Source of the DNA: Spirochaetia bacterium
Lineage (GTDB): Bacteria; Spirochaetota; Spirochaetia; SP-2023
Assembly: GCA_965225855.1 (NCBI GenBank)
Contig: CBDDCK010000005.1
Span: 1,152,001 to 1,216,000, forward strand
Length of the DNA: 64,000 nucleotides
Direction of reading: 5' to 3'
In this document: positions 1 to 64,000 of the stretch, in pieces
Numbering within the stretch: the stretch's first letter is position 1
Layout of the letters: each line of letters begins with the position of its first letter
Notes under the pieces: generated by a model
Told to the model about the DNA's origin: nothing
What the model saw: only the letters and a program-made list of their open reading frames with translations
The model's database searches: none
Program-made: the position numbers and the translations under genes

Positions 1-1
1 T

Positions 2-370
2 TATGAGGCTTATCTTGGTATGGGCAATACTTATAAAAATTTAAGAGATTATGAAAAGGCCATTGAGTTTTACCAAAAAGCTATTGAATTTAAAACTAAT
101 GAGAGTGAAGCTTATTACAATATGGGGCAAGTTTATAATAAATTAAAAGAATATGATAAAGCCATTGCTTGCTATCAACAAGCTATAAAAATTAAGCCTG
201 ATAATTCTGATGCTTATAATAGTATGGGCAATGTCTATAAGAGCTTAGGAGAATACCAACAAGCAATTACTTGCTATAAAAAAGCTCTTGATATTAAACC
301 AAATTGTTCTATCGCTCATTTTAATATAACAAATACTTCTGATGAAATTAAAAAGTTGGTTACTAATTAA
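2..370 (+). CDS. Tetratricopeptide-repeat protein, 5'-truncated by window edge
   Basis: Frame is open from position 2 (YEAYLGMGN...). Consecutive 34-aa TPR motifs (AYYNMGQVY..YDKAIACYQQAIKIKPD). Confidence 0.85.
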   Translation, partial: YEAYLGMGNTYKNLRDYEKAIEFYQKAIEFKTNESEAYYNMGQVYNKLKEYDKAIACYQQAIKIKPDNSDAYNSMGNVYKSLGEYQQAITCYKKALDIKPNCSIAHFNITNTSDEIKKLVTN

Positions 371-418
371 AAGAGTTTTGTTAAGAATTTACAGCAAAAC
401 AAAGAAAGTGAGAGAAAA

Positions 419-760
419 ATGACCAACATTGTAGCAGTAGCCAATAAAACGCTTGAAATTAGTGATTTTTCTCTCACCAATCTCAAGCTGCAAAAAATTC
501 TGTATTATGTCTATGGCACCAATCTAGTTATCAATACCGAACAGATAAGTGAGTGTCCCCAAGCTTGGGACTATTGGCCTGTATTCCCAACAGTATATAA
601 TCAATTCAGACGCTATGGTGCCGACTGAATTATGATACCCGCCATTATCTCTCGATTCACCAATACAAAATGTATAATTGAAGGTCGACTGTTAGAAACA
701 ATCCAAATTATTCACGAAAAATTTGGCCATTTAGCCGATGCTGAATTAAGTTATACTTGA
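419..760 (+). pseudogene. Panacea/SocA (DUF4065) antitoxin-like gene, disrupted
   Basis: TNLKLQKILYY and QAWDYWPV (canonical AWxxGPV) motifs. In-frame TGA at 626-628; the same frame continues (...HEKFGHLADAELSYT) to TGA at 758-760. Confidence 0.7.
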
Positions 761-793
761 TCGTCCAACAAAACTATAGTATAATATAGTCTG

Positions 794-834
794 GCTTAAA
801 TAGTGGCAAAGTAAACTTTTGCCACTATTTAAGC
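794..834. terminator. 17-bp-arm inverted repeat (hairpin/terminator-like)
   Basis: gcttaaatagtggcaaa (794-810) / tttgccactatttaagc (818-834), 7-nt loop. Confidence 0.55.
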
Positions 835-1129
835 ATAAAGCCCATTTAGATAATCCATCTCCTCCTGTTTTTATTGCAAACTTATGAAATTTTAATATCA
901 TGAATAAATACGGTAGCAGAGGAGTGGAAAATCACCGGTTCACTACAGGGGCTTTGGTCGCTGCTAGTAGGATAGAGTAGGTGCCTATCACGCTATCGTA
1001 TTATCTTTAATATCCTGCTTTTTATTCCACTTACAGCCAAAAACAACAAAAAATCACTTTGAAAGAGTGCAAGTTTTTTGCAAATTATGCCAAAAAACAG
1101 CAAAAACTTGCAATTAATTTCATTTTCAA

Positions 1130-1164
1130 AAACACCCCACATTTGATTTTCACGCCCCCTTACA
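1130..1164. repeat. Copy of ~35-bp terminal motif ...ACCCCACATTT..TTCACGCCCCCTTACA
   Basis: Near-identical to ~6531-6566 and to the reverse complement of 61029-61064. All three end at CCCCCTTACA. Confidence 0.75.
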
Positions 1165-1387
1165 ATGGGAGTAATTGTTGCAAGGCCATAGGAAAAGAAA
1201 TATGGCATGAATAACTCACATGAATTTTTATGTTCTCGCATAACAAAAAATATTGTGATAATAATGGATAATCTGCCTTTTTATAGTGTAGGGAAGACCA
1301 AAGATATTTCAAAAATCTAGGCCATATACTAAAATGTCTAGCCCAATATTTTCCAGATTGAAACCTCACAAAAAAGGAATTTTGAAT

Positions 1388-2287
1388 ATGACTAACAGAG
1401 ATTTGGTATTTATGTGCTTTGATGAGTATAGAGAATCTCGAGTAGGTACTGGAGAACTTAATTTTGAGCAAATTGCAGCGCGATGCGATTGCTCGGTAGC
1501 TGCTATTCATTCTTATTATTGCATATATCAGAAAAATAATCATCAAGAAATCACAAATATTGTAAGCAATCAGCAAGCTGCGGACACAAAGCAACGTTTA
1601 GATATCAATAAACGTTTTATGTATATGGAGCGTTTAATCAAAATGGTTATGACTGGACACCAACCTTCGCTTATTATTACCGGGGAAGCTGGTATTGGCA
1701 AAACGTATACTATTATGAAAATGCTCAAAGAATGCGGTTTGGAAAGCGACTATTATACCTTTGTCAAAGGCTATACAACCAATAAAGGTTTATTCCAAAT
1801 ACTACAAATTAATTGTGATGGTTTAATTATATTTGACGATTGTGATTCTATATTTAAAGATAAAGTAGGTTCTAATATATTAAAAACGGCTACAGATTCT
1901 TACTCCATAAGGCAAATTACTTGGGGCAAAAACAAATTGGAACACGAAAATCCCGATGAAAATACTTTTGAATTTAATGGCCAGATTATTTTTATTAGCA
2001 ATTTATCGGTAAACGAATTCCCACAATCGCTGCAAAGCCGTTCCACTGTGATCAATTTAGAGATGACTATTACAGAAAAACTGTTGCGCATTGATACGAT
2101 TTTAGGTGATATAGATGCTGGCGAAAGCGTGGAATATCAACATAAGTCTAAGGCGTTGGACTTTATGATACAAAACCAAGAAAGTATTAAAGACATCAAT
2201 ATCCGCACATTGTTAAAGCTTAGCCGCATCTACGCATATCATGGAGAGTTTGAAGATATTGACGAAATGTTAATGTTTTTGGTTTAA
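1388..2287 (+). CDS. Phage-type AAA+ ATPase with putative N-terminal HTH
   Basis: Walker A GEAGIGKT, Walker B LIIFDDCD, sensor IIFISN, LQSRS arginine finger. N-terminal FEQIAARCDCSVAAIHSYY is HTH-like. ATG 1388 follows AAAGGA (ORF track starts at 1334). Confidence 0.75.
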   Translation: MTNRDLVFMCFDEYRESRVGTGELNFEQIAARCDCSVAAIHSYYCIYQKNNHQEITNIVSNQQAADTKQRLDINKRFMYMERLIKMVMTGHQPSLIITGEAGIGKTYTIMKMLKECGLESDYYTFVKGYTTNKGLFQILQINCDGLIIFDDCDSIFKDKVGSNILKTATDSYSIRQITWGKNKLEHENPDENTFEFNGQIIFISNLSVNEFPQSLQSRSTVINLEMTITEKLLRIDTILGDIDAGESVEYQHKSKALDFMIQNQESIKDINIRTLLKLSRIYAYHGEFEDIDEMLMFLV

Positions 2288-2525
2288 ATTTCATTTGGGC
2301 CTGACAAGATTCAAGGATTGAGGCGCAGAATTTTTAACAAAACTTGATATAAATTTTTGCGTCTTTGTTGTTCTCATCTTAGCTATAAATTTTTATAATC
2401 ACTTGTTTTTTATAATTGGTTGATTATGCTTTATTGTAATCGCAATTTTACGCGTTTTTATTGGTGCTCTAAACGCAAGCAAAAACAAATTTCAAGCACA
2501 ATTCATATAAAGAGGAGAAGAGTAT

Positions 2526-3824
2526 ATGAAAAAATTTTTTATTGGGACCCCCGCTAGGAGGATTTTATCTGGTATATTGCTGGCTTTTGCGGCTTTGGTT
2601 CTGGCGAGCTGTAGCAAAAAAAGCGGCGAAACAACGGCCAGCAAAAAGCAAGAACCCAAAAACCTAGTATTATATCAAAATAAAGTGGAAATTCATGAGG
2701 CACTTAGCAATTTTGCTGCAGAATATACCGCAGAGACCGGAGTAGAGATAAATATTAAAACCTCTGGTGGTGGTGCTAATTACGGGGCATTACTGAAAGC
2801 GGAATTCCAGTCCGACCGCCAACCAGATATATTCGCAATTGAAGGTCTGGGTAGTTACAATACTTGGAAAAGCAAGCTCGAACCGTATGTCAATCAGGAA
2901 TGGATGAAATACACCTCGCTCGATTACAAAGCAAATGGGCAGACTTATGGCTTTCCCGTGGCCATTGAGGCCTGGGGTATGGCCTACAACAAAGCTATGC
3001 TCGACCAAGCCGGAATTGATCCCGCAACTCTTACTTCCCAACAAGCCTATGCGGACGCTTTTGCCAAACTAGATCAAATGAAAGACGAACTGGGTATTGA
3101 CTCCGTAGTAGCTATGGTTGCTGGCCCACAGATGCACTGGGTTACCGGCTTGCATAATTTTAATGGCTACCTAAGTGCTGGCTTACCTTACGGTGATACA
3201 GAGGTACTGGATAAATTGCTTGGTGGCGAAGCCATAACCGAGCGACTGGCTGAATATGCCAACTGGGTAGAACTATTGTTCCAATATGCCGACCGGCGCA
3301 TATTATTGGCCGGTGGTTATGATGCTCAAGTGAGCCAGTTTGCCACGCAAAAATCGGTATTTATCCATCAAGGCAACTGGATTGATCCTTGGTTGGCCGA
3401 AAACAATATTACTTTTGCAATGGCTTACGCACCCCATGCCCCTGTAGCTGGCGAGCACAATGCTATTTTTATTGGAGCGCCCTCTTACTATGTTATCAAC
3501 AAAGAAAGTAGCGCAAAACAGGAAGCCTTGGATTTCTTAAACTACTTGGCTACCAACCCAAAAGGCCACGACTATATGGTCAATAAGGCGGGTATGGTTC
3601 CGGCTTTTAATAATGTTACGCTAGAACCCGCCGGAGCGCTTTCGGTTTCGGTGGCAGAGTGGAGCAAGAAAACAAATGGTGCGTACACCTGGCTACAGAA
3701 CGACATGCCCGATGGTTTCGGTACAGGTGTTTTAGGCCCCATTTACGGAGCTTTTGCCAAAGGTGATATCGACAAACAAGGGTTTATTGAACAAGTTTCC
3801 GCTAAAATTGCTGAACTAAAGTAG
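2526..3824 (+). CDS. ABC transporter sugar-binding lipoprotein (MsmE/SBP_bac_1-like)
   Basis: RBS gaggag, lipobox VLASC, PDIF and YGFPVAIEAWGMAYNK and HQGNW motifs. Confidence 0.88.
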   Translation: MKKFFIGTPARRILSGILLAFAALVLASCSKKSGETTASKKQEPKNLVLYQNKVEIHEALSNFAAEYTAETGVEINIKTSGGGANYGALLKAEFQSDRQPDIFAIEGLGSYNTWKSKLEPYVNQEWMKYTSLDYKANGQTYGFPVAIEAWGMAYNKAMLDQAGIDPATLTSQQAYADAFAKLDQMKDELGIDSVVAMVAGPQMHWVTGLHNFNGYLSAGLPYGDTEVLDKLLGGEAITERLAEYANWVELLFQYADRRILLAGGYDAQVSQFATQKSVFIHQGNWIDPWLAENNITFAMAYAPHAPVAGEHNAIFIGAPSYYVINKESSAKQEALDFLNYLATNPKGHDYMVNKAGMVPAFNNVTLEPAGALSVSVAEWSKKTNGAYTWLQNDMPDGFGTGVLGPIYGAFAKGDIDKQGFIEQVSAKIAELK

Positions 3825-3864
3825 TAAAAACAAAATCCGCAAATTCCTCTAAAGAGGATTTTAT

Positions 3865-3972
3865 CTGCTAGAGTTTAGATAGTCTGGGTAACTATCAAAA
3901 CTCTAGCAGCGGTGCTGTACTGCACTCATAACCACCTTACAGCACCGCTGCTAGCCGTCTAAAGCCTGTAAT
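3865..3972. repeat. Double-hairpin element distal to lipoprotein cassette 1
   Basis: Overlapping hairpins 3865-3909 and 3903-3954. Reverse-complement copy at 63768-63869. Confidence 0.8.
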
Positions 3973-4072
3973 CCAATTCGGCTTCAAGTTTTTTTGTTCT
4001 TTTTAGCTTGGTTGTTTCAGCCTTTGGCTATATTGGCTTCCCGTATTTACCAAGGCTATAATTGGCAAAAGC

Positions 4073-4184
4073 AGCCTTAATAAAAAAATTTACAGCCTTA
4101 ATAAAAAAATTTGTAGCCTTGACAAAAAAATTTACAGCCTTGACAAAAAAATTTGTAGCCTTAATAAATTTTTTCCAGCCTTGG
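4073..4184. repeat. 21-bp tandem repeat with A7 tracts (AGCCTT-A/G-A-T/C-AAAAAAATTT-AC/GT), ~5 units
   Basis: AGCCTT starts at 4073, 4094, 4115, 4136, 4157 and 4177. Confidence 0.85.
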
Positions 4185-4289
4185 TATTTTCTCCATACCA
4201 AGGTTATAATTGGCAAAAGCAACCACGATAAAAAAACTTACCAAGGCTGCAATTGGCCAATGCAAGCGTTGCAACAACCAAACCCTACC

Positions 4290-6110
4290 TTACCAATTTA
4301 CAACGTTAATAGCATTTTTTAGGTCTGCAGGACTACCCATTACAAATCCTGCTGCTGCTTCCAGGTTGTATGCACCAGCATTATCACGAAGACCAACCTT
4401 AACCAGTATCTTATTGACTTCCGCTTTTACACTACTGCTTAAAGTAATCGTTACGCCTATTGCATTTGCATCAGAACCTGTGGCTGTGTTTTCACCTGCA
4501 GCTGCGTGCTGGGGTAATGGGTATCTCTTACTACCATCACCGGATACAAGCGTCAATTTGCTAAAGTCCCAGCCTGCAACTGCTGTCGGTAACCTGCTAC
4601 CTCTAATACGTAACAGGCCTGTGTTAACATTGTAGTATGCTTCAGCGATAGAACTTGCATACCCACTAACGGTAATCGGGTTATTGCTTATGTCTGCTGC
4701 GCTACCACCTGCAAATCCTGCTGCTGCTTCCAGGTTGTATGCACCAGCATCATCACTATCACCATTCTTAACCAATATCTTATTGGCTTTAAATGGTTCA
4801 CTACCCGTTAAAGTAATCGTTAAGCTTGTTGCACTTGCTGCAGAACCTGTGGCTGAAAATGGGTTGTGATCGGGTAATGGGTATCTCTTCTTACCATCAC
4901 CGGATACAAACCTCAATTTGCTAAAGTCCCACTCTTCAACTGTCTCCGGTAAATTAGTACCTGTAATCACTAACACGCCTGTAACAGCATTGTAGCTTGC
5001 ACTGGTAATTGTGGGTGGGTGTCCACTAACGGCCAAGCCTTTGGCTGTATTTAAACCCGCCCAAGCACCAGTGCTAGTAAGCAACCCATCTTTTAGACCA
5101 TTGCTATCCATACCGTCCTTGGCCTCAAGAGTAGTTTTATCGGCATCGGTAAGGTAAAGCCAAAGCGCTGTGCCATCGCTTTTAATACGGTACTTACCTT
5201 TTGTAAGACTGCGACTATCTGGCCCAGTGGCTGTGCCATCTGCAATATAGGAACTTAAGGCTAAGCCATCTACCGTGATGGTTTGGATTTGCGCTTGGGT
5301 CGCACTACCTAAGTCAGTACCTGTAATCACTAACACACTTGTATTAACATTGTAGGTTGCACCGGTAATTTCGGCTTTAGGCGACTCCTCTTCGACTTGT
5401 TCGACTTGTTCGACTTGTTCGACTTGTTCGTCTTGTTCGACTTGTTCGTCTTGTTCAGCTTGTTTGTCTTCAGGTTGCTTAGGCGACTCCTCTTCGGTTT
5501 CTTCGGCTTCGGGTAGTTTACGCGACTCCTCTTCAGCTTGTTCGACTTGTTCAGCTTGTTCAGCTTGTTCAGTTTGCTTAGATGGCTGATTGTCATCGGA
5601 TACTTTAGACTGCTTATTTTCGGGTACATTCCTAACGTCCAAGTCTTTGGCTGTATCTAAACCCGCCCAACTACCAGAGCTAACGCTAAGCAAGCCTTTT
5701 TTTAGACCATTGCTATCCATACCTTTCTTGCCATTCAGAGTAGCTTTATGTTGCTCGGTAAGTCTAAGCCAAAGTGCTGTGCCATCGTTTGCAATACGGT
5801 ACTTACCTTGTTCAAGACCGTTACTATTTACCCCAGTGGGTTTGGCATCTGCAGTATAGGCACTGAAGGCTACACCATTTGTTCGGCTTCCTACCCTGAT
5901 AGTTTGGATTTGCGCTTGTTTCACACTGGTAGGACTTAAGTCAGTACCTTGTACGGTTAAGATAGCCTTGCCAACATCGTAGATGGCGTTATTGATAGTC
6001 GGCCCAGAAGACGGCGCATCGTCATCGTTGTCATCGGGTGGTGCGCAGGCAAAGGCCATAAAGCCCAATAGCAAGGCTACAGGCAATAAAAATAGTTTGT
6101 GCTTATACAT
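4290..6110 (-). CDS. Surface lipoprotein, paralog family member 1 (A-linker-A'-B-B' beta-rich domains)
   Basis: GGAGGT RBS before ATG 6110, lipobox MAFAC, repeated ITxAxYNxxTGxLxIxGxxL domain starts, E/Q-rich linker. Paralogs at 20985 and 61688. Confidence 0.85.
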   Translation of the reverse strand: MYKHKLFLLPVALLLGFMAFACAPPDDNDDDAPSSGPTINNAIYDVGKAILTVQGTDLSPTSVKQAQIQTIRVGSRTNGVAFSAYTADAKPTGVNSNGLEQGKYRIANDGTALWLRLTEQHKATLNGKKGMDSNGLKKGLLSVSSGSWAGLDTAKDLDVRNVPENKQSKVSDDNQPSKQTEQAEQAEQVEQAEEESRKLPEAEETEEESPKQPEDKQAEQDEQVEQDEQVEQVEQVEQVEEESPKAEITGATYNVNTSVLVITGTDLGSATQAQIQTITVDGLALSSYIADGTATGPDSRSLTKGKYRIKSDGTALWLYLTDADKTTLEAKDGMDSNGLKDGLLTSTGAWAGLNTAKGLAVSGHPPTITSASYNAVTGVLVITGTNLPETVEEWDFSKLRFVSGDGKKRYPLPDHNPFSATGSAASATSLTITLTGSEPFKANKILVKNGDSDDAGAYNLEAAAGFAGGSAADISNNPITVSGYASSIAEAYYNVNTGLLRIRGSRLPTAVAGWDFSKLTLVSGDGSKRYPLPQHAAAGENTATGSDANAIGVTITLSSSVKAEVNKILVKVGLRDNAGAYNLEAAAGFVMGSPADLKNAINVVNW

Positions 6111-6173
6111 AAGCAATACCTCCAAGAATGGATAAAGATTAGCCAACCCATACGGGTTAGTGCATAGGGCCCT

Positions 6174-6200
6174 ATTGTGTTAGGGGGGGAATTGAGTCAA
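6174..6200 (-). promoter_or_regulatory. Putative sigma70 promoter TTGACT-N15(C7)-CACAAT
   Basis: Reverse complement reads ttgactcaattccccccctaacacaat. Same architecture at the other two paralogs. Confidence 0.55.
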
Positions 6201-6449
6201 GGTCTATATAAGATTTTTGTAAGTTTTTTTGTGTTTTGGGTACTTTTTTTGTGTTAGGGTACTTTAGCTTGGGCTATATGGGCTTCTGGGTATTTAGTTG
6301 CGGCTCTTCAAGCAAACAACTTTGGCCATACAGTGTGGATCGGGTTTGTTGGTTTGGAGTGGGGCTATTGTGGCTTTTCATTATTGATCTGCTATGGAGA
6401 CCATATAAAAAGGTATTGGGCAAAGTGAAACAAAGAAGTGAAAAACGGT

Positions 6450-6566
6450 AGGCTAACTATAAACCACTTCCAATCCCGTCAAGCACCCTCTGAAAGCACC
6501 ATAAGCAGGGCATCACGCAACAATTTGCCCAAATACCCCACATTTCATTATTCATGCCCCCTTACA
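6450..6566. repeat. Conserved upstream terminus of lipoprotein cassette 1
   Basis: Reverse complement of 61029-~61145 with few mismatches. Ends just downstream of the dnaG stop. Confidence 0.8.
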
Positions 6567-6572
6567 GGAAGG

Positions 6573-8564
6573 CTAACAAATAGAAAATGGTATGTGCAGT
6601 TCTTCCCCTTGTTTTTCTGCTGTTTTTTTTTGCAATTGCTGGGCTATCTTGCGCAATTCAGCTAACTTACTATTTAAGCTTTGGATTTCCCTAAGTAATT
6701 CAAACTGTAGTGTTTCTTGCTGTTGTTGTTCCAAAACTTTAATTTGTTCTAAAGCTTTTTGCTTGCGTTGCTTGAGCCAAAACTCTTGCACGCCAAAGTA
6801 TTTTTGCTGCAAAATGGCCTGGCGATAAAAGTCCATATCATAAGCTTCCGAGTTATAGATATTTCCCCCTTGTAAAGGCTCTAACTTTTTTTGCAATAGC
6901 CATTGGCCTAAAGTCGGAACACGGCGGCTAGCGCGGTCGCATAGGTTTTCAAAATTGAAGTCTTGTTCTTGGTTAGCTTGATCGAGCAATTCTTTTAAAA
7001 CAATGGCATCTTCATTTTCCCAATGAAAGGCGGCTAACTGGCTTTGCCATTGGGGGTAGAGGTCAGCCTGCAATAGCAAACTAGCCCAAAACTCCCGCTC
7101 CACTAATTCTAATTCTGAAACAGTAGACGCATGACCAGACGAAGTAATAGGGACACTGCCATTGATAGTAGCTTGAGTTTTATCTATTTGCGCTGAGGCC
7201 GCCTTATCTTGTGCTATTGAAGCGGCTACCGCAGAGGATGTAGGGCGATACTGCCAACTAACTTCACTGGCTAGAGCTTCTTGCTTTAAACCAAATAACT
7301 TGGCTAGCTGGGCAATATAGAGCTCGCGGCGCAAACCTTTTTTAACTTGGCACATAAAAGGGCTTAGAAAACGCAAAGCCTCACTAACACCGTGTAACTC
7401 GTCTAAAGCAAAACGACTATCTAAATCTATGGCCAAAAAGTGAAAAAAATCTTGTGGTGTTTGGGCAAGGCTCTGTAAATCCCCAGCGCCTTCATGTTCA
7501 AGAATATCGCAAGGATCGCGCCCTGGAGCAAGTGCAATAATTTGGCTGTTAATTTCTTGCTGCTCTAGCAAAAATGCTGCTTTATAAATGGCCTTTTGCC
7601 CCGCCTCATCACCATCAAAAGCCAGTATCACTGTATCGCAGTAGCGTTTGATCAATTTGGCTTGTTCAAGTGTAACGGCTGTACCCAATGGCGCAGCAGC
7701 ATAGTTGAGCCCAGCTTGGTGCAGGGCAAGCACATCTAAATTGCCTTCACAAAGAATTAGGCTACGCTTTTGGCACAACACTTTTAAAGATTGATACAAA
7801 CCAAATAAAGATTCACTTTTGCGATAAATGGGTGATTCGCGGGAGTTGATATATTTAGGGCTATTGGAAGACTTATTTTTAGACTGATCTTGGGATTGTT
7901 GGCTCAATTTACGGCCACTAAAGGCAATAATTCTGCCATGTGCATCAAACACAGGGAAGATCAAACGCTGCCAAAACAAACATATTTCTGGTTTATTTTG
8001 GGAGAATAGGGCGCTTTCAGCTAACAGCTCGCTGCTGTAATTTTGGCGTTTGAGCCATTGGTACAAAGCTCTAGAATCACTTACCGCATAGCCTAGCTCA
8101 AATTGCTCTTGTATGGCGGGGCTAACCCCGCGTTGCTCTAAATAATTGCGGGCCATTTGCCCACGTTCACTGCGCAAATTTTGGCGGAAGCTTTTATGCA
8201 CTTGAGCATGCAATGCATATAATGCTTCACGTTTTTTGCGGCTTTGTGCTTGCAATTGGCTTTGTGCTTTTTGTGGCAAAGTAAAGCCCACCTGCTTAGC
8301 AAGTTTGCGCACCGCTTCGGGGAAGCTAAGTTGTTCTAATTGCATTAGTAAAGAGATGGCATTGCCTTTTTGTTGGCAGCCAAAACAATAATACGTCTTG
8401 CGTTCCAAATTTAAGGTGAATGAAGGCGTTTTTTCACTGTGGAAAGGGCAAATCCCCCACCAGCGCCCCCCACGATTCTCCAGCCCATCTACATAGCTGC
8501 GCGCTAAGTCAAGCATATCTAGCTGATCGAGAAGTTGGTCGAGAATATCTTGTGAATAGAGCAT
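6573..8564 (-). CDS. dnaG: DNA primase
   Basis: CPFHSEKTPSF..CFGC zinc finger, PKYINS, EGNLDV and FDGDEAG TOPRIM motifs. Confidence 0.97.
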   Translation of the reverse strand: MLYSQDILDQLLDQLDMLDLARSYVDGLENRGGRWWGICPFHSEKTPSFTLNLERKTYYCFGCQQKGNAISLLMQLEQLSFPEAVRKLAKQVGFTLPQKAQSQLQAQSRKKREALYALHAQVHKSFRQNLRSERGQMARNYLEQRGVSPAIQEQFELGYAVSDSRALYQWLKRQNYSSELLAESALFSQNKPEICLFWQRLIFPVFDAHGRIIAFSGRKLSQQSQDQSKNKSSNSPKYINSRESPIYRKSESLFGLYQSLKVLCQKRSLILCEGNLDVLALHQAGLNYAAAPLGTAVTLEQAKLIKRYCDTVILAFDGDEAGQKAIYKAAFLLEQQEINSQIIALAPGRDPCDILEHEGAGDLQSLAQTPQDFFHFLAIDLDSRFALDELHGVSEALRFLSPFMCQVKKGLRRELYIAQLAKLFGLKQEALASEVSWQYRPTSSAVAASIAQDKAASAQIDKTQATINGSVPITSSGHASTVSELELVEREFWASLLLQADLYPQWQSQLAAFHWENEDAIVLKELLDQANQEQDFNFENLCDRASRRVPTLGQWLLQKKLEPLQGGNIYNSEAYDMDFYRQAILQQKYFGVQEFWLKQRKQKALEQIKVLEQQQQETLQFELLREIQSLNSKLAELRKIAQQLQKKTAEKQGEELHIPFSIC

Positions 8565-8724
8565 GCCTCTATTAAAGAATATAGCAAAATCCCTGCAATA
8601 TTGTTTGCGCTATTTTTCTTTTTTCTTTCGATGTTGTAAGACTTAGGTGAGACAGTAGCAGCTTAGATGCAAAGGCAGCCGCTATCTATAGCAAAATTAT
8701 AAGAAACACTATAAAATCTAAGGT

Positions 8725-9543
8725 ATGACTTACATTGAAGAATTATTTAGCTTAAAAGGCCGAACTGCTATTATCAGCGGTGGTTATGGCCATTTAGGGC
8801 GTAGCATGTGTTGGGCTTTAGCAGCAGCGGGTGCCAAAGTTTATTGTGCGGGCCCAAGCCGAGAGCATTTTAGAGAAAGCTTTCCGTTTACCATTATGGA
8901 GGCCGTTGCAAGAGAAAATCCCGATTGGGCATTGGCCGATATTCGCTATTTGCCCTTTGATTTAGCTAGTGAACAAAGCCATGCTGAAGTACTACAGCAA
9001 GTACAAAATCAATCAGGCGGCTTGGATATTTTAGTCAATAGTGCCTTTTTCTTAAGCTCGAACGCAGATAAAGCGATTGCCCGAAATTTCAGCAAAGATA
9101 TGGACGGAATACTCAATAACACCGCTATTTTTAGCGAATTGGCACAAGATATGCTGCAGCGTTCTGACCAAGCTAGGATTGTCAATATCGCTTCAATGTA
9201 CGGTATGGTAGCTCCAAAACCAGAGCTGTATTGCGAATATCCAGAGCAACGCAGTAGGGCTAGCTATGGTGCGGCAAAAGCAGCCCTAATACAGCTCACC
9301 CGTTACTGGGCTTCATTTTGGGGAACCAGTCAATTTACGGTAAATGCTATATCGCCGGGGCCGTTCCCACGCACATACAATTGTGATGAGTTGTTTTTAA
9401 AGAAACTAAGTGATGGCACTATTGCTGGGCGCATCGGTCGTCCCGAAGATCTAGTGGGGGCTTTATTGCTACTTTGCAGTAGGGCTGGTAGCTATATCAC
9501 AGGACAAAATATCATTGTTGATGGTGGTTGGACGGTTCGTTAA
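8725..9543 (+). CDS. SDR-family oxidoreductase (PtmA/gluconate-5-DH-like)
   Basis: GGYGHLG, NIASMYG, YGAAK catalytic motif, VNAISPG, ITGQNIIVDGGW. Confidence 0.88.
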   Translation: MTYIEELFSLKGRTAIISGGYGHLGRSMCWALAAAGAKVYCAGPSREHFRESFPFTIMEAVARENPDWALADIRYLPFDLASEQSHAEVLQQVQNQSGGLDILVNSAFFLSSNADKAIARNFSKDMDGILNNTAIFSELAQDMLQRSDQARIVNIASMYGMVAPKPELYCEYPEQRSRASYGAAKAALIQLTRYWASFWGTSQFTVNAISPGPFPRTYNCDELFLKKLSDGTIAGRIGRPEDLVGALLLLCSRAGSYITGQNIIVDGGWTVR

Positions 9544-9896
9544 CAGAGCAAATTCATATATTTTTATTGGCAATTACAACATAGTTTAGCACTACCCTAA
9601 TTTTTATTATTGTTACAGATTGAGGCTAGCACTATCGTTAGGTTGTATATAGTGCTAGTGTTAGGTTTGTACAAGTACTTGTGCAAGATTATCGCAATAG
9701 CTAAGTTGGGTTTGGGCTTTGGTAGTATGCGGATATTGCACTTACTGGATTCTATAGTAGATGAACTAATATACATTTTTACAATAATTTAGCATAAAAT
9801 AATTTGAAAAATAACTTGAAAAAATATTGCCCCAATCACTATAATGATGCTTAGTATCGAAAGTTAAAATTATGTTTGCTCGAATGGAGGAAGAAT

Positions 9897-10553
9897 ATGG
9901 TAAGCACAAACCCTAAGGTATTACCAATAACAGGTAAAGCCCTGCTGATAGCTCTATTGTCATTAGGCTTTTTGGCCCAAGGCTGCGCAAGTCATAGTGC
10001 AGAAGATTACTTTTACAAAGGTGTTAGTACCTATGAGGAAGGCAACTATAATTTAGCAGTAAAATACTTTAGCAAGTCGATAGCAATTGACCTGTATAAC
10101 GCTGGCAGTTTTTACAATAGAGGCTCTGTCTATGATGAATTAGGCCAATACAATAAAGCGATAGCAGACTTCAACCAAGCCATTGCACTCAAGCCAGATT
10201 ATGCTGAAGCCTTTAACAATAGAGGCTCTGTCTATGATGAATTAGGCCAATACAATAAAGCGATAGCAGACTTCAACCAAGCCATTGCACTCAAGCCGGA
10301 TTATGTTGAAGCCTTTAACAATAAAGGCATTGTCTATAAGGCATTAGGCCAATACGATAAAGCGATAGCAGACTTCAACCAAGCGATAGTGCTTGATATG
10401 GCTTATGCTGCAGCTTTTTACAATAGAGGCAATACTTATTTTGCTAAACAAGACTTTGAGCAGGCCTGTAGTGATGCAGCAGTGGCTAAGAGCTTGGGTA
10501 TTGAAGCTTTGTATGATTATCTGCTGGACGAAGGGCACTGCAAGGCCTATTGA
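9897..10553 (+). CDS. TPR-repeat lipoprotein
   Basis: GGAGG RBS before ATG 9897, lipobox AQGC, TPR units with 102-bp near-identical DNA repeats (~10114-10385). Confidence 0.85.
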   Translation: MVSTNPKVLPITGKALLIALLSLGFLAQGCASHSAEDYFYKGVSTYEEGNYNLAVKYFSKSIAIDLYNAGSFYNRGSVYDELGQYNKAIADFNQAIALKPDYAEAFNNRGSVYDELGQYNKAIADFNQAIALKPDYVEAFNNKGIVYKALGQYDKAIADFNQAIVLDMAYAAAFYNRGNTYFAKQDFEQACSDAAVAKSLGIEALYDYLLDEGHCKAY

Positions 10554-10715
10554 TAGGCTTAAATTACCGCAGCAGCGAGATCAGACAATTTAACTATTTT
10601 GTGCATTCTCTATTACACGGTTTAATTAGGCTTTTCAATATGGTATAAAACTGCTAGAATGTTGTGCTTATTAATTAGTTTTGACAACTAAATAACAAGA
10701 CAAAGGATTGAAATT

Positions 10716-12581
10716 ATGATATATCCATTGCGCAGTATTCGTAGTACCCAAGGCCGCCTTATGGCAGGTGCACGCGCCTTATGGCGTGCCAACGGTATGA
10801 AAGAAGAACAGCTTGGCAAGCCAGTAATTGGGGTGGTCAATTCATTTACCCAGTTAGTACCGGGCCATGCCCACTTGCATGATGTTGGCCAAATGGTCAA
10901 AGGCTTAATTGAACAACAAGGCTGCTTTGCTGCCGAATTTAACACTATTGCCATTGATGACGGTATTGCCATGGGCCACGATGGCATGCTGTACTCCCTG
11001 CCGTCCCGCGAGTTAATTGCCGATTCGGTAGAATATATGGCCAATGCCCATTGTTTGGACTCCCTAATTTGCATTAGCAATTGCGATAAAATCACCCCCG
11101 GAATGATGCTGGCTACAATGCGGCTCAATATCCCCACGATTTTTGTATCCGGTGGGCCAATGGAAGCCGGTAAAATCCAAGATGACCAATTAGAAGGCGG
11201 CATCAAAAAATTAGACTTGGTTGATGCAATGGTGCAAGGGGCCAACTCGGCAATCTCGGAAGAAAAACTAACCGAAGTAGAACGCTCGGCTTGCCCTACA
11301 TGTGGCTCTTGCTCTGGCATGTTTACCGCCAATTCCATGAATTGTTTGGCCGAAGCTCTGGGCATGGCCTTACCGGGCAACGGTTCGGTACTGGCTACCC
11401 ATAGCCAGCGTTTGCGCCTGTTTGAGCGCGCGGCTGCACAAATTGTTCACTTAGCCTACGATTACTACCAAAACGGCAATGACCAAGTGTTACCGCATTC
11501 CATCGCCAATTACAAAGCGTTTCACAACGCTATGGCTTGTGATATAGCCATGGGGGGCTCTACCAATACCGTACTGCATTTACTGGCTATTGCCAAAACA
11601 GCTGGTGTCGATTTTACCATGAAGGATATGGATGCCCTTTCGCGCAGGGTGCCTACTTTATGCAAGGTTGCGCCCAGCTCCCAGTATCACATGGAAGATG
11701 TGCACCGTGCTGGAGGTGTTATGGGTATTTTAGCCGAGCTGAAGCGTCTGGACTTGCTGGAAGCTGGCTGTTATCATGTACTTGGTAAACCAATTTTTGA
11801 CGTCATTGACCAATACGATATTGCTGCCCCCCCGTTAAGTGCGCAGCCCAGTGCCGAAGTATTGCAATTTTACAAAACGGCACCCGGTGGCTATAGCAAC
11901 TTTAAAATGGGTAGCCAAAGTGCTTATTATAAAGAATTAGATATAGATCGAACCAGTGGCTGTATCCGCAATGGTGCGGGAGCCTATAGTCAAGAAGGTG
12001 GCTTAGCTGTATTGTTTGGCAATATTGCTGAGCGCGGTTGCGTTGTCAAAACCGCAGGAGTTGCCAAAGAAATTTGGAAGTTTCAGGGCAATGTATGCTG
12101 CTTTGACTCACAGGATTCGGCTTGTGATGCAATCCTTACGGGGAAAATCAACAAAGGCGATGTGGTTGTCATCCGTTACGAGGGGCCTAAAGGTGGGCCA
12201 GGCATGCAAGAAATGCTCTACCCAACTTCCTATTTGAAATCAGTTGGTATTGATAAAGACTGTGCTTTGCTAACCGATGGGCGTTTTTCGGGGGGAACAT
12301 CGGGGCTATCCATTGGCCATGTCTCGCCTGAAGCTGCTGATAGGGGTGCGATTGCGTTGTTACAAGATGGCGATAAAATTGCAATTGATATTCCCAACCG
12401 CAGCATTAATGTGCTTTGCTCTAGTGAAGAGCTTGCCACTCGCCGAAAGGCTGAACAAGCAAAAGCCAATGGATTTAAACCACCACAACGCCAACGCAAA
12501 GTTTCGGAAGCCCTGCGCATGTATAGTTATTTTGCCACCAGTGCTGACCAAGGCGCACTCCGCAATGTAGTAAAAATGTAA
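10716..12581 (+). CDS. ilvD: Dihydroxy-acid dehydratase
   Basis: [46 protein letters not shown] motifs. Confidence 0.98.
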
Positions 12582-12615
12582 AGGGTATAATAGTGATCAA
12601 AGTCGTTTTTTATGC

Positions 12616-13455
12616 TTGTCTCAACAAGAGCATTTTACAAAATCATATTCCCAAAATAATGATGGTATTTTTGGCAACGTAAAATTTATTGATCCTAGCA
12701 CTGTCGATTTGATGAACCCTAATAATGGTATCGACTATATTGTAACCGACTGCGAATATGCACTTTCTGATTTTTCGGTTTTTCACCAAAGAGAAAAATT
12801 ATGGTTGCTTATTGGGGAACCATACCAATACCCAGTAAAACTATATTTTCACAATCGTGATGAATTTGGCAAAGTGATTTGATGCCTTGGCGATGCTATT
12901 CCTAATGGTGATTTTATGCCAATTAAAAATCGATCGTGGATGGACAATCAAATTTCTTTTAAAGTTTTACAGGAAATGCCATATCCAGAAAAAACACAAT
13001 CATTGTCATGGGTTACCAGTAGGAAAATATATTATAAGGGGCATGTTCAACGTTTACATCTAATTTATAAATTGCAAAAAGCTGGTATTTGTAATATGTA
13101 TGGTAACGGTTTTGAATTTGTTGAGAGTAAGATTAGTTGTTTAAAACCATACAAATATAGTATTGCTATGGAAAACACAATTGATCGGAATTATATTTCA
13201 GAAAAAATTATGGATTGTTATTTAGCGTATGCCATGCCATTTTATATCGGGTCGTCAGAGATTACTAAATACTTTCCAGAAAAATCTATGGTACCATTAA
13301 ATTTAGGTGATAAATTTTTGGTTGATAAAATCAAGGAAGTCAGTGAAAGTGATTTGTATAAAGAACGCCTCCCATACATTGAAGAAGCAAAGCAAATAGT
13401 GTTGGGTGATATTGAACATATTTTCTATACTGGCAAAGAAGATAGAGGCGCATAA
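12616..13455 (+). pseudogene. Glycosyltransferase family 10 (fucosyltransferase-like), split by one in-frame TGA
   Basis: ORFs 12616-12882 and 12916-13455 share a frame, separated only by TGA 12880-12882. YKYSIAMEN..YISEKIMD..PFYIG is the GT10 motif. Confidence 0.7.
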
Positions 13456-13722
13456 TTCACTCTTTTTCCCCCCGAAAGTTAAGCAAACCTAAATTGCATA
13501 TTGAGGTAAAGAGGTAAAAGGGAAGAATAGTTCTCGTTTAAAGAGGATATTATATCATTGGTATCAAATATATTATGGCTTTTTGTTAAGGTAAGTAGAA
13601 ATACAAATTTTCGGAAGCCCTGCACATGTACTTTATAAGAAAAATACAATGACAGCCAAATTTTAGTTCTGGCAGGCCTAGCCATTGTGATAATGAAATT
13701 AGGCCAACAAGCGAAAGCACAT

Positions 13723-14949
13723 TTAAAATTTGAACAAACCGAGCTGTAATTTTTGCTGAAGAATACGCCGCAAAGAATGGTCAATGCGTTCTTTAGTTAT
13801 TTCACCTTGTTGCACTGCTGCTAGCACGCCTTCGATTGCCTGTACCGGTTTTGGGGGTATTAAAATCATGTCTCCACCCGCTTGTAAAAATTTTATGGCA
13901 GCCTCTGCTGAATCCCAGCGGTTTTTTATGGCTCGCATATCAAAAGAATCCGAAATCACGATGCCATTAAAACCTAAACCCTTCCTTAGCATATTTTTAA
14001 TGACTACTGTGTTCAAAGAAGCTGGAATATTATCCTTGGTAATTTGGGGTAGCTGAAAATGGCCGAGCATCACAAAATTAGCCCCAGCTTGCAAACCGTA
14101 ATCAAACGGTTTGGCATGGCCTTGGGATTTCCAGCTGGCCATATCTCCATAGTATATAGAAAACCCGCTGTGAGGGTCGCCCAAAGTATAGCCGTGGCCG
14201 GGAAAATGTTTGAGCACCGCAGCCACTTTTTGTTCTTGCATGCCTTCAACAAAAGCTTTGACCATGGCAGCGGCTTCTGTAGGTTCTGCACTAAAAGCTC
14301 TACTGGCAATGGGCCCATAATCAAATTTTTTTGTTGTCCTCCCTTTTGTTTTGCGTTTGGCAGGGGTAGGGAACAAATCGGCAACGGGCGCCATATTGAC
14401 TTGGAAGCCCAATTGAAAAAGTATCTTGCCAATTTTTTGGCCACTTTTGCGTGCTTGCTTTATAGCCTCTGCTGTATTTGCCGAACGCTGCGATAAGCTC
14501 AAAGCAGCAGGCAAGCCAGCATAATCCAGACCGGGCAATTTTTTCAACCGGCTGATGCTCCCACCTTCTTCATCAATTGCCAAAAACGGCACATTTTTTG
14601 CAGGATATTGTGAAAAGCCATTTTTTATATCTGTGAGCAATTTTTGTAGTTGTGCCGCATTTCGTAAATTACTACCAAATAAAATAATACCGCCTACAGG
14701 ATATTTTTTGAAAAATAGTTTTAAGTCTTGATTCCAGTAGATTACAGGCCGGCCCTTGTGTTTCCGAATATCCATAAATATCAACTGGGCAACTTTTTCT
14801 TGCAAGCTCATATCGCCGAGCATTTGCTCAATATACTGTTCAATGGTTTCTCCCGTCTGGAATGCAGGAAGTACCGGCATTGCCACTGGAAATAAAAATA
14901 CTATTAACAAAGCCAAAAAATAAGCCAATAATATGCATAATTTGTTCAC
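13723..14949 (-). CDS. nagZ: GH3 beta-N-acetylhexosaminidase
   Basis: AIDEEGGSISRL, NMAPVADL, KHFPGHG..DPH, ISDSFDM motifs, N-terminal hydrophobic anchor. Confidence 0.88.
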   Translation of the reverse strand: MNKLCILLAYFLALLIVFLFPVAMPVLPAFQTGETIEQYIEQMLGDMSLQEKVAQLIFMDIRKHKGRPVIYWNQDLKLFFKKYPVGGIILFGSNLRNAAQLQKLLTDIKNGFSQYPAKNVPFLAIDEEGGSISRLKKLPGLDYAGLPAALSLSQRSANTAEAIKQARKSGQKIGKILFQLGFQVNMAPVADLFPTPAKRKTKGRTTKKFDYGPIASRAFSAEPTEAAAMVKAFVEGMQEQKVAAVLKHFPGHGYTLGDPHSGFSIYYGDMASWKSQGHAKPFDYGLQAGANFVMLGHFQLPQITKDNIPASLNTVVIKNMLRKGLGFNGIVISDSFDMRAIKNRWDSAEAAIKFLQAGGDMILIPPKPVQAIEGVLAAVQQGEITKERIDHSLRRILQQKLQLGLFKF

Positions 14950-14970
14950 AAAATTATCCTAAATTTCATT

Positions 14971-16266
14971 CTATGTTTGAGTTTTTAAACTTTGAGTATA
15001 CTCATACCATGGTCGTGCTAAGTTTTGTTCTAACAGAAAATAATTGGTATTCATGATTGTTGTATCCCGCCTGAATTGGCGTTGACTGGGGGAGAATTGC
15101 AAATTACCACAAAAATTTTGTTGAGCATCTTCTTGTGGCGACTGAAGCTGCCAACAAAGCTCATCACCTGTAAGTACATATATAGGCCTATTAATTTCCA
15201 AAGCGACTTGCACTGCATGCATGCTACCGCTGCTTAAATCACTTTGAATTAAAAGCAACCTACGAGCTAAAGCTGCTTGCAAACGGTCTCGCTGGATAAA
15301 CCGCCACTTTAATGGAGCTGCGGGTGGAACATATTCGGATACTAAAGCCCCGCCTTCTGCAATAATTTTCTGTGCAAGATGTTTGTGCTGTTTGGGATAA
15401 ATTCTATCAAACCCGCCAGGTAGTACGGCCAAGGTTTGGCCACCCGCTTCTAAAGCGCCTCTGTGAGCAGCAAAATCACAGCCCCTAGCAAGGCCGCTAA
15501 TAATCCAATGGGCTTGCTTACTTGGCAGTAACTCCTTAATTTTTGCTCCTTGCATTTCTACGCATTGCTTTTGCAATAACAAAGCTTCTTGCCAAGCTTG
15601 CTGCAGTCCCCAACTATCGGCCCGGCGACTACCAATAATTGTTGTAGCCTCAACACCCGTTTCGGCACCAGTTTTAGAAAGCAATTGCCCCTGCCAAAAC
15701 AACAAACGTGGTGGCTGGCGCAAATCCAACAGAGTATTGGGGTATTCGCTTTGATATTGTAAAATAATGCGCAATTCGCCACGTAATTCACGCTCTAAAG
15801 TAATTTTAGCATTGCGGTAGCAAGAATCAAAATAACTATATTTGACATAGCTACTCAAACCAAAATCTTTGAGCAATTGCCAACAACTCTCTAGGCTGTA
15901 TTGCGCTTGAGCCGCACAGCTCTCGAGCCATTGCCACCGCCATTCTTCTCTGTTGTTTATCACAGGTTCAGAAAAATTTTGGCAAGCGCGTGTTTCTTGC
16001 CAAAATTTTTCTAAGGGTTCCAATTCAGTTTCTTTTGCTCGTTCTTTTTGATTGGATTTACGTGATGAATTGGTAATTTTATATTTTTTGGGCAACAAAA
16101 TATCTGCTAAAGCCTGTTGCAATTTTCGGGGCATTTGGTGGAGCAAAACTTCTAAAAATTTGCTGCTGGTTGAATATGGATATGATGGCTGTTCAGCTCT
16201 ACTTATGGCAGATACAAATAAATCCACACGGCTTCCTCTTAAAAAATAATTTAGTAAAAATACCAA
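14971..16266 (-). CDS. dprA: DNA-processing protein DprA (true start may be slightly downstream)
   Basis: IIGSRRA, IISGLARGCDFAAHRGAL, LVSEY, FIQRDRLQAAL motifs. Confidence 0.88.
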   Translation of the reverse strand: MVFLLNYFLRGSRVDLFVSAISRAEQPSYPYSTSSKFLEVLLHQMPRKLQQALADILLPKKYKITNSSRKSNQKERAKETELEPLEKFWQETRACQNFSEPVINNREEWRWQWLESCAAQAQYSLESCWQLLKDFGLSSYVKYSYFDSCYRNAKITLERELRGELRIILQYQSEYPNTLLDLRQPPRLLFWQGQLLSKTGAETGVEATTIIGSRRADSWGLQQAWQEALLLQKQCVEMQGAKIKELLPSKQAHWIISGLARGCDFAAHRGALEAGGQTLAVLPGGFDRIYPKQHKHLAQKIIAEGGALVSEYVPPAAPLKWRFIQRDRLQAALARRLLLIQSDLSSGSMHAVQVALEINRPIYVLTGDELCWQLQSPQEDAQQNFCGNLQFSPSQRQFRRDTTIMNTNYFLLEQNLARPWYEYTQSLKTQT

Positions 16267-17186
16267 AAAGTGAAGCTAGAAAGCAAAAACAAATAAATAG
16301 AAAAAATGTGAAAATTGCCTTTGGCAAGCAAAAACAGTAATAGGCGCAAAGCAATAAAACCACTGACACAAGCAGCAATAAATGCGAATAAAATACTATT
16401 CATAGCCAAAGCATTACTATTGGCAATCACTACTAATTCTTTGGCATCTAGCAGCAGGGCCCCGACAATAATGGGAATGGAAATAATAAAAGAAAATTCA
16501 CCGGCTTCATGGCTTTTGAACCCTAGTAACAAAGCTATGCTAATGGTCATTCCTGAACGGGAAACCCCTGGCGATGAGGCAATCCCTTGGGCTATACCTA
16601 AGCAAATCGCTAAGCTAATTGCTTTTTGCCAAGAAATGTTTTGTAAATAATCTGTATCTGCGTTGAGCTGCTTTATTGGCATAGACAGGCTATTTTTTGA
16701 TAACAGGTGCTGGATTTGTAGCAATACCCCAGTAAATAAAAATCCACTGGCAATAAGCAGTGGTTGGAATTTTAAATTTAAGTTTTTTTGTGGGTAAGCG
16801 ATGGCAAAAGTAAAAGCGGTTACCAATAATACCAAAGCTATGTAGCGCAAATTCGATCCAACCGGAGTATCCCAATCGACTAATTTTCTTTTAGTCTGTT
16901 GCGGCCGGTTTAAAATTTGATTTAAAATATGGTTTATGAGATAAGATAATAAATACAATACGCTATACACTAAAGAGCCAATTTTCTGGCGGAAAAGCCA
17001 AATTGTGGGAATCAAAGTAGCTAAATGTAAAAAAATATCCACACTAACGGGCATATACAAGCCAAAAGCCAATTCAGCAATAGCCAAATGGCCAGAACTA
17101 GAAACGGGTAAATATTCGGTAAAGCCTTGCAAAGCACCCAGTAGCAAAGCTTGCCACCAGTTCATAAAATTAGCTGTTGTATTCAT
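16251..17186 (-). CDS. uppP: Undecaprenyl-diphosphate phosphatase
   Basis: QGFTEYLPVSSSGHL and PGVSRSGMTI motifs. Confidence 0.95.
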   Translation of the reverse strand: MNTTANFMNWWQALLLGALQGFTEYLPVSSSGHLAIAELAFGLYMPVSVDIFLHLATLIPTIWLFRQKIGSLVYSVLYLLSYLINHILNQILNRPQQTKRKLVDWDTPVGSNLRYIALVLLVTAFTFAIAYPQKNLNLKFQPLLIASGFLFTGVLLQIQHLLSKNSLSMPIKQLNADTDYLQNISWQKAISLAICLGIAQGIASSPGVSRSGMTISIALLLGFKSHEAGEFSFIISIPIIVGALLLDAKELVVIANSNALAMNSILFAFIAACVSGFIALRLLLFLLAKGNFHIFSIYLFLLSSFTFWYFY

Positions 17187-19518
17187 TTATCGTAATAATT
17201 CTGAGCTGTTTTTTTGTTTTAGTCAAATTTTTTGTCAGTTGTGGCGGGAAAGAATCGGGATAAATGGTATTGAGAACAGTAATGGCATCATTCCAGCCGT
17301 ATAAAACAGAATAGTAAATAGCTGCTGCACTAATTTTTTGGACATACAAGCGCGTTTCCAACACGGGTATACTGTTATTAAAATTTAAACCATTTAATGA
17401 GCCCAAGCGAGCTTTCCACTTACGAATATTGCCCAAACCTGCATTATAGGCCATGAGAGCTTGGGCAAAATTTTTGGTCCAGCGGTGGTCAATAAGGTAG
17501 CGCAAATAGTAAGAACCAATTTTTAAATTGGTTCTCGGGTCTTTGGCATCGGGGTTGCGGTAGCCAATTTTTTGAGCCACTTCATTCATGGTTGCCGGCA
17601 TTAACTGGCTCAAACCTACAGCTCCAGCATGCGAAACTACTGTTGGAGCAAAATAACTTTCTTGGCGCACTAAACCATAGAATATAGACCGGGGCAGATT
17701 ATATTTCTGGGTAAAATTGCTCATCAATTCCCAAAATGCTTTGGGGTAAAATAATTCCAAAGCCTCACGAGACATATTGTAATTGTCATCGTAGGTTAAT
17801 TGGGCTGCCATGCGCATACTCAGATCATAGACCCCTTGAAGTTGTATCTTGCGGGAAAAATCGACAATACTACTGGCAGCCAATTCTTTGTGGTACAGGC
17901 GGGTTAAGCGCAATGCTTCATTGTTAAAACCATTTTCCACCAGCATGCTTAGCAACGCATGTAGCTCTTCTTGTAAAGGGGATAAAGGTTTTTGAGGTTC
18001 ACTCTTACTAAGTTCGGGCAGCAAAGGCTCTCCGTGATCGGCCCGCAATACAAATAAACGAACATCAGAAAGCACTCTTTTACGAATGGAAGCGGGAATT
18101 TTTTGCCATTCATTGTGGCTCAAAGGTTTGCCTTTGGCTAGGCGGTAGTTCCAAGCACTTTCTAAGATCAAATCTTCATGGCCCCATTGCAGTGCCTCTT
18201 CAAATATTTGTTCTAGCAAAGCAGTTTTTTTCCGCAAAAACATACTGCGGTAAATTTGACGAAATAGGCGAATATTACTGTTGTTCAAGTTTACTTTGGG
18301 TTGTTCGCTATACCAAGAGCGCAGAAAATCAGGGAAGTCCGCCCAATGGTCGGCATTTTTGAAAAAATACAAATATTCTGTTAGCAACCAAGGGCGCAGA
18401 GAATTATCATTGATAAACTGGCTACGGTATTTTTCCATGTTGGAAAAATTGCGTTTATTGCGGATAGACCAATATACCAAATGGTTGTGGGCTTTTGGAG
18501 TAAAATTTAACGAAGTTTGGCCATCAAGCAAGCTTTGTAAACGCTGACGTCCATTTTTGACGTTGGTTGCCTGTGAACGGTAGTTGTTGGCTATAAAAAT
18601 GGCTCGACCAGTATCTTCTATCAAGATATGCTGGCTCCACCAAAAACGCAGATCATCGCTTAAGATTTCTTTGCCATTGAGCTGTTTGCCATTGGCAAAT
18701 AATACGGGCAGAGTTGCCGAAAATTGTTCTTGTAGCAATGCCACTTTCCAAGCCAAACTTTGCAATAAAAATGGCCCATCTTGACTAGAATCTAGTAATG
18801 TTTTCCACTCTGGACGAATATTTAAATCTTCTTGTAGTTTTTTGTGCTGGGCAGTGGTGGCAAAATTTAGTACAACCTTGCGCATATAATCATTGGCTTT
18901 CGCACGCTCGCGTCCTAACAAAGCCAATTTCAAGCCCAATATCGAGTGTTCCAAATTTAATTCACCGTTTTTATTGTTATTCAAAAATTGAACCCAATAA
19001 TTTTCAGACTGTTCAATCAAACCTTTTTGCAAAGCCAAAATAGCTGAACGGACTAACTGCGCATTATCTTGATTTTTTTCTGGTTGTTCTGCTAAATACT
19101 TTCCTAAAGTATCCAAGTGCTCATCAACACTAAAAATTTTATGGGCCTCCATGTATTTCAAGGCAATTTTTTTGCCATAGTCACTGCCAGAATAAGCTTG
19201 CACCATCATAGCCCGGCGGTATAACTGCCATTCTTTTTCTTCTGCAAAAATCAAAGCGATGGTGTATAAGCTGTCTTCACCCAGTAGCAGGGCTTCTTGC
19301 ATTGCCTGTTCTGTATTGTTTTCATTCAAATAATTTATAATTTCATTTAGATTTCGCTGCTGCAAATATTGCTGAATTTGTTGCACTTCCATACCCCAAA
19401 CCAATTTGGGCTGTACTGCTGTTGTATTGCAAGAATGCAGCCAGAGAGTTAGAAAAAAACCTACTAACAAAAAAGATCGAAGCTTTATACAATGCATAAT
19501 AAAGTAATTCAAACGCAC
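17170..19518 (-). CDS. Lytic transglycosylase (SLT domain) lipoprotein
   Basis: C-terminal RQESYF..SHAGAVGLSQLMPAT..AYNAG..ETRLYV, N-terminal lipobox LHSC. Confidence 0.9.
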   Translation of the reverse strand: MRLNYFIMHCIKLRSFLLVGFFLTLWLHSCNTTAVQPKLVWGMEVQQIQQYLQQRNLNEIINYLNENNTEQAMQEALLLGEDSLYTIALIFAEEKEWQLYRRAMMVQAYSGSDYGKKIALKYMEAHKIFSVDEHLDTLGKYLAEQPEKNQDNAQLVRSAILALQKGLIEQSENYWVQFLNNNKNGELNLEHSILGLKLALLGRERAKANDYMRKVVLNFATTAQHKKLQEDLNIRPEWKTLLDSSQDGPFLLQSLAWKVALLQEQFSATLPVLFANGKQLNGKEILSDDLRFWWSQHILIEDTGRAIFIANNYRSQATNVKNGRQRLQSLLDGQTSLNFTPKAHNHLVYWSIRNKRNFSNMEKYRSQFINDNSLRPWLLTEYLYFFKNADHWADFPDFLRSWYSEQPKVNLNNSNIRLFRQIYRSMFLRKKTALLEQIFEEALQWGHEDLILESAWNYRLAKGKPLSHNEWQKIPASIRKRVLSDVRLFVLRADHGEPLLPELSKSEPQKPLSPLQEELHALLSMLVENGFNNEALRLTRLYHKELAASSIVDFSRKIQLQGVYDLSMRMAAQLTYDDNYNMSREALELFYPKAFWELMSNFTQKYNLPRSIFYGLVRQESYFAPTVVSHAGAVGLSQLMPATMNEVAQKIGYRNPDAKDPRTNLKIGSYYLRYLIDHRWTKNFAQALMAYNAGLGNIRKWKARLGSLNGLNFNNSIPVLETRLYVQKISAAAIYYSVLYGWNDAITVLNTIYPDSFPPQLTKNLTKTKKQLRIITINEYNS

Positions 19519-19676
19519 AGAAACATCCTTTCCATAAAATACCTATTTTTTGTAGCTTAAGATTATAAACAAGGAATTTTACAAAAAAGTGGTATTTTTA
19601 CAAGCGATTTATAGCAACAACAAATCTTGGCGTATTTTAATACTCAAATTTTTAGCCTAATTTTTTAGCCTACTGC

Positions 19677-19705
19677 TTGACACTTTACCAGCATTTTTTT
19701 ATCGT
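19677..19705 (+). promoter_or_regulatory. sigma70 promoter of tRNA gene
   Basis: TTGACA-17 bp-TATCGT ending 16 nt upstream of the tRNA. Confidence 0.7.
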
Positions 19706-19720
19706 ATTAAGTAGTTGCAA

Positions 19721-19793
<73 letters not shown>

Positions 19794-19796
19794 TTC

Positions 19797-19836
19797 AAAA
19801 AAATTAATAGGCATGCGCATGCCTATTAATTTTTTT
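19797..19836. terminator. Bidirectional rho-independent terminator (perfect 40-bp palindrome)
   Basis: aaaaaaattaataggcatgc|gcatgcctattaattttttt. Confidence 0.85.
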
Positions 19837-19890
19837 TATTGTAGCCGTTTTGCGCTATAACATTTTTTATGTTAGGAAAAACTCCATTTT

Positions 19891-20883
19891 ATGGATCAAA
19901 GTTTCAAGCAAGAACAAAGAGATTATATTACCAAGCAAAATGGTACAGAGCCTGCTTTTCTTAACGCTTATTGGGACCATTATGCGCCTGGGCTCTATGT
20001 TGATCCATATACTGGGCAAGTATTATTTGCCTCAATTCATAAATATGATTCTGGTTCGGGTTGGCCTAGTTTTTATAAGGCTGTCCACCACAATGCGCTG
20101 GAATTTTTAGAAGATTACAGTTTGGGTATGAAACGCACGGAAGTGCGCAGTCGTAGTTCTAATTCTCATTTGGGGCATGTATTTGATGATGGTTTTTTGC
20201 CATCTGGCAAGCGTTATTGTATTAATTCTGCTGCTTTGGATTTTGTGGGAGCAAAAACGGCTAGAGAAACTCTTCCCAGATATGCTGCGTTGTTCGTGGA
20301 AAACCCCCAAAATCCCAAGGAAAATATTTTGGTAACGGGTTTGGAAGAAGCCGAGCCTTTATTTGCTACTGCTATTTTTGCTGGAGGATGTTTTTGGTGC
20401 ACCGAAGCAACTTTTGAAAAACAAGAAGGCGTGATGAAAGTACTAAGTGGCTATACCGGTGGTACTGTGCCCAATCCCAGTTATCGGGAAGTTTGTCGCG
20501 GTACTACAGGGCACTATGAAGCGGTTCTTATTTTGTACCAGCCAGCCGTTATTGCCTACCAAACTTTGCTAGATATTTTCTGGCGGCAGATTGACCCAAC
20601 CGATAACGGGGGCCAGTTTTACGACCGAGGTAGCCAGTACCGCACAGCAATATTTTATCGCGGGGAAAATGAGCGCATGCTAGCCGAGCAAAGTAAAAAT
20701 AATTTGAGTAAGCAAAAGATCTTTGGTGAACAGCCCATTGTCAGTGAAATATTGCCAGAGCAAACTTTTTATCTTGCAGAAGATGAGCATCAAGATTATT
20801 TTGTCAAAGAAACACTCAAGTACCAAAATTATGTCAAAGCTTCAAAGCGAGGCGATTTTTTGCAGTCCATTTGGAATAAATAA
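19891..20883 (+). CDS. msrAB: Bifunctional methionine sulfoxide reductase MsrB-MsrA
   Basis: SGSGWPSF, HLGHVF, RYCINS (MsrB) followed by AGGCFWC, GQFYDRGSQYR (MsrA). Confidence 0.95.
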   Translation: MDQSFKQEQRDYITKQNGTEPAFLNAYWDHYAPGLYVDPYTGQVLFASIHKYDSGSGWPSFYKAVHHNALEFLEDYSLGMKRTEVRSRSSNSHLGHVFDDGFLPSGKRYCINSAALDFVGAKTARETLPRYAALFVENPQNPKENILVTGLEEAEPLFATAIFAGGCFWCTEATFEKQEGVMKVLSGYTGGTVPNPSYREVCRGTTGHYEAVLILYQPAVIAYQTLLDIFWRQIDPTDNGGQFYDRGSQYRTAIFYRGENERMLAEQSKNNLSKQKIFGEQPIVSEILPEQTFYLAEDEHQDYFVKETLKYQNYVKASKRGDFLQSIWNK

Positions 20884-20984
20884 CAAGTATTTTGGATTTT
20901 GGCAAAAGCAGCCTTGATAAAAAACTTACCAAGGCTGCTATTGGCCAATGCAAGCGCAGTTAAACAAAACCCTACTTACCCAAT

Positions 20985-22799
20985 TTAAAACTTGTATATA
21001 CTACTAGTGGTTGAGTCTTCTGGACTACCCATTGTAAATCCTGCTGCTCCTTCAAGTTTGTATTCACCATTATCATCACTATAACCAGCCTTAACCAGTA
21101 TCTTCTCGACTTCCGCTTTTATACTACCGCTTAAAGTAATCAATAATTTTTTTGTACTTGCTGTAGAACCTTCGGCTCTGTTTACACCTGCAGTTGCGTG
21201 CTGGGGTAATGTGTATCTCTTCTTACCATCACCGGATACAAGCGTCAATTTGCTAAAGTCCCACTCTGCAATTGTTGTCGGTAAACGGCCACCTCTAATC
21301 TGTAACAAGCCTGTATTAGCATTGTAGTATACTTCGTCGATATAACTTACATACCCACTAACGGTAATAGGGTTATTGCTTGTGTCTTCAGCCCTACCAC
21401 CTGCAAATCCTGCTGATGCTTCCAGGTTGTATGCACCAGTATCATCACTATCACCATTCTTAACCAATATAGCACCGGCTTTTAATTGTTCACTACCCGT
21501 TAAAGTAATCGTTAAGCTTGTTGCACTTGCTGCAGAACCTTTGACTAAATAGTTGTCCTGGGATAATGTGTATTTCTTCTTACCATCACCGGATACAAGC
21601 GTCAATTTGCTAAAGTCCCAGCCTGTAACTGCTTTTGGTAAATTAGTACCTGTAATCACTAACACGCCTGTATTAGCATTGTAGGTTGCACTGGTAATTG
21701 CGGGTGGGTGTCCACTAACGGCCAAGGCTTTGGCTGTATTTAAACCCGCCCAAGTACCAGTGCCAACGCTAAGCAACCCATCTTTTAGACCATTGCTATC
21801 CATACCTGTCTTGCCATTCAGAGTAGCTTTATGTCGATCGGTAAGGTAAAGCCAAAGCGCTGTGCCATCGCTTTTAATGCGGTATTTACCTTTTGCAAGA
21901 CCGCGACTATCTGGCCCAGTGGCTGTGGCATCTGCAATATAGGAACTTAAGGCTAAGCCATCTACCACGATAGTTTGGATTTGTGCTTGGGTCGCACTGG
22001 TAGCATTTAAGTTAGAACCTTGTAAAGTTAACAGCGCCGTGCCAACATTGTAGCTTGCACGGGTAATTGCAGCTTCTTCGGTTTCGGTCTTAGACTGCTG
22101 ATCTTCGACTTGTTCGGTTTGTTCGGCTTCGGGTAGTTCAGGCGACTGCTGTTCGACTTGTTCAGCTTGTTCGACTTGTTCGTCTTTAGGTTGCTTAGGC
22201 GACTCTTCTTCAGCTTGTTCGACTTGTTTGTCTTTAGGTTGCTTAGGCGACTCTTCTTCAGCTTGTTCGACTTGTTTGTCTTTAGGTTGCTTAGGCGACT
22301 TATCTTCGGCTTCGGTCTCAGACTGCTTATCGGGTACATTACTAACGTCCAAGTCTTTGGCTGTATTTAAACCCGCCCAAGCACCAGAGCCAACGCTAAG
22401 CAACCCTTTTTTTAGACCATTGCTATCCATACCTTTCTTGCCATTCAGAGTAGCTTTATGTCGATCGGTAAGTTTCAGCCAAAGCGCTGTGCCATCGCTT
22501 TTAATACGGTACTTACCTTTTGCAAGACTGCGACTATCTGGCCCAGTGGCTGGGTCATCTGCAGTATAGGAATCTAAGGCTACACCATCTACTACGATGG
22601 TTTGGATTTGGGCTTCTGTAGGACTTAAGTTAGAACCTTGTACGGTTAACAGAGCCGTAGCAAAGTCGTAGATGGCGTTATTGATAGTCGACTTAGACGG
22701 CCCAGAAGACGGCGCATCGTCATCGGGTGGTGCGCAGGCCAAGGCCATAAAGGCCAGTAGCAATGCTACTGGCAATAAAAATAGTTTGAGCTTATACAT
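20985..22799 (-). CDS. Surface lipoprotein, paralog family member 2
   Basis: Same RBS, lipobox (MALAC) and domain layout as 4290-6110. Linker has 3x48-bp repeats (~22161-22298). Confidence 0.85.
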   Translation of the reverse strand: MYKLKLFLLPVALLLAFMALACAPPDDDAPSSGPSKSTINNAIYDFATALLTVQGSNLSPTEAQIQTIVVDGVALDSYTADDPATGPDSRSLAKGKYRIKSDGTALWLKLTDRHKATLNGKKGMDSNGLKKGLLSVGSGAWAGLNTAKDLDVSNVPDKQSETEAEDKSPKQPKDKQVEQAEEESPKQPKDKQVEQAEEESPKQPKDEQVEQAEQVEQQSPELPEAEQTEQVEDQQSKTETEEAAITRASYNVGTALLTLQGSNLNATSATQAQIQTIVVDGLALSSYIADATATGPDSRGLAKGKYRIKSDGTALWLYLTDRHKATLNGKTGMDSNGLKDGLLSVGTGTWAGLNTAKALAVSGHPPAITSATYNANTGVLVITGTNLPKAVTGWDFSKLTLVSGDGKKKYTLSQDNYLVKGSAASATSLTITLTGSEQLKAGAILVKNGDSDDTGAYNLEASAGFAGGRAEDTSNNPITVSGYVSYIDEVYYNANTGLLQIRGGRLPTTIAEWDFSKLTLVSGDGKKRYTLPQHATAGVNRAEGSTASTKKLLITLSGSIKAEVEKILVKAGYSDDNGEYKLEGAAGFTMGSPEDSTTSSIYKF

Positions 22800-22862
22800 A
22801 AGCAATACCTCCAAAAATGGATAAAGATTGGCCAACCCATACGGGCTAGTCTGTAAATCCCT

Positions 22863-22889
22863 ATTTTGCTAGGGGGGGTGTTGCGTCAA
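22863..22889 (-). promoter_or_regulatory. Putative sigma70 promoter TTGACG-N15(C7)-CAAAAT
   Basis: Reverse complement reads ttgacgcaacaccccccctagcaaaat, identical to 61598-61624. Confidence 0.55.
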
Positions 22890-23270
22890 GGCCCATATAA
22901 GCTTTTTGTAAGTTTTTTTGTGCTTTTTTTATGTTTGGGGCACTTTTTTTGTGTGTTAGTGTTGTTTTTTAGTGTTGTAAGGTAGTTAAAAATCCATGCC
23001 AATCAAAAGGCTTGTGGGTGTTGAAATCAAAAGGCTTAAGGGCCTTTGTTTGGCCTTTGGGGTGGGAAAGTGTAGAATTGAATAAAATACTTGATTACAC
23101 TTCGATTACACTATGGGGCAATCTCCAAAAGGTGAAACATTTAATGAAAATGAAAACAGGATATTATTCTTTCAGGGGCGTTCAGAATTTGGGCAACGAT
23201 TGCCGATGATTGTTGTATAGGTCGTGGATTATGTGCCGATGTAGAAAATTTCATTAAAGACTAGGGTATT

Positions 23271-23392
23271 AATAGGTGGGAGGTAATTCTATTGATAGAT
23301 TTAGGTCAATTCTATCAATAGGTGCGAGGTAAATCTATTGATAGAATTAGGTCGATTCTATTATATAGGTGAGAGGTAATTCTATTGATAGA
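23271..23392. repeat. Array of alternating 23-bp imperfect palindromes (46-47-bp period, ~2.6 units)
   Basis: aataggtgggaggtaattctatt / gatagatttaggtcaattctatc repeated from 23271, 23317 and 23364. Confidence 0.8.
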
Positions 23393-23887
23393 GGGGGCTG
23401 GGGTATTTATTTATCGGTATTGTTCTGCTTTAGCCTTAGCTAAAATTTCTTTTACCAGCCTATCATTAATAATCGTTTGGCTATGTTTTAGGGTTTTTTA
23501 TCTGAAGCCCTTTCGCCTTTACCTTGCGGCTCTTCTGGATATATACCGAAAGCGCTTTGCGCAAACAACTTTGGCCATACAGTGTTGATCGGGTTTGTTG
23601 CTTTGGGGTGTTGGGTGGGGCTGGGGCAGTTATTGGGTGGGGGGCTATTGTTGCTTTTTAATTATTTATCTGCTATGGAGACGATATAAGTGAGCAGACT
23701 AAATTAGAGCTATCCCAAGAAAGCTAAAGAAGAAACGAAACGCCTAGAAGTATTTACTAAAGTAACTCATCGTTAGCTTACAGAGGACAAAATAAATGCC
23801 ATACATGAGCCCAAATGCTGCAAATATTCAAACCAGAAGACAAGACTAAGACAAGGCTTATTTTCTAGGCGATACAATAATTGAAAG

Positions 23888-24505
23888 TCAAAACTTTTCC
23901 AAGAATTCATTGTATCGATATTCATACAAATCCAATTCTTCTTGCTGTTTTGCTTTTAATTCATCTAAATACATTTTATCTAAAATCTTGTAGCGCAATT
24001 GTTTTTCCAGCATCACCATCGTTTGTTGATTTTGCCATACACTCCGCTGCGGGCTCAATTGATTTGGGTTGCCATAATTTTGGGCCAATTTGCGAAAAAT
24101 TTGGTCATAGGAACTCCATTGCAAATCCAGAAAAATCGTAATCGCTACCAGTTTGGGCTCTGAATCCTCTCCTGAAACGACAAACTGAAATAACCCTTTA
24201 TCGACAAAACCATTGCCTTGCACTTCAATCAGAGTTTGCCTTCCTTCTTCAATTTCTGAAAGGTACTCGTCATATAAAAAATGGTAATAACCATCTGGCA
24301 AAGTATCATCGTTTTTATTTTCTTTTCTACTAATTTGCTTGCGAAATTGCTCAATCGTTTGGCCTAGCTCTATCCCAATAAAACTTCGCTTCAAATCTTG
24401 GCTAGTTACTACAGTTTGGGAAGGTTCTTGACTTATCAGCAAAGAACTTAAATGGGAAGATAAAACTAGCAATAAAATAAATTTACAATAAAAACAATAC
24501 TTCAT
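23888..24505 (-). CDS. Hypothetical exported protein
   Basis: 205-aa ORF with signal-peptide-like N-terminus. No family recognised. Confidence 0.7.
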   Translation of the reverse strand: MKYCFYCKFILLLVLSSHLSSLLISQEPSQTVVTSQDLKRSFIGIELGQTIEQFRKQISRKENKNDDTLPDGYYHFLYDEYLSEIEEGRQTLIEVQGNGFVDKGLFQFVVSGEDSEPKLVAITIFLDLQWSSYDQIFRKLAQNYGNPNQLSPQRSVWQNQQTMVMLEKQLRYKILDKMYLDELKAKQQEELDLYEYRYNEFLEKF

Positions 24506-24716
24506 TTACAATGGACCAAACCTAAACACATCATCATGAAAATTAAAGATAAAAATAAAATCGCCGTTTATTCTAGCTCTAACGGTTATATTTGACAAAC
24601 ACTTTACAGAAAAGATTGATTTTAGAACTTAGCACAATTTAAATTTAAAAACTATTTATTGTAATTTTATTAAAAAAACAATAATATAGTGCATAAACTT
24701 AATTAGAGGAGCTTTT

Positions 24717-26915
24717 ATGCCAACAGTCGATATTCCAATGTTTTTTTGGTTAATACCTTCCTGCGCCTTAGCAGCAATTATTACTGCATATATATTATAT
24801 AAGTGGTCAGCCGGGCACAGTGAAGGTACAGAAAAGATGAAACAAATAGCAGAATCTGTACGTTTAGGTGCTATGGCCTATTTACGTCAACAATATCGGG
24901 TAATGTCTTTATTTTTTATCGTTATTGCAATTTTATTTTTGGTTTCTGCTTTGACTTCTACTATTAGTTTATGGACACCATTGATTTTTCTTAGTGGTGG
25001 TATTTTTTCCGCATTGGCTGGGTATTTCGGTATGAAGACAGCCACTATGGCTTCAGCCCGTACGGCAGCAGCAGCTCAAAAATCCTTAAACTCTGGTTTG
25101 ACACTAGCATTTCGCTCTGGCGGGGTAATGGGCTTAGTTGTGGTTGGTTTGGGCTTATTTATGGTTTCTGTTTGGTACATTATACTGAACGGTTCTATGC
25201 AAATAAAAAGCTCATCTGATTTAGGCTTTTTGACTACAACCATTTTAAGCTTTGGTATGGGGGCTTCATTGCAAGCTTTATTTGCCCGAGTAGGGGGCGG
25301 TATTTTTACCAAAGCTGCCGATGTTGGCGGAGACTTAGTGGGCAAAGTGGAAGCAGGTATTCCAGAAGATGACCCGCGCAACCCTGCTGTTATTGCAGAT
25401 AATGTGGGTGATAATGTGGGCGATGTTGCTGGTATGGGAGCCGATTTATTTGAATCTTATGTGGGCTCGATTTTAGCTGCGGGTACTTTGGGGGTTATTG
25501 CCTATACCGGTCTGGAAATGCAATGGAAAGCGGCCTTAGCACCTTTACTCATTTCTGGGCTGGGTATTTTGCTCTCCATAGTGGGTATTTTTTTAGTGCA
25601 CAGCCTCCCTGATGCGGGACAAAAAGAATTGATGAGAGCCTTAGATCGAGGTATTTATTTCAGCACCATCAGCACCGCTTTGGGAGTATTTTTATTGCTC
25701 TATTTGATTGGTTTAGGAAACTGGTTGCAAATTTCTCTAACTGTGGTGATTGGCCTTTTAGTTGGCATAATTGTTGGCAAAGGTACCGAGTATGCGACTT
25801 CTGATGAATTTAAGCCCACCCAAAATTTAGCAGCCAGTGCCGCCTCCGATCCAGCTACCCTAATTATTAACGGTATTGGCAATGGCATGATTTCTACTCT
25901 TTTGCCGGTAATTACCGTGGCTGCCGGTATCATACTTTCCTTTGGTATTGCGGCCGATTGGCAATTTAATGCTGAAAATGTAGTCAATGGTCTCTACGGT
26001 ATCAGCATTGCTGCTGTGGGAATGCTTTCCACTTTAGGGATTACTTTGGCTTCCGATGCTTATGGTCCAATTGCCGACAATGCCGGTGGAAACGCAGAAA
26101 TGGCTGGTCTGCAAAAAGAAGTGCGCAAACGCACCGATGCTTTGGATTCTCTTGGCAATACCACAGCTGCCATTGGCAAAGGTTTTGCCATTGGTTCTGC
26201 AGCTTTGACAGCTTTGGCTCTTTTGGCTTCTTATCTACAGTCTGTGCGTCAAGTTTTATTAAATAGTGGTTCCACTCGTATTGAAATTGGCAATGAAACT
26301 GTAGAAACGGCTACAGCAACCTTTGAACAGATTTTAAATTATTTTGGTGCTAGTTTTATGAACCCATTGACTTTAGTAGGTTTTTTTATTGGTACGGTTG
26401 TTTCTTTCTATTTCTGTGGCTTGACGATGAAAGCAGTAGGTCGTGCCGCAATGTTAATGGTCGATGAAGTTCGCCGCCAATTCCGTGAGATTCCCGGTAT
26501 TATGGATGGCACAGGCAAGCCGGATTATGCAAACTGTGTAACCATTGCCACAAAAGGGGCCCAAAAAGAAATGCTGATACCAGCAGTTATTGCTGTACTA
26601 ACACCAATTATTACAGGTTGGCTACTTGGGGTGGGGGCTGTGTTGGGTCTATTAGTTGGGGCACTATGTGCTTGTTTTACTTTGGCGATTTTTATGGCCA
26701 ATACCGGAGGTTCATGGGATAACGCCAAAAAATATATTGAAACAGGTAAATACGGTGGCAAAGGTTCTCCTTCGCACAAAGCAGCCGTCATTGGAGATAC
26801 TGTAGGGGATCCATTTAAAGATACATCGGGCCCTAGCTTAAATATTTTAATTAAGCTGATGAGTATGGTAGCAATTGCCACTGCAAGCATTTCAACGCTA
26901 TACAATATTGTATAG
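24717..26915 (+). CDS. hppA: Membrane-bound ion-translocating pyrophosphatase, K+-dependent type (probably Na+-pumping)
   Basis: [45 protein letters not shown] carries the Ala of K+-dependent enzymes. Confidence 0.96.
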
Positions 26916-26984
26916 CGTTGAAATGCTTGCAGGAGTTCAAATTTTGAACTCCTTTTCTATAGCAAAAAATTTTGTGACAAAAAA

Positions 26985-28271
26985 CTAATCCAATTCTAAG
27001 TTACTTTCTTCATCACAGTTTAATTTCAACTTTTTTTGCCTATACTTGTTCGTTTTATCTTTTTTGGTTTTTTGTTGGCGATCGTTTAGTTGAGTGTTAT
27101 ATTTGCCAAAATCTTTGCCCTGAGTTTGGTATTTTGGTTTTTCATAAAAACTATTTTCTAAATCATTGTAAAGATTCAAATAAGAAAGATAACGCTGTTC
27201 TGCAATCATTTGATAATCTGCGGCATCACGCACAGCACAATCTGGCTCGTTGCGGTGTTGGCAACTGCTGTAAGCGCAAATTTTGCGTAAACTGTGGAAT
27301 TCAGGATAGTAGTCTTGTAACTGTGGTAATTCCTCTAGGTTCATTTCTGGTAAAAAATTGCGCATACCCGGGGTATCGATCAAACGGTAAGGCTGACCGT
27401 TGTGATACTGAAGCAGGGTACGTGCTAAAACAGTAGTATGGACCCCTCGCTGCCATTTTTGTGAAATGGCACTGGTTTCCTGTAATTGTTGAGGAAACCA
27501 ATAATTACACAAACTAGATTTACCCACTCCAGATGCGCCTAAAATTGCATATAATTTTCCACCGAAGGTTTGGTATAATTTTTGTAACCACATGCGAGAG
27601 GGCCATAAGTAAACCCAGCGCAGCCATGTCTGTACTAATAAATGGCATAAATTCTTGGACTTTTTGAGTTTTAAATTTTCTGGCTGTGTATTGGTGTTGG
27701 CTAAATTGCTTATATCGGTATGGGGTTGCAAATACTTCATGGAAATTGGCCAAAGCTCTATACCTAAATTATAATTCAAGCTCCGATACAAGCGCAAAAA
27801 CTTACGGAAACGATTTAGGTCTTTAAAATTGCTGATACAATCTATTTTATTTAACAGAATTACCGTTGGACAAGCAGTGCGCTGTGTTGCCACTAATAAG
27901 CGGTCCAGAAATGCTGTTCGCAATGGTGGTTCAGACCACGATACCAATAAAATAATGCCATCAATATTTGCGGCAAAAGTTTGGGGTTCTCCACGTTTTA
28001 TATTGCGTCTTTGCAAAGCATTATACCGCTTGATACGATCGTAAATTAAACCTTGATTCTCTTTAGTAGGGGTAAGTAGAACAAAGTCCCCGCAGATTAA
28101 CGGATTGTGCTCTAAAGATTTTTGTTTGAGTATTTTGCCTCGCAAGCGGCACTGTCGTTCACGCCCATCTTGGCAACTTATCTGGAAGATGTTATTTGCT
28201 CCCCACAGTACTTGCCCCACCAGATCACCCGGCTTTTCAAGCTGGTATGATAGTTTTTTTCCTTGCCACAC
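26985..28271 (-). CDS. rsgA: Ribosome small subunit-dependent GTPase A
   Basis: OB-fold start, NKID, GASGVGKSS, GVHTT, DTPG, CxxxxCxHxxExxC zinc motif. Confidence 0.93.
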   Translation of the reverse strand: MWQGKKLSYQLEKPGDLVGQVLWGANNIFQISCQDGRERQCRLRGKILKQKSLEHNPLICGDFVLLTPTKENQGLIYDRIKRYNALQRRNIKRGEPQTFAANIDGIILLVSWSEPPLRTAFLDRLLVATQRTACPTVILLNKIDCISNFKDLNRFRKFLRLYRSLNYNLGIELWPISMKYLQPHTDISNLANTNTQPENLKLKKSKNLCHLLVQTWLRWVYLWPSRMWLQKLYQTFGGKLYAILGASGVGKSSLCNYWFPQQLQETSAISQKWQRGVHTTVLARTLLQYHNGQPYRLIDTPGMRNFLPEMNLEELPQLQDYYPEFHSLRKICAYSSCQHRNEPDCAVRDAADYQMIAEQRYLSYLNLYNDLENSFYEKPKYQTQGKDFGKYNTQLNDRQQKTKKDKTNKYRQKKLKLNCDEESNLELD

Positions 28272-29113
28272 TATGATATACCAATCGCAGAATAAGGCAA
28301 TAGTTGTAAGTGCATCTTAAAACTCATTCCCCAGTATCGCCAATGGTAGCCATCATCTTTGGTTAGCAACAATAAATGGGGCTTATGCTGGCTGGATTCT
28401 GTCTTATTTTCTAACAAGCTTTGCAAACGGTGGTAAACGCCGGCAACGGAATCTACCAATTTTATATTTGAGTCAGAATCGAGGCCAGATGCTTGTAGTT
28501 GAGAACGCAATTGCTCTTTCACATGCAAGAAGTGAGTACAGCCCAAAACAACTTGGTCGGCACCAGAATCTAGTATCGGCTGGATAAAAGGGGCTATCGC
28601 TTGTGCTGCTGCTTTTGTTGCATCTTTTGTTAGTGCGGCCGGGCCCGGCCGCCAATGTTGTTCAATAAATTCGATCAAACTAGCAGCGTTGATAGCCTCC
28701 AGCTTACAGTCTGTGGCAAACTGCTTGTGCAGCTTGGCAACATAATCGGCTTGACTGGTACTACGCGAAGCGAGCATGGCAATTTTGCGACTTTTGGAGG
28801 CTGCGGCTGCGGGCTTTATGGCCGGAACAGTGCCTATAAATTGTTTTTGCGGAAAGCGATAACGAAGTTCATCTAAAGCCAATACAGTTGCGGTGTTGCA
28901 CAGCAATAATACCAGCCGGCAAGGGTAGCGGGATAAAGCCAAAGCAATTACTTGGCAAATGCGTTCTCGCAGTTGGCTTTGCGGTTGTTCACCAAAAGGG
29001 AAATAAGCATTGTCGGCTAGGTAAATCCAGCGCATGGGCAGTTGGCGTAAATGGTGTAAATAGGCCAAGCCACCTATACCAGAGTCAAAACAAAGAACAG
29101 TTTCCATTTCCAA
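28271..29113 (-). CDS. murI: Glutamate racemase
   Basis: FDSGIGGL, DNAYFPFG, LCNTAT, VLGCTHF. Confidence 0.95.
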   Translation of the reverse strand: MEMETVLCFDSGIGGLAYLHHLRQLPMRWIYLADNAYFPFGEQPQSQLRERICQVIALALSRYPCRLVLLLCNTATVLALDELRYRFPQKQFIGTVPAIKPAAAASKSRKIAMLASRSTSQADYVAKLHKQFATDCKLEAINAASLIEFIEQHWRPGPAALTKDATKAAAQAIAPFIQPILDSGADQVVLGCTHFLHVKEQLRSQLQASGLDSDSNIKLVDSVAGVYHRLQSLLENKTESSQHKPHLLLLTKDDGYHWRYWGMSFKMHLQLLPYSAIGIS

Positions 29114-29190
29114 GTATTATGCAGATAGCTTGTTGGTTGCCAACCCTAAAAGGGTAGGCCAAAAAACTACACAAAAAGGCTGAAGCCCGT

Positions 29191-29219
29191 TTGACAATAT
29201 GGGCTTTATGCCATATGGT
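29191..29219 (+). promoter_or_regulatory. sigma70 promoter of BspA-like gene 1
   Basis: TTGACA-17 bp-TATGGT. Duplicated at 33386-33414. Confidence 0.7.
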
Positions 29220-29249
29220 AGCCAAATTTTAACTTATAAGGAGTATTGT

Positions 29250-32200
29250 ATGAGAGTATACAATTTCTTGCCCCCGAAAATAACGGCCACTATCCTATGT
29301 GGGCTTTTGCTAGGCTTTGTGCTAGCGGCTTGCAATGCTGTGGCCCAGGCAAGGCCGCAGCATTGTGAAGCCGTTACGTACACCGCCAAGCCCCAAACTA
29401 AGGGCAAGCTCAAGGCCCTAATACGAGAGGCAATCAATAAAGATGGCCCCACCGCCAGCCTAAACCATATCGACACTTCCGCCATTAGCGATATGTCCAG
29501 ACTATTCTATGAGAGCAACTTTAATGGCGATATTCGCTGTTGGAACACCTCCAGCGTTACCAATATGCAAGGCATGTTTTCGTTTGCCGAGGCCTTTAAC
29601 CGTGATATTGGGGCTTGGGACACCTCTAAGGTTGGCAACATGGCAAATATGTTTGCCGGGGCTGCCAGCTTTAACCACGATATAAGTGCGTGGGACACGT
29701 CTAGCCTTGATAGAGGCAATAGCATGTTTACAAAATCGCCACTGCAATACCAGCCCGAATTGTGGCCTAAAAAAACCAGTGGCGTATGGCAACCACGGCG
29801 CGACCTAGAAGCTGCGATTGCCAAGGCCATTGCCAAAGATGGGCTCAACGCCAACCTCAACCATATCGACACCTCTGCCATTACGGATATGTCCTACCTA
29901 TTCTCTTCTAGTGAATTTAACGGCGATATTTCGCAATGGGACACCTCCAGCGTTACCAATATGAGCAGCATGTTTGAGGGTGCCGAGGACTTTAACCAGA
30001 CGATTGGCAACTGGGACACCTCCCGCGTTACCACTATGCAAGGCATGTTTGAGGGTGCCGAGGCCTTTAACCAGTCGATTGGCAACTGGGACACCTCTAG
30101 CGTTACCACTATGAAAAGCATGTTTGAGGGTGCCGAGGACTTTAACCAGACGATTGGCAACTGGGACACCTCCAGCGTTACCAATATGAGCAGCATGTTT
30201 GAGGGTGCCGAGGACTTTAACCAGACGATTGGCAACTGGGACACCTCCAGCGTTACCAATATGAGCAGCATGTTTGAGGGTGCCGAGGACTTTAACCAGA
30301 CGATTGGCAACTGGGACACCTCCCGCGTTACCACTATGCAAGGCATGTTTGAGGGTGCCGAGGCCTTTAACCAGTCGATTGGCAACTGGGACACCTCTAG
30401 CGTTACCACTATGAAAAGCATGTTTGAGGGTGCCGAGGACTTTAACCAGACGATTGGCAACTGGGACACCTCCAGCGTTACCAATATGAGCAGCATGTTT
30501 GAGGGTGCCTGGGCCTTTAACCAGCCGATTGGCGACTGGGACACCTCCAGCGTTACCAATATGGCAGGCATGTTTTATAGTGCCAATTATGGACCTACAG
30601 CCTTTTATGGACCTACAGCCTTTAACCAGCCAATTGGCAACTGGGACACCTCTAGCGTTACCACTATGAAAAGCATGTTTGAGGGTGCCGAGGCCTTTAA
30701 CCAGCCAATTGGCGACTGGGATACCTCTAGCGTTACCACTATGAAAAGCATGTTTGAGGGTGCCGAGGCCTTTAACCAGCCAATTGGCGACTGGGATACC
30801 TCACGCGTTACCAATATGAGCAGCATGTTCTCTAGTGCCAGGGCCTTTAACCAGCCAATTGGCGACTGGGACACCTCCAACGTTACCGATATGTGGGGCA
30901 TGTTTGCGGGTGCCGATGCCTTTAACCAGCCAATTGGCGACTGGGATACCTCACGCGTTACCAATATGGAAGGCATGTTCCGTTATGCCGATGCCTTTAA
31001 CCAGACGATTGGCAACTGGGACACCTCCAGCGTTACCGATATGCGCAGCATGTTTGAGGATGCCGTGGCTTTTAACCAGCCGATTGGCGACTGGGACACC
31101 TCTAGCATTACCGATATGTCGAGCATGTTCTATAATGCCAAGGCCTTTAACCAAGAACTAAGTAGCTGGGACACGTCTAGCCTTGATAGAGGCAATAGCA
31201 TGTTTACAAAATCGCCACTGCAATACCAGCCCGAATTGTGGCCTAAAAAAACCAGTGGCGTATGGCAACCACGGCGCGACCTAGAAGCTGCGATTGCCAA
31301 GGCCATTGCCAAAGATGGGCTCAACGCCAACCTCAACCATATCGACACCTCTGCCATTACGGATATGTCCTACCTATTCTCTTCTAGTGAATTTAACGGC
31401 GATATTTCGCAATGGGACACCTCCAGCGTTACCAATATGGAAGGCATGTTTGATAGTGCCGATGCCTTTAACCAGCCGATTGGCAACTGGGACACCTCCA
31501 GCGTTACCAATATGGAAGGCATGTTCCGTTATGCCGATGCCTTTAACCAGACGATTGGGCAATGGGACACCTCTAGCGTTACCAATATGGAAGGCATGTT
31601 CTATAATGCCGATGCCTTTAACCAGCCGATTGGCGACTGGGACACCTCTAGCGTTACCGATATGAAAGGCATGTTTGCGGGTGCCGATGCCTTTAACCAG
31701 CCGATTGGGGCTTGGGATACCTCACGCGTTACCGATATGAAAGGCATGTTTGCGGGTACCGATGCCTTTAACCAGCCGATTGGGGCTTGGGATACCTCAC
31801 GCGTTACCGATATGAAAGGCATGTTTGCGGGTGCCGATGCCTTTAACCAGCCGATTGGGGCTTGGGATACCTCACGCGTTACCGATATGCGCAGCATGTT
31901 TGATAGTGCCGATGCCTTTAACCAGCCGATTGGGGATTGGGACACCTCTAGCGTTACCACTATGAGCAGCATGTTTGCGTTTGCCAAGGCCTTTAACCAG
32001 CCGATTGGCAACTGGGACACCTCCAGCGTTACCAATATGAGCAGCATGTTTGCGGGTGAATATAATAAACCTACAGCCTTTAACCAGCCGATTGGGGCAT
32101 GGGACACCTCCAGCGTTACCACTATGCGCAGCATGTTTTTTAGTGCCGAGGCCTTTAACCAGCCGATTGGCGACTGGGATACCTCACGCGTTACCGATAT

Positions 32201-32504
32201 GTCGAGCATGTTTGCGTTTGCCAAGGCCTTTAACCAGCCGATTGGGCAATGGGACACCTCCAGCGTTACCACTATGGGGGGCATGATGGGGGGCATGTTT
32301 GCGTTTGCCTGGGCCTTTAACCAGCCGATTGGTGGTTGGGATACCTCCAGCGTTACCGATATGTCGAGCATGTTTCAGGTTGCCAAGGCCTTTAACCGTG
32401 ACCTAAGTGGCTGGGATACGTCCAGTGTTACAGAGAGTGATTATATGTTTGATAGTTCTCCACTGGGATACCAGCGCAGTAAGTGGCCTAGGGGTTTACG
32501 CTAG
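29250..32504 (+). CDS. BspA-family/DUF285 repeat surface lipoprotein 1 (three repeat modules)
   Basis: TAAGGAG RBS before ATG 29250, lipobox LAAC, many 25-aa FNQPIGxWDTSxVTxMxxMFxxAxA repeats. Confidence 0.9.
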
Positions 32505-32629
32505 GATATGCAATAGTAGCTATGTAGCTAGCAAGCGGGCGGTAGCCGGCTGGCTAGCTTTGGTGCCAAGTTGCCAAATGTCTGGACGGCCAATTTGCCA
32601 ACAGTTTACCTTTAGTTTACCTTGTAATT

Positions 32630-32859
32630 GCTATAATATATCTTTCCGCATTCGATCAAGGCCTTGATCGGCCTTGCTGTAATATAACTTTCCGCACTCG
32701 ATCAAGGTCTTGATCGGCCTTGCTATAATACCACTTTCCGCACTCGATCAAGGCCTTGATCGGCCTTGCTGTAATATAACTTTCCGCACTCGATCAAGGT
32801 CTTGATCGGCCTTGCTATAATATATCTTTCCGCACTCGATCAAGGTCTTGATCGGCCTT
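32630..32859. repeat. 5 x 46-bp tandem repeat with 18-bp palindrome CGATCAAGGCCTTGATCG
   Basis: Units start at 32630, 32676, 32722, 32768 and 32814. No unique spacers. Confidence 0.92.
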
Positions 32860-32885
32860 GATATAATGGGTGGTTACCAAGCCCG

Positions 32886-33308
32886 CTAACTTTTGCAAAT
32901 ACTTTCTGTGGCAAACTGCTTGTGCAGCTTGGCAACATAATCGGCTTGACTGGTACTACGCGAAGCGAGCATGGCAATTTTGCGCCGTTGTGATGCAGCA
33001 GCTGCGGGCTTTATGGCCGGAACAGTCCCTATAAATTGTTTTTGCGGAAAGCGATAACGAAGTTCATCTAAAGCCAATACAGTTGCGGTGTTGCACAGCA
33101 ATAATACCAGCCGGCAAGGGTAGCAGGATAAAGCCAAAGCAATTACTTGGCAAATGCGTTCTCGCAGTTGGCTTTGCGGTTGTTCACCAAAAGGGAAATA
33201 AGCATTGTCGGCTAGGTAAATCCAGCGCATGGGCAGTTGGCGTAAATGGTGTAAATAGGCCAAGCCACCTATACCAGAGTCAAAGCAAAGAACAGTTTCC
33301 ATTTCCAA
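32886..33308 (-). pseudogene. murI: 3'-truncated duplicate of murI
   Basis: 32905-33447 duplicates 28710-29252 (offset 4195). Lacks the GCTHF half. Confidence 0.9.
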
Positions 33309-33444
33309 GTATTATGCAGATAGCTTGCCAGTTGTCAACCCTAAAAGGGTAGGCCAAAAAACTACACAAAAAGGCTGAAGCCCGTTTGACAATATGGGCT
33401 TTATGCCATATGGTAGCCAAACCTTAACTTATAAGGAGTATCAT

Positions 33445-35508
33445 ATGAAACCATATAACCATAGACGCCACCCACTTAGTGGGCTACTAAATGGGCCAGT
33501 AGCTGGCTGCATAGCGGTTTTTAGCTTATATGGGGCCATAGCCCTGCTAGCTGCCTGCAATACTTTGGCCCAGTCAAGGCCACAGAATTGTGAAGCCGTT
33601 AAGTACACCGCCAAGCCCCAAACGAAGGCCGAGCTGAAGGCCTTAATTAAAGCGGCCATCAAAAAAGACGGCCACACCACCAACCTAAACTATATCGACA
33701 CCTCGGCCATTAGCGATATGGCCTACCTATTTTCTGGTAAGACAGAGTTCAATGGCGATATTCGCTGTTGGGACACGTCCAGCGTTACCACTATGCGCAG
33801 TATGTTTTATGATGCCCGTGCCTTTAACCGTGATATTGGGGCGTGGGACACCTCTAAGGTTGGCAACATGGCAAATATGTTTGCCGGGGCTGCCAGCTTT
33901 AACCACGATATAAGTGCGTGGGATACCTCGGCCGTTGGCGATATGCAGGGAATATTTGATGGTTCACCACTGGCTAAGCAGCCTAAGCTGTTGACATTGC
34001 TTTCTTGCAAGATGACACCTACGGCTAAGCCGCAAACGAAGGCCGAGCTGCAGGCCTTAATCCAAGCGGCTATGGAAAAAGATGGCCTCACCGCCAGCCT
34101 AAACCATATCGACACTTCCGCCATTAGCGATATGTCCAGACTATTCTATGAGAGCGACTTTAATGGCGATATTCGCTGTTGGAACACCTCCAGCGTTACC
34201 ACTATGTCTGAAATGTTCCGTAAGGCCGAGGCCTTTAACCAGCCAATTGGCGACTGGGACACCTCCAGCGTTACCACTATGTCTGAAATGTTCCGTAAGG
34301 CCGAGGCCTTTAACCAGCCAATTGGCGACTGGGATACCTCTAGCGTTACCAATATGCAAAAGATATTCTCTTATGCCCGTGCCTTTAACCAGCCGATTGG
34401 CAACTGGGACACCTCCAGCGTTACCACTATGTCTGAAATGTTCCGTAAGGCCGAGGCCTTTAACCAGCCAATTGGCGACTGGGATACCTCTAGCGTTACC
34501 AATATGCAAAAGATATTCTCTTATGCCCGTGCCTTTAACCAGCCGATTGGTGGTTGGGACACCTCCAGCGTTACCACTATGTCTGAAATGTTCCGTAAGG
34601 CCGAGGCCTTTAACCAGCCGATTGGCAACTGGGACACCTCCAGCGTTACCTATATGTGGGGCATGTTTTATAGTGCCGATGCCTTTAACCAGCCGATTGG
34701 TGGTTGGGACACCTCTAGCGTTACCGATATGGAAGGCATGTTCTATAATGCCCGTGCCTTTAACCAGCCGATTGGGGCTTGGGACACCTCCAGCGTTACC
34801 TATATGTGGTGGATGTTTGCGGGTGCCGTGGCCTTTAACCAGCCGATTGGCAACTGGGACACCTCCAGCGTTACCGATATGCGCAGCATGTTTGAGGATG
34901 CCGTGGCCTTTAACCAGCCGATTGGGGATTGGGATACCTCTAGCGTTACCAATATGAGCAGCATGTTTGCGGGTGCATATGATAAACCTACAGCCTTTAA
35001 CCAGCCGATTGGGGACTGGGATACCTCCAGCGTTACCGATATGCGCAGCATGTTTGAGGATGCCGTGGCCTTTAACCAGCCGATTGGGGACTGGGATACC
35101 TCCAGCGTTACCAATATGAGCAGCATGTTTGCGGGTGCATATGATAAACCTACAGCCTTTAACCAGCCGATTGGGGACTGGGATACCTCCAGCGTTACCA
35201 CTATGCGCAGCATGTTTTGGTTTGCCGAGGCCTTTAACCAGCCGATTGGGGCTTGGGACACCTCCAGCGTTACCACTATGCGCAGCATGTTTTATAGTGC
35301 TGCTGCCTTTAACCAGCCGATTTGGGCTTGGGACACCTCCAGCGTTACCACTATGGGGGGCATGTTTGAGGGTGCCGTGGCCTTTAACCGTGACCTAAGT
35401 GGCTGGGATACGTCCAGTGTTACAGAGAGTGATTATATGTTTGATAGTTCTCCACTGGGATACCAGCGCAGTAAGTGGCCTAGGCGTTTACGCTGGGGTT
35501 TACGCTAG
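33445..35508 (+). CDS. BspA-family/DUF285 repeat surface lipoprotein 2 (two repeat modules)
   Basis: TAAGGAG RBS before ATG 33445, lipobox LAAC, 25-aa repeats, C-cap nearly identical to gene 1. Confidence 0.9.
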
Positions 35509-35633
35509 GATATGCAATAGTAGCTATGTAGCTAGCAAGCGGGCGGTAGCCGGCTGGCTCGCTTTGGTGCCAAGTTGCCAAATGTCTGGACGGCCAATTT
35601 GCCAACAGTTTACCTTTAGTTTACCTTGTAATT

Positions 35634-35846
35634 GCTGTAATATAACTTTCCGCATTCGATCAAGGCCTTGATCGGCCTTGCTATAATATATCTTTCCGCA
35701 CTTGATCAAGGCCTTGATCGGCCTTGCTATAATATAACTTTCCGCACTTGATCAAGGCCTTGATCGGCCTTGCTATAATATATCTTTCCGCATTGGATCA
35801 AGGCCTTGATCGGCCTTGCTATAATATATCTTTCCGCATTCGATCG
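35634..35846. repeat. 4 full + 1 partial 46-bp palindromic repeats
   Basis: Units start at 35634, 35680, 35726, 35772 and 35818 (partial). Same consensus as the 32630 array. Confidence 0.92.
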
Positions 35847-35861
35847 TAGCCAAATTTATAG

Positions 35862-38144
35862 CTAAATCCCTATACCAATAAAATCTAGTTTAGACTGCTG
35901 AAACTCTAATTGCAGGCGGATTAAACGCCCATCGTCGAGTTTTATCATTAGCGTAGTTATATTAGCAGAGCACTTGCGTTGCACCACATACCCCAAGCCA
36001 TAGTCTAAATGCTCAACGCGAGCTCCAACCACAAATGGGTCATCTGCTTGCTTGTGTTGGATAGCTTGGGTTTTCTGTTGTTGGCGCTGTAGTTCTGCTG
36101 CCGAAAATTGTTTGCAACCCGCTAAATTCGGATTGCCAACGCTCTCTTGTTTTTGCGCTTGTTTTTGAATTTGGCTAAGGCTGCAATCCTCATAAAAGGC
36201 CTGATCTATTTCACGTAGCAAAGGCGAAGGTTCATAACTTTTACTGTTGCCATATAGTATGCGCAAACCCACAGCACTAAGGTATAATTCACTTTCGGCA
36301 CGGGTTATGGCAACATAGAATAAACGCCGTTCTTCTTCCATTTTCTGCGGGTCATCGAGTGCCTCAAGCTTGGGGAATATACCCAGCTCTAAGCCAGTAA
36401 CAAAAACCCGCTCAAACTCCAATCCTTTGGTATTGTGCATGGTAATTAAAATTGTTTGCTCTTCTTTGGTCTGCTCACTCTCGAGCTCTTCGGTTTCTAG
36501 TTCAATGCTTTCTAAGAAAGCAATTAAAGCTTGGCGGCCCCTACCATAGTGGCGCGCCTCTTCCAGCAGGCTATCAAAATTGCCACAACGCTCACTTAAT
36601 TCTTGCTCCTCTCGTTCGGTGTAATACGCCAACAAACCGCTGCGCTGTAGCACCTCCTGAATTAGCTCTAACAACAAAATACCTGTATCATGTTCATCTA
36701 GCAGCTTTTCAAGTTCCCCATAGGTTTGGAGAAATTGCTCCAAAGCATTGAGGCTGCGTTTGGCTAGGGCCTTGTGTTCCAACACTTGCTCCATTGCTTG
36801 GATAACGGTGGCCTCTCTATTTTCCGAAGCCGCATGTTCTATATTCGTTTGGATACTCTGCCAAACACGTGGCCCTAGGCCACGCTTAGGTTTGTTGTAG
36901 ATACGTTCTAGTGCTACTACATCACGCGGATTGGCCAAGCATTTTAAATAGGCTACAATATCTTTAACTTCTTCGCGGCGATAAAAGCTCAAGTTACCCA
37001 CCAATTTATAGGGAATATTCCATTGACGCAAAACCCGTTCAAAGGTACGCGACTGGGCATTGGTACGGTATAAAATAGCCGTATGCTGGGGCTTCTGCCG
37101 AATGCGTTGGGCAATGAATACGGCTTCGTCCTCGCAACTTGCAAATAAATGAAACTGTGGCAAACTGCCTCCGCTTTTGGTGGGACGCAATATTTTCCCC
37201 AAGCGTTTATGATTGTGCTGAATTACTTGGTTGGCCAATTCCAAAATAGGGGCACAAGAACGGTAGTTCTGTTCTAGTTTCAATATCTTAGCAGGCGCAA
37301 AATTCTTATGGAACTCTAAGATATGGCTCACCTGTGCACCACGAAAGCCATAGATAGATTGGTCTTCATCACCGACAATACAAAGTTCTTGGCCTTTTCG
37401 CCCCAGCAACAAGTGCAACAAGCGGTCTTGCAAAGGGTTGGAATCCTGATATTCATCTACTAAAATTCGGCAAAACCGTTGTTGCACTTGCGATTGCGCT
37501 TGCGCTTGTAGATGGGAATCTTGCTCAAGTAGTTGCACCGAAAGACCTAGCAAGTCGGCAAAATCGGCATTGCCAATCCGCTGTAAAGCCTGTTGGTACA
37601 AACAAAATGCTTCATAAAAGTCCGGTTCGCTACTAAAGCGTTCTAACTGTTCTTTTAAATCCTCTGAATCCTTTTGATAATAGCCCAAACCACAATCCTT
37701 AGCTTTGGCTATTAGCCGCTGCAGTTGCTTGGCTCTATTTCTACAACTAGGCCAAGCTTGTTTTAAAAGAGCTTGGGAGTCATCATCATCATAAATGGTA
37801 AAATTTGGCACCAGTCCGGCAGCTTGAGCATTGCGCCGCAGTAACCAGGCACCAAAAGCATGGAATGTACGGATTAACACTTGCTGGCTTTGTTCGGCAC
37901 TTAAACCATCGGTGATGAAACCAGCAGCTAAGCGTTCACGCATTTCGCGCACAGCGCGGTTGGTAAACGTTACTGCTAAAATCTTATATGGTGGAATATT
38001 TTGTTCTAAAATATGGTGGATTATACGGGCAATTACCACACGTGTTTTGCCCGAACCAGCCCCAGCATGCACCAGTAGATTAGAGCCATGATGATAAACA
38101 CACGCAAGCTGTTCTTGGTTTAAGTTGTCTAAATAAGATTTCAT
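35862..38144 (-). CDS. uvrD: UvrD/PcrA superfamily 1 DNA helicase
   Basis: AGAGSGKT, VTFTNRA, VDEYQD, VGDEDQSIYGFRGA, LEQNYRS, KGLEF, EERRLFYVAITRA. Confidence 0.95.
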   Translation of the reverse strand: MKSYLDNLNQEQLACVYHHGSNLLVHAGAGSGKTRVVIARIIHHILEQNIPPYKILAVTFTNRAVREMRERLAAGFITDGLSAEQSQQVLIRTFHAFGAWLLRRNAQAAGLVPNFTIYDDDDSQALLKQAWPSCRNRAKQLQRLIAKAKDCGLGYYQKDSEDLKEQLERFSSEPDFYEAFCLYQQALQRIGNADFADLLGLSVQLLEQDSHLQAQAQSQVQQRFCRILVDEYQDSNPLQDRLLHLLLGRKGQELCIVGDEDQSIYGFRGAQVSHILEFHKNFAPAKILKLEQNYRSCAPILELANQVIQHNHKRLGKILRPTKSGGSLPQFHLFASCEDEAVFIAQRIRQKPQHTAILYRTNAQSRTFERVLRQWNIPYKLVGNLSFYRREEVKDIVAYLKCLANPRDVVALERIYNKPKRGLGPRVWQSIQTNIEHAASENREATVIQAMEQVLEHKALAKRSLNALEQFLQTYGELEKLLDEHDTGILLLELIQEVLQRSGLLAYYTEREEQELSERCGNFDSLLEEARHYGRGRQALIAFLESIELETEELESEQTKEEQTILITMHNTKGLEFERVFVTGLELGIFPKLEALDDPQKMEEERRLFYVAITRAESELYLSAVGLRILYGNSKSYEPSPLLREIDQAFYEDCSLSQIQKQAQKQESVGNPNLAGCKQFSAAELQRQQQKTQAIQHKQADDPFVVGARVEHLDYGLGYVVQRKCSANITTLMIKLDDGRLIRLQLEFQQSKLDFIGIGI

Positions 38145-38497
38145 TGGCCAAAACTATAGCGGATATATAGTAGTTTGTCTCCCAGTATTTTACAGAACTA
38201 TCGTAACCATGAAATACTTAATTCTAAATTGATTTATGTTTTTGATTCAAAATACTTATAATGTTTATTCTGTCTACTAAAATTCTCGGCCCTCTGGTAA
38301 AAATCTTTTGCTGCTTATATTATCGGCTTCTGTAGCTGTAGCTAAAGTTTTAGCTTCTTTGGTCGATATACAAACCAAGCAATACCTTCGTCAAGGCATG
38401 CTTTTTTTGTGTTGGGGGGAGGCTCTAAAGGCTTGGGCCTCCCTTTTTCTTTTATTCCATAAATGAAAATTTTTACTTTTTTACTTTTGCTAAATTT

Positions 38498-38776
38498 ATG
38501 GCTACCAAGCCCAACCATGGCTTATCGGCTTTAAATGGCTTGGGCTCGGCTTCAAAAGACTTATACTCGGTTTATATAGACTTAGACTCGGTTGTTTATA
38601 GAGACTTAACCAAGGCTGAAACAATCTTAAAATCGGTTTATAGAGACTTTAAATCGGCTTCGCAAAACTTATACTTAGACTCGGTTCATAAAAAAACCTT
38701 AGAATCTATTCCTAAAGACTTAGATCGGGTTTATACAGACTTAAACTCGGTTTCAAAAAAATTATTTAGACGATAG
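38498..38776 (+). other. Degenerate ~21-bp repeat region / possible 92-aa heptad-repeat ORF
   Basis: Recurring GACTTA(G/T/A)ACTCGGTT motif, translating as DLxSVYx repeats. Confidence 0.4.
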
Positions 38777-39021
38777 GCTATATATGGCAACCGATGGGCA
38801 ACACAAGGCCAATGCCAAGGCCCAACATATGGGAATTGATTGAGTACCAATGCCAAGGCCAAGCAAAAGGCCCAATATCCTTATTCTTGGTTACCCAACC
38901 AATGTATTGTTTCAGTCGGTTCAGATGGTTCAGTCGGTCTATAGGTTACTTAGTCGGTTTAGATGGTCTATCTGTCTACTAACTTTTTATGTTCGATGTT
39001 ACCCGATTACTCAAAACAAAT

Positions 39022-40689
39022 CTAAATATTATGAAAATTGGTTAATAGTTCCCCCAGTAAATAAAACGAACCGCAAATTACCATTAAATCTGGAGTGCCT
39101 TGCAATAAAGTTTGTAGGGCTTTCACCGGATTTTCCACGCTGGGCAGTAGGCGCGTATCTTGCGATTCTGCCAAGGCTCCACAAAAAGCTTGTTCTAGCT
39201 TCTCTAAATTATTTTCTTTAAAAGTGCCTGCACGGGTCAGCAAAATCTCATCGAAGTTAGGCGCCAAAATCGTTGCCATTTCGGCAAAATCCTTCCCTTG
39301 CACTGCTGCAAACAATAAGCTTAATTTTTTATCTTCATTAAGACAGTCGAGATAAGAAAACATATCATTTAGCAACCGTTGGCAAGAAACCGGAGTATGG
39401 GCCCCATCAAACAACAGCAAGCAACCATTCAGCCAATAAAGTGCAAAACGGCCTGGTAGCCGGCTATACTGTAGGCCTTCCAGAGCAGTTTCCCAGATTT
39501 TTTCACCAGCAGGCAAATAATTATGTTGCTCTAACACTTGTAAAGACAACAAAGCCAAAGCGATATTGTCTACTTGCGTACTGCTATAAGATGCCAATTC
39601 TAATGCGCTATGGCGAATAAAACCATCTAGCGCCATACTAAAATATAATTTATAAGGTTGTAGAAAAGTTTGTAAAATGGGTATATCCAATTCTTCTTCC
39701 AAGTGAATTGCATGCAATTTCTCGGTGTGAAAATTTTTAAAACAATTTTGTAACAAATACAAAGCACTTTTTTGGGAGTTGCTGTGCTTTTGCAACACAG
39801 CCTCAACTTCCGGAGATTGATGCGCTGAAACACAGGGCCGGCCAACTTTGATAATACCCGCCTTTTCTGCTGCAATCAGTTCTAAGCGGTCTCCCAATAT
39901 ATCGGTATGTTCTAGCTCTATGGCAGTGATAACAGAAAGTTCTGGAATCACTGCATTGGTTGGACACAACCGGCCACCGATGCCCGTTTCCAGTACAATC
40001 CAATCACAACCTGCTGCAGCAAAACTGCGGAAAGCCAGTAACGTCAATACCGCAAAAAAATTCAGTTGACACCAAGGCTCTCCTTGTTCTTTAGATTCGA
40101 CAGCATTGGAATCATTTTTAAAACAACCTTCAGAATCATCCCAATCATAAGCCCAGCAAAACTGTTTGAACTCATCGCGCAGTAAACCGCCTTGTTGTTG
40201 CAAAATTCCACTGATGTCAATGGATTCAATTTGCCATCGTCCTTTGGGAGCTTTGGAATCTAGTTGCCCTTGCTGTAAAGGCAATTCATGAAGAGCTCGA
40301 ATTTGCTTGCTTGAGGCTATATTTTTATTTACAAAAATATTATTTTCCCATTTAGACTGCAAAACTTGAATCCGCTCGTTATACGAATAAATATGGGGTG
40401 AACTAAACAAACCGACTTTCAGGCCCAACGCCGCCAAACTATGGGCAATGTAGCTGGCCGTTTGGCCTTTGCCTTTTGAACCCGCAATGTGAATAGTGCG
40501 GAATTTCTGCTGCGGTGACCCCAATTGAAAACACAATTTGCGAAATTGCACCGCACGCAATTCGGCTCTATCTTGTATGCGTTTATTTTTAGATACTTTG
40601 GAAATATAAGATTCTATCCAAGCCCAGAGCTCTTCGCAACTATTCATATTTTGCTCAAGTTCAATAAGTGTTGCGATCCATTGATTCAA
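39022..40689 (-). CDS. folC: Folylpolyglutamate synthase/dihydrofolate synthase
   Basis: IHIAGSKGKG, FSSPH, ETGIGGRL, EHTDILG..IAAEKAGIIK, DGAHT, CGSFYLLGE. Confidence 0.93.
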   Translation of the reverse strand: MNQWIATLIELEQNMNSCEELWAWIESYISKVSKNKRIQDRAELRAVQFRKLCFQLGSPQQKFRTIHIAGSKGKGQTASYIAHSLAALGLKVGLFSSPHIYSYNERIQVLQSKWENNIFVNKNIASSKQIRALHELPLQQGQLDSKAPKGRWQIESIDISGILQQQGGLLRDEFKQFCWAYDWDDSEGCFKNDSNAVESKEQGEPWCQLNFFAVLTLLAFRSFAAAGCDWIVLETGIGGRLCPTNAVIPELSVITAIELEHTDILGDRLELIAAEKAGIIKVGRPCVSAHQSPEVEAVLQKHSNSQKSALYLLQNCFKNFHTEKLHAIHLEEELDIPILQTFLQPYKLYFSMALDGFIRHSALELASYSSTQVDNIALALLSLQVLEQHNYLPAGEKIWETALEGLQYSRLPGRFALYWLNGCLLLFDGAHTPVSCQRLLNDMFSYLDCLNEDKKLSLLFAAVQGKDFAEMATILAPNFDEILLTRAGTFKENNLEKLEQAFCGALAESQDTRLLPSVENPVKALQTLLQGTPDLMVICGSFYLLGELLTNFHNI

Positions 40690-41341
40690 ATTTAGAGCGC
40701 ACTTGTTGCAAGCGCTCTAAATCGCGCTGAATAATCGCTTGGTAGTCAATCGTTTGATCATTGATATTGGCTAATTCTGTTTGCCAGCTAGCCAAACGCT
40801 CTAGCTGCAACCATTTGTATTCCGGCTTGCTTGCTTCTATAGCCCAACGCAACACTTCTGACCAAAACTTCAAAGCCATTTTATAATAAGACTCTGCTTT
40901 GTCTAAAGAATCCAAATTACTACGCCGCCACGGTGCGTTGTAAAAATAGGCATTGTATTTGTCAAAGCGGTCAGCTAAATTCATGTGCTCTTTAACTAAC
41001 ATCAAATTGACATGCATTGTGAACAGTGCCTGATAATATTTCCATTCTTTCTTATCGTTAATTTTAGCCAACGCATTTAATGGATTGACAAACGGCGAAG
41101 AACGGGCTGCCAAAAGATAATTGATGTTACTCATAATATCTTCTGGATAATAATATAAATTTCTACGATATAGCTTGTAATATTGTTCAGCATACGCATA
41201 ACGGTATGCCGAAAGTATATTTAAAGAAAACAAACCCATTATCAAACATAAAAATATGTACTTATAATAGTGAAGATACTGTTGTGGCAATTTTCTGTTA
41301 TCCATATCATTCCTTTCGGCTAGAATCAATGACTTCTTCAC
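40661..41341 (-). CDS. Conserved hypothetical exported protein
   Basis: 226-aa ORF with a hydrophobic leader, overlapping the folC start. Confidence 0.75.
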   Translation of the reverse strand: MKKSLILAERNDMDNRKLPQQYLHYYKYIFLCLIMGLFSLNILSAYRYAYAEQYYKLYRRNLYYYPEDIMSNINYLLAARSSPFVNPLNALAKINDKKEWKYYQALFTMHVNLMLVKEHMNLADRFDKYNAYFYNAPWRRSNLDSLDKAESYYKMALKFWSEVLRWAIEASKPEYKWLQLERLASWQTELANINDQTIDYQAIIQRDLERLQQVRSKFESMDRNTY

Positions 41342-41564
41342 ACGTCATTAATTTTTCATTGTTCTCTTTTTCGACAAAATTTTTGAACAATCCTTACATA
41401 TAGTAAAACGCTAGATTTTATCGCAGAACAATTTTACACTACTAAATTTTTTAAAAGAAATAAAATAATGATCTTGAAGCTTTTGAGAATATCGAAAATG
41501 TTGGTTTCTTGAAGTAATTTTATCATTGTATTCTTGCTTAACAATTATATTCATTCAAAGGCCT

Positions 41565-42338
41565 TTATTTTTGTGATAGCCTCTGCACAGAACCATCTTC
41601 AGCAATATGGATTCCACATTCTTTCTGTTCTGGTGTTTCCCACCACCAGCGGCCTGCTCTCTCGTCCTCACCTACAGCAATCGCACGAGTACAGGGAGCG
41701 CAACCTATAGATGGATAGCCTTTATCATGCAAAACATTGTATGGTATTTGATTTTTGCGAATGTAATACCAAACATCTTCGGTTTGCCAATTTGCCAAGG
41801 GGTTTAATTTGATTAAGCCAAACTGCTCATCCCATTCCACGCGGCTCAATTCATTGCGTGTAATACTTTGGCTGCGCCGTTGGCCCGTAAGCCAAGCCGC
41901 TCGTGTTTGATACTTGTTGCAATGTTGTAGCAAACGGCGGCGCAATGGTTCCACCTTGCGGAATTTGCAACACAACTTACGCTGCATTTGTCCTTGATAA
42001 AAAAAGTTTGGCCCCCCCTGACGCAGTAATCGCTGCAAATCTTCTACCAACGGAAAGACTAATTCTATTCGTATACCATAGTGCGTTTCTGTTTTTTCAA
42101 TGCAATCGTAGGTTTCTTGAGGCAAACGGCCTGTATCCAAAGAAAACATACTGGGTTGGCAAGCTTCTTGCCCATGAGTCTGATAGTTTTGCCACAACAG
42201 ATCCCACAGCACTTGATCTTCCACACTGATACTACTAGCTAATAATAAATTCCATTTTTGGCAGGCCCAGTAAATAAATTCTTTTGTATTGAAACTTTGA
42301 CTTTGTTGTTGTAAATCTTGCAGTTCTGCTAGTTCCAT
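41565..42338 (-). CDS. cysH: APS/PAPS reductase (Fe-S, APS-reductase type)
   Basis: LDTGRLPQETY, CC..RKVEPL, TGQRRSQS, GYPSIGCAPCT, RAGRWWWE..KECGIH. Confidence 0.93.
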   Translation of the reverse strand: MELAELQDLQQQSQSFNTKEFIYWACQKWNLLLASSISVEDQVLWDLLWQNYQTHGQEACQPSMFSLDTGRLPQETYDCIEKTETHYGIRIELVFPLVEDLQRLLRQGGPNFFYQGQMQRKLCCKFRKVEPLRRRLLQHCNKYQTRAAWLTGQRRSQSITRNELSRVEWDEQFGLIKLNPLANWQTEDVWYYIRKNQIPYNVLHDKGYPSIGCAPCTRAIAVGEDERAGRWWWETPEQKECGIHIAEDGSVQRLSQK

Positions 42339-42359
42339 ACCTAATTTCTCAATAATTTT

Positions 42360-43487
42360 CTACGGAAATGATAGAGCCAATTGTAATAGATGGGGTATTA
42401 AACGCTTGAGTGGCCAGCCTTCAGCTTCCATCAATTTGGGGAACATACTGTTTTCTGTAAACCCCGGTATAGTATTGATTTCATTGAAAAGTAGACGATC
42501 TTCGGTTTCCAAATAAAACAAATCAACACGGCAATAATGCCGAACAGCCAAAGCTACAAAAGCTTGTGCTGCCAATTTGCGCGCCCGCTGCAGCAATTCT
42601 GGCGGCAAGTCATTGCTAACTTCAACAACCAAAGCTTTTTTTTGCTCTTGGGGTAAATATTTTTGTTCGTAACTATAAAATTCGCCATTACTATGAATTT
42701 GGGCAACGTTGGAAATTTGCAATTTACCGTCTTCCAACTCAATAGCGGCTAGTTCCAATTCTCTAACGCATAGCCCTTCTTCAATCAGCAATTTATCATC
42801 ATATTCCAGTGCCAAATGCAGTGCAGCCGCCAAATCTTTTACTTGCTTTACTTGAGTTATACCGATCGATGAACCCATCCGAGCCGGCTTGACAAATAGC
42901 GAAGGGCATTGCCACTCGCTAAATAATTCTGCTCCTAGTTTATCAAAAGTGATTTCATTGAATCTCCTCAATTCTCTACGGCAAAAACTGCGATAACGTG
43001 CACATGGGATACCTTTATCCTTGAGCATAATTTTCATAAATTGTTTATTCATATTGATTAAAGAGCCATTCATATCGGAGCCAACAATTGGTATACCAAA
43101 AAACTGGGCCAATCCTTGTATCGTTCCATCTTCACCAGAAGGGCCATGTATCATCGGAAAAATCAAATCAATCAAAATTTCTTGCATAGCTGTGCGCAAA
43201 CCTAAACCATGTGTCCCAGTTGTGCGCACTAGCGGCAATAATTCTACTTTCTCAAATTCAGCCGTGCTATCAAGAAATTCTAATTGGGGCCAATTTTGGG
43301 CTTGCACTTCACTCAAATACCACCAGCCATTCGGTGCAATAAATACGGGAATTACTTCAAACAAATTTCGATCAATGTATGGATACACATTTTGAGCAGA
43401 GAGCAAAGCAATTTGGTATTCTGCAGAAATCCCCCCACTGACAAATAATAGTACTTTCTTTTCAAAATTTTGGTTATGCAAAAACAT
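42360..43487 (-). CDS. ddl: D-alanine--D-alanine ligase
   Basis: GGISAEY, HGPSGEDGTIQG, KPARMGSSIG, NEINTIPGFT. Confidence 0.95.
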   Translation of the reverse strand: MFLHNQNFEKKVLLFVSGGISAEYQIALLSAQNVYPYIDRNLFEVIPVFIAPNGWWYLSEVQAQNWPQLEFLDSTAEFEKVELLPLVRTTGTHGLGLRTAMQEILIDLIFPMIHGPSGEDGTIQGLAQFFGIPIVGSDMNGSLINMNKQFMKIMLKDKGIPCARYRSFCRRELRRFNEITFDKLGAELFSEWQCPSLFVKPARMGSSIGITQVKQVKDLAAALHLALEYDDKLLIEEGLCVRELELAAIELEDGKLQISNVAQIHSNGEFYSYEQKYLPQEQKKALVVEVSNDLPPELLQRARKLAAQAFVALAVRHYCRVDLFYLETEDRLLFNEINTIPGFTENSMFPKLMEAEGWPLKRLIPHLLQLALSFP

Positions 43488-43779
43488 TTCCTTTAATCTG
43501 TAGCTTAACTGTATCTATTACCAGCTTTCACGGTAAGCTTGGCCTTGTGCGATATAATTGGGGTCCAATGAATAAATGTATGGTGATGAATTTTCAATTT
43601 CCCGATTTTGTTGTTCAATCGATGAGACAATATCGGGCTGCGTCTGCCTATTTTGAAACGGTGGAATATTCCCGGTATATCTTGAATATTAGACTTGCTG
43701 CCACCAGAATTTTTATTCAAAATTTGTGATCTCGATCGACTAAATTGATTGGATTTGTTTGAACTATTTGAAGGTAAAG

Positions 43780-44700
43780 GCAATTTAATGTATTCTACAG
43801 GATGAAATATTGCCATTTGCACTGGGCGGAAACCAACCCATGATCTAATCTGATATGGTTTTAAACGCTCACGCACTTCAACCGCTAGCCAAGTTTGCTT
43901 TTTGCGGATGCGCTTGCCTTGTTTGATAAAAAAATCTTCTTTGGGGAGACTGCGAAACGAGCTTCCCCATATCAATTGGTATTTGCCCGAACCGGGCTCC
44001 AACGGATTATCCACAGGGCTGCTGTAATAATAATCTTCGGCATACCAATCGTCAATCCCCAGCTCATTGGCGCACAGCAAACCCACAGGCTGGGCATAAG
44101 GACGGTTAAGCGTATTGTCTTGATACCAAGCAACATCGATTTCTTTATTGCTACCAGAAAATAAATGCTCTTGGCCAGAAACCCCACCGCGCGCAGCAAT
44201 ATCCAATTCCGCCTCCATGGGCAGACGATAGCTTTGTTTGGTACTCCAGCGCAGCACATCGTTCCACAATTTCCAATACACTTCATAAGGTCTGATCGAA
44301 AAACTGCGAGCCGAAACGCGATGCCTTAGAGTTTTCAAATTGCATTCCCCCTCACTGATACTCATAATGTAGTAGGCACTACTGAAGTAAACAGCACCAT
44401 CTTTTACCGAAGTATCCAGTTTTTCGGTAATTGTAGTCGTGTTATGGCGCGTGATAAAACGCGGATCGACACGGTTGGGAACCGTACTGGGACTTAACCC
44501 AGAACCAGGGGGTTGGATTTGTTGCCTGACTGTATTAAACATCGGCATTCGCAGTATAGAACTTTGATGCTGCTGTGCAGTCTGCGGCAACTCCCCACCC
44601 GCCCAAATATAAGAAAAAAGAGGATAACCATAAAAACATCGGAGCCGAATAGACTAATTGAAAAAGGATTGCTCTAACAGCACCTAAAAATTTGAGAAAC
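43780..44700 (-). pseudogene. Degenerate formylglycine-generating-enzyme (FGE-sulfatase/CLec) domain gene
   Basis: Within ORF 43505-44590: YRLPMEAE..AARGG..VAWY..PVG..ANELG..DWY..DNP..GFR, but the DMSGNVWEW core is absent. A leader-like stretch lies in another frame (44535-44744). Limits approximate. Confidence 0.6.
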
Positions 44701-44706
44701 ATTTTT

Positions 44707-45279
44707 CTAATTCGTATTTTGTCGCTGCCGATACGCTTGTACAATAAGGTCGGCAGCTTGATATTGGTTAAAATATTCTGTGTTCAAAATTAAATCGGCA
44801 AACAAAAATTGCTCTGTATCAATTTGATACAGCTTGCGGTAACGCGCTGCATCGCGCTGATCGCGCTCACTCGTTGTGCACAATAAATCAGCTAGAGCGC
44901 CTCCCTCTCGCAGCTGGATACGCTGGCTGCGTACATTAGCCGATGCATATAAATAAACCTTTAAGCTGGCTTTAGGTAATAGCCATATTGCCAAACGGCT
45001 ACTCAATACCACATGTTCTTTTTCTAAACACAATTCTATTTGGCGGCGATCTACTAAACAATCGAGCTTTGAATCTTGCTGGGCTTGGTGCGCAATTTGT
45101 TCTAAGCTCAAGCCCTGTTCTTGAGCATAGCTGCGCATAGTATAGTTGATCGCAGAAAAGCCTAAAACCTTGGCAACCAAAGCATTGATGGTGGTATTGC
45201 CACAACCACTGCGTCCAGAAATCGCAATCGCATCTATTGTGTTTGGATAAATAATCGTTTGAAATTCATCATAAGACAT
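44707..45279 (-). CDS. cmk: Cytidylate kinase-like (archaeal/spirochaete-type)
   Basis: IAISGRSGCGNTT, SRLAIW, KVYLYAS..RSQRI..RE, RDQRD..RY..LY. Confidence 0.8.
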   Translation of the reverse strand: MSYDEFQTIIYPNTIDAIAISGRSGCGNTTINALVAKVLGFSAINYTMRSYAQEQGLSLEQIAHQAQQDSKLDCLVDRRQIELCLEKEHVVLSSRLAIWLLPKASLKVYLYASANVRSQRIQLREGGALADLLCTTSERDQRDAARYRKLYQIDTEQFLFADLILNTEYFNQYQAADLIVQAYRQRQNTN

Positions 45280-46345
45280 TTTTCGTTTGCTCTCTCATTT
45301 GTTCAATAATCATTTTCATCCGAATGGCTATTTGCTGTAATTGAACCAAAGGACTTTTGCTACCTAAAGTATTTACTTCTCGGTTCATCTCCTGTAATAA
45401 AAAATCCAGCTCTTTGGCACAAGCACTGGCTTTGCTGGTACTAGCTTGGGCAGCCCGTTGCAATATCTCAAAAAAACCTTTTGCATGAATATCCAAACGG
45501 CTAAGCTCTTCACGGACATCACCCTTAGCCAGAAACAAACTCAATTCACTAAGTAGCCGCTCCTCGCTCAAAACTGGCCTATCATCTTTTTTAGGCGTTA
45601 TTTGCGCTTGCTGAAACTCCTCCCACTTTTGAAAATTTTCCTGTAGTCGGCTGCTATAGTACGATGAAATTTCTGTTTCCAACTGATTTGCCTGCTCGCA
45701 CTGTATAACAAAGTCTTGGTGTAATTGCAATAATTCATGATGCAATTCTTGCCCTTCCCGCTGCCGAGCTAGTACTAATTGGGCACAAGCATCCGCACAA
45801 AAATTTAGCAGAGATTGCTGCCAGTCCAACAGATGCTCTTGTTTGCTGCCTTTCTCTTGCCCTTGCAATTCTCCTTGTCCACCGCACCCAGATTCGCGTT
45901 GCAAAGTCTCCTTGTAAAGTAAATCATTGCCCATATTTTCACAAAGTTCACGTTGTAATTTGCGACAATGCTGTAATATATCCAACGAGTTTGGGCGCAG
46001 CAGATCAAAGCCCAAATTTTTTGTTATACGCTCTAAATCATGTAGCTGGCGCAATTCTTGTTTCAGTAACCGATGATCAATTTTGAGTTGCCCTAAAAGC
46101 TCTTCTTTATTGGCATAATTCAAACGGAATTCAATCCGCCCCCGTACCAATTTGCGCTGTAATAATTTCTTCAAAGGAACTTCCAATTCAGCAACAAAAT
46201 TGGGTATCTGGCAATTTAATTCAAAAAACCGTTGGTTTAAACTGCGCAATTGAATATACCAAACTTCAGATCGACCCAAAAACGTACTTGAGTCCTGATA
46301 CTCCTCACTGGAAAAACTGGTGCTAGCAGTAAGGCTTTGAATCAT
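45269..46345 (-). CDS. yicC: YicC/YloC family endoribonuclease
   Basis: MIQSLT, RSLNQRF, DVREELSRL, LDFLLQEMNREVNTLGSK. Confidence 0.9.
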   Translation of the reverse strand: MIQSLTASTSFSSEEYQDSSTFLGRSEVWYIQLRSLNQRFFELNCQIPNFVAELEVPLKKLLQRKLVRGRIEFRLNYANKEELLGQLKIDHRLLKQELRQLHDLERITKNLGFDLLRPNSLDILQHCRKLQRELCENMGNDLLYKETLQRESGCGGQGELQGQEKGSKQEHLLDWQQSLLNFCADACAQLVLARQREGQELHHELLQLHQDFVIQCEQANQLETEISSYYSSRLQENFQKWEEFQQAQITPKKDDRPVLSEERLLSELSLFLAKGDVREELSRLDIHAKGFFEILQRAAQASTSKASACAKELDFLLQEMNREVNTLGSKSPLVQLQQIAIRMKMIIEQMREQTKNVL

Positions 46346-47968
46346 TTAATTATCTTTCTCCAATAAAGTCCGCAAAGCCAAAGCTAATTCTCGGTTATTG
46401 CCCGCCCCCATCGTTACAAATAAATCCCCTGATTGCAAGATATTTTGCAAAGCAGGCAGAGCGTCTAGTGGTTGGGCAAAGTAATATGCTTGCTGCGCAG
46501 ACGGGCGCAACTTATTGACGGCTTGCCACAGCATTCGGCCATTATAGTGTTTCTTACTGGGGTTTTGATCCTCTCGTGCGCAGCCATAAATATCGTGCAA
46601 GATCAGTACATCCGCCCACTCAAAACAATGGCTAAAATCTTTATGTAACCCAATGCTACGGCTGTAAGTATGGGGCATAAAATCCAGTACTAAGCGGTGG
46701 TCGGGATAAAACTTTTTTAACCCAACTAAGGTCTTTCGCACGGCAGTCGGGTGGTGGGCATAATCATCTAGTACCAGTATATCTCCTGTTTTCCCAATTC
46801 CTTTTAGAGACAATAATCCTAGTAATTCCGAACGGCGGCTAGCACCACAAAAGTTTGCCAAAGCAGCTTGAATATGTTGGTATTCATTGCGCAAAAAATC
46901 ACTAAAACATTGGTATTGCTGCTGAATTATGCCGGTGTGGAACAAAGCCACTAATGCACCCAAAGCATTCAAAGCTAAGTGTTCACCCGGCAAAAGAAGG
47001 CGCAAAGGCCATTCAGATAAGCCCTTTAAATGCAAGATAGTCTCACCCTTTTGGCTTTCTATGCTTTCCACAATAAACTCCCCAGTCGCACTAAAACCAT
47101 AAGGAACTAAGTATTGTTTAGACTTAGTTTCTTTAGAAATAGAATGTAGTTTCGTACGTAACTTGTGGATATTAGGATCGTCCGCACAATAGATTACAAC
47201 CTCAACACTGTCTTTAGAAATAAACTGATAGAAACTGTTTTCAAGCATTTCATAGCTAGTGAAAAAGTCTTGATGATCCCATTCCAACGAGGTTAGCAAG
47301 ATAATATGGGGGTCAAATTCAAAGAAATGGTTGCGGTACTCACAAGCTTCTACGGCGAAAATATCGCTACCTTGGGAAAGAAAAGAATTACCTTGTAGAT
47401 GCGGGGCTGCAGCACCAGCTATTGCGCTCGCCGCTAAATTGAAACTGGAACTTAAGCTTTGCATCATGCTACTGCACAGCAAGGTTGAAGTGGTTTTGCC
47501 GTGGGTGCCCGCTATGGCCAAGCATTCCTTATAGCAGCGTGCTATATGACCCAAAGCTTGTGGGTAACTAAACACCAATAGCTGCTTTTGTTGTTGGCAT
47601 TGCAAGGCTACTTTGTATTCTGGGTTATCCATACCATACGCTGCTGAATAAACTACTATCGCAGCACGACTACCCAGAGCTGCAAGCCAATCGGTCAAAT
47701 TGCTTGCAGCAAAACCGCAGTGCCACGCAATACTACTAGAGCGCAGCAACTCATCAGTATAAAACTGTTCTGCCACATCACTACCAGTAATCTCATAGCC
47801 CAGATGCTTGAGCAACTGGGCCAGAGCACACATACCGCTACCTTTAATACCAATAAAATAGATGTTGGGCTTAGGAACATTTGTTTCACTAATACTATCT
47901 ATTGTTGTACCACTACAGCCCAAATTGAATATCTGTTGCAACATTTTTTGTTTCTGCCTACTTGCCAA
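46346..47968 (-). CDS. murC: UDP-N-acetylmuramate--L-alanine ligase
   Basis: IGIKGSGM, AGTHGKTT, EACEY, DDYAHHPT, PHTYSR, TMGAG. Confidence 0.95.
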   Translation of the reverse strand: MASRQKQKMLQQIFNLGCSGTTIDSISETNVPKPNIYFIGIKGSGMCALAQLLKHLGYEITGSDVAEQFYTDELLRSSSIAWHCGFAASNLTDWLAALGSRAAIVVYSAAYGMDNPEYKVALQCQQQKQLLVFSYPQALGHIARCYKECLAIAGTHGKTTSTLLCSSMMQSLSSSFNLAASAIAGAAAPHLQGNSFLSQGSDIFAVEACEYRNHFFEFDPHIILLTSLEWDHQDFFTSYEMLENSFYQFISKDSVEVVIYCADDPNIHKLRTKLHSISKETKSKQYLVPYGFSATGEFIVESIESQKGETILHLKGLSEWPLRLLLPGEHLALNALGALVALFHTGIIQQQYQCFSDFLRNEYQHIQAALANFCGASRRSELLGLLSLKGIGKTGDILVLDDYAHHPTAVRKTLVGLKKFYPDHRLVLDFMPHTYSRSIGLHKDFSHCFEWADVLILHDIYGCAREDQNPSKKHYNGRMLWQAVNKLRPSAQQAYYFAQPLDALPALQNILQSGDLFVTMGAGNNRELALALRTLLEKDN

Positions 47969-48415
47969 CTATAATAAAATTCCTTCACCTAATAGATAGC
48001 CATTTGTTTTGTCATTTTGGTCCGATAGGCCCTTATCTTCCCCTTTGTATCGCCCCTTTCGCTCTTCTATTTCGGCCTTATCTGCTTGCTGCTCTGCCAA
48101 TATTTTGGGCTCCAACAACTGGCCACTTGCAGAATAAAGCGACAATTCTGTATGTTGCTTGGGCTGGTTTGCTACTTGCATGGCCAAATAACTTTGAAAC
48201 TGTAGCGGTTGCTTTTGATGTTTAGAAAGCCGATACTGCGGGCAAGCCATACCCGTACTATTGTAAACTTCTATTGCTGGCAGCAAGGTACTTTTAAAGT
48301 TAAAAAACAAACAAGCATGCGGTTGGCTGCTATCCCAAGTAACCTTGTAAGACTGGCATTTTTGGCAGAGAGGCAGGATTTTATTGGGTAAAGCTCTATG
48401 GGCTTTTGGCTTCAT
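47969..48415 (-). CDS. Hypothetical protein with N-terminal Cys-rich motif
   Basis: CxxC..VTWD..PHAC..F.FKS..P..V...G..C. Stop codon abuts the murC start. Confidence 0.65.
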   Translation of the reverse strand: MKPKAHRALPNKILPLCQKCQSYKVTWDSSQPHACLFFNFKSTLLPAIEVYNSTGMACPQYRLSKHQKQPLQFQSYLAMQVANQPKQHTELSLYSASGQLLEPKILAEQQADKAEIEERKGRYKGEDKGLSDQNDKTNGYLLGEGILL

Positions 48416-48437
48416 AACACAATCACAAAAAACACAA

Positions 48438-49364
48438 TCAATAAATTTCTTCTAAGCGATATGGTGTTTTCTGGTAGACATAGTAGTTGACCCAATTGGT
48501 AAACAGCAAAGTCGCATGAGCACGCCAATTCATGTAAGGCAACTGCTCGATATTATTCTCAGGGAAATAATTATACGGTATATCGGGTTTCATATTTCGG
48601 CCTTGATCTCGCAAATATTCTTGTTTTAATGTATCTGAATCATATTCGGCATGGCCGGTAACAAAAACTTTGCGCCCATTTTGGCTTTGTAGCAGATAGA
48701 TGCCACCTTCTGGTGAACTAGATAGTAAACATAAATCATTTTTTGCTTTTTCGTTGCATTCTAAATCAATACACCTTATTTCCGCATGGCGTGAATGAAT
48801 GGCATAAAAATAATCGTCAAAACCCTGTGTCAAGGGAAATTCAAAATTTTCCACACAATGGCGGTACACTCCAGAAACTTTATTTTCGGTTAAATGCTTG
48901 GGAATGTCATAGTAATACTGCAGGGCAGCCATAGCTCCCCAACAAATAAATAAAGACGAATAGACATTGTTTTCGGCCCAGCTCAAAATATTGCAAAGTT
49001 CATCCCAATAACTAACTTCTGAATATGCTAAAGCTTCTACCGGAGCTCCGGTAACAATCAGGCCATCAAATTTACGCGCTTGTACCTGCTCAAAAGTGCG
49101 ATAAAAATTTTCCAGATGGTCTTTGGAGGTATACCTTGTCTCCCGCGAGACACGCAAAAACTCAATATTTATCTGAAGTGGTGTATTCGCCAACAAACGC
49201 AATAATTGGGTTTCTGCAATAATTTTCTGTGGCATCAAATTCAAAATTAAAATATTTATCGGGCGAATATCTTGGCGATATGCTTCTTCCTCCCCCATCA
49301 CAAAAACATGCTCTTCAAGCAATTTGTTGTATGCTGGGAGCTTTTTATCAATATTAATCGGCAT
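48438..49364 (-). CDS. metA: MetA-family homoserine O-acyltransferase (GAPVE suggests acetyltransferase)
   Basis: ILNLMP, DGLIVTGAPVE, FICWGA, HSRH, TGHAEYD, WVNYYVYQKTPY. Confidence 0.95.
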   Translation of the reverse strand: MPINIDKKLPAYNKLLEEHVFVMGEEEAYRQDIRPINILILNLMPQKIIAETQLLRLLANTPLQINIEFLRVSRETRYTSKDHLENFYRTFEQVQARKFDGLIVTGAPVEALAYSEVSYWDELCNILSWAENNVYSSLFICWGAMAALQYYYDIPKHLTENKVSGVYRHCVENFEFPLTQGFDDYFYAIHSRHAEIRCIDLECNEKAKNDLCLLSSSPEGGIYLLQSQNGRKVFVTGHAEYDSDTLKQEYLRDQGRNMKPDIPYNYFPENNIEQLPYMNWRAHATLLFTNWVNYYVYQKTPYRLEEIY

Positions 49365-49523
49365 GGGATTTTCTCATTTTAAAAATAGTGTTAGCCAGAT
49401 TATACGAAAAACACCCTTTTGGCCTATCCCTTCACAATAATTCAAATATGCAATTGCTACTATATTTTAACAACAAACCCAAACCAAATTTTTGCATTGG
49501 ACTTAAAATGATGTAAATTTTCA

Positions 49524-49710
49524 CTAACGATAGGCAATTGCTTCCACCTCAATCATTACATCTCGGGGTAAACCTTTACAGTAAAGCAACTGCGTGCTGG
49601 ATATGGCTGGCCAAAATATTGGGCATAGATTTCATTAAACTCAACAAACAAAGACATATCTTGTAAATAAGTATGTTGTTTTTATCACTTTATCCAATGC
49701 AAATTTTTAA
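49524..49710 (-). pseudogene. ridA: RidA/YjgF family C-terminal remnant with two frameshifts
   Basis: Manual translation gives LDKVIKTT / YLQDMSLFVEFNEIYAQYFGQPYPARSCFTV / KGLPRDVMIEVEAIAYR*. Confidence 0.8.
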
Positions 49711-49717
49711 TGGATAG

Positions 49718-50965
49718 TTAAAGGGATAATTCTTGATAGGCCGCACGCAAAAAAGAACCTTGTAAATCAAAGCCAACATCGGTGAGTTTAAAGTAGCCTT
49801 GCTCCCAATAAAAAAAATCTGCATATTGCTGCATCGAGTTGGGTAGCCACTTTTGCAGCAGACAATCCAAATATTCTGCTTTAGCTGGTAAGTTTGGCCA
49901 AAACAAGTGGGAGAACTCACAGCCTTCAATGCCTCGGCGTAAACGTAAAGCCATTAATAAATACTCCCACAAACTCTCTTTTTGTGAAAGTATGGTATAG
50001 CGAAGGCCAAAATCACTGCGTTCCAAATAGTGCTGCCAAACGGTAGAACCTTGGGCCCGCCAGACTTGCGCTTGCTGGCCCGGTTGTTCAGTTATTAATC
50101 CAGCCCCAACCGCCCCCGGGCCTAAACCCAAATACGGCTGCCAACGCCAATACAATTCATTATGGCGCGAGCAATAAAGATGTTCCTCGGCATTCCCATT
50201 AGCTCCGCAAGCAAAATTCGAAACTTCATAACGATAATAATCTAATTTTTTTAAGCCATTATGCAAGTGTTCAAATTGTTGCTCACAATTTTGCTGCGCT
50301 ACCGTCTGAATCTGCTGCCGGGCAAACAAAGTGCCTTCCTCTATACTCAATTCATAATATGATACATGGTGGGGCTGATGGCGAGCAATAAAATCCAGAC
50401 TGTCTTCAATATCAGCCAAATTCTGGCCGGGAATACCATAAATAAAATCAAAAGAATATTGGCCATTAAAATGGTTGGTCAACAGTTTGGCCAGTTTTTC
50501 ATGCTCTTGGCGCGATGAGCGCCGCCCTAAAGCCAAAAGCAATTTATCGCTACAACTTTGCAGACCAATACTCAAGCGGTTTATGTTCAAATTTTGCCAC
50601 AATTCCAAACTTTCTGCATGAATTAGTTCGGGATTACTTTCCATACTCCATTCGGTAACAGGTTTTGGTAATCGGGCCTGTAACTCGCGCAGCAGATAAG
50701 AAAGGGCCCTAGCCCCCAATAAACTAGGCGTACCACCACCTAGAAAAATAGTTTGTAAATCACGCAGCAAGTCCGGCCGTAGAGCCAAATAATGATCGAG
50801 CTGTTCGAGCAGTCTTTGAACAAAGCGTAAATGCTGCTGTTCATTGCGCGAGACGATAACATAAAAATCACAGTATGGGCAGCGACTGGTGCAAAAAGGC
50901 ACGTGAATATAAAGCCCTTTCGGCAAAAATGAATTTGGAAAAAAACAATCCGAAGAAAATGACAT
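49718..50965 (-). CDS. hemW: Radical SAM heme chaperone HemW (HemN-like)
   Basis: LYIHVPFCTSRCPYCDF, GGGTPS, ESNP, NRLSIGLQS, YEVSNF, HNELYW, YLGLGPGA. Confidence 0.9.
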   Translation of the reverse strand: MSFSSDCFFPNSFLPKGLYIHVPFCTSRCPYCDFYVIVSRNEQQHLRFVQRLLEQLDHYLALRPDLLRDLQTIFLGGGTPSLLGARALSYLLRELQARLPKPVTEWSMESNPELIHAESLELWQNLNINRLSIGLQSCSDKLLLALGRRSSRQEHEKLAKLLTNHFNGQYSFDFIYGIPGQNLADIEDSLDFIARHQPHHVSYYELSIEEGTLFARQQIQTVAQQNCEQQFEHLHNGLKKLDYYRYEVSNFACGANGNAEEHLYCSRHNELYWRWQPYLGLGPGAVGAGLITEQPGQQAQVWRAQGSTVWQHYLERSDFGLRYTILSQKESLWEYLLMALRLRRGIEGCEFSHLFWPNLPAKAEYLDCLLQKWLPNSMQQYADFFYWEQGYFKLTDVGFDLQGSFLRAAYQELSL

Positions 50966-52464
50966 TATGGCCCGCTCAAATAATCTATTGGGTTGACTGC
51001 TTTTCCTGCTACAAAAATCGTGAAGTGAATATGTGTCCCCGTGCTCAAGCCCGAAGAACCTATATGTCCAATAGTATGGCCTTGGAATATCCGTTGCCCT
51101 TTGCTAACTAAAAGTTTGGACATGTGGCCGTAAAGAGTTTTAATACCTTTATCGTGTTGTAAAATAACATACTTGCCATAAATCGATTGGTAACCCGCAG
51201 AAATCACCAAACCATCAGAAGAAGCTTTTACCGCTGCTCCATAAGGGCCAACAATATCCAAACCGTTGTGAAATTCGCGCCTACTCCTGTAGCCGAAAGG
51301 ATTGTTGCGATAACCAAAATGGGAACTGATCGGCCCAATATAAGGATAGATATAAAGATTGCCAAAAACTTTGCGCAATTCATAGCTGCTTAGTGTAGCA
51401 CCGGGGATAAATATTGGGTTGCCAGCAATCAGTACACTATCTTCCAGCTGATTTGCATCGATCAAAGCACCAATGCTGCTGTCAAATTCGGCAGCAATAC
51501 TAGCCAAGCTATCATTGGCTTGAACTTGATACATTAAACCGTCTATATTGGGTATCAAAATTTTCTGCCCAGCTTGTAAACTTTTGGCTCGCTTTATCTG
51601 GTTGACACTAATTAAAGTGGACATGTTGAGGCTATACCGCTGCGCCAGTAGCGAAATATTTTCGCCACTTTGGACAATATATTCACGGGTGTGATAAGCA
51701 GGATGTAAAATACGTTTCAATTGTGCTGGGTCTAGTTGCTGGCTAGCAATTAAATTATTTGTTGAAAAACTGGTAGAAGCTATGTCAATTTTACTCTCTG
51801 AAGCATTGGTGGGGGCTGTTCTTTTTCGAACCAAAGCAGCCTGACTATCTAAGCGAGTAAGCATCATATCCTCACTTAGTAACAAGTCGAGCTGATTTTC
51901 GGCCGGTAGCAATAAAACCCTTGCCGATTGTTCAAAATAGTAACGGCTCAAAATAGGAACATACCACTGCACAATCAAAGAAAAAGCAACAAGCTGCAAT
52001 ACAAATAGCAAGCCATCTAAACGCAATAAGTACAGCATTCGTAAAGAAAAGCCAGCTAAAATTTCCCCAAAAACGCCACTAATTTCTCGCTTAAAGACAT
52101 CAACAGAATAATTTGTATTTCCAGTCAACTCCAAATATAATGCTTCTTCATGCTCCTCATAGTGCACAGAATGGCTGCGATACTGTTCATAGCTTTGGCC
52201 ATAAGGTTTATCACAAGATTTTAAGCGGTTTACAGGCTGCCGAGTTTGTTGCCAAGCATGATTATTTCGCCAAGAAAACCATTTTGATTCTCTTGCCGGC
52301 TGCTTGATATTTTGCTTGCCAGTATTTTCTACAAAATTCCTATCAAAACGTTTTTTACTGCGATTCAGCTGGAACTTGCTGTGTTTTTTCGGTTTGCCTT
52401 TACCAGTAAAATTACTTGTGGGGCTACTTTGTTTATTTTGGTATCTTTCACTACTGATACGCAC
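50965..52464 (-). CDS. LysM + M23 peptidase (start uncertain)
   Basis: Two LysM repeats, HNGLD and YGH(M) M23 motifs, STGTHIHF. Confidence 0.9.
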   Translation of the reverse strand: MRISSERYQNKQSSPTSNFTGKGKPKKHSKFQLNRSKKRFDRNFVENTGKQNIKQPARESKWFSWRNNHAWQQTRQPVNRLKSCDKPYGQSYEQYRSHSVHYEEHEEALYLELTGNTNYSVDVFKREISGVFGEILAGFSLRMLYLLRLDGLLFVLQLVAFSLIVQWYVPILSRYYFEQSARVLLLPAENQLDLLLSEDMMLTRLDSQAALVRKRTAPTNASESKIDIASTSFSTNNLIASQQLDPAQLKRILHPAYHTREYIVQSGENISLLAQRYSLNMSTLISVNQIKRAKSLQAGQKILIPNIDGLMYQVQANDSLASIAAEFDSSIGALIDANQLEDSVLIAGNPIFIPGATLSSYELRKVFGNLYIYPYIGPISSHFGYRNNPFGYRSRREFHNGLDIVGPYGAAVKASSDGLVISAGYQSIYGKYVILQHDKGIKTLYGHMSKLLVSKGQRIFQGHTIGHIGSSGLSTGTHIHFTIFVAGKAVNPIDYLSGP

Positions 52465-52651
52465 GTATTTCCTCGGCCAACATCAAATTAATTACAGATA
52501 GAATAATGGCTTAAATTCTTCATCACAACCGATCACAATAAACAAAAATTTGGCTAAATAGGCTAAAGGTATTATTGTAATTAATCTATCCAAAATAAGA
52601 AACATTGGAAGAATACTGAAGACTTGGGAAATATAGTAAATAGAAATCTTA

Positions 52652-52960
52652 CTATAGGCTTTTTAAGAAAAAGCAAATTTGTTTATAGTCTATGCCATTA
52701 TCTTCCCAATTTTTTATAACAAAAGAAATAGCTTGGGAGGATTGAATGAAAACAAATTTTTCTGTACTCCGAACATCTCCTGCTAATATATCCATATTCA
52801 TTCGATAATGCAGCCATTTTACATAGATATAATGCTTATATAAGTTGTATTTTGAAAGCAAATAATTACCGTATGTCTGATATTCTGAAAATCCACTAAA
52901 TGGCAGAGCTTCTGTTTTAGTAGAATTTAAAATGGTAAAAATCCATTTAGAATCTTTGGC
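52652..52960 (-). other. AT-rich gene fragment, possibly a glycosyltransferase-related C-terminal remnant
   Basis: FSEYQTYGNYL motif in the 3' half of ORF 52652-53095. The 5' half is probably hrpA upstream DNA. Confidence 0.35.
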
Positions 52961-53080
52961 AATTACCGCTAAGCCCAAACATCTAATAAAGCTGCCCATA
53001 GTTTGCATGACCAAAGTAAATACTCTCACTATAATTGCGCCTTGATATACTACTAAGAAAAGAGCCAAACGAGCAACCGC

Positions 53081-55228
53081 ATGGACTATAAGCAATTACC
53101 CATTTACCGACACCGAGCTGAAATTATTTCAGCTTTTGAACAAAACCAAGTACTTATTGTCGAAAGCCCCACAGGTTCAGGTAAAACGACCCAACTGCCG
53201 CTGATATTACATGAATCTGGCTATACCCAACGCGGCATCATCGGTATAACCCAGCCTCGGCGCCTTGCAACTCTATCGGTTTGTGATTTCATTTCACAAC
53301 AGCTAGAACAGCCTATCGGAGGCTTTGTCGGCTACAAAATGCGCTTTGAAGATGTTACCGGTACAGAAACCAAAATAAAGGTTATGACCGATGGAACCTT
53401 GCTACAAGAACTCAAGCATGACCCTTTGCTATTGCGCTACTCTGCCTTGATGGTAGACGAAGCTCACGAGCGCAGTTTAACCATTGATTTTATCCTCGGC
53501 CTACTCAAAGAACTATTACCCAAAAGGCCCAATTTCCGCTTGCTTGTTTCCTCTGCGACTATCCGCACCCAAGTTTTTAGCCAATATTTCCAACAAGCTC
53601 CGATTATTTCTATCCAAGCTCAAAGCTTCCCAGTGCAAGTGATCTACTACTCTCCAGATAACAACAAGCTCAACAAAAATACCAATCACAAACAAAAACG
53701 CAAGGCTGGTAAAAATGTAAGCAAAATACAAAATACAAAAAAAGTCTTCAGCTCTGCTGAAGAGCTGGCAGAACAAATTTGCAACCTAATTTTGCAGCTG
53801 GACTTGCCCATTTCTCCTGCCAAGCGACAACAGAAATTACCTTCTAAGGCCATCCAAGAGCTACAAGCCCCAGATACTGGCGGCGATGTGTTAGTGTTTC
53901 TCCCCGGTGAAGCGCATATCAAAGCTTGTTTGCTGGCTTTGCAACCACATACAGAACCATACAGTCTTTCTGTACTACCGCTCTATGCTCGGCTTGGCAA
54001 AGAAGAGCAACAACGCATTTTTGAGTCCACCCCATATTGCTCCCAATTGCAAAGAAACCGCCGCAAAATTATTCTAGCCACCAACATTGCCGAAACTAGC
54101 TTGACGATCGAAGGCGTAACTGTAGTGATCGATACCGGTTTATCCAAACTCAGCCATTTTGACAGCTATAGCCAACATGCAGAACTGCGCGAAAGTGGGA
54201 TTTCTAAAGCGTCTGCCCTCCAACGCAAAGGCCGAGCTGGGCGCGTTGCTGCCGGCCGTTGCTACCGCCTTTATAGCCACACCGACTACCAAGCCATGCA
54301 GCCCTACACCCAAGAAGAAATTCAGCGCACAGACCTCACAGAAGTTATTTTGCGTATGGCGGAACTAGGTATACAAGGTTTTGAAAGCTTTGATTTTCTC
54401 ACCAAGCCAGAACTAAATGATATTCGCAATGCAATTAATAGTTTGGTGCAGTTAGGTGCTTTGGCCAATCGTAAACTTACAGAAATTGGGGAACAAATGT
54501 GCTATTTCCCACTGCTGCCAAAGCATTCCCGCATACTGATCGAAGCAGTGCGCATTAGCCCAGAATGCATACATCCAGCTTGTGTTATTACTGCTTTTCT
54601 TTCAACAAATTCACCTTTCTTATTTCCACATGGTCAAGAACGAGAAGCCCGCAAAGCCCAAAGCCATTTCATGGGTAAATATGGCGACTTTGAATTTTAT
54701 TTAGCAGTTTTCCATCGGTATTCTACTATGCAAAGCTTACATGAAAAACAGCAATTTTGTGAGCACTATTTCTTAGACCAAAAAGCTATGCATGAACTAC
54801 AGCGAATTACCTACCAACTCAAAGATATTATCCGCAATGCACCCCCATTTAAAGATATTGCCATACCAGAACCATCTAATGGTAACTGTAGCCCAAATTA
54901 TATGCAACAATATATGCAAGCTTGTTTAGCTGGTCTGCAAAGTAGTTTGTGCATTCAAGAACAGACCAATGCTAACAGTGGGGGCCAGCGCAGTAAACGC
55001 CGCATATTATACCGCAGCCTCACTACCAACAATATTATTATTCACCCCAGCTCTAGTTTGTTCTGCCAAACACCTAAATATTTGTTAGCAGGTGAAATTA
55101 TACGTACTTCCCAAACTTATGCACGTGCAGTCAGCCTATTACAACCCAAGTGGATTGATAAGTTTAACCCATCTTTACGCAAACAATTAAAACGCCTAGT
55201 TGGCTCAAAAAATAAAAAAGCAGAATAG
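53081..55228 (+). CDS. hrpA: HrpA-like DEAH-box RNA helicase
   Basis: SPTGSGKTTQ, TQPRR, DEAHER, SAT, ATNIAETSLT, QRKGRAGR. Confidence 0.93.
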   Translation: MDYKQLPIYRHRAEIISAFEQNQVLIVESPTGSGKTTQLPLILHESGYTQRGIIGITQPRRLATLSVCDFISQQLEQPIGGFVGYKMRFEDVTGTETKIKVMTDGTLLQELKHDPLLLRYSALMVDEAHERSLTIDFILGLLKELLPKRPNFRLLVSSATIRTQVFSQYFQQAPIISIQAQSFPVQVIYYSPDNNKLNKNTNHKQKRKAGKNVSKIQNTKKVFSSAEELAEQICNLILQLDLPISPAKRQQKLPSKAIQELQAPDTGGDVLVFLPGEAHIKACLLALQPHTEPYSLSVLPLYARLGKEEQQRIFESTPYCSQLQRNRRKIILATNIAETSLTIEGVTVVIDTGLSKLSHFDSYSQHAELRESGISKASALQRKGRAGRVAAGRCYRLYSHTDYQAMQPYTQEEIQRTDLTEVILRMAELGIQGFESFDFLTKPELNDIRNAINSLVQLGALANRKLTEIGEQMCYFPLLPKHSRILIEAVRISPECIHPACVITAFLSTNSPFLFPHGQEREARKAQSHFMGKYGDFEFYLAVFHRYSTMQSLHEKQQFCEHYFLDQKAMHELQRITYQLKDIIRNAPPFKDIAIPEPSNGNCSPNYMQQYMQACLAGLQSSLCIQEQTNANSGGQRSKRRILYRSLTTNNIIIHPSSSLFCQTPKYLLAGEIIRTSQTYARAVSLLQPKWIDKFNPSLRKQLKRLVGSKNKKAE

Positions 55229-55388
55229 CTACCACAACACACAGAATCTATGATTCATTCAGTATTAAAAAGATTGAATATCATTCCAGATTCCATACAA
55301 TCAACACCATAACTATATATTAGTACAATGTTATTATCTAATTCAAGAACTGCTTCTATAATATTTGGGGCTTGATTCGAGCAATCCG

Positions 55389-56246
55389 CTAATGGCTATA
55401 TATCTGATTTTCTTTTAATTCTAAAATACCATCACTGGTACGGAATTTTGTTGCAAAGCTTTGTCGTTCAAAATTTTGGCTATAGGTAGCTACTAAAAAG
55501 TGTAAATGGGCTTCACTGGAATAACCTGTATTACCGGCATAACCCAGTAGCTGGCCTGCTGCAACTTCTTCACCTATTTGTACCACAATACCCTTGTGCA
55601 TAAAATGGGCATATATGCCCGAAGTATTATCATCATGCAGAATATGAATAAAATTATCTCTATTTTCGTATACCTTTAGAGTACCACCTTTAGAATAATT
55701 ATCCTGAATTTGGACAATTATACCAGAACGAGCCGCTGTTATAGGGCTACCTTTAGGCATTTGAAAGTCTAAAGCATATACACCTTTATGCGAGAATTGG
55801 CCATTATAACCTTGGATAATTTTATATCCCGGCCCGCCTGTAGGATATGGCAACTGATAAATATACTTATCATCATGTTTGGCCTCAATAATTCCAACAA
55901 TGGTATTCCATGTATAAAAGAATCCCTTATTTGAATCTTTTATTGAGAATAATCGAACTTTGCCATTTTTACGCTGATTAGCAGAACTACTATAAACCCA
56001 ATTAGTTTGCAAGTTTTCCATAACCCCAGGGATAAATTGTTGTTCTACTAGAACCAGTTCTTTGATACGGACTATAATAGGAAAAGGCTGTTCCGCTTGC
56101 AAATATACATCAATTCGATCACCGGAATCTATATCTACCACGATTGCTTTAAAATGTAATTCTTGGTATGGAATACTGTTACAACCCAACAACAAAAAAT
56201 TAACCAAAACTATAGTAAAAAATTTCATACCGTTCCTATAATCCAT
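55389..56246 (-). CDS. M23 family peptidase lipoprotein
   Basis: Lipobox LLGC, SH..YALDF, YAH, GNTGYSSEAHLHF. Confidence 0.85.
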   Translation of the reverse strand: MDYRNGMKFFTIVLVNFLLLGCNSIPYQELHFKAIVVDIDSGDRIDVYLQAEQPFPIIVRIKELVLVEQQFIPGVMENLQTNWVYSSSANQRKNGKVRLFSIKDSNKGFFYTWNTIVGIIEAKHDDKYIYQLPYPTGGPGYKIIQGYNGQFSHKGVYALDFQMPKGSPITAARSGIIVQIQDNYSKGGTLKVYENRDNFIHILHDDNTSGIYAHFMHKGIVVQIGEEVAAGQLLGYAGNTGYSSEAHLHFLVATYSQNFERQSFATKFRTSDGILELKENQIYSH

Positions 56247-56584
56247 CTAACCATATAATATCTAACTCTATTTTGATAATTATCTATAAAATGAAGGTAA
56301 ATTATTATCTTACCATTGTATATAAAACTATAAAAAAGAATCGATCAAAATAAAATCTGCTCTTATAAATTTTAGATATAATATCCAATTACTCTATTAT
56401 TGTCAATCATTTTTAGATTTATAAATGATTCGATCAAGATTATTATTACAAAGATATTTTAGACATAAAAACCAATCATTAGATATAAAATAAATAAAAG
56501 TTTTATATTTACAAATCAATAACATATTGAATATGGTAATTTTATATCATATTTTTGTAGTTATTCAAATTAATAGCACAGCTA

Positions 56585-57214
56585 CTATTTACTAATGGTA
56601 AATGTAGGTAAAGATAGATGCCAACGGATAGCTATCAAACGAAGGATCAGGGTAGAGCAAACTCCGATAATAAAAGCAGCAGAATGCTGGAAGCCAACAG
56701 CCAATGATCCGGTATAAAATATACCACCAATAATACAAGCAGTAGCATATATTTCATGTCTCATTATCATTGGTATTTCCCGTGCCAAAGTATCTCGTAT
56801 GATGCCACCACCACAGCCGGTAATTACACCCATCATAATAGCAACTAAGCTAGAACTTTGGTATACTAAGGATTTTTCAATACCAATACCCAAAAAAGTC
56901 GCTAAACCAATTGCATCACAAACAGGTAGTATCCACCATGAAAGGCTTTCCAGCTTACGAATAATCAGTATTGCCACAATACAAGTAATTATTATAACCC
57001 AAAGATATGTAACATCCGCTATCCAAAAAACAGGGTTCGCACCTAATATTAAGTCTCGCAGAGTGCCACCACCAATAGCTGTAACCCCACTTAAAACAAT
57101 AACACCAAATGGGTCCATTTTTAAGCGACATGCCAATAACACACCCGAAACAGCAAATATAGCCGTACCAAATAAGTCAACAGCATAGAACAATAACATT
57201 AGTTTTGAATCCAT
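56585..57214 (-). CDS. Trimeric intracellular cation channel family (YadS-like) membrane protein
   Basis: Two repeats of D..G...F..G and TAIGGGTLRD / TGCGGGIIRD. Confidence 0.92.
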   Translation of the reverse strand: MDSKLMLLFYAVDLFGTAIFAVSGVLLACRLKMDPFGVIVLSGVTAIGGGTLRDLILGANPVFWIADVTYLWVIIITCIVAILIIRKLESLSWWILPVCDAIGLATFLGIGIEKSLVYQSSSLVAIMMGVITGCGGGIIRDTLAREIPMIMRHEIYATACIIGGIFYTGSLAVGFQHSAAFIIGVCSTLILRLIAIRWHLSLPTFTISK

Positions 57215-57225
57215 TAAGTATTACC

Positions 57226-58557
57226 TTAAAAATCAATAACCCGCTCTAAATATAATTCCATCACAAGGTAAGACCATGGAGGTATTTCTGGTTGTTTGCC
57301 TTGAATGCCATAAGCCCCTTCTGGAGGTAACAAATATAGACGTTTCTCCCCGGGAGTCATATCCAATAAGGCTACCTTCCAAGCTGGAAACAATTGCCCC
57401 AATGAAACCCGCACACTGCGCTGTTGTTGAATCCGGTCTTCCAACAATAAACTGCGGCCATCATTTTGTGTTGCCCAAACAGCATACTGTATTTCCACCT
57501 GAACCAAACTACTATCGGGTAGCTCATGTTCCAATCTATCATTTGATTGATCATCTAGTTTAGTTACCAATTTGGTTGCCGTAGAACCTGCTTGCAATAC
57601 TTTATATTCCAAACCCCAATCTCGCATTTTTGTTTGTAAAGCAATAGCTATAGCTTGTTGTGATTGATTTAGGGCACTATCTTTATATTCTGTTTTTGGC
57701 TGTTGTAATTTTTGCTGTTGGTAGCGTGGCCATTGCACTTCAATAAAATCACGCCCCAGCTGTTGGTGAATGGCTGCCATTCCTTGGCGTTTATATAATA
57801 CTTCTGTCCGAAGCTGTTGTAGCATATTTAAGCCATCACGGCGCAATCTAGCCAAAAATTCTTGCCCTAGATTGTTATCACTATGCACTTTAATCGAAAG
57901 GATTTGATCATCAGTTTGCAAATTGCGTACTACATGAAAGCCTTTTACTACTTGGCCAAATGCACTAAACTTACCAAACAAATGGGGATTAGCTGCTAAG
58001 CTAATAAAAAAAGAAGGTTGGCTTACAATATTTACCGTATTCATGGCATTCTCAACAGACACAGCCGTAAATGCCAACACCCCTGGTTTGCGAAAGTGTA
58101 ACCACTCGGAAAACTCTGCTGGAAACAAAGGCATAGCAAAGGGATTACCAGCTTGAACATATGCAATATTTTCACTGTTAGAATTTTTGAAACCTTTTGG
58201 AAGTATGAAATTAGCTCCAATATAACTCTCTACTTGATTATGAATAATAGAGTCTCCCGCAAGGTATAAAAATGTCGCCACAGCCAAGGGGGCCAATTGA
58301 AATGCTAAGCGAAGTTCAATAGTTCCTTTGTTAGTATCCAAATAAGCAGTAATGGCTTGCCCACCACTAAGCTGCTGCCAACCTTTAGTTTGAGTTTGGG
58401 CTTGTATAGACAATTCTTGCAGTTGCTGGGAGGCATATTTTTTATAACTATTTGCCTGTTCTGCCTTTTGCGCAATTTTACGAGCTCGTGAACAACTTGA
58501 TGCAATCAGCACTAACAATAAAATCGCCCAAACAAGCTGCACTAGCTTATGTTTCAT
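57226..58557 (-). CDS. Lipoprotein with degenerate cyclophilin + FKBP domains
   Basis: Lipobox ASSC, DTNKGTI..FGQVVKG cyclophilin scaffold lacking FHRV/QGGD, MTPGEKR..PPEGAYG..IPP FKBP. Confidence 0.82.
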   Translation of the reverse strand: MKHKLVQLVWAILLLVLIASSCSRARKIAQKAEQANSYKKYASQQLQELSIQAQTQTKGWQQLSGGQAITAYLDTNKGTIELRLAFQLAPLAVATFLYLAGDSIIHNQVESYIGANFILPKGFKNSNSENIAYVQAGNPFAMPLFPAEFSEWLHFRKPGVLAFTAVSVENAMNTVNIVSQPSFFISLAANPHLFGKFSAFGQVVKGFHVVRNLQTDDQILSIKVHSDNNLGQEFLARLRRDGLNMLQQLRTEVLYKRQGMAAIHQQLGRDFIEVQWPRYQQQKLQQPKTEYKDSALNQSQQAIAIALQTKMRDWGLEYKVLQAGSTATKLVTKLDDQSNDRLEHELPDSSLVQVEIQYAVWATQNDGRSLLLEDRIQQQRSVRVSLGQLFPAWKVALLDMTPGEKRLYLLPPEGAYGIQGKQPEIPPWSYLVMELYLERVIDF

Positions 58558-58608
58558 AAAAACTGATTCCGCTCATTCTTAAATCATTATTTTTTGTAAA
58601 TCAAAAAT

Positions 58609-59691
58609 TTAACGAATAAATTCAAGCATTTCCATTTCAAACAGTAAATAGCTATTGGCTGGAATCACGGGTGGACTGCCCTGTTTGCCATAACCTAAAT
58701 TACTGGGCACCAATATAATTCGTTTTTCACCTTTTTGCATTTGTGGCATCGTGAGATTCCAAGCTTGAATTACTTGACCTACAGCAATTTCAATCGGCTC
58801 TCCTCGATCAAAAGAACTATCCACTTTTTGGACTTTGCCATCGCTGCTTAAAACCCACAAAGTATAGTCCAGCCGATATTTTTGCACATCACCCAATTGC
58901 TCACCCGTTGCCCCATTGCCCGGCGCAACAATGTAATGGTGCAGTCCTTCAGCTCCGCTCTTGGAGTTAGAGCTCTTAAAGCTATCTTCAAAAGAAATAT
59001 CATTCCATTGCTGCTTGGCAAATTGTTCGAGAACTTGTTTGTTTTGCTTACTTCGCTGTTGATCGATAGCAGCCTGTTTGTTCAAAATTTGTGAGCGCAA
59101 TTCTTGAAATTGTTGCCAACTAGGCTGAAATTCTTCTGCCTTAGTTCCCTGCCGAACGATGCTTACTTTGATAATTTTGTCATCTTTGGCAATTGCCTTG
59201 ACAACATCTATTCCCTCAACCACATGGCCAAACACACTGTAATTACCATTTAAAAATGATGCGGGCGCTAAGGTAATAAAAAACTGGCTGCCATTGGTAT
59301 CTGGCCCAGAATTGGCCATAGACAAAATGCCTTCTGTATCATGGTTTAAACTCGAATCAATTTCATTGGGAAATTGATAACCAGGGCCTCCAGTACCATT
59401 ACCCTTTGGGTCTCCCCCTTGGATCACAAAATTCGGCTCGACACGGTGGAAAGTTAAACCATCAAAATAGGGTTTTCCTTTGTCACTACTGGGGGTTTCA
59501 AAACGGCCTTCTGCCAGGCCGACAAAACTCATTACAGTAAGCGGAGTTTTTTCAAATTCAAGCTGCGCTAGTATTGTGCCTTGCTCGGTCTCTATTTTGG
59601 CAAAGAGGCCATCACTAGGCAGCTGTACTTTTGCAGCACATGCGCTAGATATACTCAGTAGTAATAAAAAGACCAATAATTTTATTTTCAT
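58609..59691 (-). CDS. Cyclophilin-FKBP fusion PPIase, lipoprotein
   Basis: Lipobox SSAC, FHRV..QGGDP..GPGY..SMAN..NGSQFFIT, C-terminal FKBP (VIQAW..GEKR..LGYG). Confidence 0.92.
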   Translation of the reverse strand: MKIKLLVFLLLLSISSACAAKVQLPSDGLFAKIETEQGTILAQLEFEKTPLTVMSFVGLAEGRFETPSSDKGKPYFDGLTFHRVEPNFVIQGGDPKGNGTGGPGYQFPNEIDSSLNHDTEGILSMANSGPDTNGSQFFITLAPASFLNGNYSVFGHVVEGIDVVKAIAKDDKIIKVSIVRQGTKAEEFQPSWQQFQELRSQILNKQAAIDQQRSKQNKQVLEQFAKQQWNDISFEDSFKSSNSKSGAEGLHHYIVAPGNGATGEQLGDVQKYRLDYTLWVLSSDGKVQKVDSSFDRGEPIEIAVGQVIQAWNLTMPQMQKGEKRIILVPSNLGYGKQGSPPVIPANSYLLFEMEMLEFIR

Positions 59692-59715
59692 TGAAAAACT
59701 CCGATAATAACTGTT

Positions 59716-60705
59716 TTAATGAAAACTTAGCGTTTCCATCTCAAACAATAAGTAACTGTTTGGTGGGATAATCGGTGGATTGCCCCGTTTGCCATAGCCT
59801 AATGGCCCGGGAACTATTAACACCCGTTGTTCACCACATTGCATTTTTGGCAATGTCAGGCCCCAGCCTCGTACAACTTGTTCGGGCGCAATGCGAAGGG
59901 GTTGGCCCCGATCGCGAGAGCTATCAATTTTGGCAATAGAGCCATCAAGCTGGGAAACCCAAAGAGTATAGTGCATTGAATACTGTTTGGCCCCTGCTTC
60001 TTGGCCCGTTGGCCCTTGCCCTTGACAAATAATTTTATACTGTAAGCCTTCAGGGCTTTGCTCCAATCCGCCTCCCGGCCAAGTTTGTTCGATATAGTCG
60101 AGCAATTGCTGTTGAACTGTAGATTGAGCCGACTGTTTGGCCTTATTTCTTTGAGAAATCATGGCTTGAAATTCTTGCCAGTTGGGCGCAAAGTTATTGG
60201 CATGGTGGCCTTTACGGTGAATTATCACACGTTCCATAACAGCCCCTTTTTCAATTTTTTGAATCAGCTCTAAGTTCCAAACAACCAAGCCAAACACGCT
60301 ATATCCACCATCTAAAAAGGCAGCATCAGAGAGAGTAATAAAAAACTGGCTACCATTGGTGTCTGGCCCAGCGTTGGCCATGGACAAAATTCCAGCTTGG
60401 CTATGCTTTAATTCACTGTGGATTTCATTGGGAAATTGATAACCAGGGCCCCCAGTACCATTACCATTTGGGTCTCCCCCTTGAATCACAAAGCTTGGCT
60501 CTACTCGGTGAAAAGTCAGGCCATCAAAATAGGGTGTGCCCACTTTGTCATTAGGCGCAGAAAAACGGCCTTCTGCCAAGCCAATAAAATTGGCAACCGT
60601 CATAGGCGCACGCTCAAATTCAAGCTTACATAAAATATCACCACCGCTCATTTGCAGTTGAGCATATAGACCATTTTGCTCGGCAAGTATCGTTTCAATA
60701 GACAA
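59716..60705 (-). CDS. Cyclophilin-FKBP fusion PPIase, cytoplasmic
   Basis: Same motifs as 58609-59691 but no signal peptide. TTG start after GAAGGAG. Confidence 0.92.
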   Translation of the reverse strand: MSIETILAEQNGLYAQLQMSGGDILCKLEFERAPMTVANFIGLAEGRFSAPNDKVGTPYFDGLTFHRVEPSFVIQGGDPNGNGTGGPGYQFPNEIHSELKHSQAGILSMANAGPDTNGSQFFITLSDAAFLDGGYSVFGLVVWNLELIQKIEKGAVMERVIIHRKGHHANNFAPNWQEFQAMISQRNKAKQSAQSTVQQQLLDYIEQTWPGGGLEQSPEGLQYKIICQGQGPTGQEAGAKQYSMHYTLWVSQLDGSIAKIDSSRDRGQPLRIAPEQVVRGWGLTLPKMQCGEQRVLIVPGPLGYGKRGNPPIIPPNSYLLFEMETLSFH

Positions 60706-61028
60706 ACTCCCACTCCTTCAAACAACAAAAGAATATTTTTCACAGCACTTTAAAGCCAATTCTATTCATTGTCAATATTGGGCAAGATAAACCAGTCAAG
60801 ATAGACCAGTATCGGTCAATAATAAAAAGCTTAAAATATCTATTCAAAAAAATCTCGCATGGATACCCCCAAGGCTTTGGCTAGTTTATCCAACACCATT
60901 AACGTTGGAATTTTCTTTTTGTGTTCAATGTAAAACAAGTAACTGTGGGCTATTCCAGATTCTATAGAGTGCACCATCTAATACACCCTGTTGTAACTCT
61001 ATAGAGATTATGGGAGTTATATAATAGG

Positions 61029-61145
61029 TGTAAGGGGGCGTGAAGAATGAAATGTGGGGTATTTGGGCAAATTGTTGCGTGATGCCCTGCTTATGGGGCT
61101 TTCAGAGGGTGCTTGACGGGATTTGAAGTGGTTTATAGTTGGCCT
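61029..61145. repeat. Conserved upstream terminus of lipoprotein cassette 3 (starts TGTAAGGGGGCG)
   Basis: Reverse complement of ~6450-6566. Confidence 0.8.
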
Positions 61146-61597
61146 TCCGCTTTTAACTTCGCCTGTTTTCGCCTTGGTTCTTCTATAGATTAAAAAATTT
61201 CTACCCCAACCTTTTTATAAAGTCCAGGGCAAGGAAAAATCAAATATGGGTTGTTGTTCATTTTTGTTTTTCTCTTTGGTTTGGTATGAATCCCTCTGCC
61301 ACCCCCAACCAAAACCCCACCCCCCAAACCTTCACAGCAAAAACCAAACCATGCCCTAATTATGTACTTTTGAAAAGGAACAATTATGGACTAGGTCGGT
61401 CCATAGTTATCGACTTGTTGCGTCTATAACTATGGATTGGTTGCTTTGATGGTTTATAGATTCAACTAATATTCAATGCAAATGAATTGGCATGGATTTT
61501 GAACCACCTTACAACACTAAAACACAAATAAGACACAAAAAAAGTGCCCAAACATAAAAAAAGCACAAAAAAACTTACAAAAAGCCTTATAAAGGCC

Positions 61598-61624
61598 TTG
61601 ACGCAACACCCCCCCTAGCAAAAT
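61598..61624 (+). promoter_or_regulatory. Putative sigma70 promoter TTGACG-N15(C7)-CAAAAT
   Basis: ttgacgcaacaccccccctagcaaaat, ending 64 nt upstream of ATG 61688. Confidence 0.55.
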
Positions 61625-61687
61625 GGGGCACTGTACACTAGCCCGTATGGGTTGGCTAATCTTTATCCATTTTTGGAGGTATTGCTT

Positions 61688-63406
61688 ATGTATAAGCTCA
61701 AACTACTTTTATTGCCTGTAGCATTGCTACTGGCCTTTATGGCCTTGGCCTGCGCCCCACCCGATGACGATGATGCGCCGTCTTCTGGGCCGACTATCAA
61801 TAACGCCATCTACGATGTTGGCAAGGCTCTGTTAACCGTACAAGGTACTGACTTAAGTCCTACAGAAGCGCAAATCCAAACCATCGTAGTAGATGGGGTA
61901 GCCTTAAGTTCCTATACTGCAGATGACCCAGCCACTGGGCCAGATAGTAGCAGTCTTGCAAAAGGTAAGTACCGTATTGCAAACGATGGCACAGCGCTTT
62001 GGCTTAGACTTACCGATGCCGATAAAGCTACTCTGAATGGCAAGCCCAGTATGAATAGCAATGGTCTAAAAAAGGGTAAGCTTAGCGTTGGCACTGGTAC
62101 TTGGGCGGGTTTAGATACAGCCAAAGACTTAACCGTTAGGAATATACCCGATAAGCCATCTAAACAACCTAAAGCCGAAGAGCAGTCGCTTAAGCAAACC
62201 GAAGATAAGCAGTCGCCTAAGCAAGCCGAACAAGCCAAACAAGCTGAACAAACCGAAGAAGTCGAAGATAAGCAGTCTAAGACCGAAACCGAAGATCAGT
62301 CGCTTAAGCAAGCCGAAGCTGCAATTACCCGTGCAACCTACCATGTTGGCACGGCGCTGTTAACTGTACAAGGTTCTAACTTAAGTCCTACCAGTGCGAC
62401 CCAAGCGCAAATCCAAACTATCGTGGTAGATGGCTTAGCCTTAAGTTCCTATATTGCAGATGCCACAGCCACTGGGGCAGATAGTCGCGGTCTTGCAAAA
62501 GGTAAGTACCGTATGAAAAGCGATGGCACAGCGCTTTGGCTTTACCTTACCGATCAACATAAAGCTACTCTGAATGGCAAGACAGGTATGGATAGCAATG
62601 GTCTAAAAGATGGGTTGCTTAGCGTTGGCACTGGTGCTTGGGCGGGTTTAGATACAGCCAAAGCCTTGGCCGTTAGTGGTAACCCCGCAATTACCCGTGC
62701 AAGCTACCATGTTACTACAGGCTGGTTAGTAATTACAGGTACTAATTTACCAGCAGCAGTTGCAGGCTGGGACTTTAGAAAATTGACGCTTGTATCCGGT
62801 GATCGTACTAATAGATTCACATTACCCCGGCACTCACACTCAATTTTAGTTGAAAACAGAGCCAAAGGTTCTGTAGCAAGTGCAACAAGCTTAACGATTA
62901 CTTTAAGAGGTAGTGTAAAAGCCAAAGCCGATGCTATATTGGTTAACGATGGTGTTCGTGATGCTAATGGTGCATACAACCTGGAAGCAGCAGCAGGATT
63001 TGCCGGTGGTAGCGCTGAAGACACAACCAACCCTATTACCGTTAGTGGGTATACCATCATCAGCGCAACCTACGAAGCTGATACAGGCGAGTTAACTATT
63101 TTCGGTAGCGGTTTACCGACAACAATTGCAGAGTGGGACTTTAGCAAATTGACGATTGTATCCGATGATGGTAAGAAGAGATTGACATTACCCCAGCACT
63201 CAACTGTAGGTAAAAACAGAGCCACAGGTACTGTAGCAGCTATAAACGGCTTAAAGATTACTTTAAGGGGTAGTGTAAAAGCCAATGCCGAAGCTATAAT
63301 GCAGAAGCTTTTTGTTGGTGTATACAAACTTGAAGCAGCAGCAGGATTTGTACCTGGTAGTCCAGAAGAAGCTATTCTTACTAGTTATATTAGTAGGAAT
63401 TCTTAG
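61688..63406 (+). CDS. Surface lipoprotein, paralog family member 3
   Basis: GGAGGT RBS, lipobox MALAC, same A-linker-A'-B-B' layout as members 1 and 2. Confidence 0.85.
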   Translation: MYKLKLLLLPVALLLAFMALACAPPDDDDAPSSGPTINNAIYDVGKALLTVQGTDLSPTEAQIQTIVVDGVALSSYTADDPATGPDSSSLAKGKYRIANDGTALWLRLTDADKATLNGKPSMNSNGLKKGKLSVGTGTWAGLDTAKDLTVRNIPDKPSKQPKAEEQSLKQTEDKQSPKQAEQAKQAEQTEEVEDKQSKTETEDQSLKQAEAAITRATYHVGTALLTVQGSNLSPTSATQAQIQTIVVDGLALSSYIADATATGADSRGLAKGKYRMKSDGTALWLYLTDQHKATLNGKTGMDSNGLKDGLLSVGTGAWAGLDTAKALAVSGNPAITRASYHVTTGWLVITGTNLPAAVAGWDFRKLTLVSGDRTNRFTLPRHSHSILVENRAKGSVASATSLTITLRGSVKAKADAILVNDGVRDANGAYNLEAAAGFAGGSAEDTTNPITVSGYTIISATYEADTGELTIFGSGLPTTIAEWDFSKLTIVSDDGKKRLTLPQHSTVGKNRATGTVAAINGLKITLRGSVKANAEAIMQKLFVGVYKLEAAAGFVPGSPEEAILTSYISRNS

Positions 63407-63539
63407 TAAGTAAGGTTTGGTTGTTGCGGTAAGCAATGCTTGGTTGGCCTATTGCAGCCTTGGTAAATTTTTTTATCAAGGTTGCTTTTGCCAATTATAG
63501 CCTTGGTATAAAGTATTGTTCCGCATTGGTGCAATACAT

Positions 63540-63579
63540 CTTTCCGCCTTGGATCAAGGCCTTGATCCAAGGCGGAAAG
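63540..63579. repeat. Perfect 40-bp palindrome derived from the 46-bp repeat family
   Basis: ctttccgccttggatcaagg|ccttgatccaaggcggaaag. Shares ctttccgc..gatcaaggccttgatc with the 32630/35634 arrays. Confidence 0.88.
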
Positions 63580-63767
63580 CTATATCATAGCAAGGCTAGA
63601 AAAATTTATTAAGGCTACAAACTTTTTTAGTAATAGCTTTGAACAAACCCCTTACAATAATTATTACCAGAACGTTGCCATAACCATTAAGAGAATTTCT
63701 TAATGCCTAATAAGAGAGTTTCTTAATACCTAACAAGAATTTTTTGTAACAAGATAAACTTTGGCCA

Positions 63768-63869
63768 ATTACAGGCTTTAGACGGCTAGCAGCGGTGCTG
63801 TAAGGTGGTTATATAATCGCAGTACAGCAGCGCTGCTAGAGTTTAGATAGTTACCCAGACTATCTAAAC
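63768..63869. repeat. Double-hairpin element distal to lipoprotein cassette 3
   Basis: Reverse complement of ~3872-3972 with loop variation. Confidence 0.8.
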
Positions 63870-64000
63870 AGTACAATTACTCTCTGACTTTTAATAAAGA
63901 ATGGAAAAGCTGTTTTTAGCAGCTTCTTAAAGTAGCGCAAAATAATCTACGATAGGGCCAAAATGAGCCAAAATGTCAATACCTTATCTTTTAAGTTTCA

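Follow-up and report, generated by a model that had tools for sequence, protein, structure and literature searches.

Three predicted surface-lipoprotein genes of a spirochaete belong to a 107-copy family, probably spread in natural mini-Mu cassettes whose ends have eroded in these three

Introduction

Mobile insertion cassettes (MICs) are known from Xanthomonas, where TALE genes lie between TnXax1 ends and 45% of 55 TALE genes are linked to such ends, and from B. cereus (MIC231), as described in an excerpt of PMC4337579. Mini-Mu(LR) integration/amplification units (PMC3145075) and mini-D3112 (PMC8705779), both cited from partial texts, are laboratory tools, and TG-CA ends with a 6-bp duplication are the product of B3-type and Leptospira prophages (PMC8705779, in excerpt). 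In T. pallidum, a poly-G tract between the -35 and -10 of tp0126 switches expression (PMC7864442, partial text). A search of the open-access literature found no natural mini-Mu carrying a host gene, and on the genus studied here it yielded only a names list.

Here, we analyzed a 64,000-nucleotide stretch (the window) of the genome (G000) of a spirochaete close to Ca. Haliotispira, in which the original prediction placed three paralogous surface-lipoprotein genes. Our main reading, whose five-step model as a whole we hold at a probability of roughly 0.78, is that these genes are end-eroded members of a 107-copy predicted-lipoprotein family, likely spread as natural mini-Mu cassettes (a promoter-bearing gene between transposable-phage ends), whose copies exchange short tracts.

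Results

Three gene copies and their flanks in the window

The three paralogous reading frames were all recovered as predicted, with DNA identities of 87-89% over aligned columns. Copy 1 (4290..6110, minus strand) encodes 606 aa, with a signal peptide and lipobox cysteine, domain A, an acidic E/Q/P linker, and domains A, B and B. Copy 2 (20985..22799, minus strand; 604 aa) and copy 3 (61688..63406, plus strand; 572 aa) follow the same A-linker-A-B-B order. The predicted promoter of copy 1 (6174..6200, minus strand) reads TTGACT, a 15-nt spacer with a C7 tract and CACAAT, these being the presumed -35 and -10 boxes, while those of copy 2 (22863..22889, minus strand) and copy 3 (61598..61624, plus strand) both read TTGACG, a 15-nt spacer with a C7 tract and CAAAAT.

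Every flank block said to be shared between pairs of copies proved real. The upstream module of copy 1 (6312..6408, minus strand) matches 23561-23689 of copy 2 with a 32-nt net insertion (E 2e-16) and recurs in a few further copies; 22890-23004 matches the reverse complement of 61486-61600; and 6435-6566 matches the reverse complement of 61029-61160 (94%, E 2e-54). This last shared block is a type-2 left end (L2), at 6435..6566 (minus strand) in copy 1 and 61029..61160 (plus strand) in copy 3. It begins at the terminal TGT (at 6566 and 61029), which marks the outer boundary of cassettes 1 and 3. No transposon end was recognized in the upstream flank of copy 2 (22800..23884, minus strand), which closely matches the flank of copy C5:1974332, being near-identical to it, with 455 nt matching exactly.

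Downstream, the copy 1 tail (3873..4289, minus strand) consists of family tail modules and then a double hairpin (3873-3972), and the copy 3 tail (63407..63869, plus strand) of one 46-nt palindromic repeat unit and a double hairpin (63768-63869). The distal hairpin is common to both copies, as had been claimed (3873-3972 against the reverse complement of 63768-63869; 93%, E 1e-38), with predicted fold energies of -44 and -50 kcal/mol. In six other copies, the double hairpin of copy 1 leads straight into the type-2 right end (R2); copy 1 is truncated just short of that end, and copy 3 at the same point. Copy 2 has a short tail of 87 nt (20898..20984, minus strand) without a right end. A single type-2 end survives in each of copies 1 and 3 and none in copy 2; type-1 termini are absent from all three, and no target duplication was found at any of them.

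An assembly artefact was rejected: in assembled contigs from two runs that probably derive from the source sample, difference-free single-copy contigs reach the cassette edges (to 3927, from 6520 and to 20928). In the same two runs, the summed contig depth over the genes was ~100-200x that of unique DNA. As an anecdotal observation, copy 1 together with copy C5:1231932 splits a binding-protein/permease pair.

Family size, distribution and predicted protein

Many more copies had been expected genome-wide, and tblastn returned 116 loci in G000, with 107 full-length ORFs. The copies are dispersed, one about every 25 kb, and the 107-copy family with its flanks makes up 12% of the genome. The family was absent from all 40 relatives searched (0/40), including 3 congeners. 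All 107 full-length copies have a signal peptide, and a lipobox-like cysteine (loose pattern) was present in 107/107.

No Pfam model matched the lipoprotein. Domain B showed ~33-47% identity to an unnamed ~120-aa repeat of giant DUF4347/RTX/cadherin adhesin-like proteins, which hold up to 26 domain-B-matching stretches each. A single-sequence fold of domain B was discarded as too poor for use (pLDDT 46), and beta-sandwich domains were predicted in the copy 2 model. The protein family had not been recognized at the outset; the fold search proposed for it was run, but Foldseek returned only generic tandem-Ig matches and named no family. The best structural match was to the S-layer Ig domains of SbsC (Z 7.6, rmsd 2.9, 94 aligned), with none at Z >= 8. 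From their sequences, the family members are predicted to be surface lipoproteins and may provide surface variation.

A poly-C tract in the family promoters

A promoter C tract was found in 104/107 copies (C7 in 84, C6 in 18, C8 in 1 and C9 in 1). It sits between the predicted -35 and -10, with spacers of 14, 15, 16 and 17 nt for C6, C7, C8 and C9, respectively (boxes by consensus only). Most family promoters have a 15-nt spacer, which is below the housekeeping mode of 16-17 nt (12 and 6 counts over a background of 3-5), and divergent paralogues have 16- or 17-nt spacers and no tract. This layout makes phase variation through the poly-C tract plausible.

Only slightly short of an even chance, in our estimate, is a different use of the same promoters, in which every copy is active at once, weakly, the products forming a mixed S-layer-like or adhesive coat, and the tract is a conserved spacer, not a switch. 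The narrow range of tract lengths fits such a coat, as do the S-layer Ig domains among the fold matches, and C7 is short for frequent slippage. The position of the tract between the predicted boxes argues for a switch instead, since C8 and C9 give the 16-17 nt of the housekeeping mode and the divergent paralogues have such spacers without the tract. An equivalent layout switches tp0126 of T. pallidum (PMC7864442, partial text).

Type-1 ends match a transposable prophage

Spread as a non-autonomous unit had been proposed, and part of the copies indeed carry transposon termini with target duplications. The type-1 end motifs (TGA...TCA) in G000 number 31 left and 32 right; every assigned end faces inward, and 6/63 lie away from any copy, several of these at prophage ends. 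The left end (L1) is on 30 copies, the right end (R1) on 27 and both on 17, with type-1 termini on 40 copies. The two-ended units span 2.4-3.7 kb and contain one lipoprotein ORF and no transposase. Perfect 6-bp target duplications were found at 5/17 two-ended copies (chance per pair 0.0014, P 4e-11), and 12/17 were without one. Cross-locus matches between target duplications were not significant (3 vs 1.4 expected) and do not account for the missing mates. Sister-strain contigs break at the repeats, and no clear empty site was seen among them; in one contig, the left-end junction of a duplication-flanked site shows 34 letters without a match, as either an empty site or a variant end would produce.

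As originally predicted, the cassette itself contains no mobility gene; a candidate transposase is found ~57 kb past the window end. The type-1 left ends match the first 75-273 bp of prophage C5:1257675-1293766, and the right ends match its last ~50-75 bp in 25/27 copies. With 36,092 bp, within the ~36-39 kb of this type, and terminase, portal, head, sheath, tape measure and baseplate genes, it is by size and gene content a B3/BcepMu-type transposable prophage. Its DDE transposase (phrog_310, E 1.8e-70; ORF open; D144/D238/E274 present) adjoins an AAA-type gene, is nearest to those of Komp_PAO1_1, Bise and BcepMu, and is the sole G000 match among rve, phrog_310, rve_3, DDE_Tnp_1, Y1_Tnp and RVT_1. 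The prophage has an intact right end and degenerate terminal bases on its left; it has split genes for portal, tape measure and baseplate, and no duplication flanks the prophage itself. A related prophage in genome G002 terminates in homologous motifs. Two tyrosine recombinases are also present in G000. The two-ended type-1 copies show the arrangement of a mobile insertion cassette, namely a passenger gene between two inward-facing ends, no transposase inside, a target duplication at five of them, and a helper with the same ends in trans.

Type-2 ends and a junction with the prophage

Type-2 ends (TGT...ACA) are present in G000 as L2 on 4 copies and R2 on 17; none there has a duplication, and no full-length copy carries both L2 and R2. 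In a sister genome (G003), a TGT...ACA element of 748 bp is flanked by a 5-bp duplication, a 2.9-kb type-2 end pair brackets an unrelated lipoprotein, and L2 homologues precede portal/minor-head and tape-measure (tail) remnants at three loci. The type-2 duplication is known from that one G003 element, a second G003 pair having none. In two G000 copies, the terminal ACA of R2 directly abuts prophage position 35744, 349 bp from the prophage tip, and this junction is likely a capture intermediate.

No cognate enzyme for the type-2 ends was found, nor an intact type-2 parent or transposase at G001:C3 or in the regions read. A strict pattern gave 1 match in 301 class genomes, and the pattern used on IMG/VR gave 0, neither search yielding an intact parent. 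An assignment of type-2 ends as the ends of an IS in G001 was rejected, the IS beginning ~450 bp inside.

Recombination among copies and the occupation of new sites

The predicted recombination left a strong signal in incompatibility, linkage decay and tiling. Near-site incompatibility was below permuted values in 4/4 domain sets (P <= 0.004) and was 0.34 near vs 0.77 far, the two values being equal in 3 no-recombination simulations, and r2 dropped from 0.19 to 0.05 by 11-30 bp. In the tiling analysis, which sampled 36/107 copies, a median of 91% of the gene was tiled by exact matches of >= 20 nt from ~25 donor copies, and the best single partner covers just 51-60% of each window gene. These results demonstrate segmental exchange among paralogues, each copy being a mosaic. 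The pooled dN/dS was 1.35 and 1.81 for B domains and 0.83 and 0.93 for A domains, indicative values only, being taken from pooled pairs of recombining paralogues.

Recombination this pervasive lends some weight to a reading in which the phage ends moved a minority only, and most copies, including the window three, spread when dispersed intergenic repeats, the 46-nt palindromic repeat for example, primed ectopic conversion or duplication, some copies gaining their ends afterwards. We consider it unlikely. Homologous recombination needs matching sequence on both outer sides if it is to bring a gene to a unique new position. A recombination route would suit the 52/107 copies, window copy 2 among them, that have no recognizable end of either type, and because they have none, we infer their route; their outer boundaries are ragged and often common to only 2-4 copies, yet several begin within phage left-end sequence, as erosion predicts. 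Copy 2 and C5:1974332 have ~1 kb of flank in common with no end on it, whereas copies 1 and 3 start exactly at the terminal TGT and stop just before R2. As for other movers, no RT, Y1/HUH, IS3-like or IS4/5-like transposase was found in G000 with the models used, and the controls gave matches.

Also unlikely is an origin of the expansion as a side effect of runaway mini-Mu transposition, with neutral variation and no selected surface role. In its favour, engineered mini-Mu units are readily amplified in the chromosome (PMC3145075, partial text), and most promoters have a spacer shorter than the housekeeping mode. Against it, 107/114 family ORFs are full length and have retained signal peptide and promoter, changes in the B domains are mainly non-synonymous and fall at specific positions, and cargo-free end pairs have not accumulated, as the few off-copy type-1 ends indicate.

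Gene order with G003 was kept in 0/94 cassette-holding intervals vs 33/250 cassette-free gaps >300 nt (P 2e-5). Halves of broken gene adjacencies were not enriched beside cassettes at four settings (odds ratio 0.8-1.6, P > 0.2), and because this partner test was null, the cassettes are not claimed as the main cause of synteny loss.

Discussion

Our preferred reading, spread as mini-Mu cassettes, is likely to have involved phages that, in two waves of jumping, carried copies of the gene to sites across the chromosome. A gene from a repeat domain otherwise of giant adhesins would first have fallen between type-2 phage-type ends, the left of which window copies 1 and 3 retain. Such a cassette would then have inserted 349 bp short of the right tip of the prophage, an order of events that the observed junction suggests, and deletions may then have placed the gene between the prophage's own type-1 ends. 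The prophage DDE transposase, presumably acting in trans, would have copied cassettes to new intergenic sites, a step that the 6-bp duplications of 5 copies indicate. In the recombination observed, gene conversion and crossing-over reshuffle parts of genes and of flanks and separate the left flank of a copy from its right one, and deletions probably stripped the ends. Finally, with odds we place somewhat below even, poly-C slippage in the promoter may turn single copies on, and cells would show differing coat or adhesin variants.

A wider interpretation, which we regard as doubtful, is that the genus repeatedly domesticated transposable-phage ends as surface-protein amplification vectors. The lipoprotein gene would have passed from older phage ends to newer prophage ends by jumping into the prophage, and would have reached >100 promoter-bearing copies. 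These would form a decentralized system of antigenic variation, with each copy a donor and potential expression site, through short-tract conversion and poly-C slippage; in the sister species, a different and unrelated lipoprotein lies between these older ends.

Phage DNA tips are still present on about half of the copies. Under the preferred reading, mini-Mu-type units would account for a gene family filling one eighth of a bacterial genome, a transposable prophage would be linked to the birth of a variable surface repertoire, and the copies would provide the cell with a coat repertoire that is both very large and variable. The capture junction suggests how cargo passes from one end set to another, and the short natural ends with the transposase are a candidate genetic tool for spirochaetes.

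Domain B matches the repeats of giant DUF4347/RTX/cadherin adhesin-like proteins, but the present proteins carry 2-4 B domains on a lipoprotein anchor, together with domain A, a lineage-specific derivative, and an acidic linker. Segmental exchange among surface-protein paralogues is shared with Borrelia vls (PMC11499132, in excerpt), and a homopolymer between -35 and -10 with T. pallidum tpr/tp0126 (PMC7864442, partial text). Unlike vls and tpr, the family lacks both a single expression site and a contiguous array of silent copies; almost all copies are dispersed whole genes with promoters of their own, and the protein is unrelated. As in B3/BcepMu-type phages, including Leptospira prophages (PMC8705779, in excerpt), the helper is ~36 kb and has a DDE transposase beside an AAA-type gene, and TG...CA ends matching its own are flanked by 6-bp duplications on five cassettes. 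The cassettes, however, hold no phage gene, and the helper has defects in several virion genes and a degenerate left tip. Like mini-Mu(LR) and mini-D3112 (PMC3145075, PMC8705779, both in part), in which phage A/B proteins act in trans, the cassettes have left and right phage ends flanking cargo; they differ in being natural, in their B3/BcepMu-type ends and in their cargo, a recombining surface-protein family, with transposition deduced from footprints. The MICs of PMC4337579, as far as the excerpt describes them, share a passenger gene between ends without a transposase, a cognate enzyme in trans, some target duplications, solo ends, end-less paralogues and a variable repeat-domain host-interaction gene family. 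Compared with these MICs, the present ends derive from a transposable phage and not from Tn3 or IS231, the duplication is 6 bp rather than 5 bp, and 107 copies are dispersed in one chromosome, with two successive end families and a capture junction.

The lipoprotein family and its host genome

The three open reading frames of the original prediction (4290-6110 -, 20985-22799 - and 61688-63406 +; copies 1, 2 and 3) and all of its shared flank blocks were present as described. Two runs of the sample that is probably the source yielded contigs that extend, free of differences, to the edges of the cassettes; the loci are thus real. The Spirochaetia bacterium genome (G000) measures 2.71 Mb, the window being C5:1152001-1216000. 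A housekeeping neighbour gene shared 82-83% identity with Ca. Haliotispira prima and one Spirochaetia genome, versus at most 65% with the other 78 loci among the matches listed; the source organism is therefore a spirochaete close to the genus of Ca. Haliotispira. The cumulative GC skew of the whole C5 contig was saw-toothed, the pattern expected after many inversions.

The tblastn search revealed 116 family loci in G000, with 114 family ORFs, 107 of them full length (at least 400 aa with a conserved start) and all 107 carrying a lipobox-like cysteine under a loose pattern. The family occupied 8.3% of the genome in coding parts and 12.2% including shared flanks, with a mean spacing of 25 kb on C5. 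None of the 40 relatives searched, including 3 congeners, gave a family match; many copies were also found in the sequencing runs of a second study. Other assembled contigs encode six family proteins (P0020, P0049, P0055, P0061, P0089 and P0092) with just 76-86% identity to the best G000 copy; these are either unassembled copies or the different repertoire of a sister strain.

The protein starts with a signal peptide, domain A and an acidic linker, after which A and B domains follow in a series that varies between copies (A-ABB in 34, A-ABBB in 19 and A-BBB in 16 of the 107). AlphaFold2 predicted a disordered linker and four domains with a beta-sandwich fold, at a mean pLDDT of 75. Fold-search matches were generic Ig-like, the best being an S-layer domain (Z 7.6). 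Domain B corresponds to an unnamed repeat found in giant proteins, many of which also have DUF4347, RTX or cadherin domains (16 such relatives scanned); a role as a surface adhesin or coat is therefore putative. Divergent long members lie at C5:353763, 571748 and 206266 and at C4:210671; the three on C5 have promoter spacers of 16-17 nt without the C7 tract and are candidate founders of the family.

A C tract lay between the predicted -35 and -10 boxes in 104 of 107 copies (C7 in 84, C6 in 18, C8 in 1 and C9 in 1), and all three window copies had C7. The spacer is 15 nt with C7, and housekeeping promoters peak at 16-17; this motif held 88 of the 139 genome runs of at least 7 C. The layout matches T. 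pallidum tp0126 (PMC7864442). Switching of expression by the tract is a tentative prediction.

Type-1 ends and the probable helper prophage

We located the type-1 ends (TGA...TCA) by mapping where flank sharing between copies stops, which gave a sharp left boundary and an inverted counterpart downstream, each with a binding-site-like repeat in two copies. Both boundary sequences recur at the ends of a Mu-like prophage of 36,092 bp (C5:1257675-1293766), and a related prophage in another genome compared, G002, has homologous motifs at its ends, an independent mark that the type-1 motifs are phage termini. No further type-1 motifs were found in G002 beyond those two. The C5 prophage transposase gene is open, retains D144/D238/E274, has its closest relatives in B3/BcepMu-type phages and was the sole transposase-type match in G000 (six models, all with positive controls). 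Its virion genes are defective and its left tip is degenerate. Further copies of its right part, 97-100% identical, sit at contig ends (C4:334779-343005 and C3:1-774), so G000 may hold more than one prophage copy, with assembly breaks there.

Among the 107 copies, 30 had a left and 27 a right type-1 terminus, 17 had both and 40 had at least one. Perfect 6-bp target duplications flanked 5 of the 17 two-ended copies (P 4e-11) and were absent at 12; cross-locus duplication matches were not above chance. B3-type and Leptospira prophages are reported to leave a duplication of this length, 6 bp (PMC8705779). Five left ends at one identical position within the cassette's own upstream module (C1:227251; C5:1325, 172403, 427678 and 1477305) are one old nested insertion, later spread with its flank.

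Type-2 ends on the window copies

None of the three window copies had a type-1 end. The block common to copies 1 and 3 begins at a terminal TGT (6566 and 61029), an imperfect inverted repeat of a terminus that 17 other copies have, complete or partial, on their downstream side; these are the type-2 ends (TGT...ACA). In six other copies the distal hairpin noted earlier runs straight into the type-2 right end, whereas copies 1 and 3 have this module cut at an identical point. Some end sequence of either type was kept by 55 of 107 copies and none by 52, copy 2 among them.

In the sister genome G003, homologous type-2 ends delimit an element of 748 bp that has a 5-bp duplication. At three loci they lie ahead of portal, minor-head and tape-measure remnants, and a further pair encloses an unrelated lipoprotein, there with no duplication. 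That lipoprotein belongs to a family of 8 members, of which one copy lies between type-2 ends (C1:988765-991706) and two tandem copies adjoin a type-2 left end (2083200-2088094). Two copies in G000 have their type-2 right end joined, exactly at its terminal ACA, to prophage position 35744, beyond which come the final 317-348 bp of the phage. In the simplest reading, a type-2 cassette would have transposed into the prophage, thereby gaining a type-1 right end. No duplication occurred at any type-2 end in G000, and the genomes and viral sequences searched yielded no parent element; the phage origin and greater age of type 2 are thus no more than probable.

A third type-2 left end within the window (1068-1164, - strand) has a partner at a distance of 3.7 kb, an inward-facing right-type end (C5:1149479) just before the window start. 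The pair encloses a TPR gene, a 234-aa ORF and a 371-aa ORF that, by eye, resembles an HTH regulator and carries what looks like a metallopeptidase motif; it has neither transposase nor target duplication. Tandem arrays of other lipoprotein-like paralogues, spaced about 1.2-1.3 kb, lie beside Mu-like prophages at G002:C1:257500-295000 and 2122000-2144000, without type-1 motifs except the prophage's own two.

Recombination, gene order and other repeats

Each of the four domain alignments showed higher compatibility between neighbouring sites than under permutation (P ≤ 0.004), with linkage decaying within about 30 bp. Incompatibility in the first A domain was 0.34 for near versus 0.77 for far sites; near equalled far in three no-recombination simulations. 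Exact matches of at least 20 nt from 28-33 other copies tiled 87-97% of the window genes, versus the 51-60% that the best partner alone accounted for. Across the 36 copies sampled, the median was 91%, from about 25 donors. Such recombination explains the non-tree-like flank sharing. B domains were about twice as variable as A domains, with pooled dN/dS of 1.35 and 1.81 as an indicative figure only.

For REARRANGEMENT, G003 gene order was kept in 0 of 94 cassette-holding intervals versus 33 of 250 cassette-free ones; broken-adjacency halves were not enriched beside cassettes.

A tandem duplication at window 28705-35871 repeats a unit that contains a DUF285 repeat gene (1101 and 704 aa), part of a racemase gene, and five copies of a 46-nt repeat that is palindromic at its centre. 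The 46-nt repeat (window 32628-32867, 35632-35871 and 63526-63581; C5:1292520-1292880 and 1264370-1264480) gave more than 100 BLAST matches in G000 and is present within the tails of cassettes. In the C5 prophage it takes the place of part of the baseplate gene, the C4 copy being intact. A model search for a Y1 transposase, in relation to this repeat, found none in G000.

Comparison with known systems

The family does not fit a vls-type system. The terms 'mini-Mu' and 'transposable phage' did not occur in the searchable text of a 2024 review of helper-dependent elements (PMC11389934), and no natural mini-Mu-like case was found in the mostly open-access literature searched. The two-ended copies share with the mobile insertion cassette (MIC; PMC4337579) a passenger gene between inward-facing ends, the lack of an internal transposase, target duplications (at 5 of 17) and a transposase with matching ends in trans. 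The lipoprotein system appears to work like a MIC, the window copies being decayed members, but differs from it in its phage ends, its scale and its probable two-step hand-over between end families.
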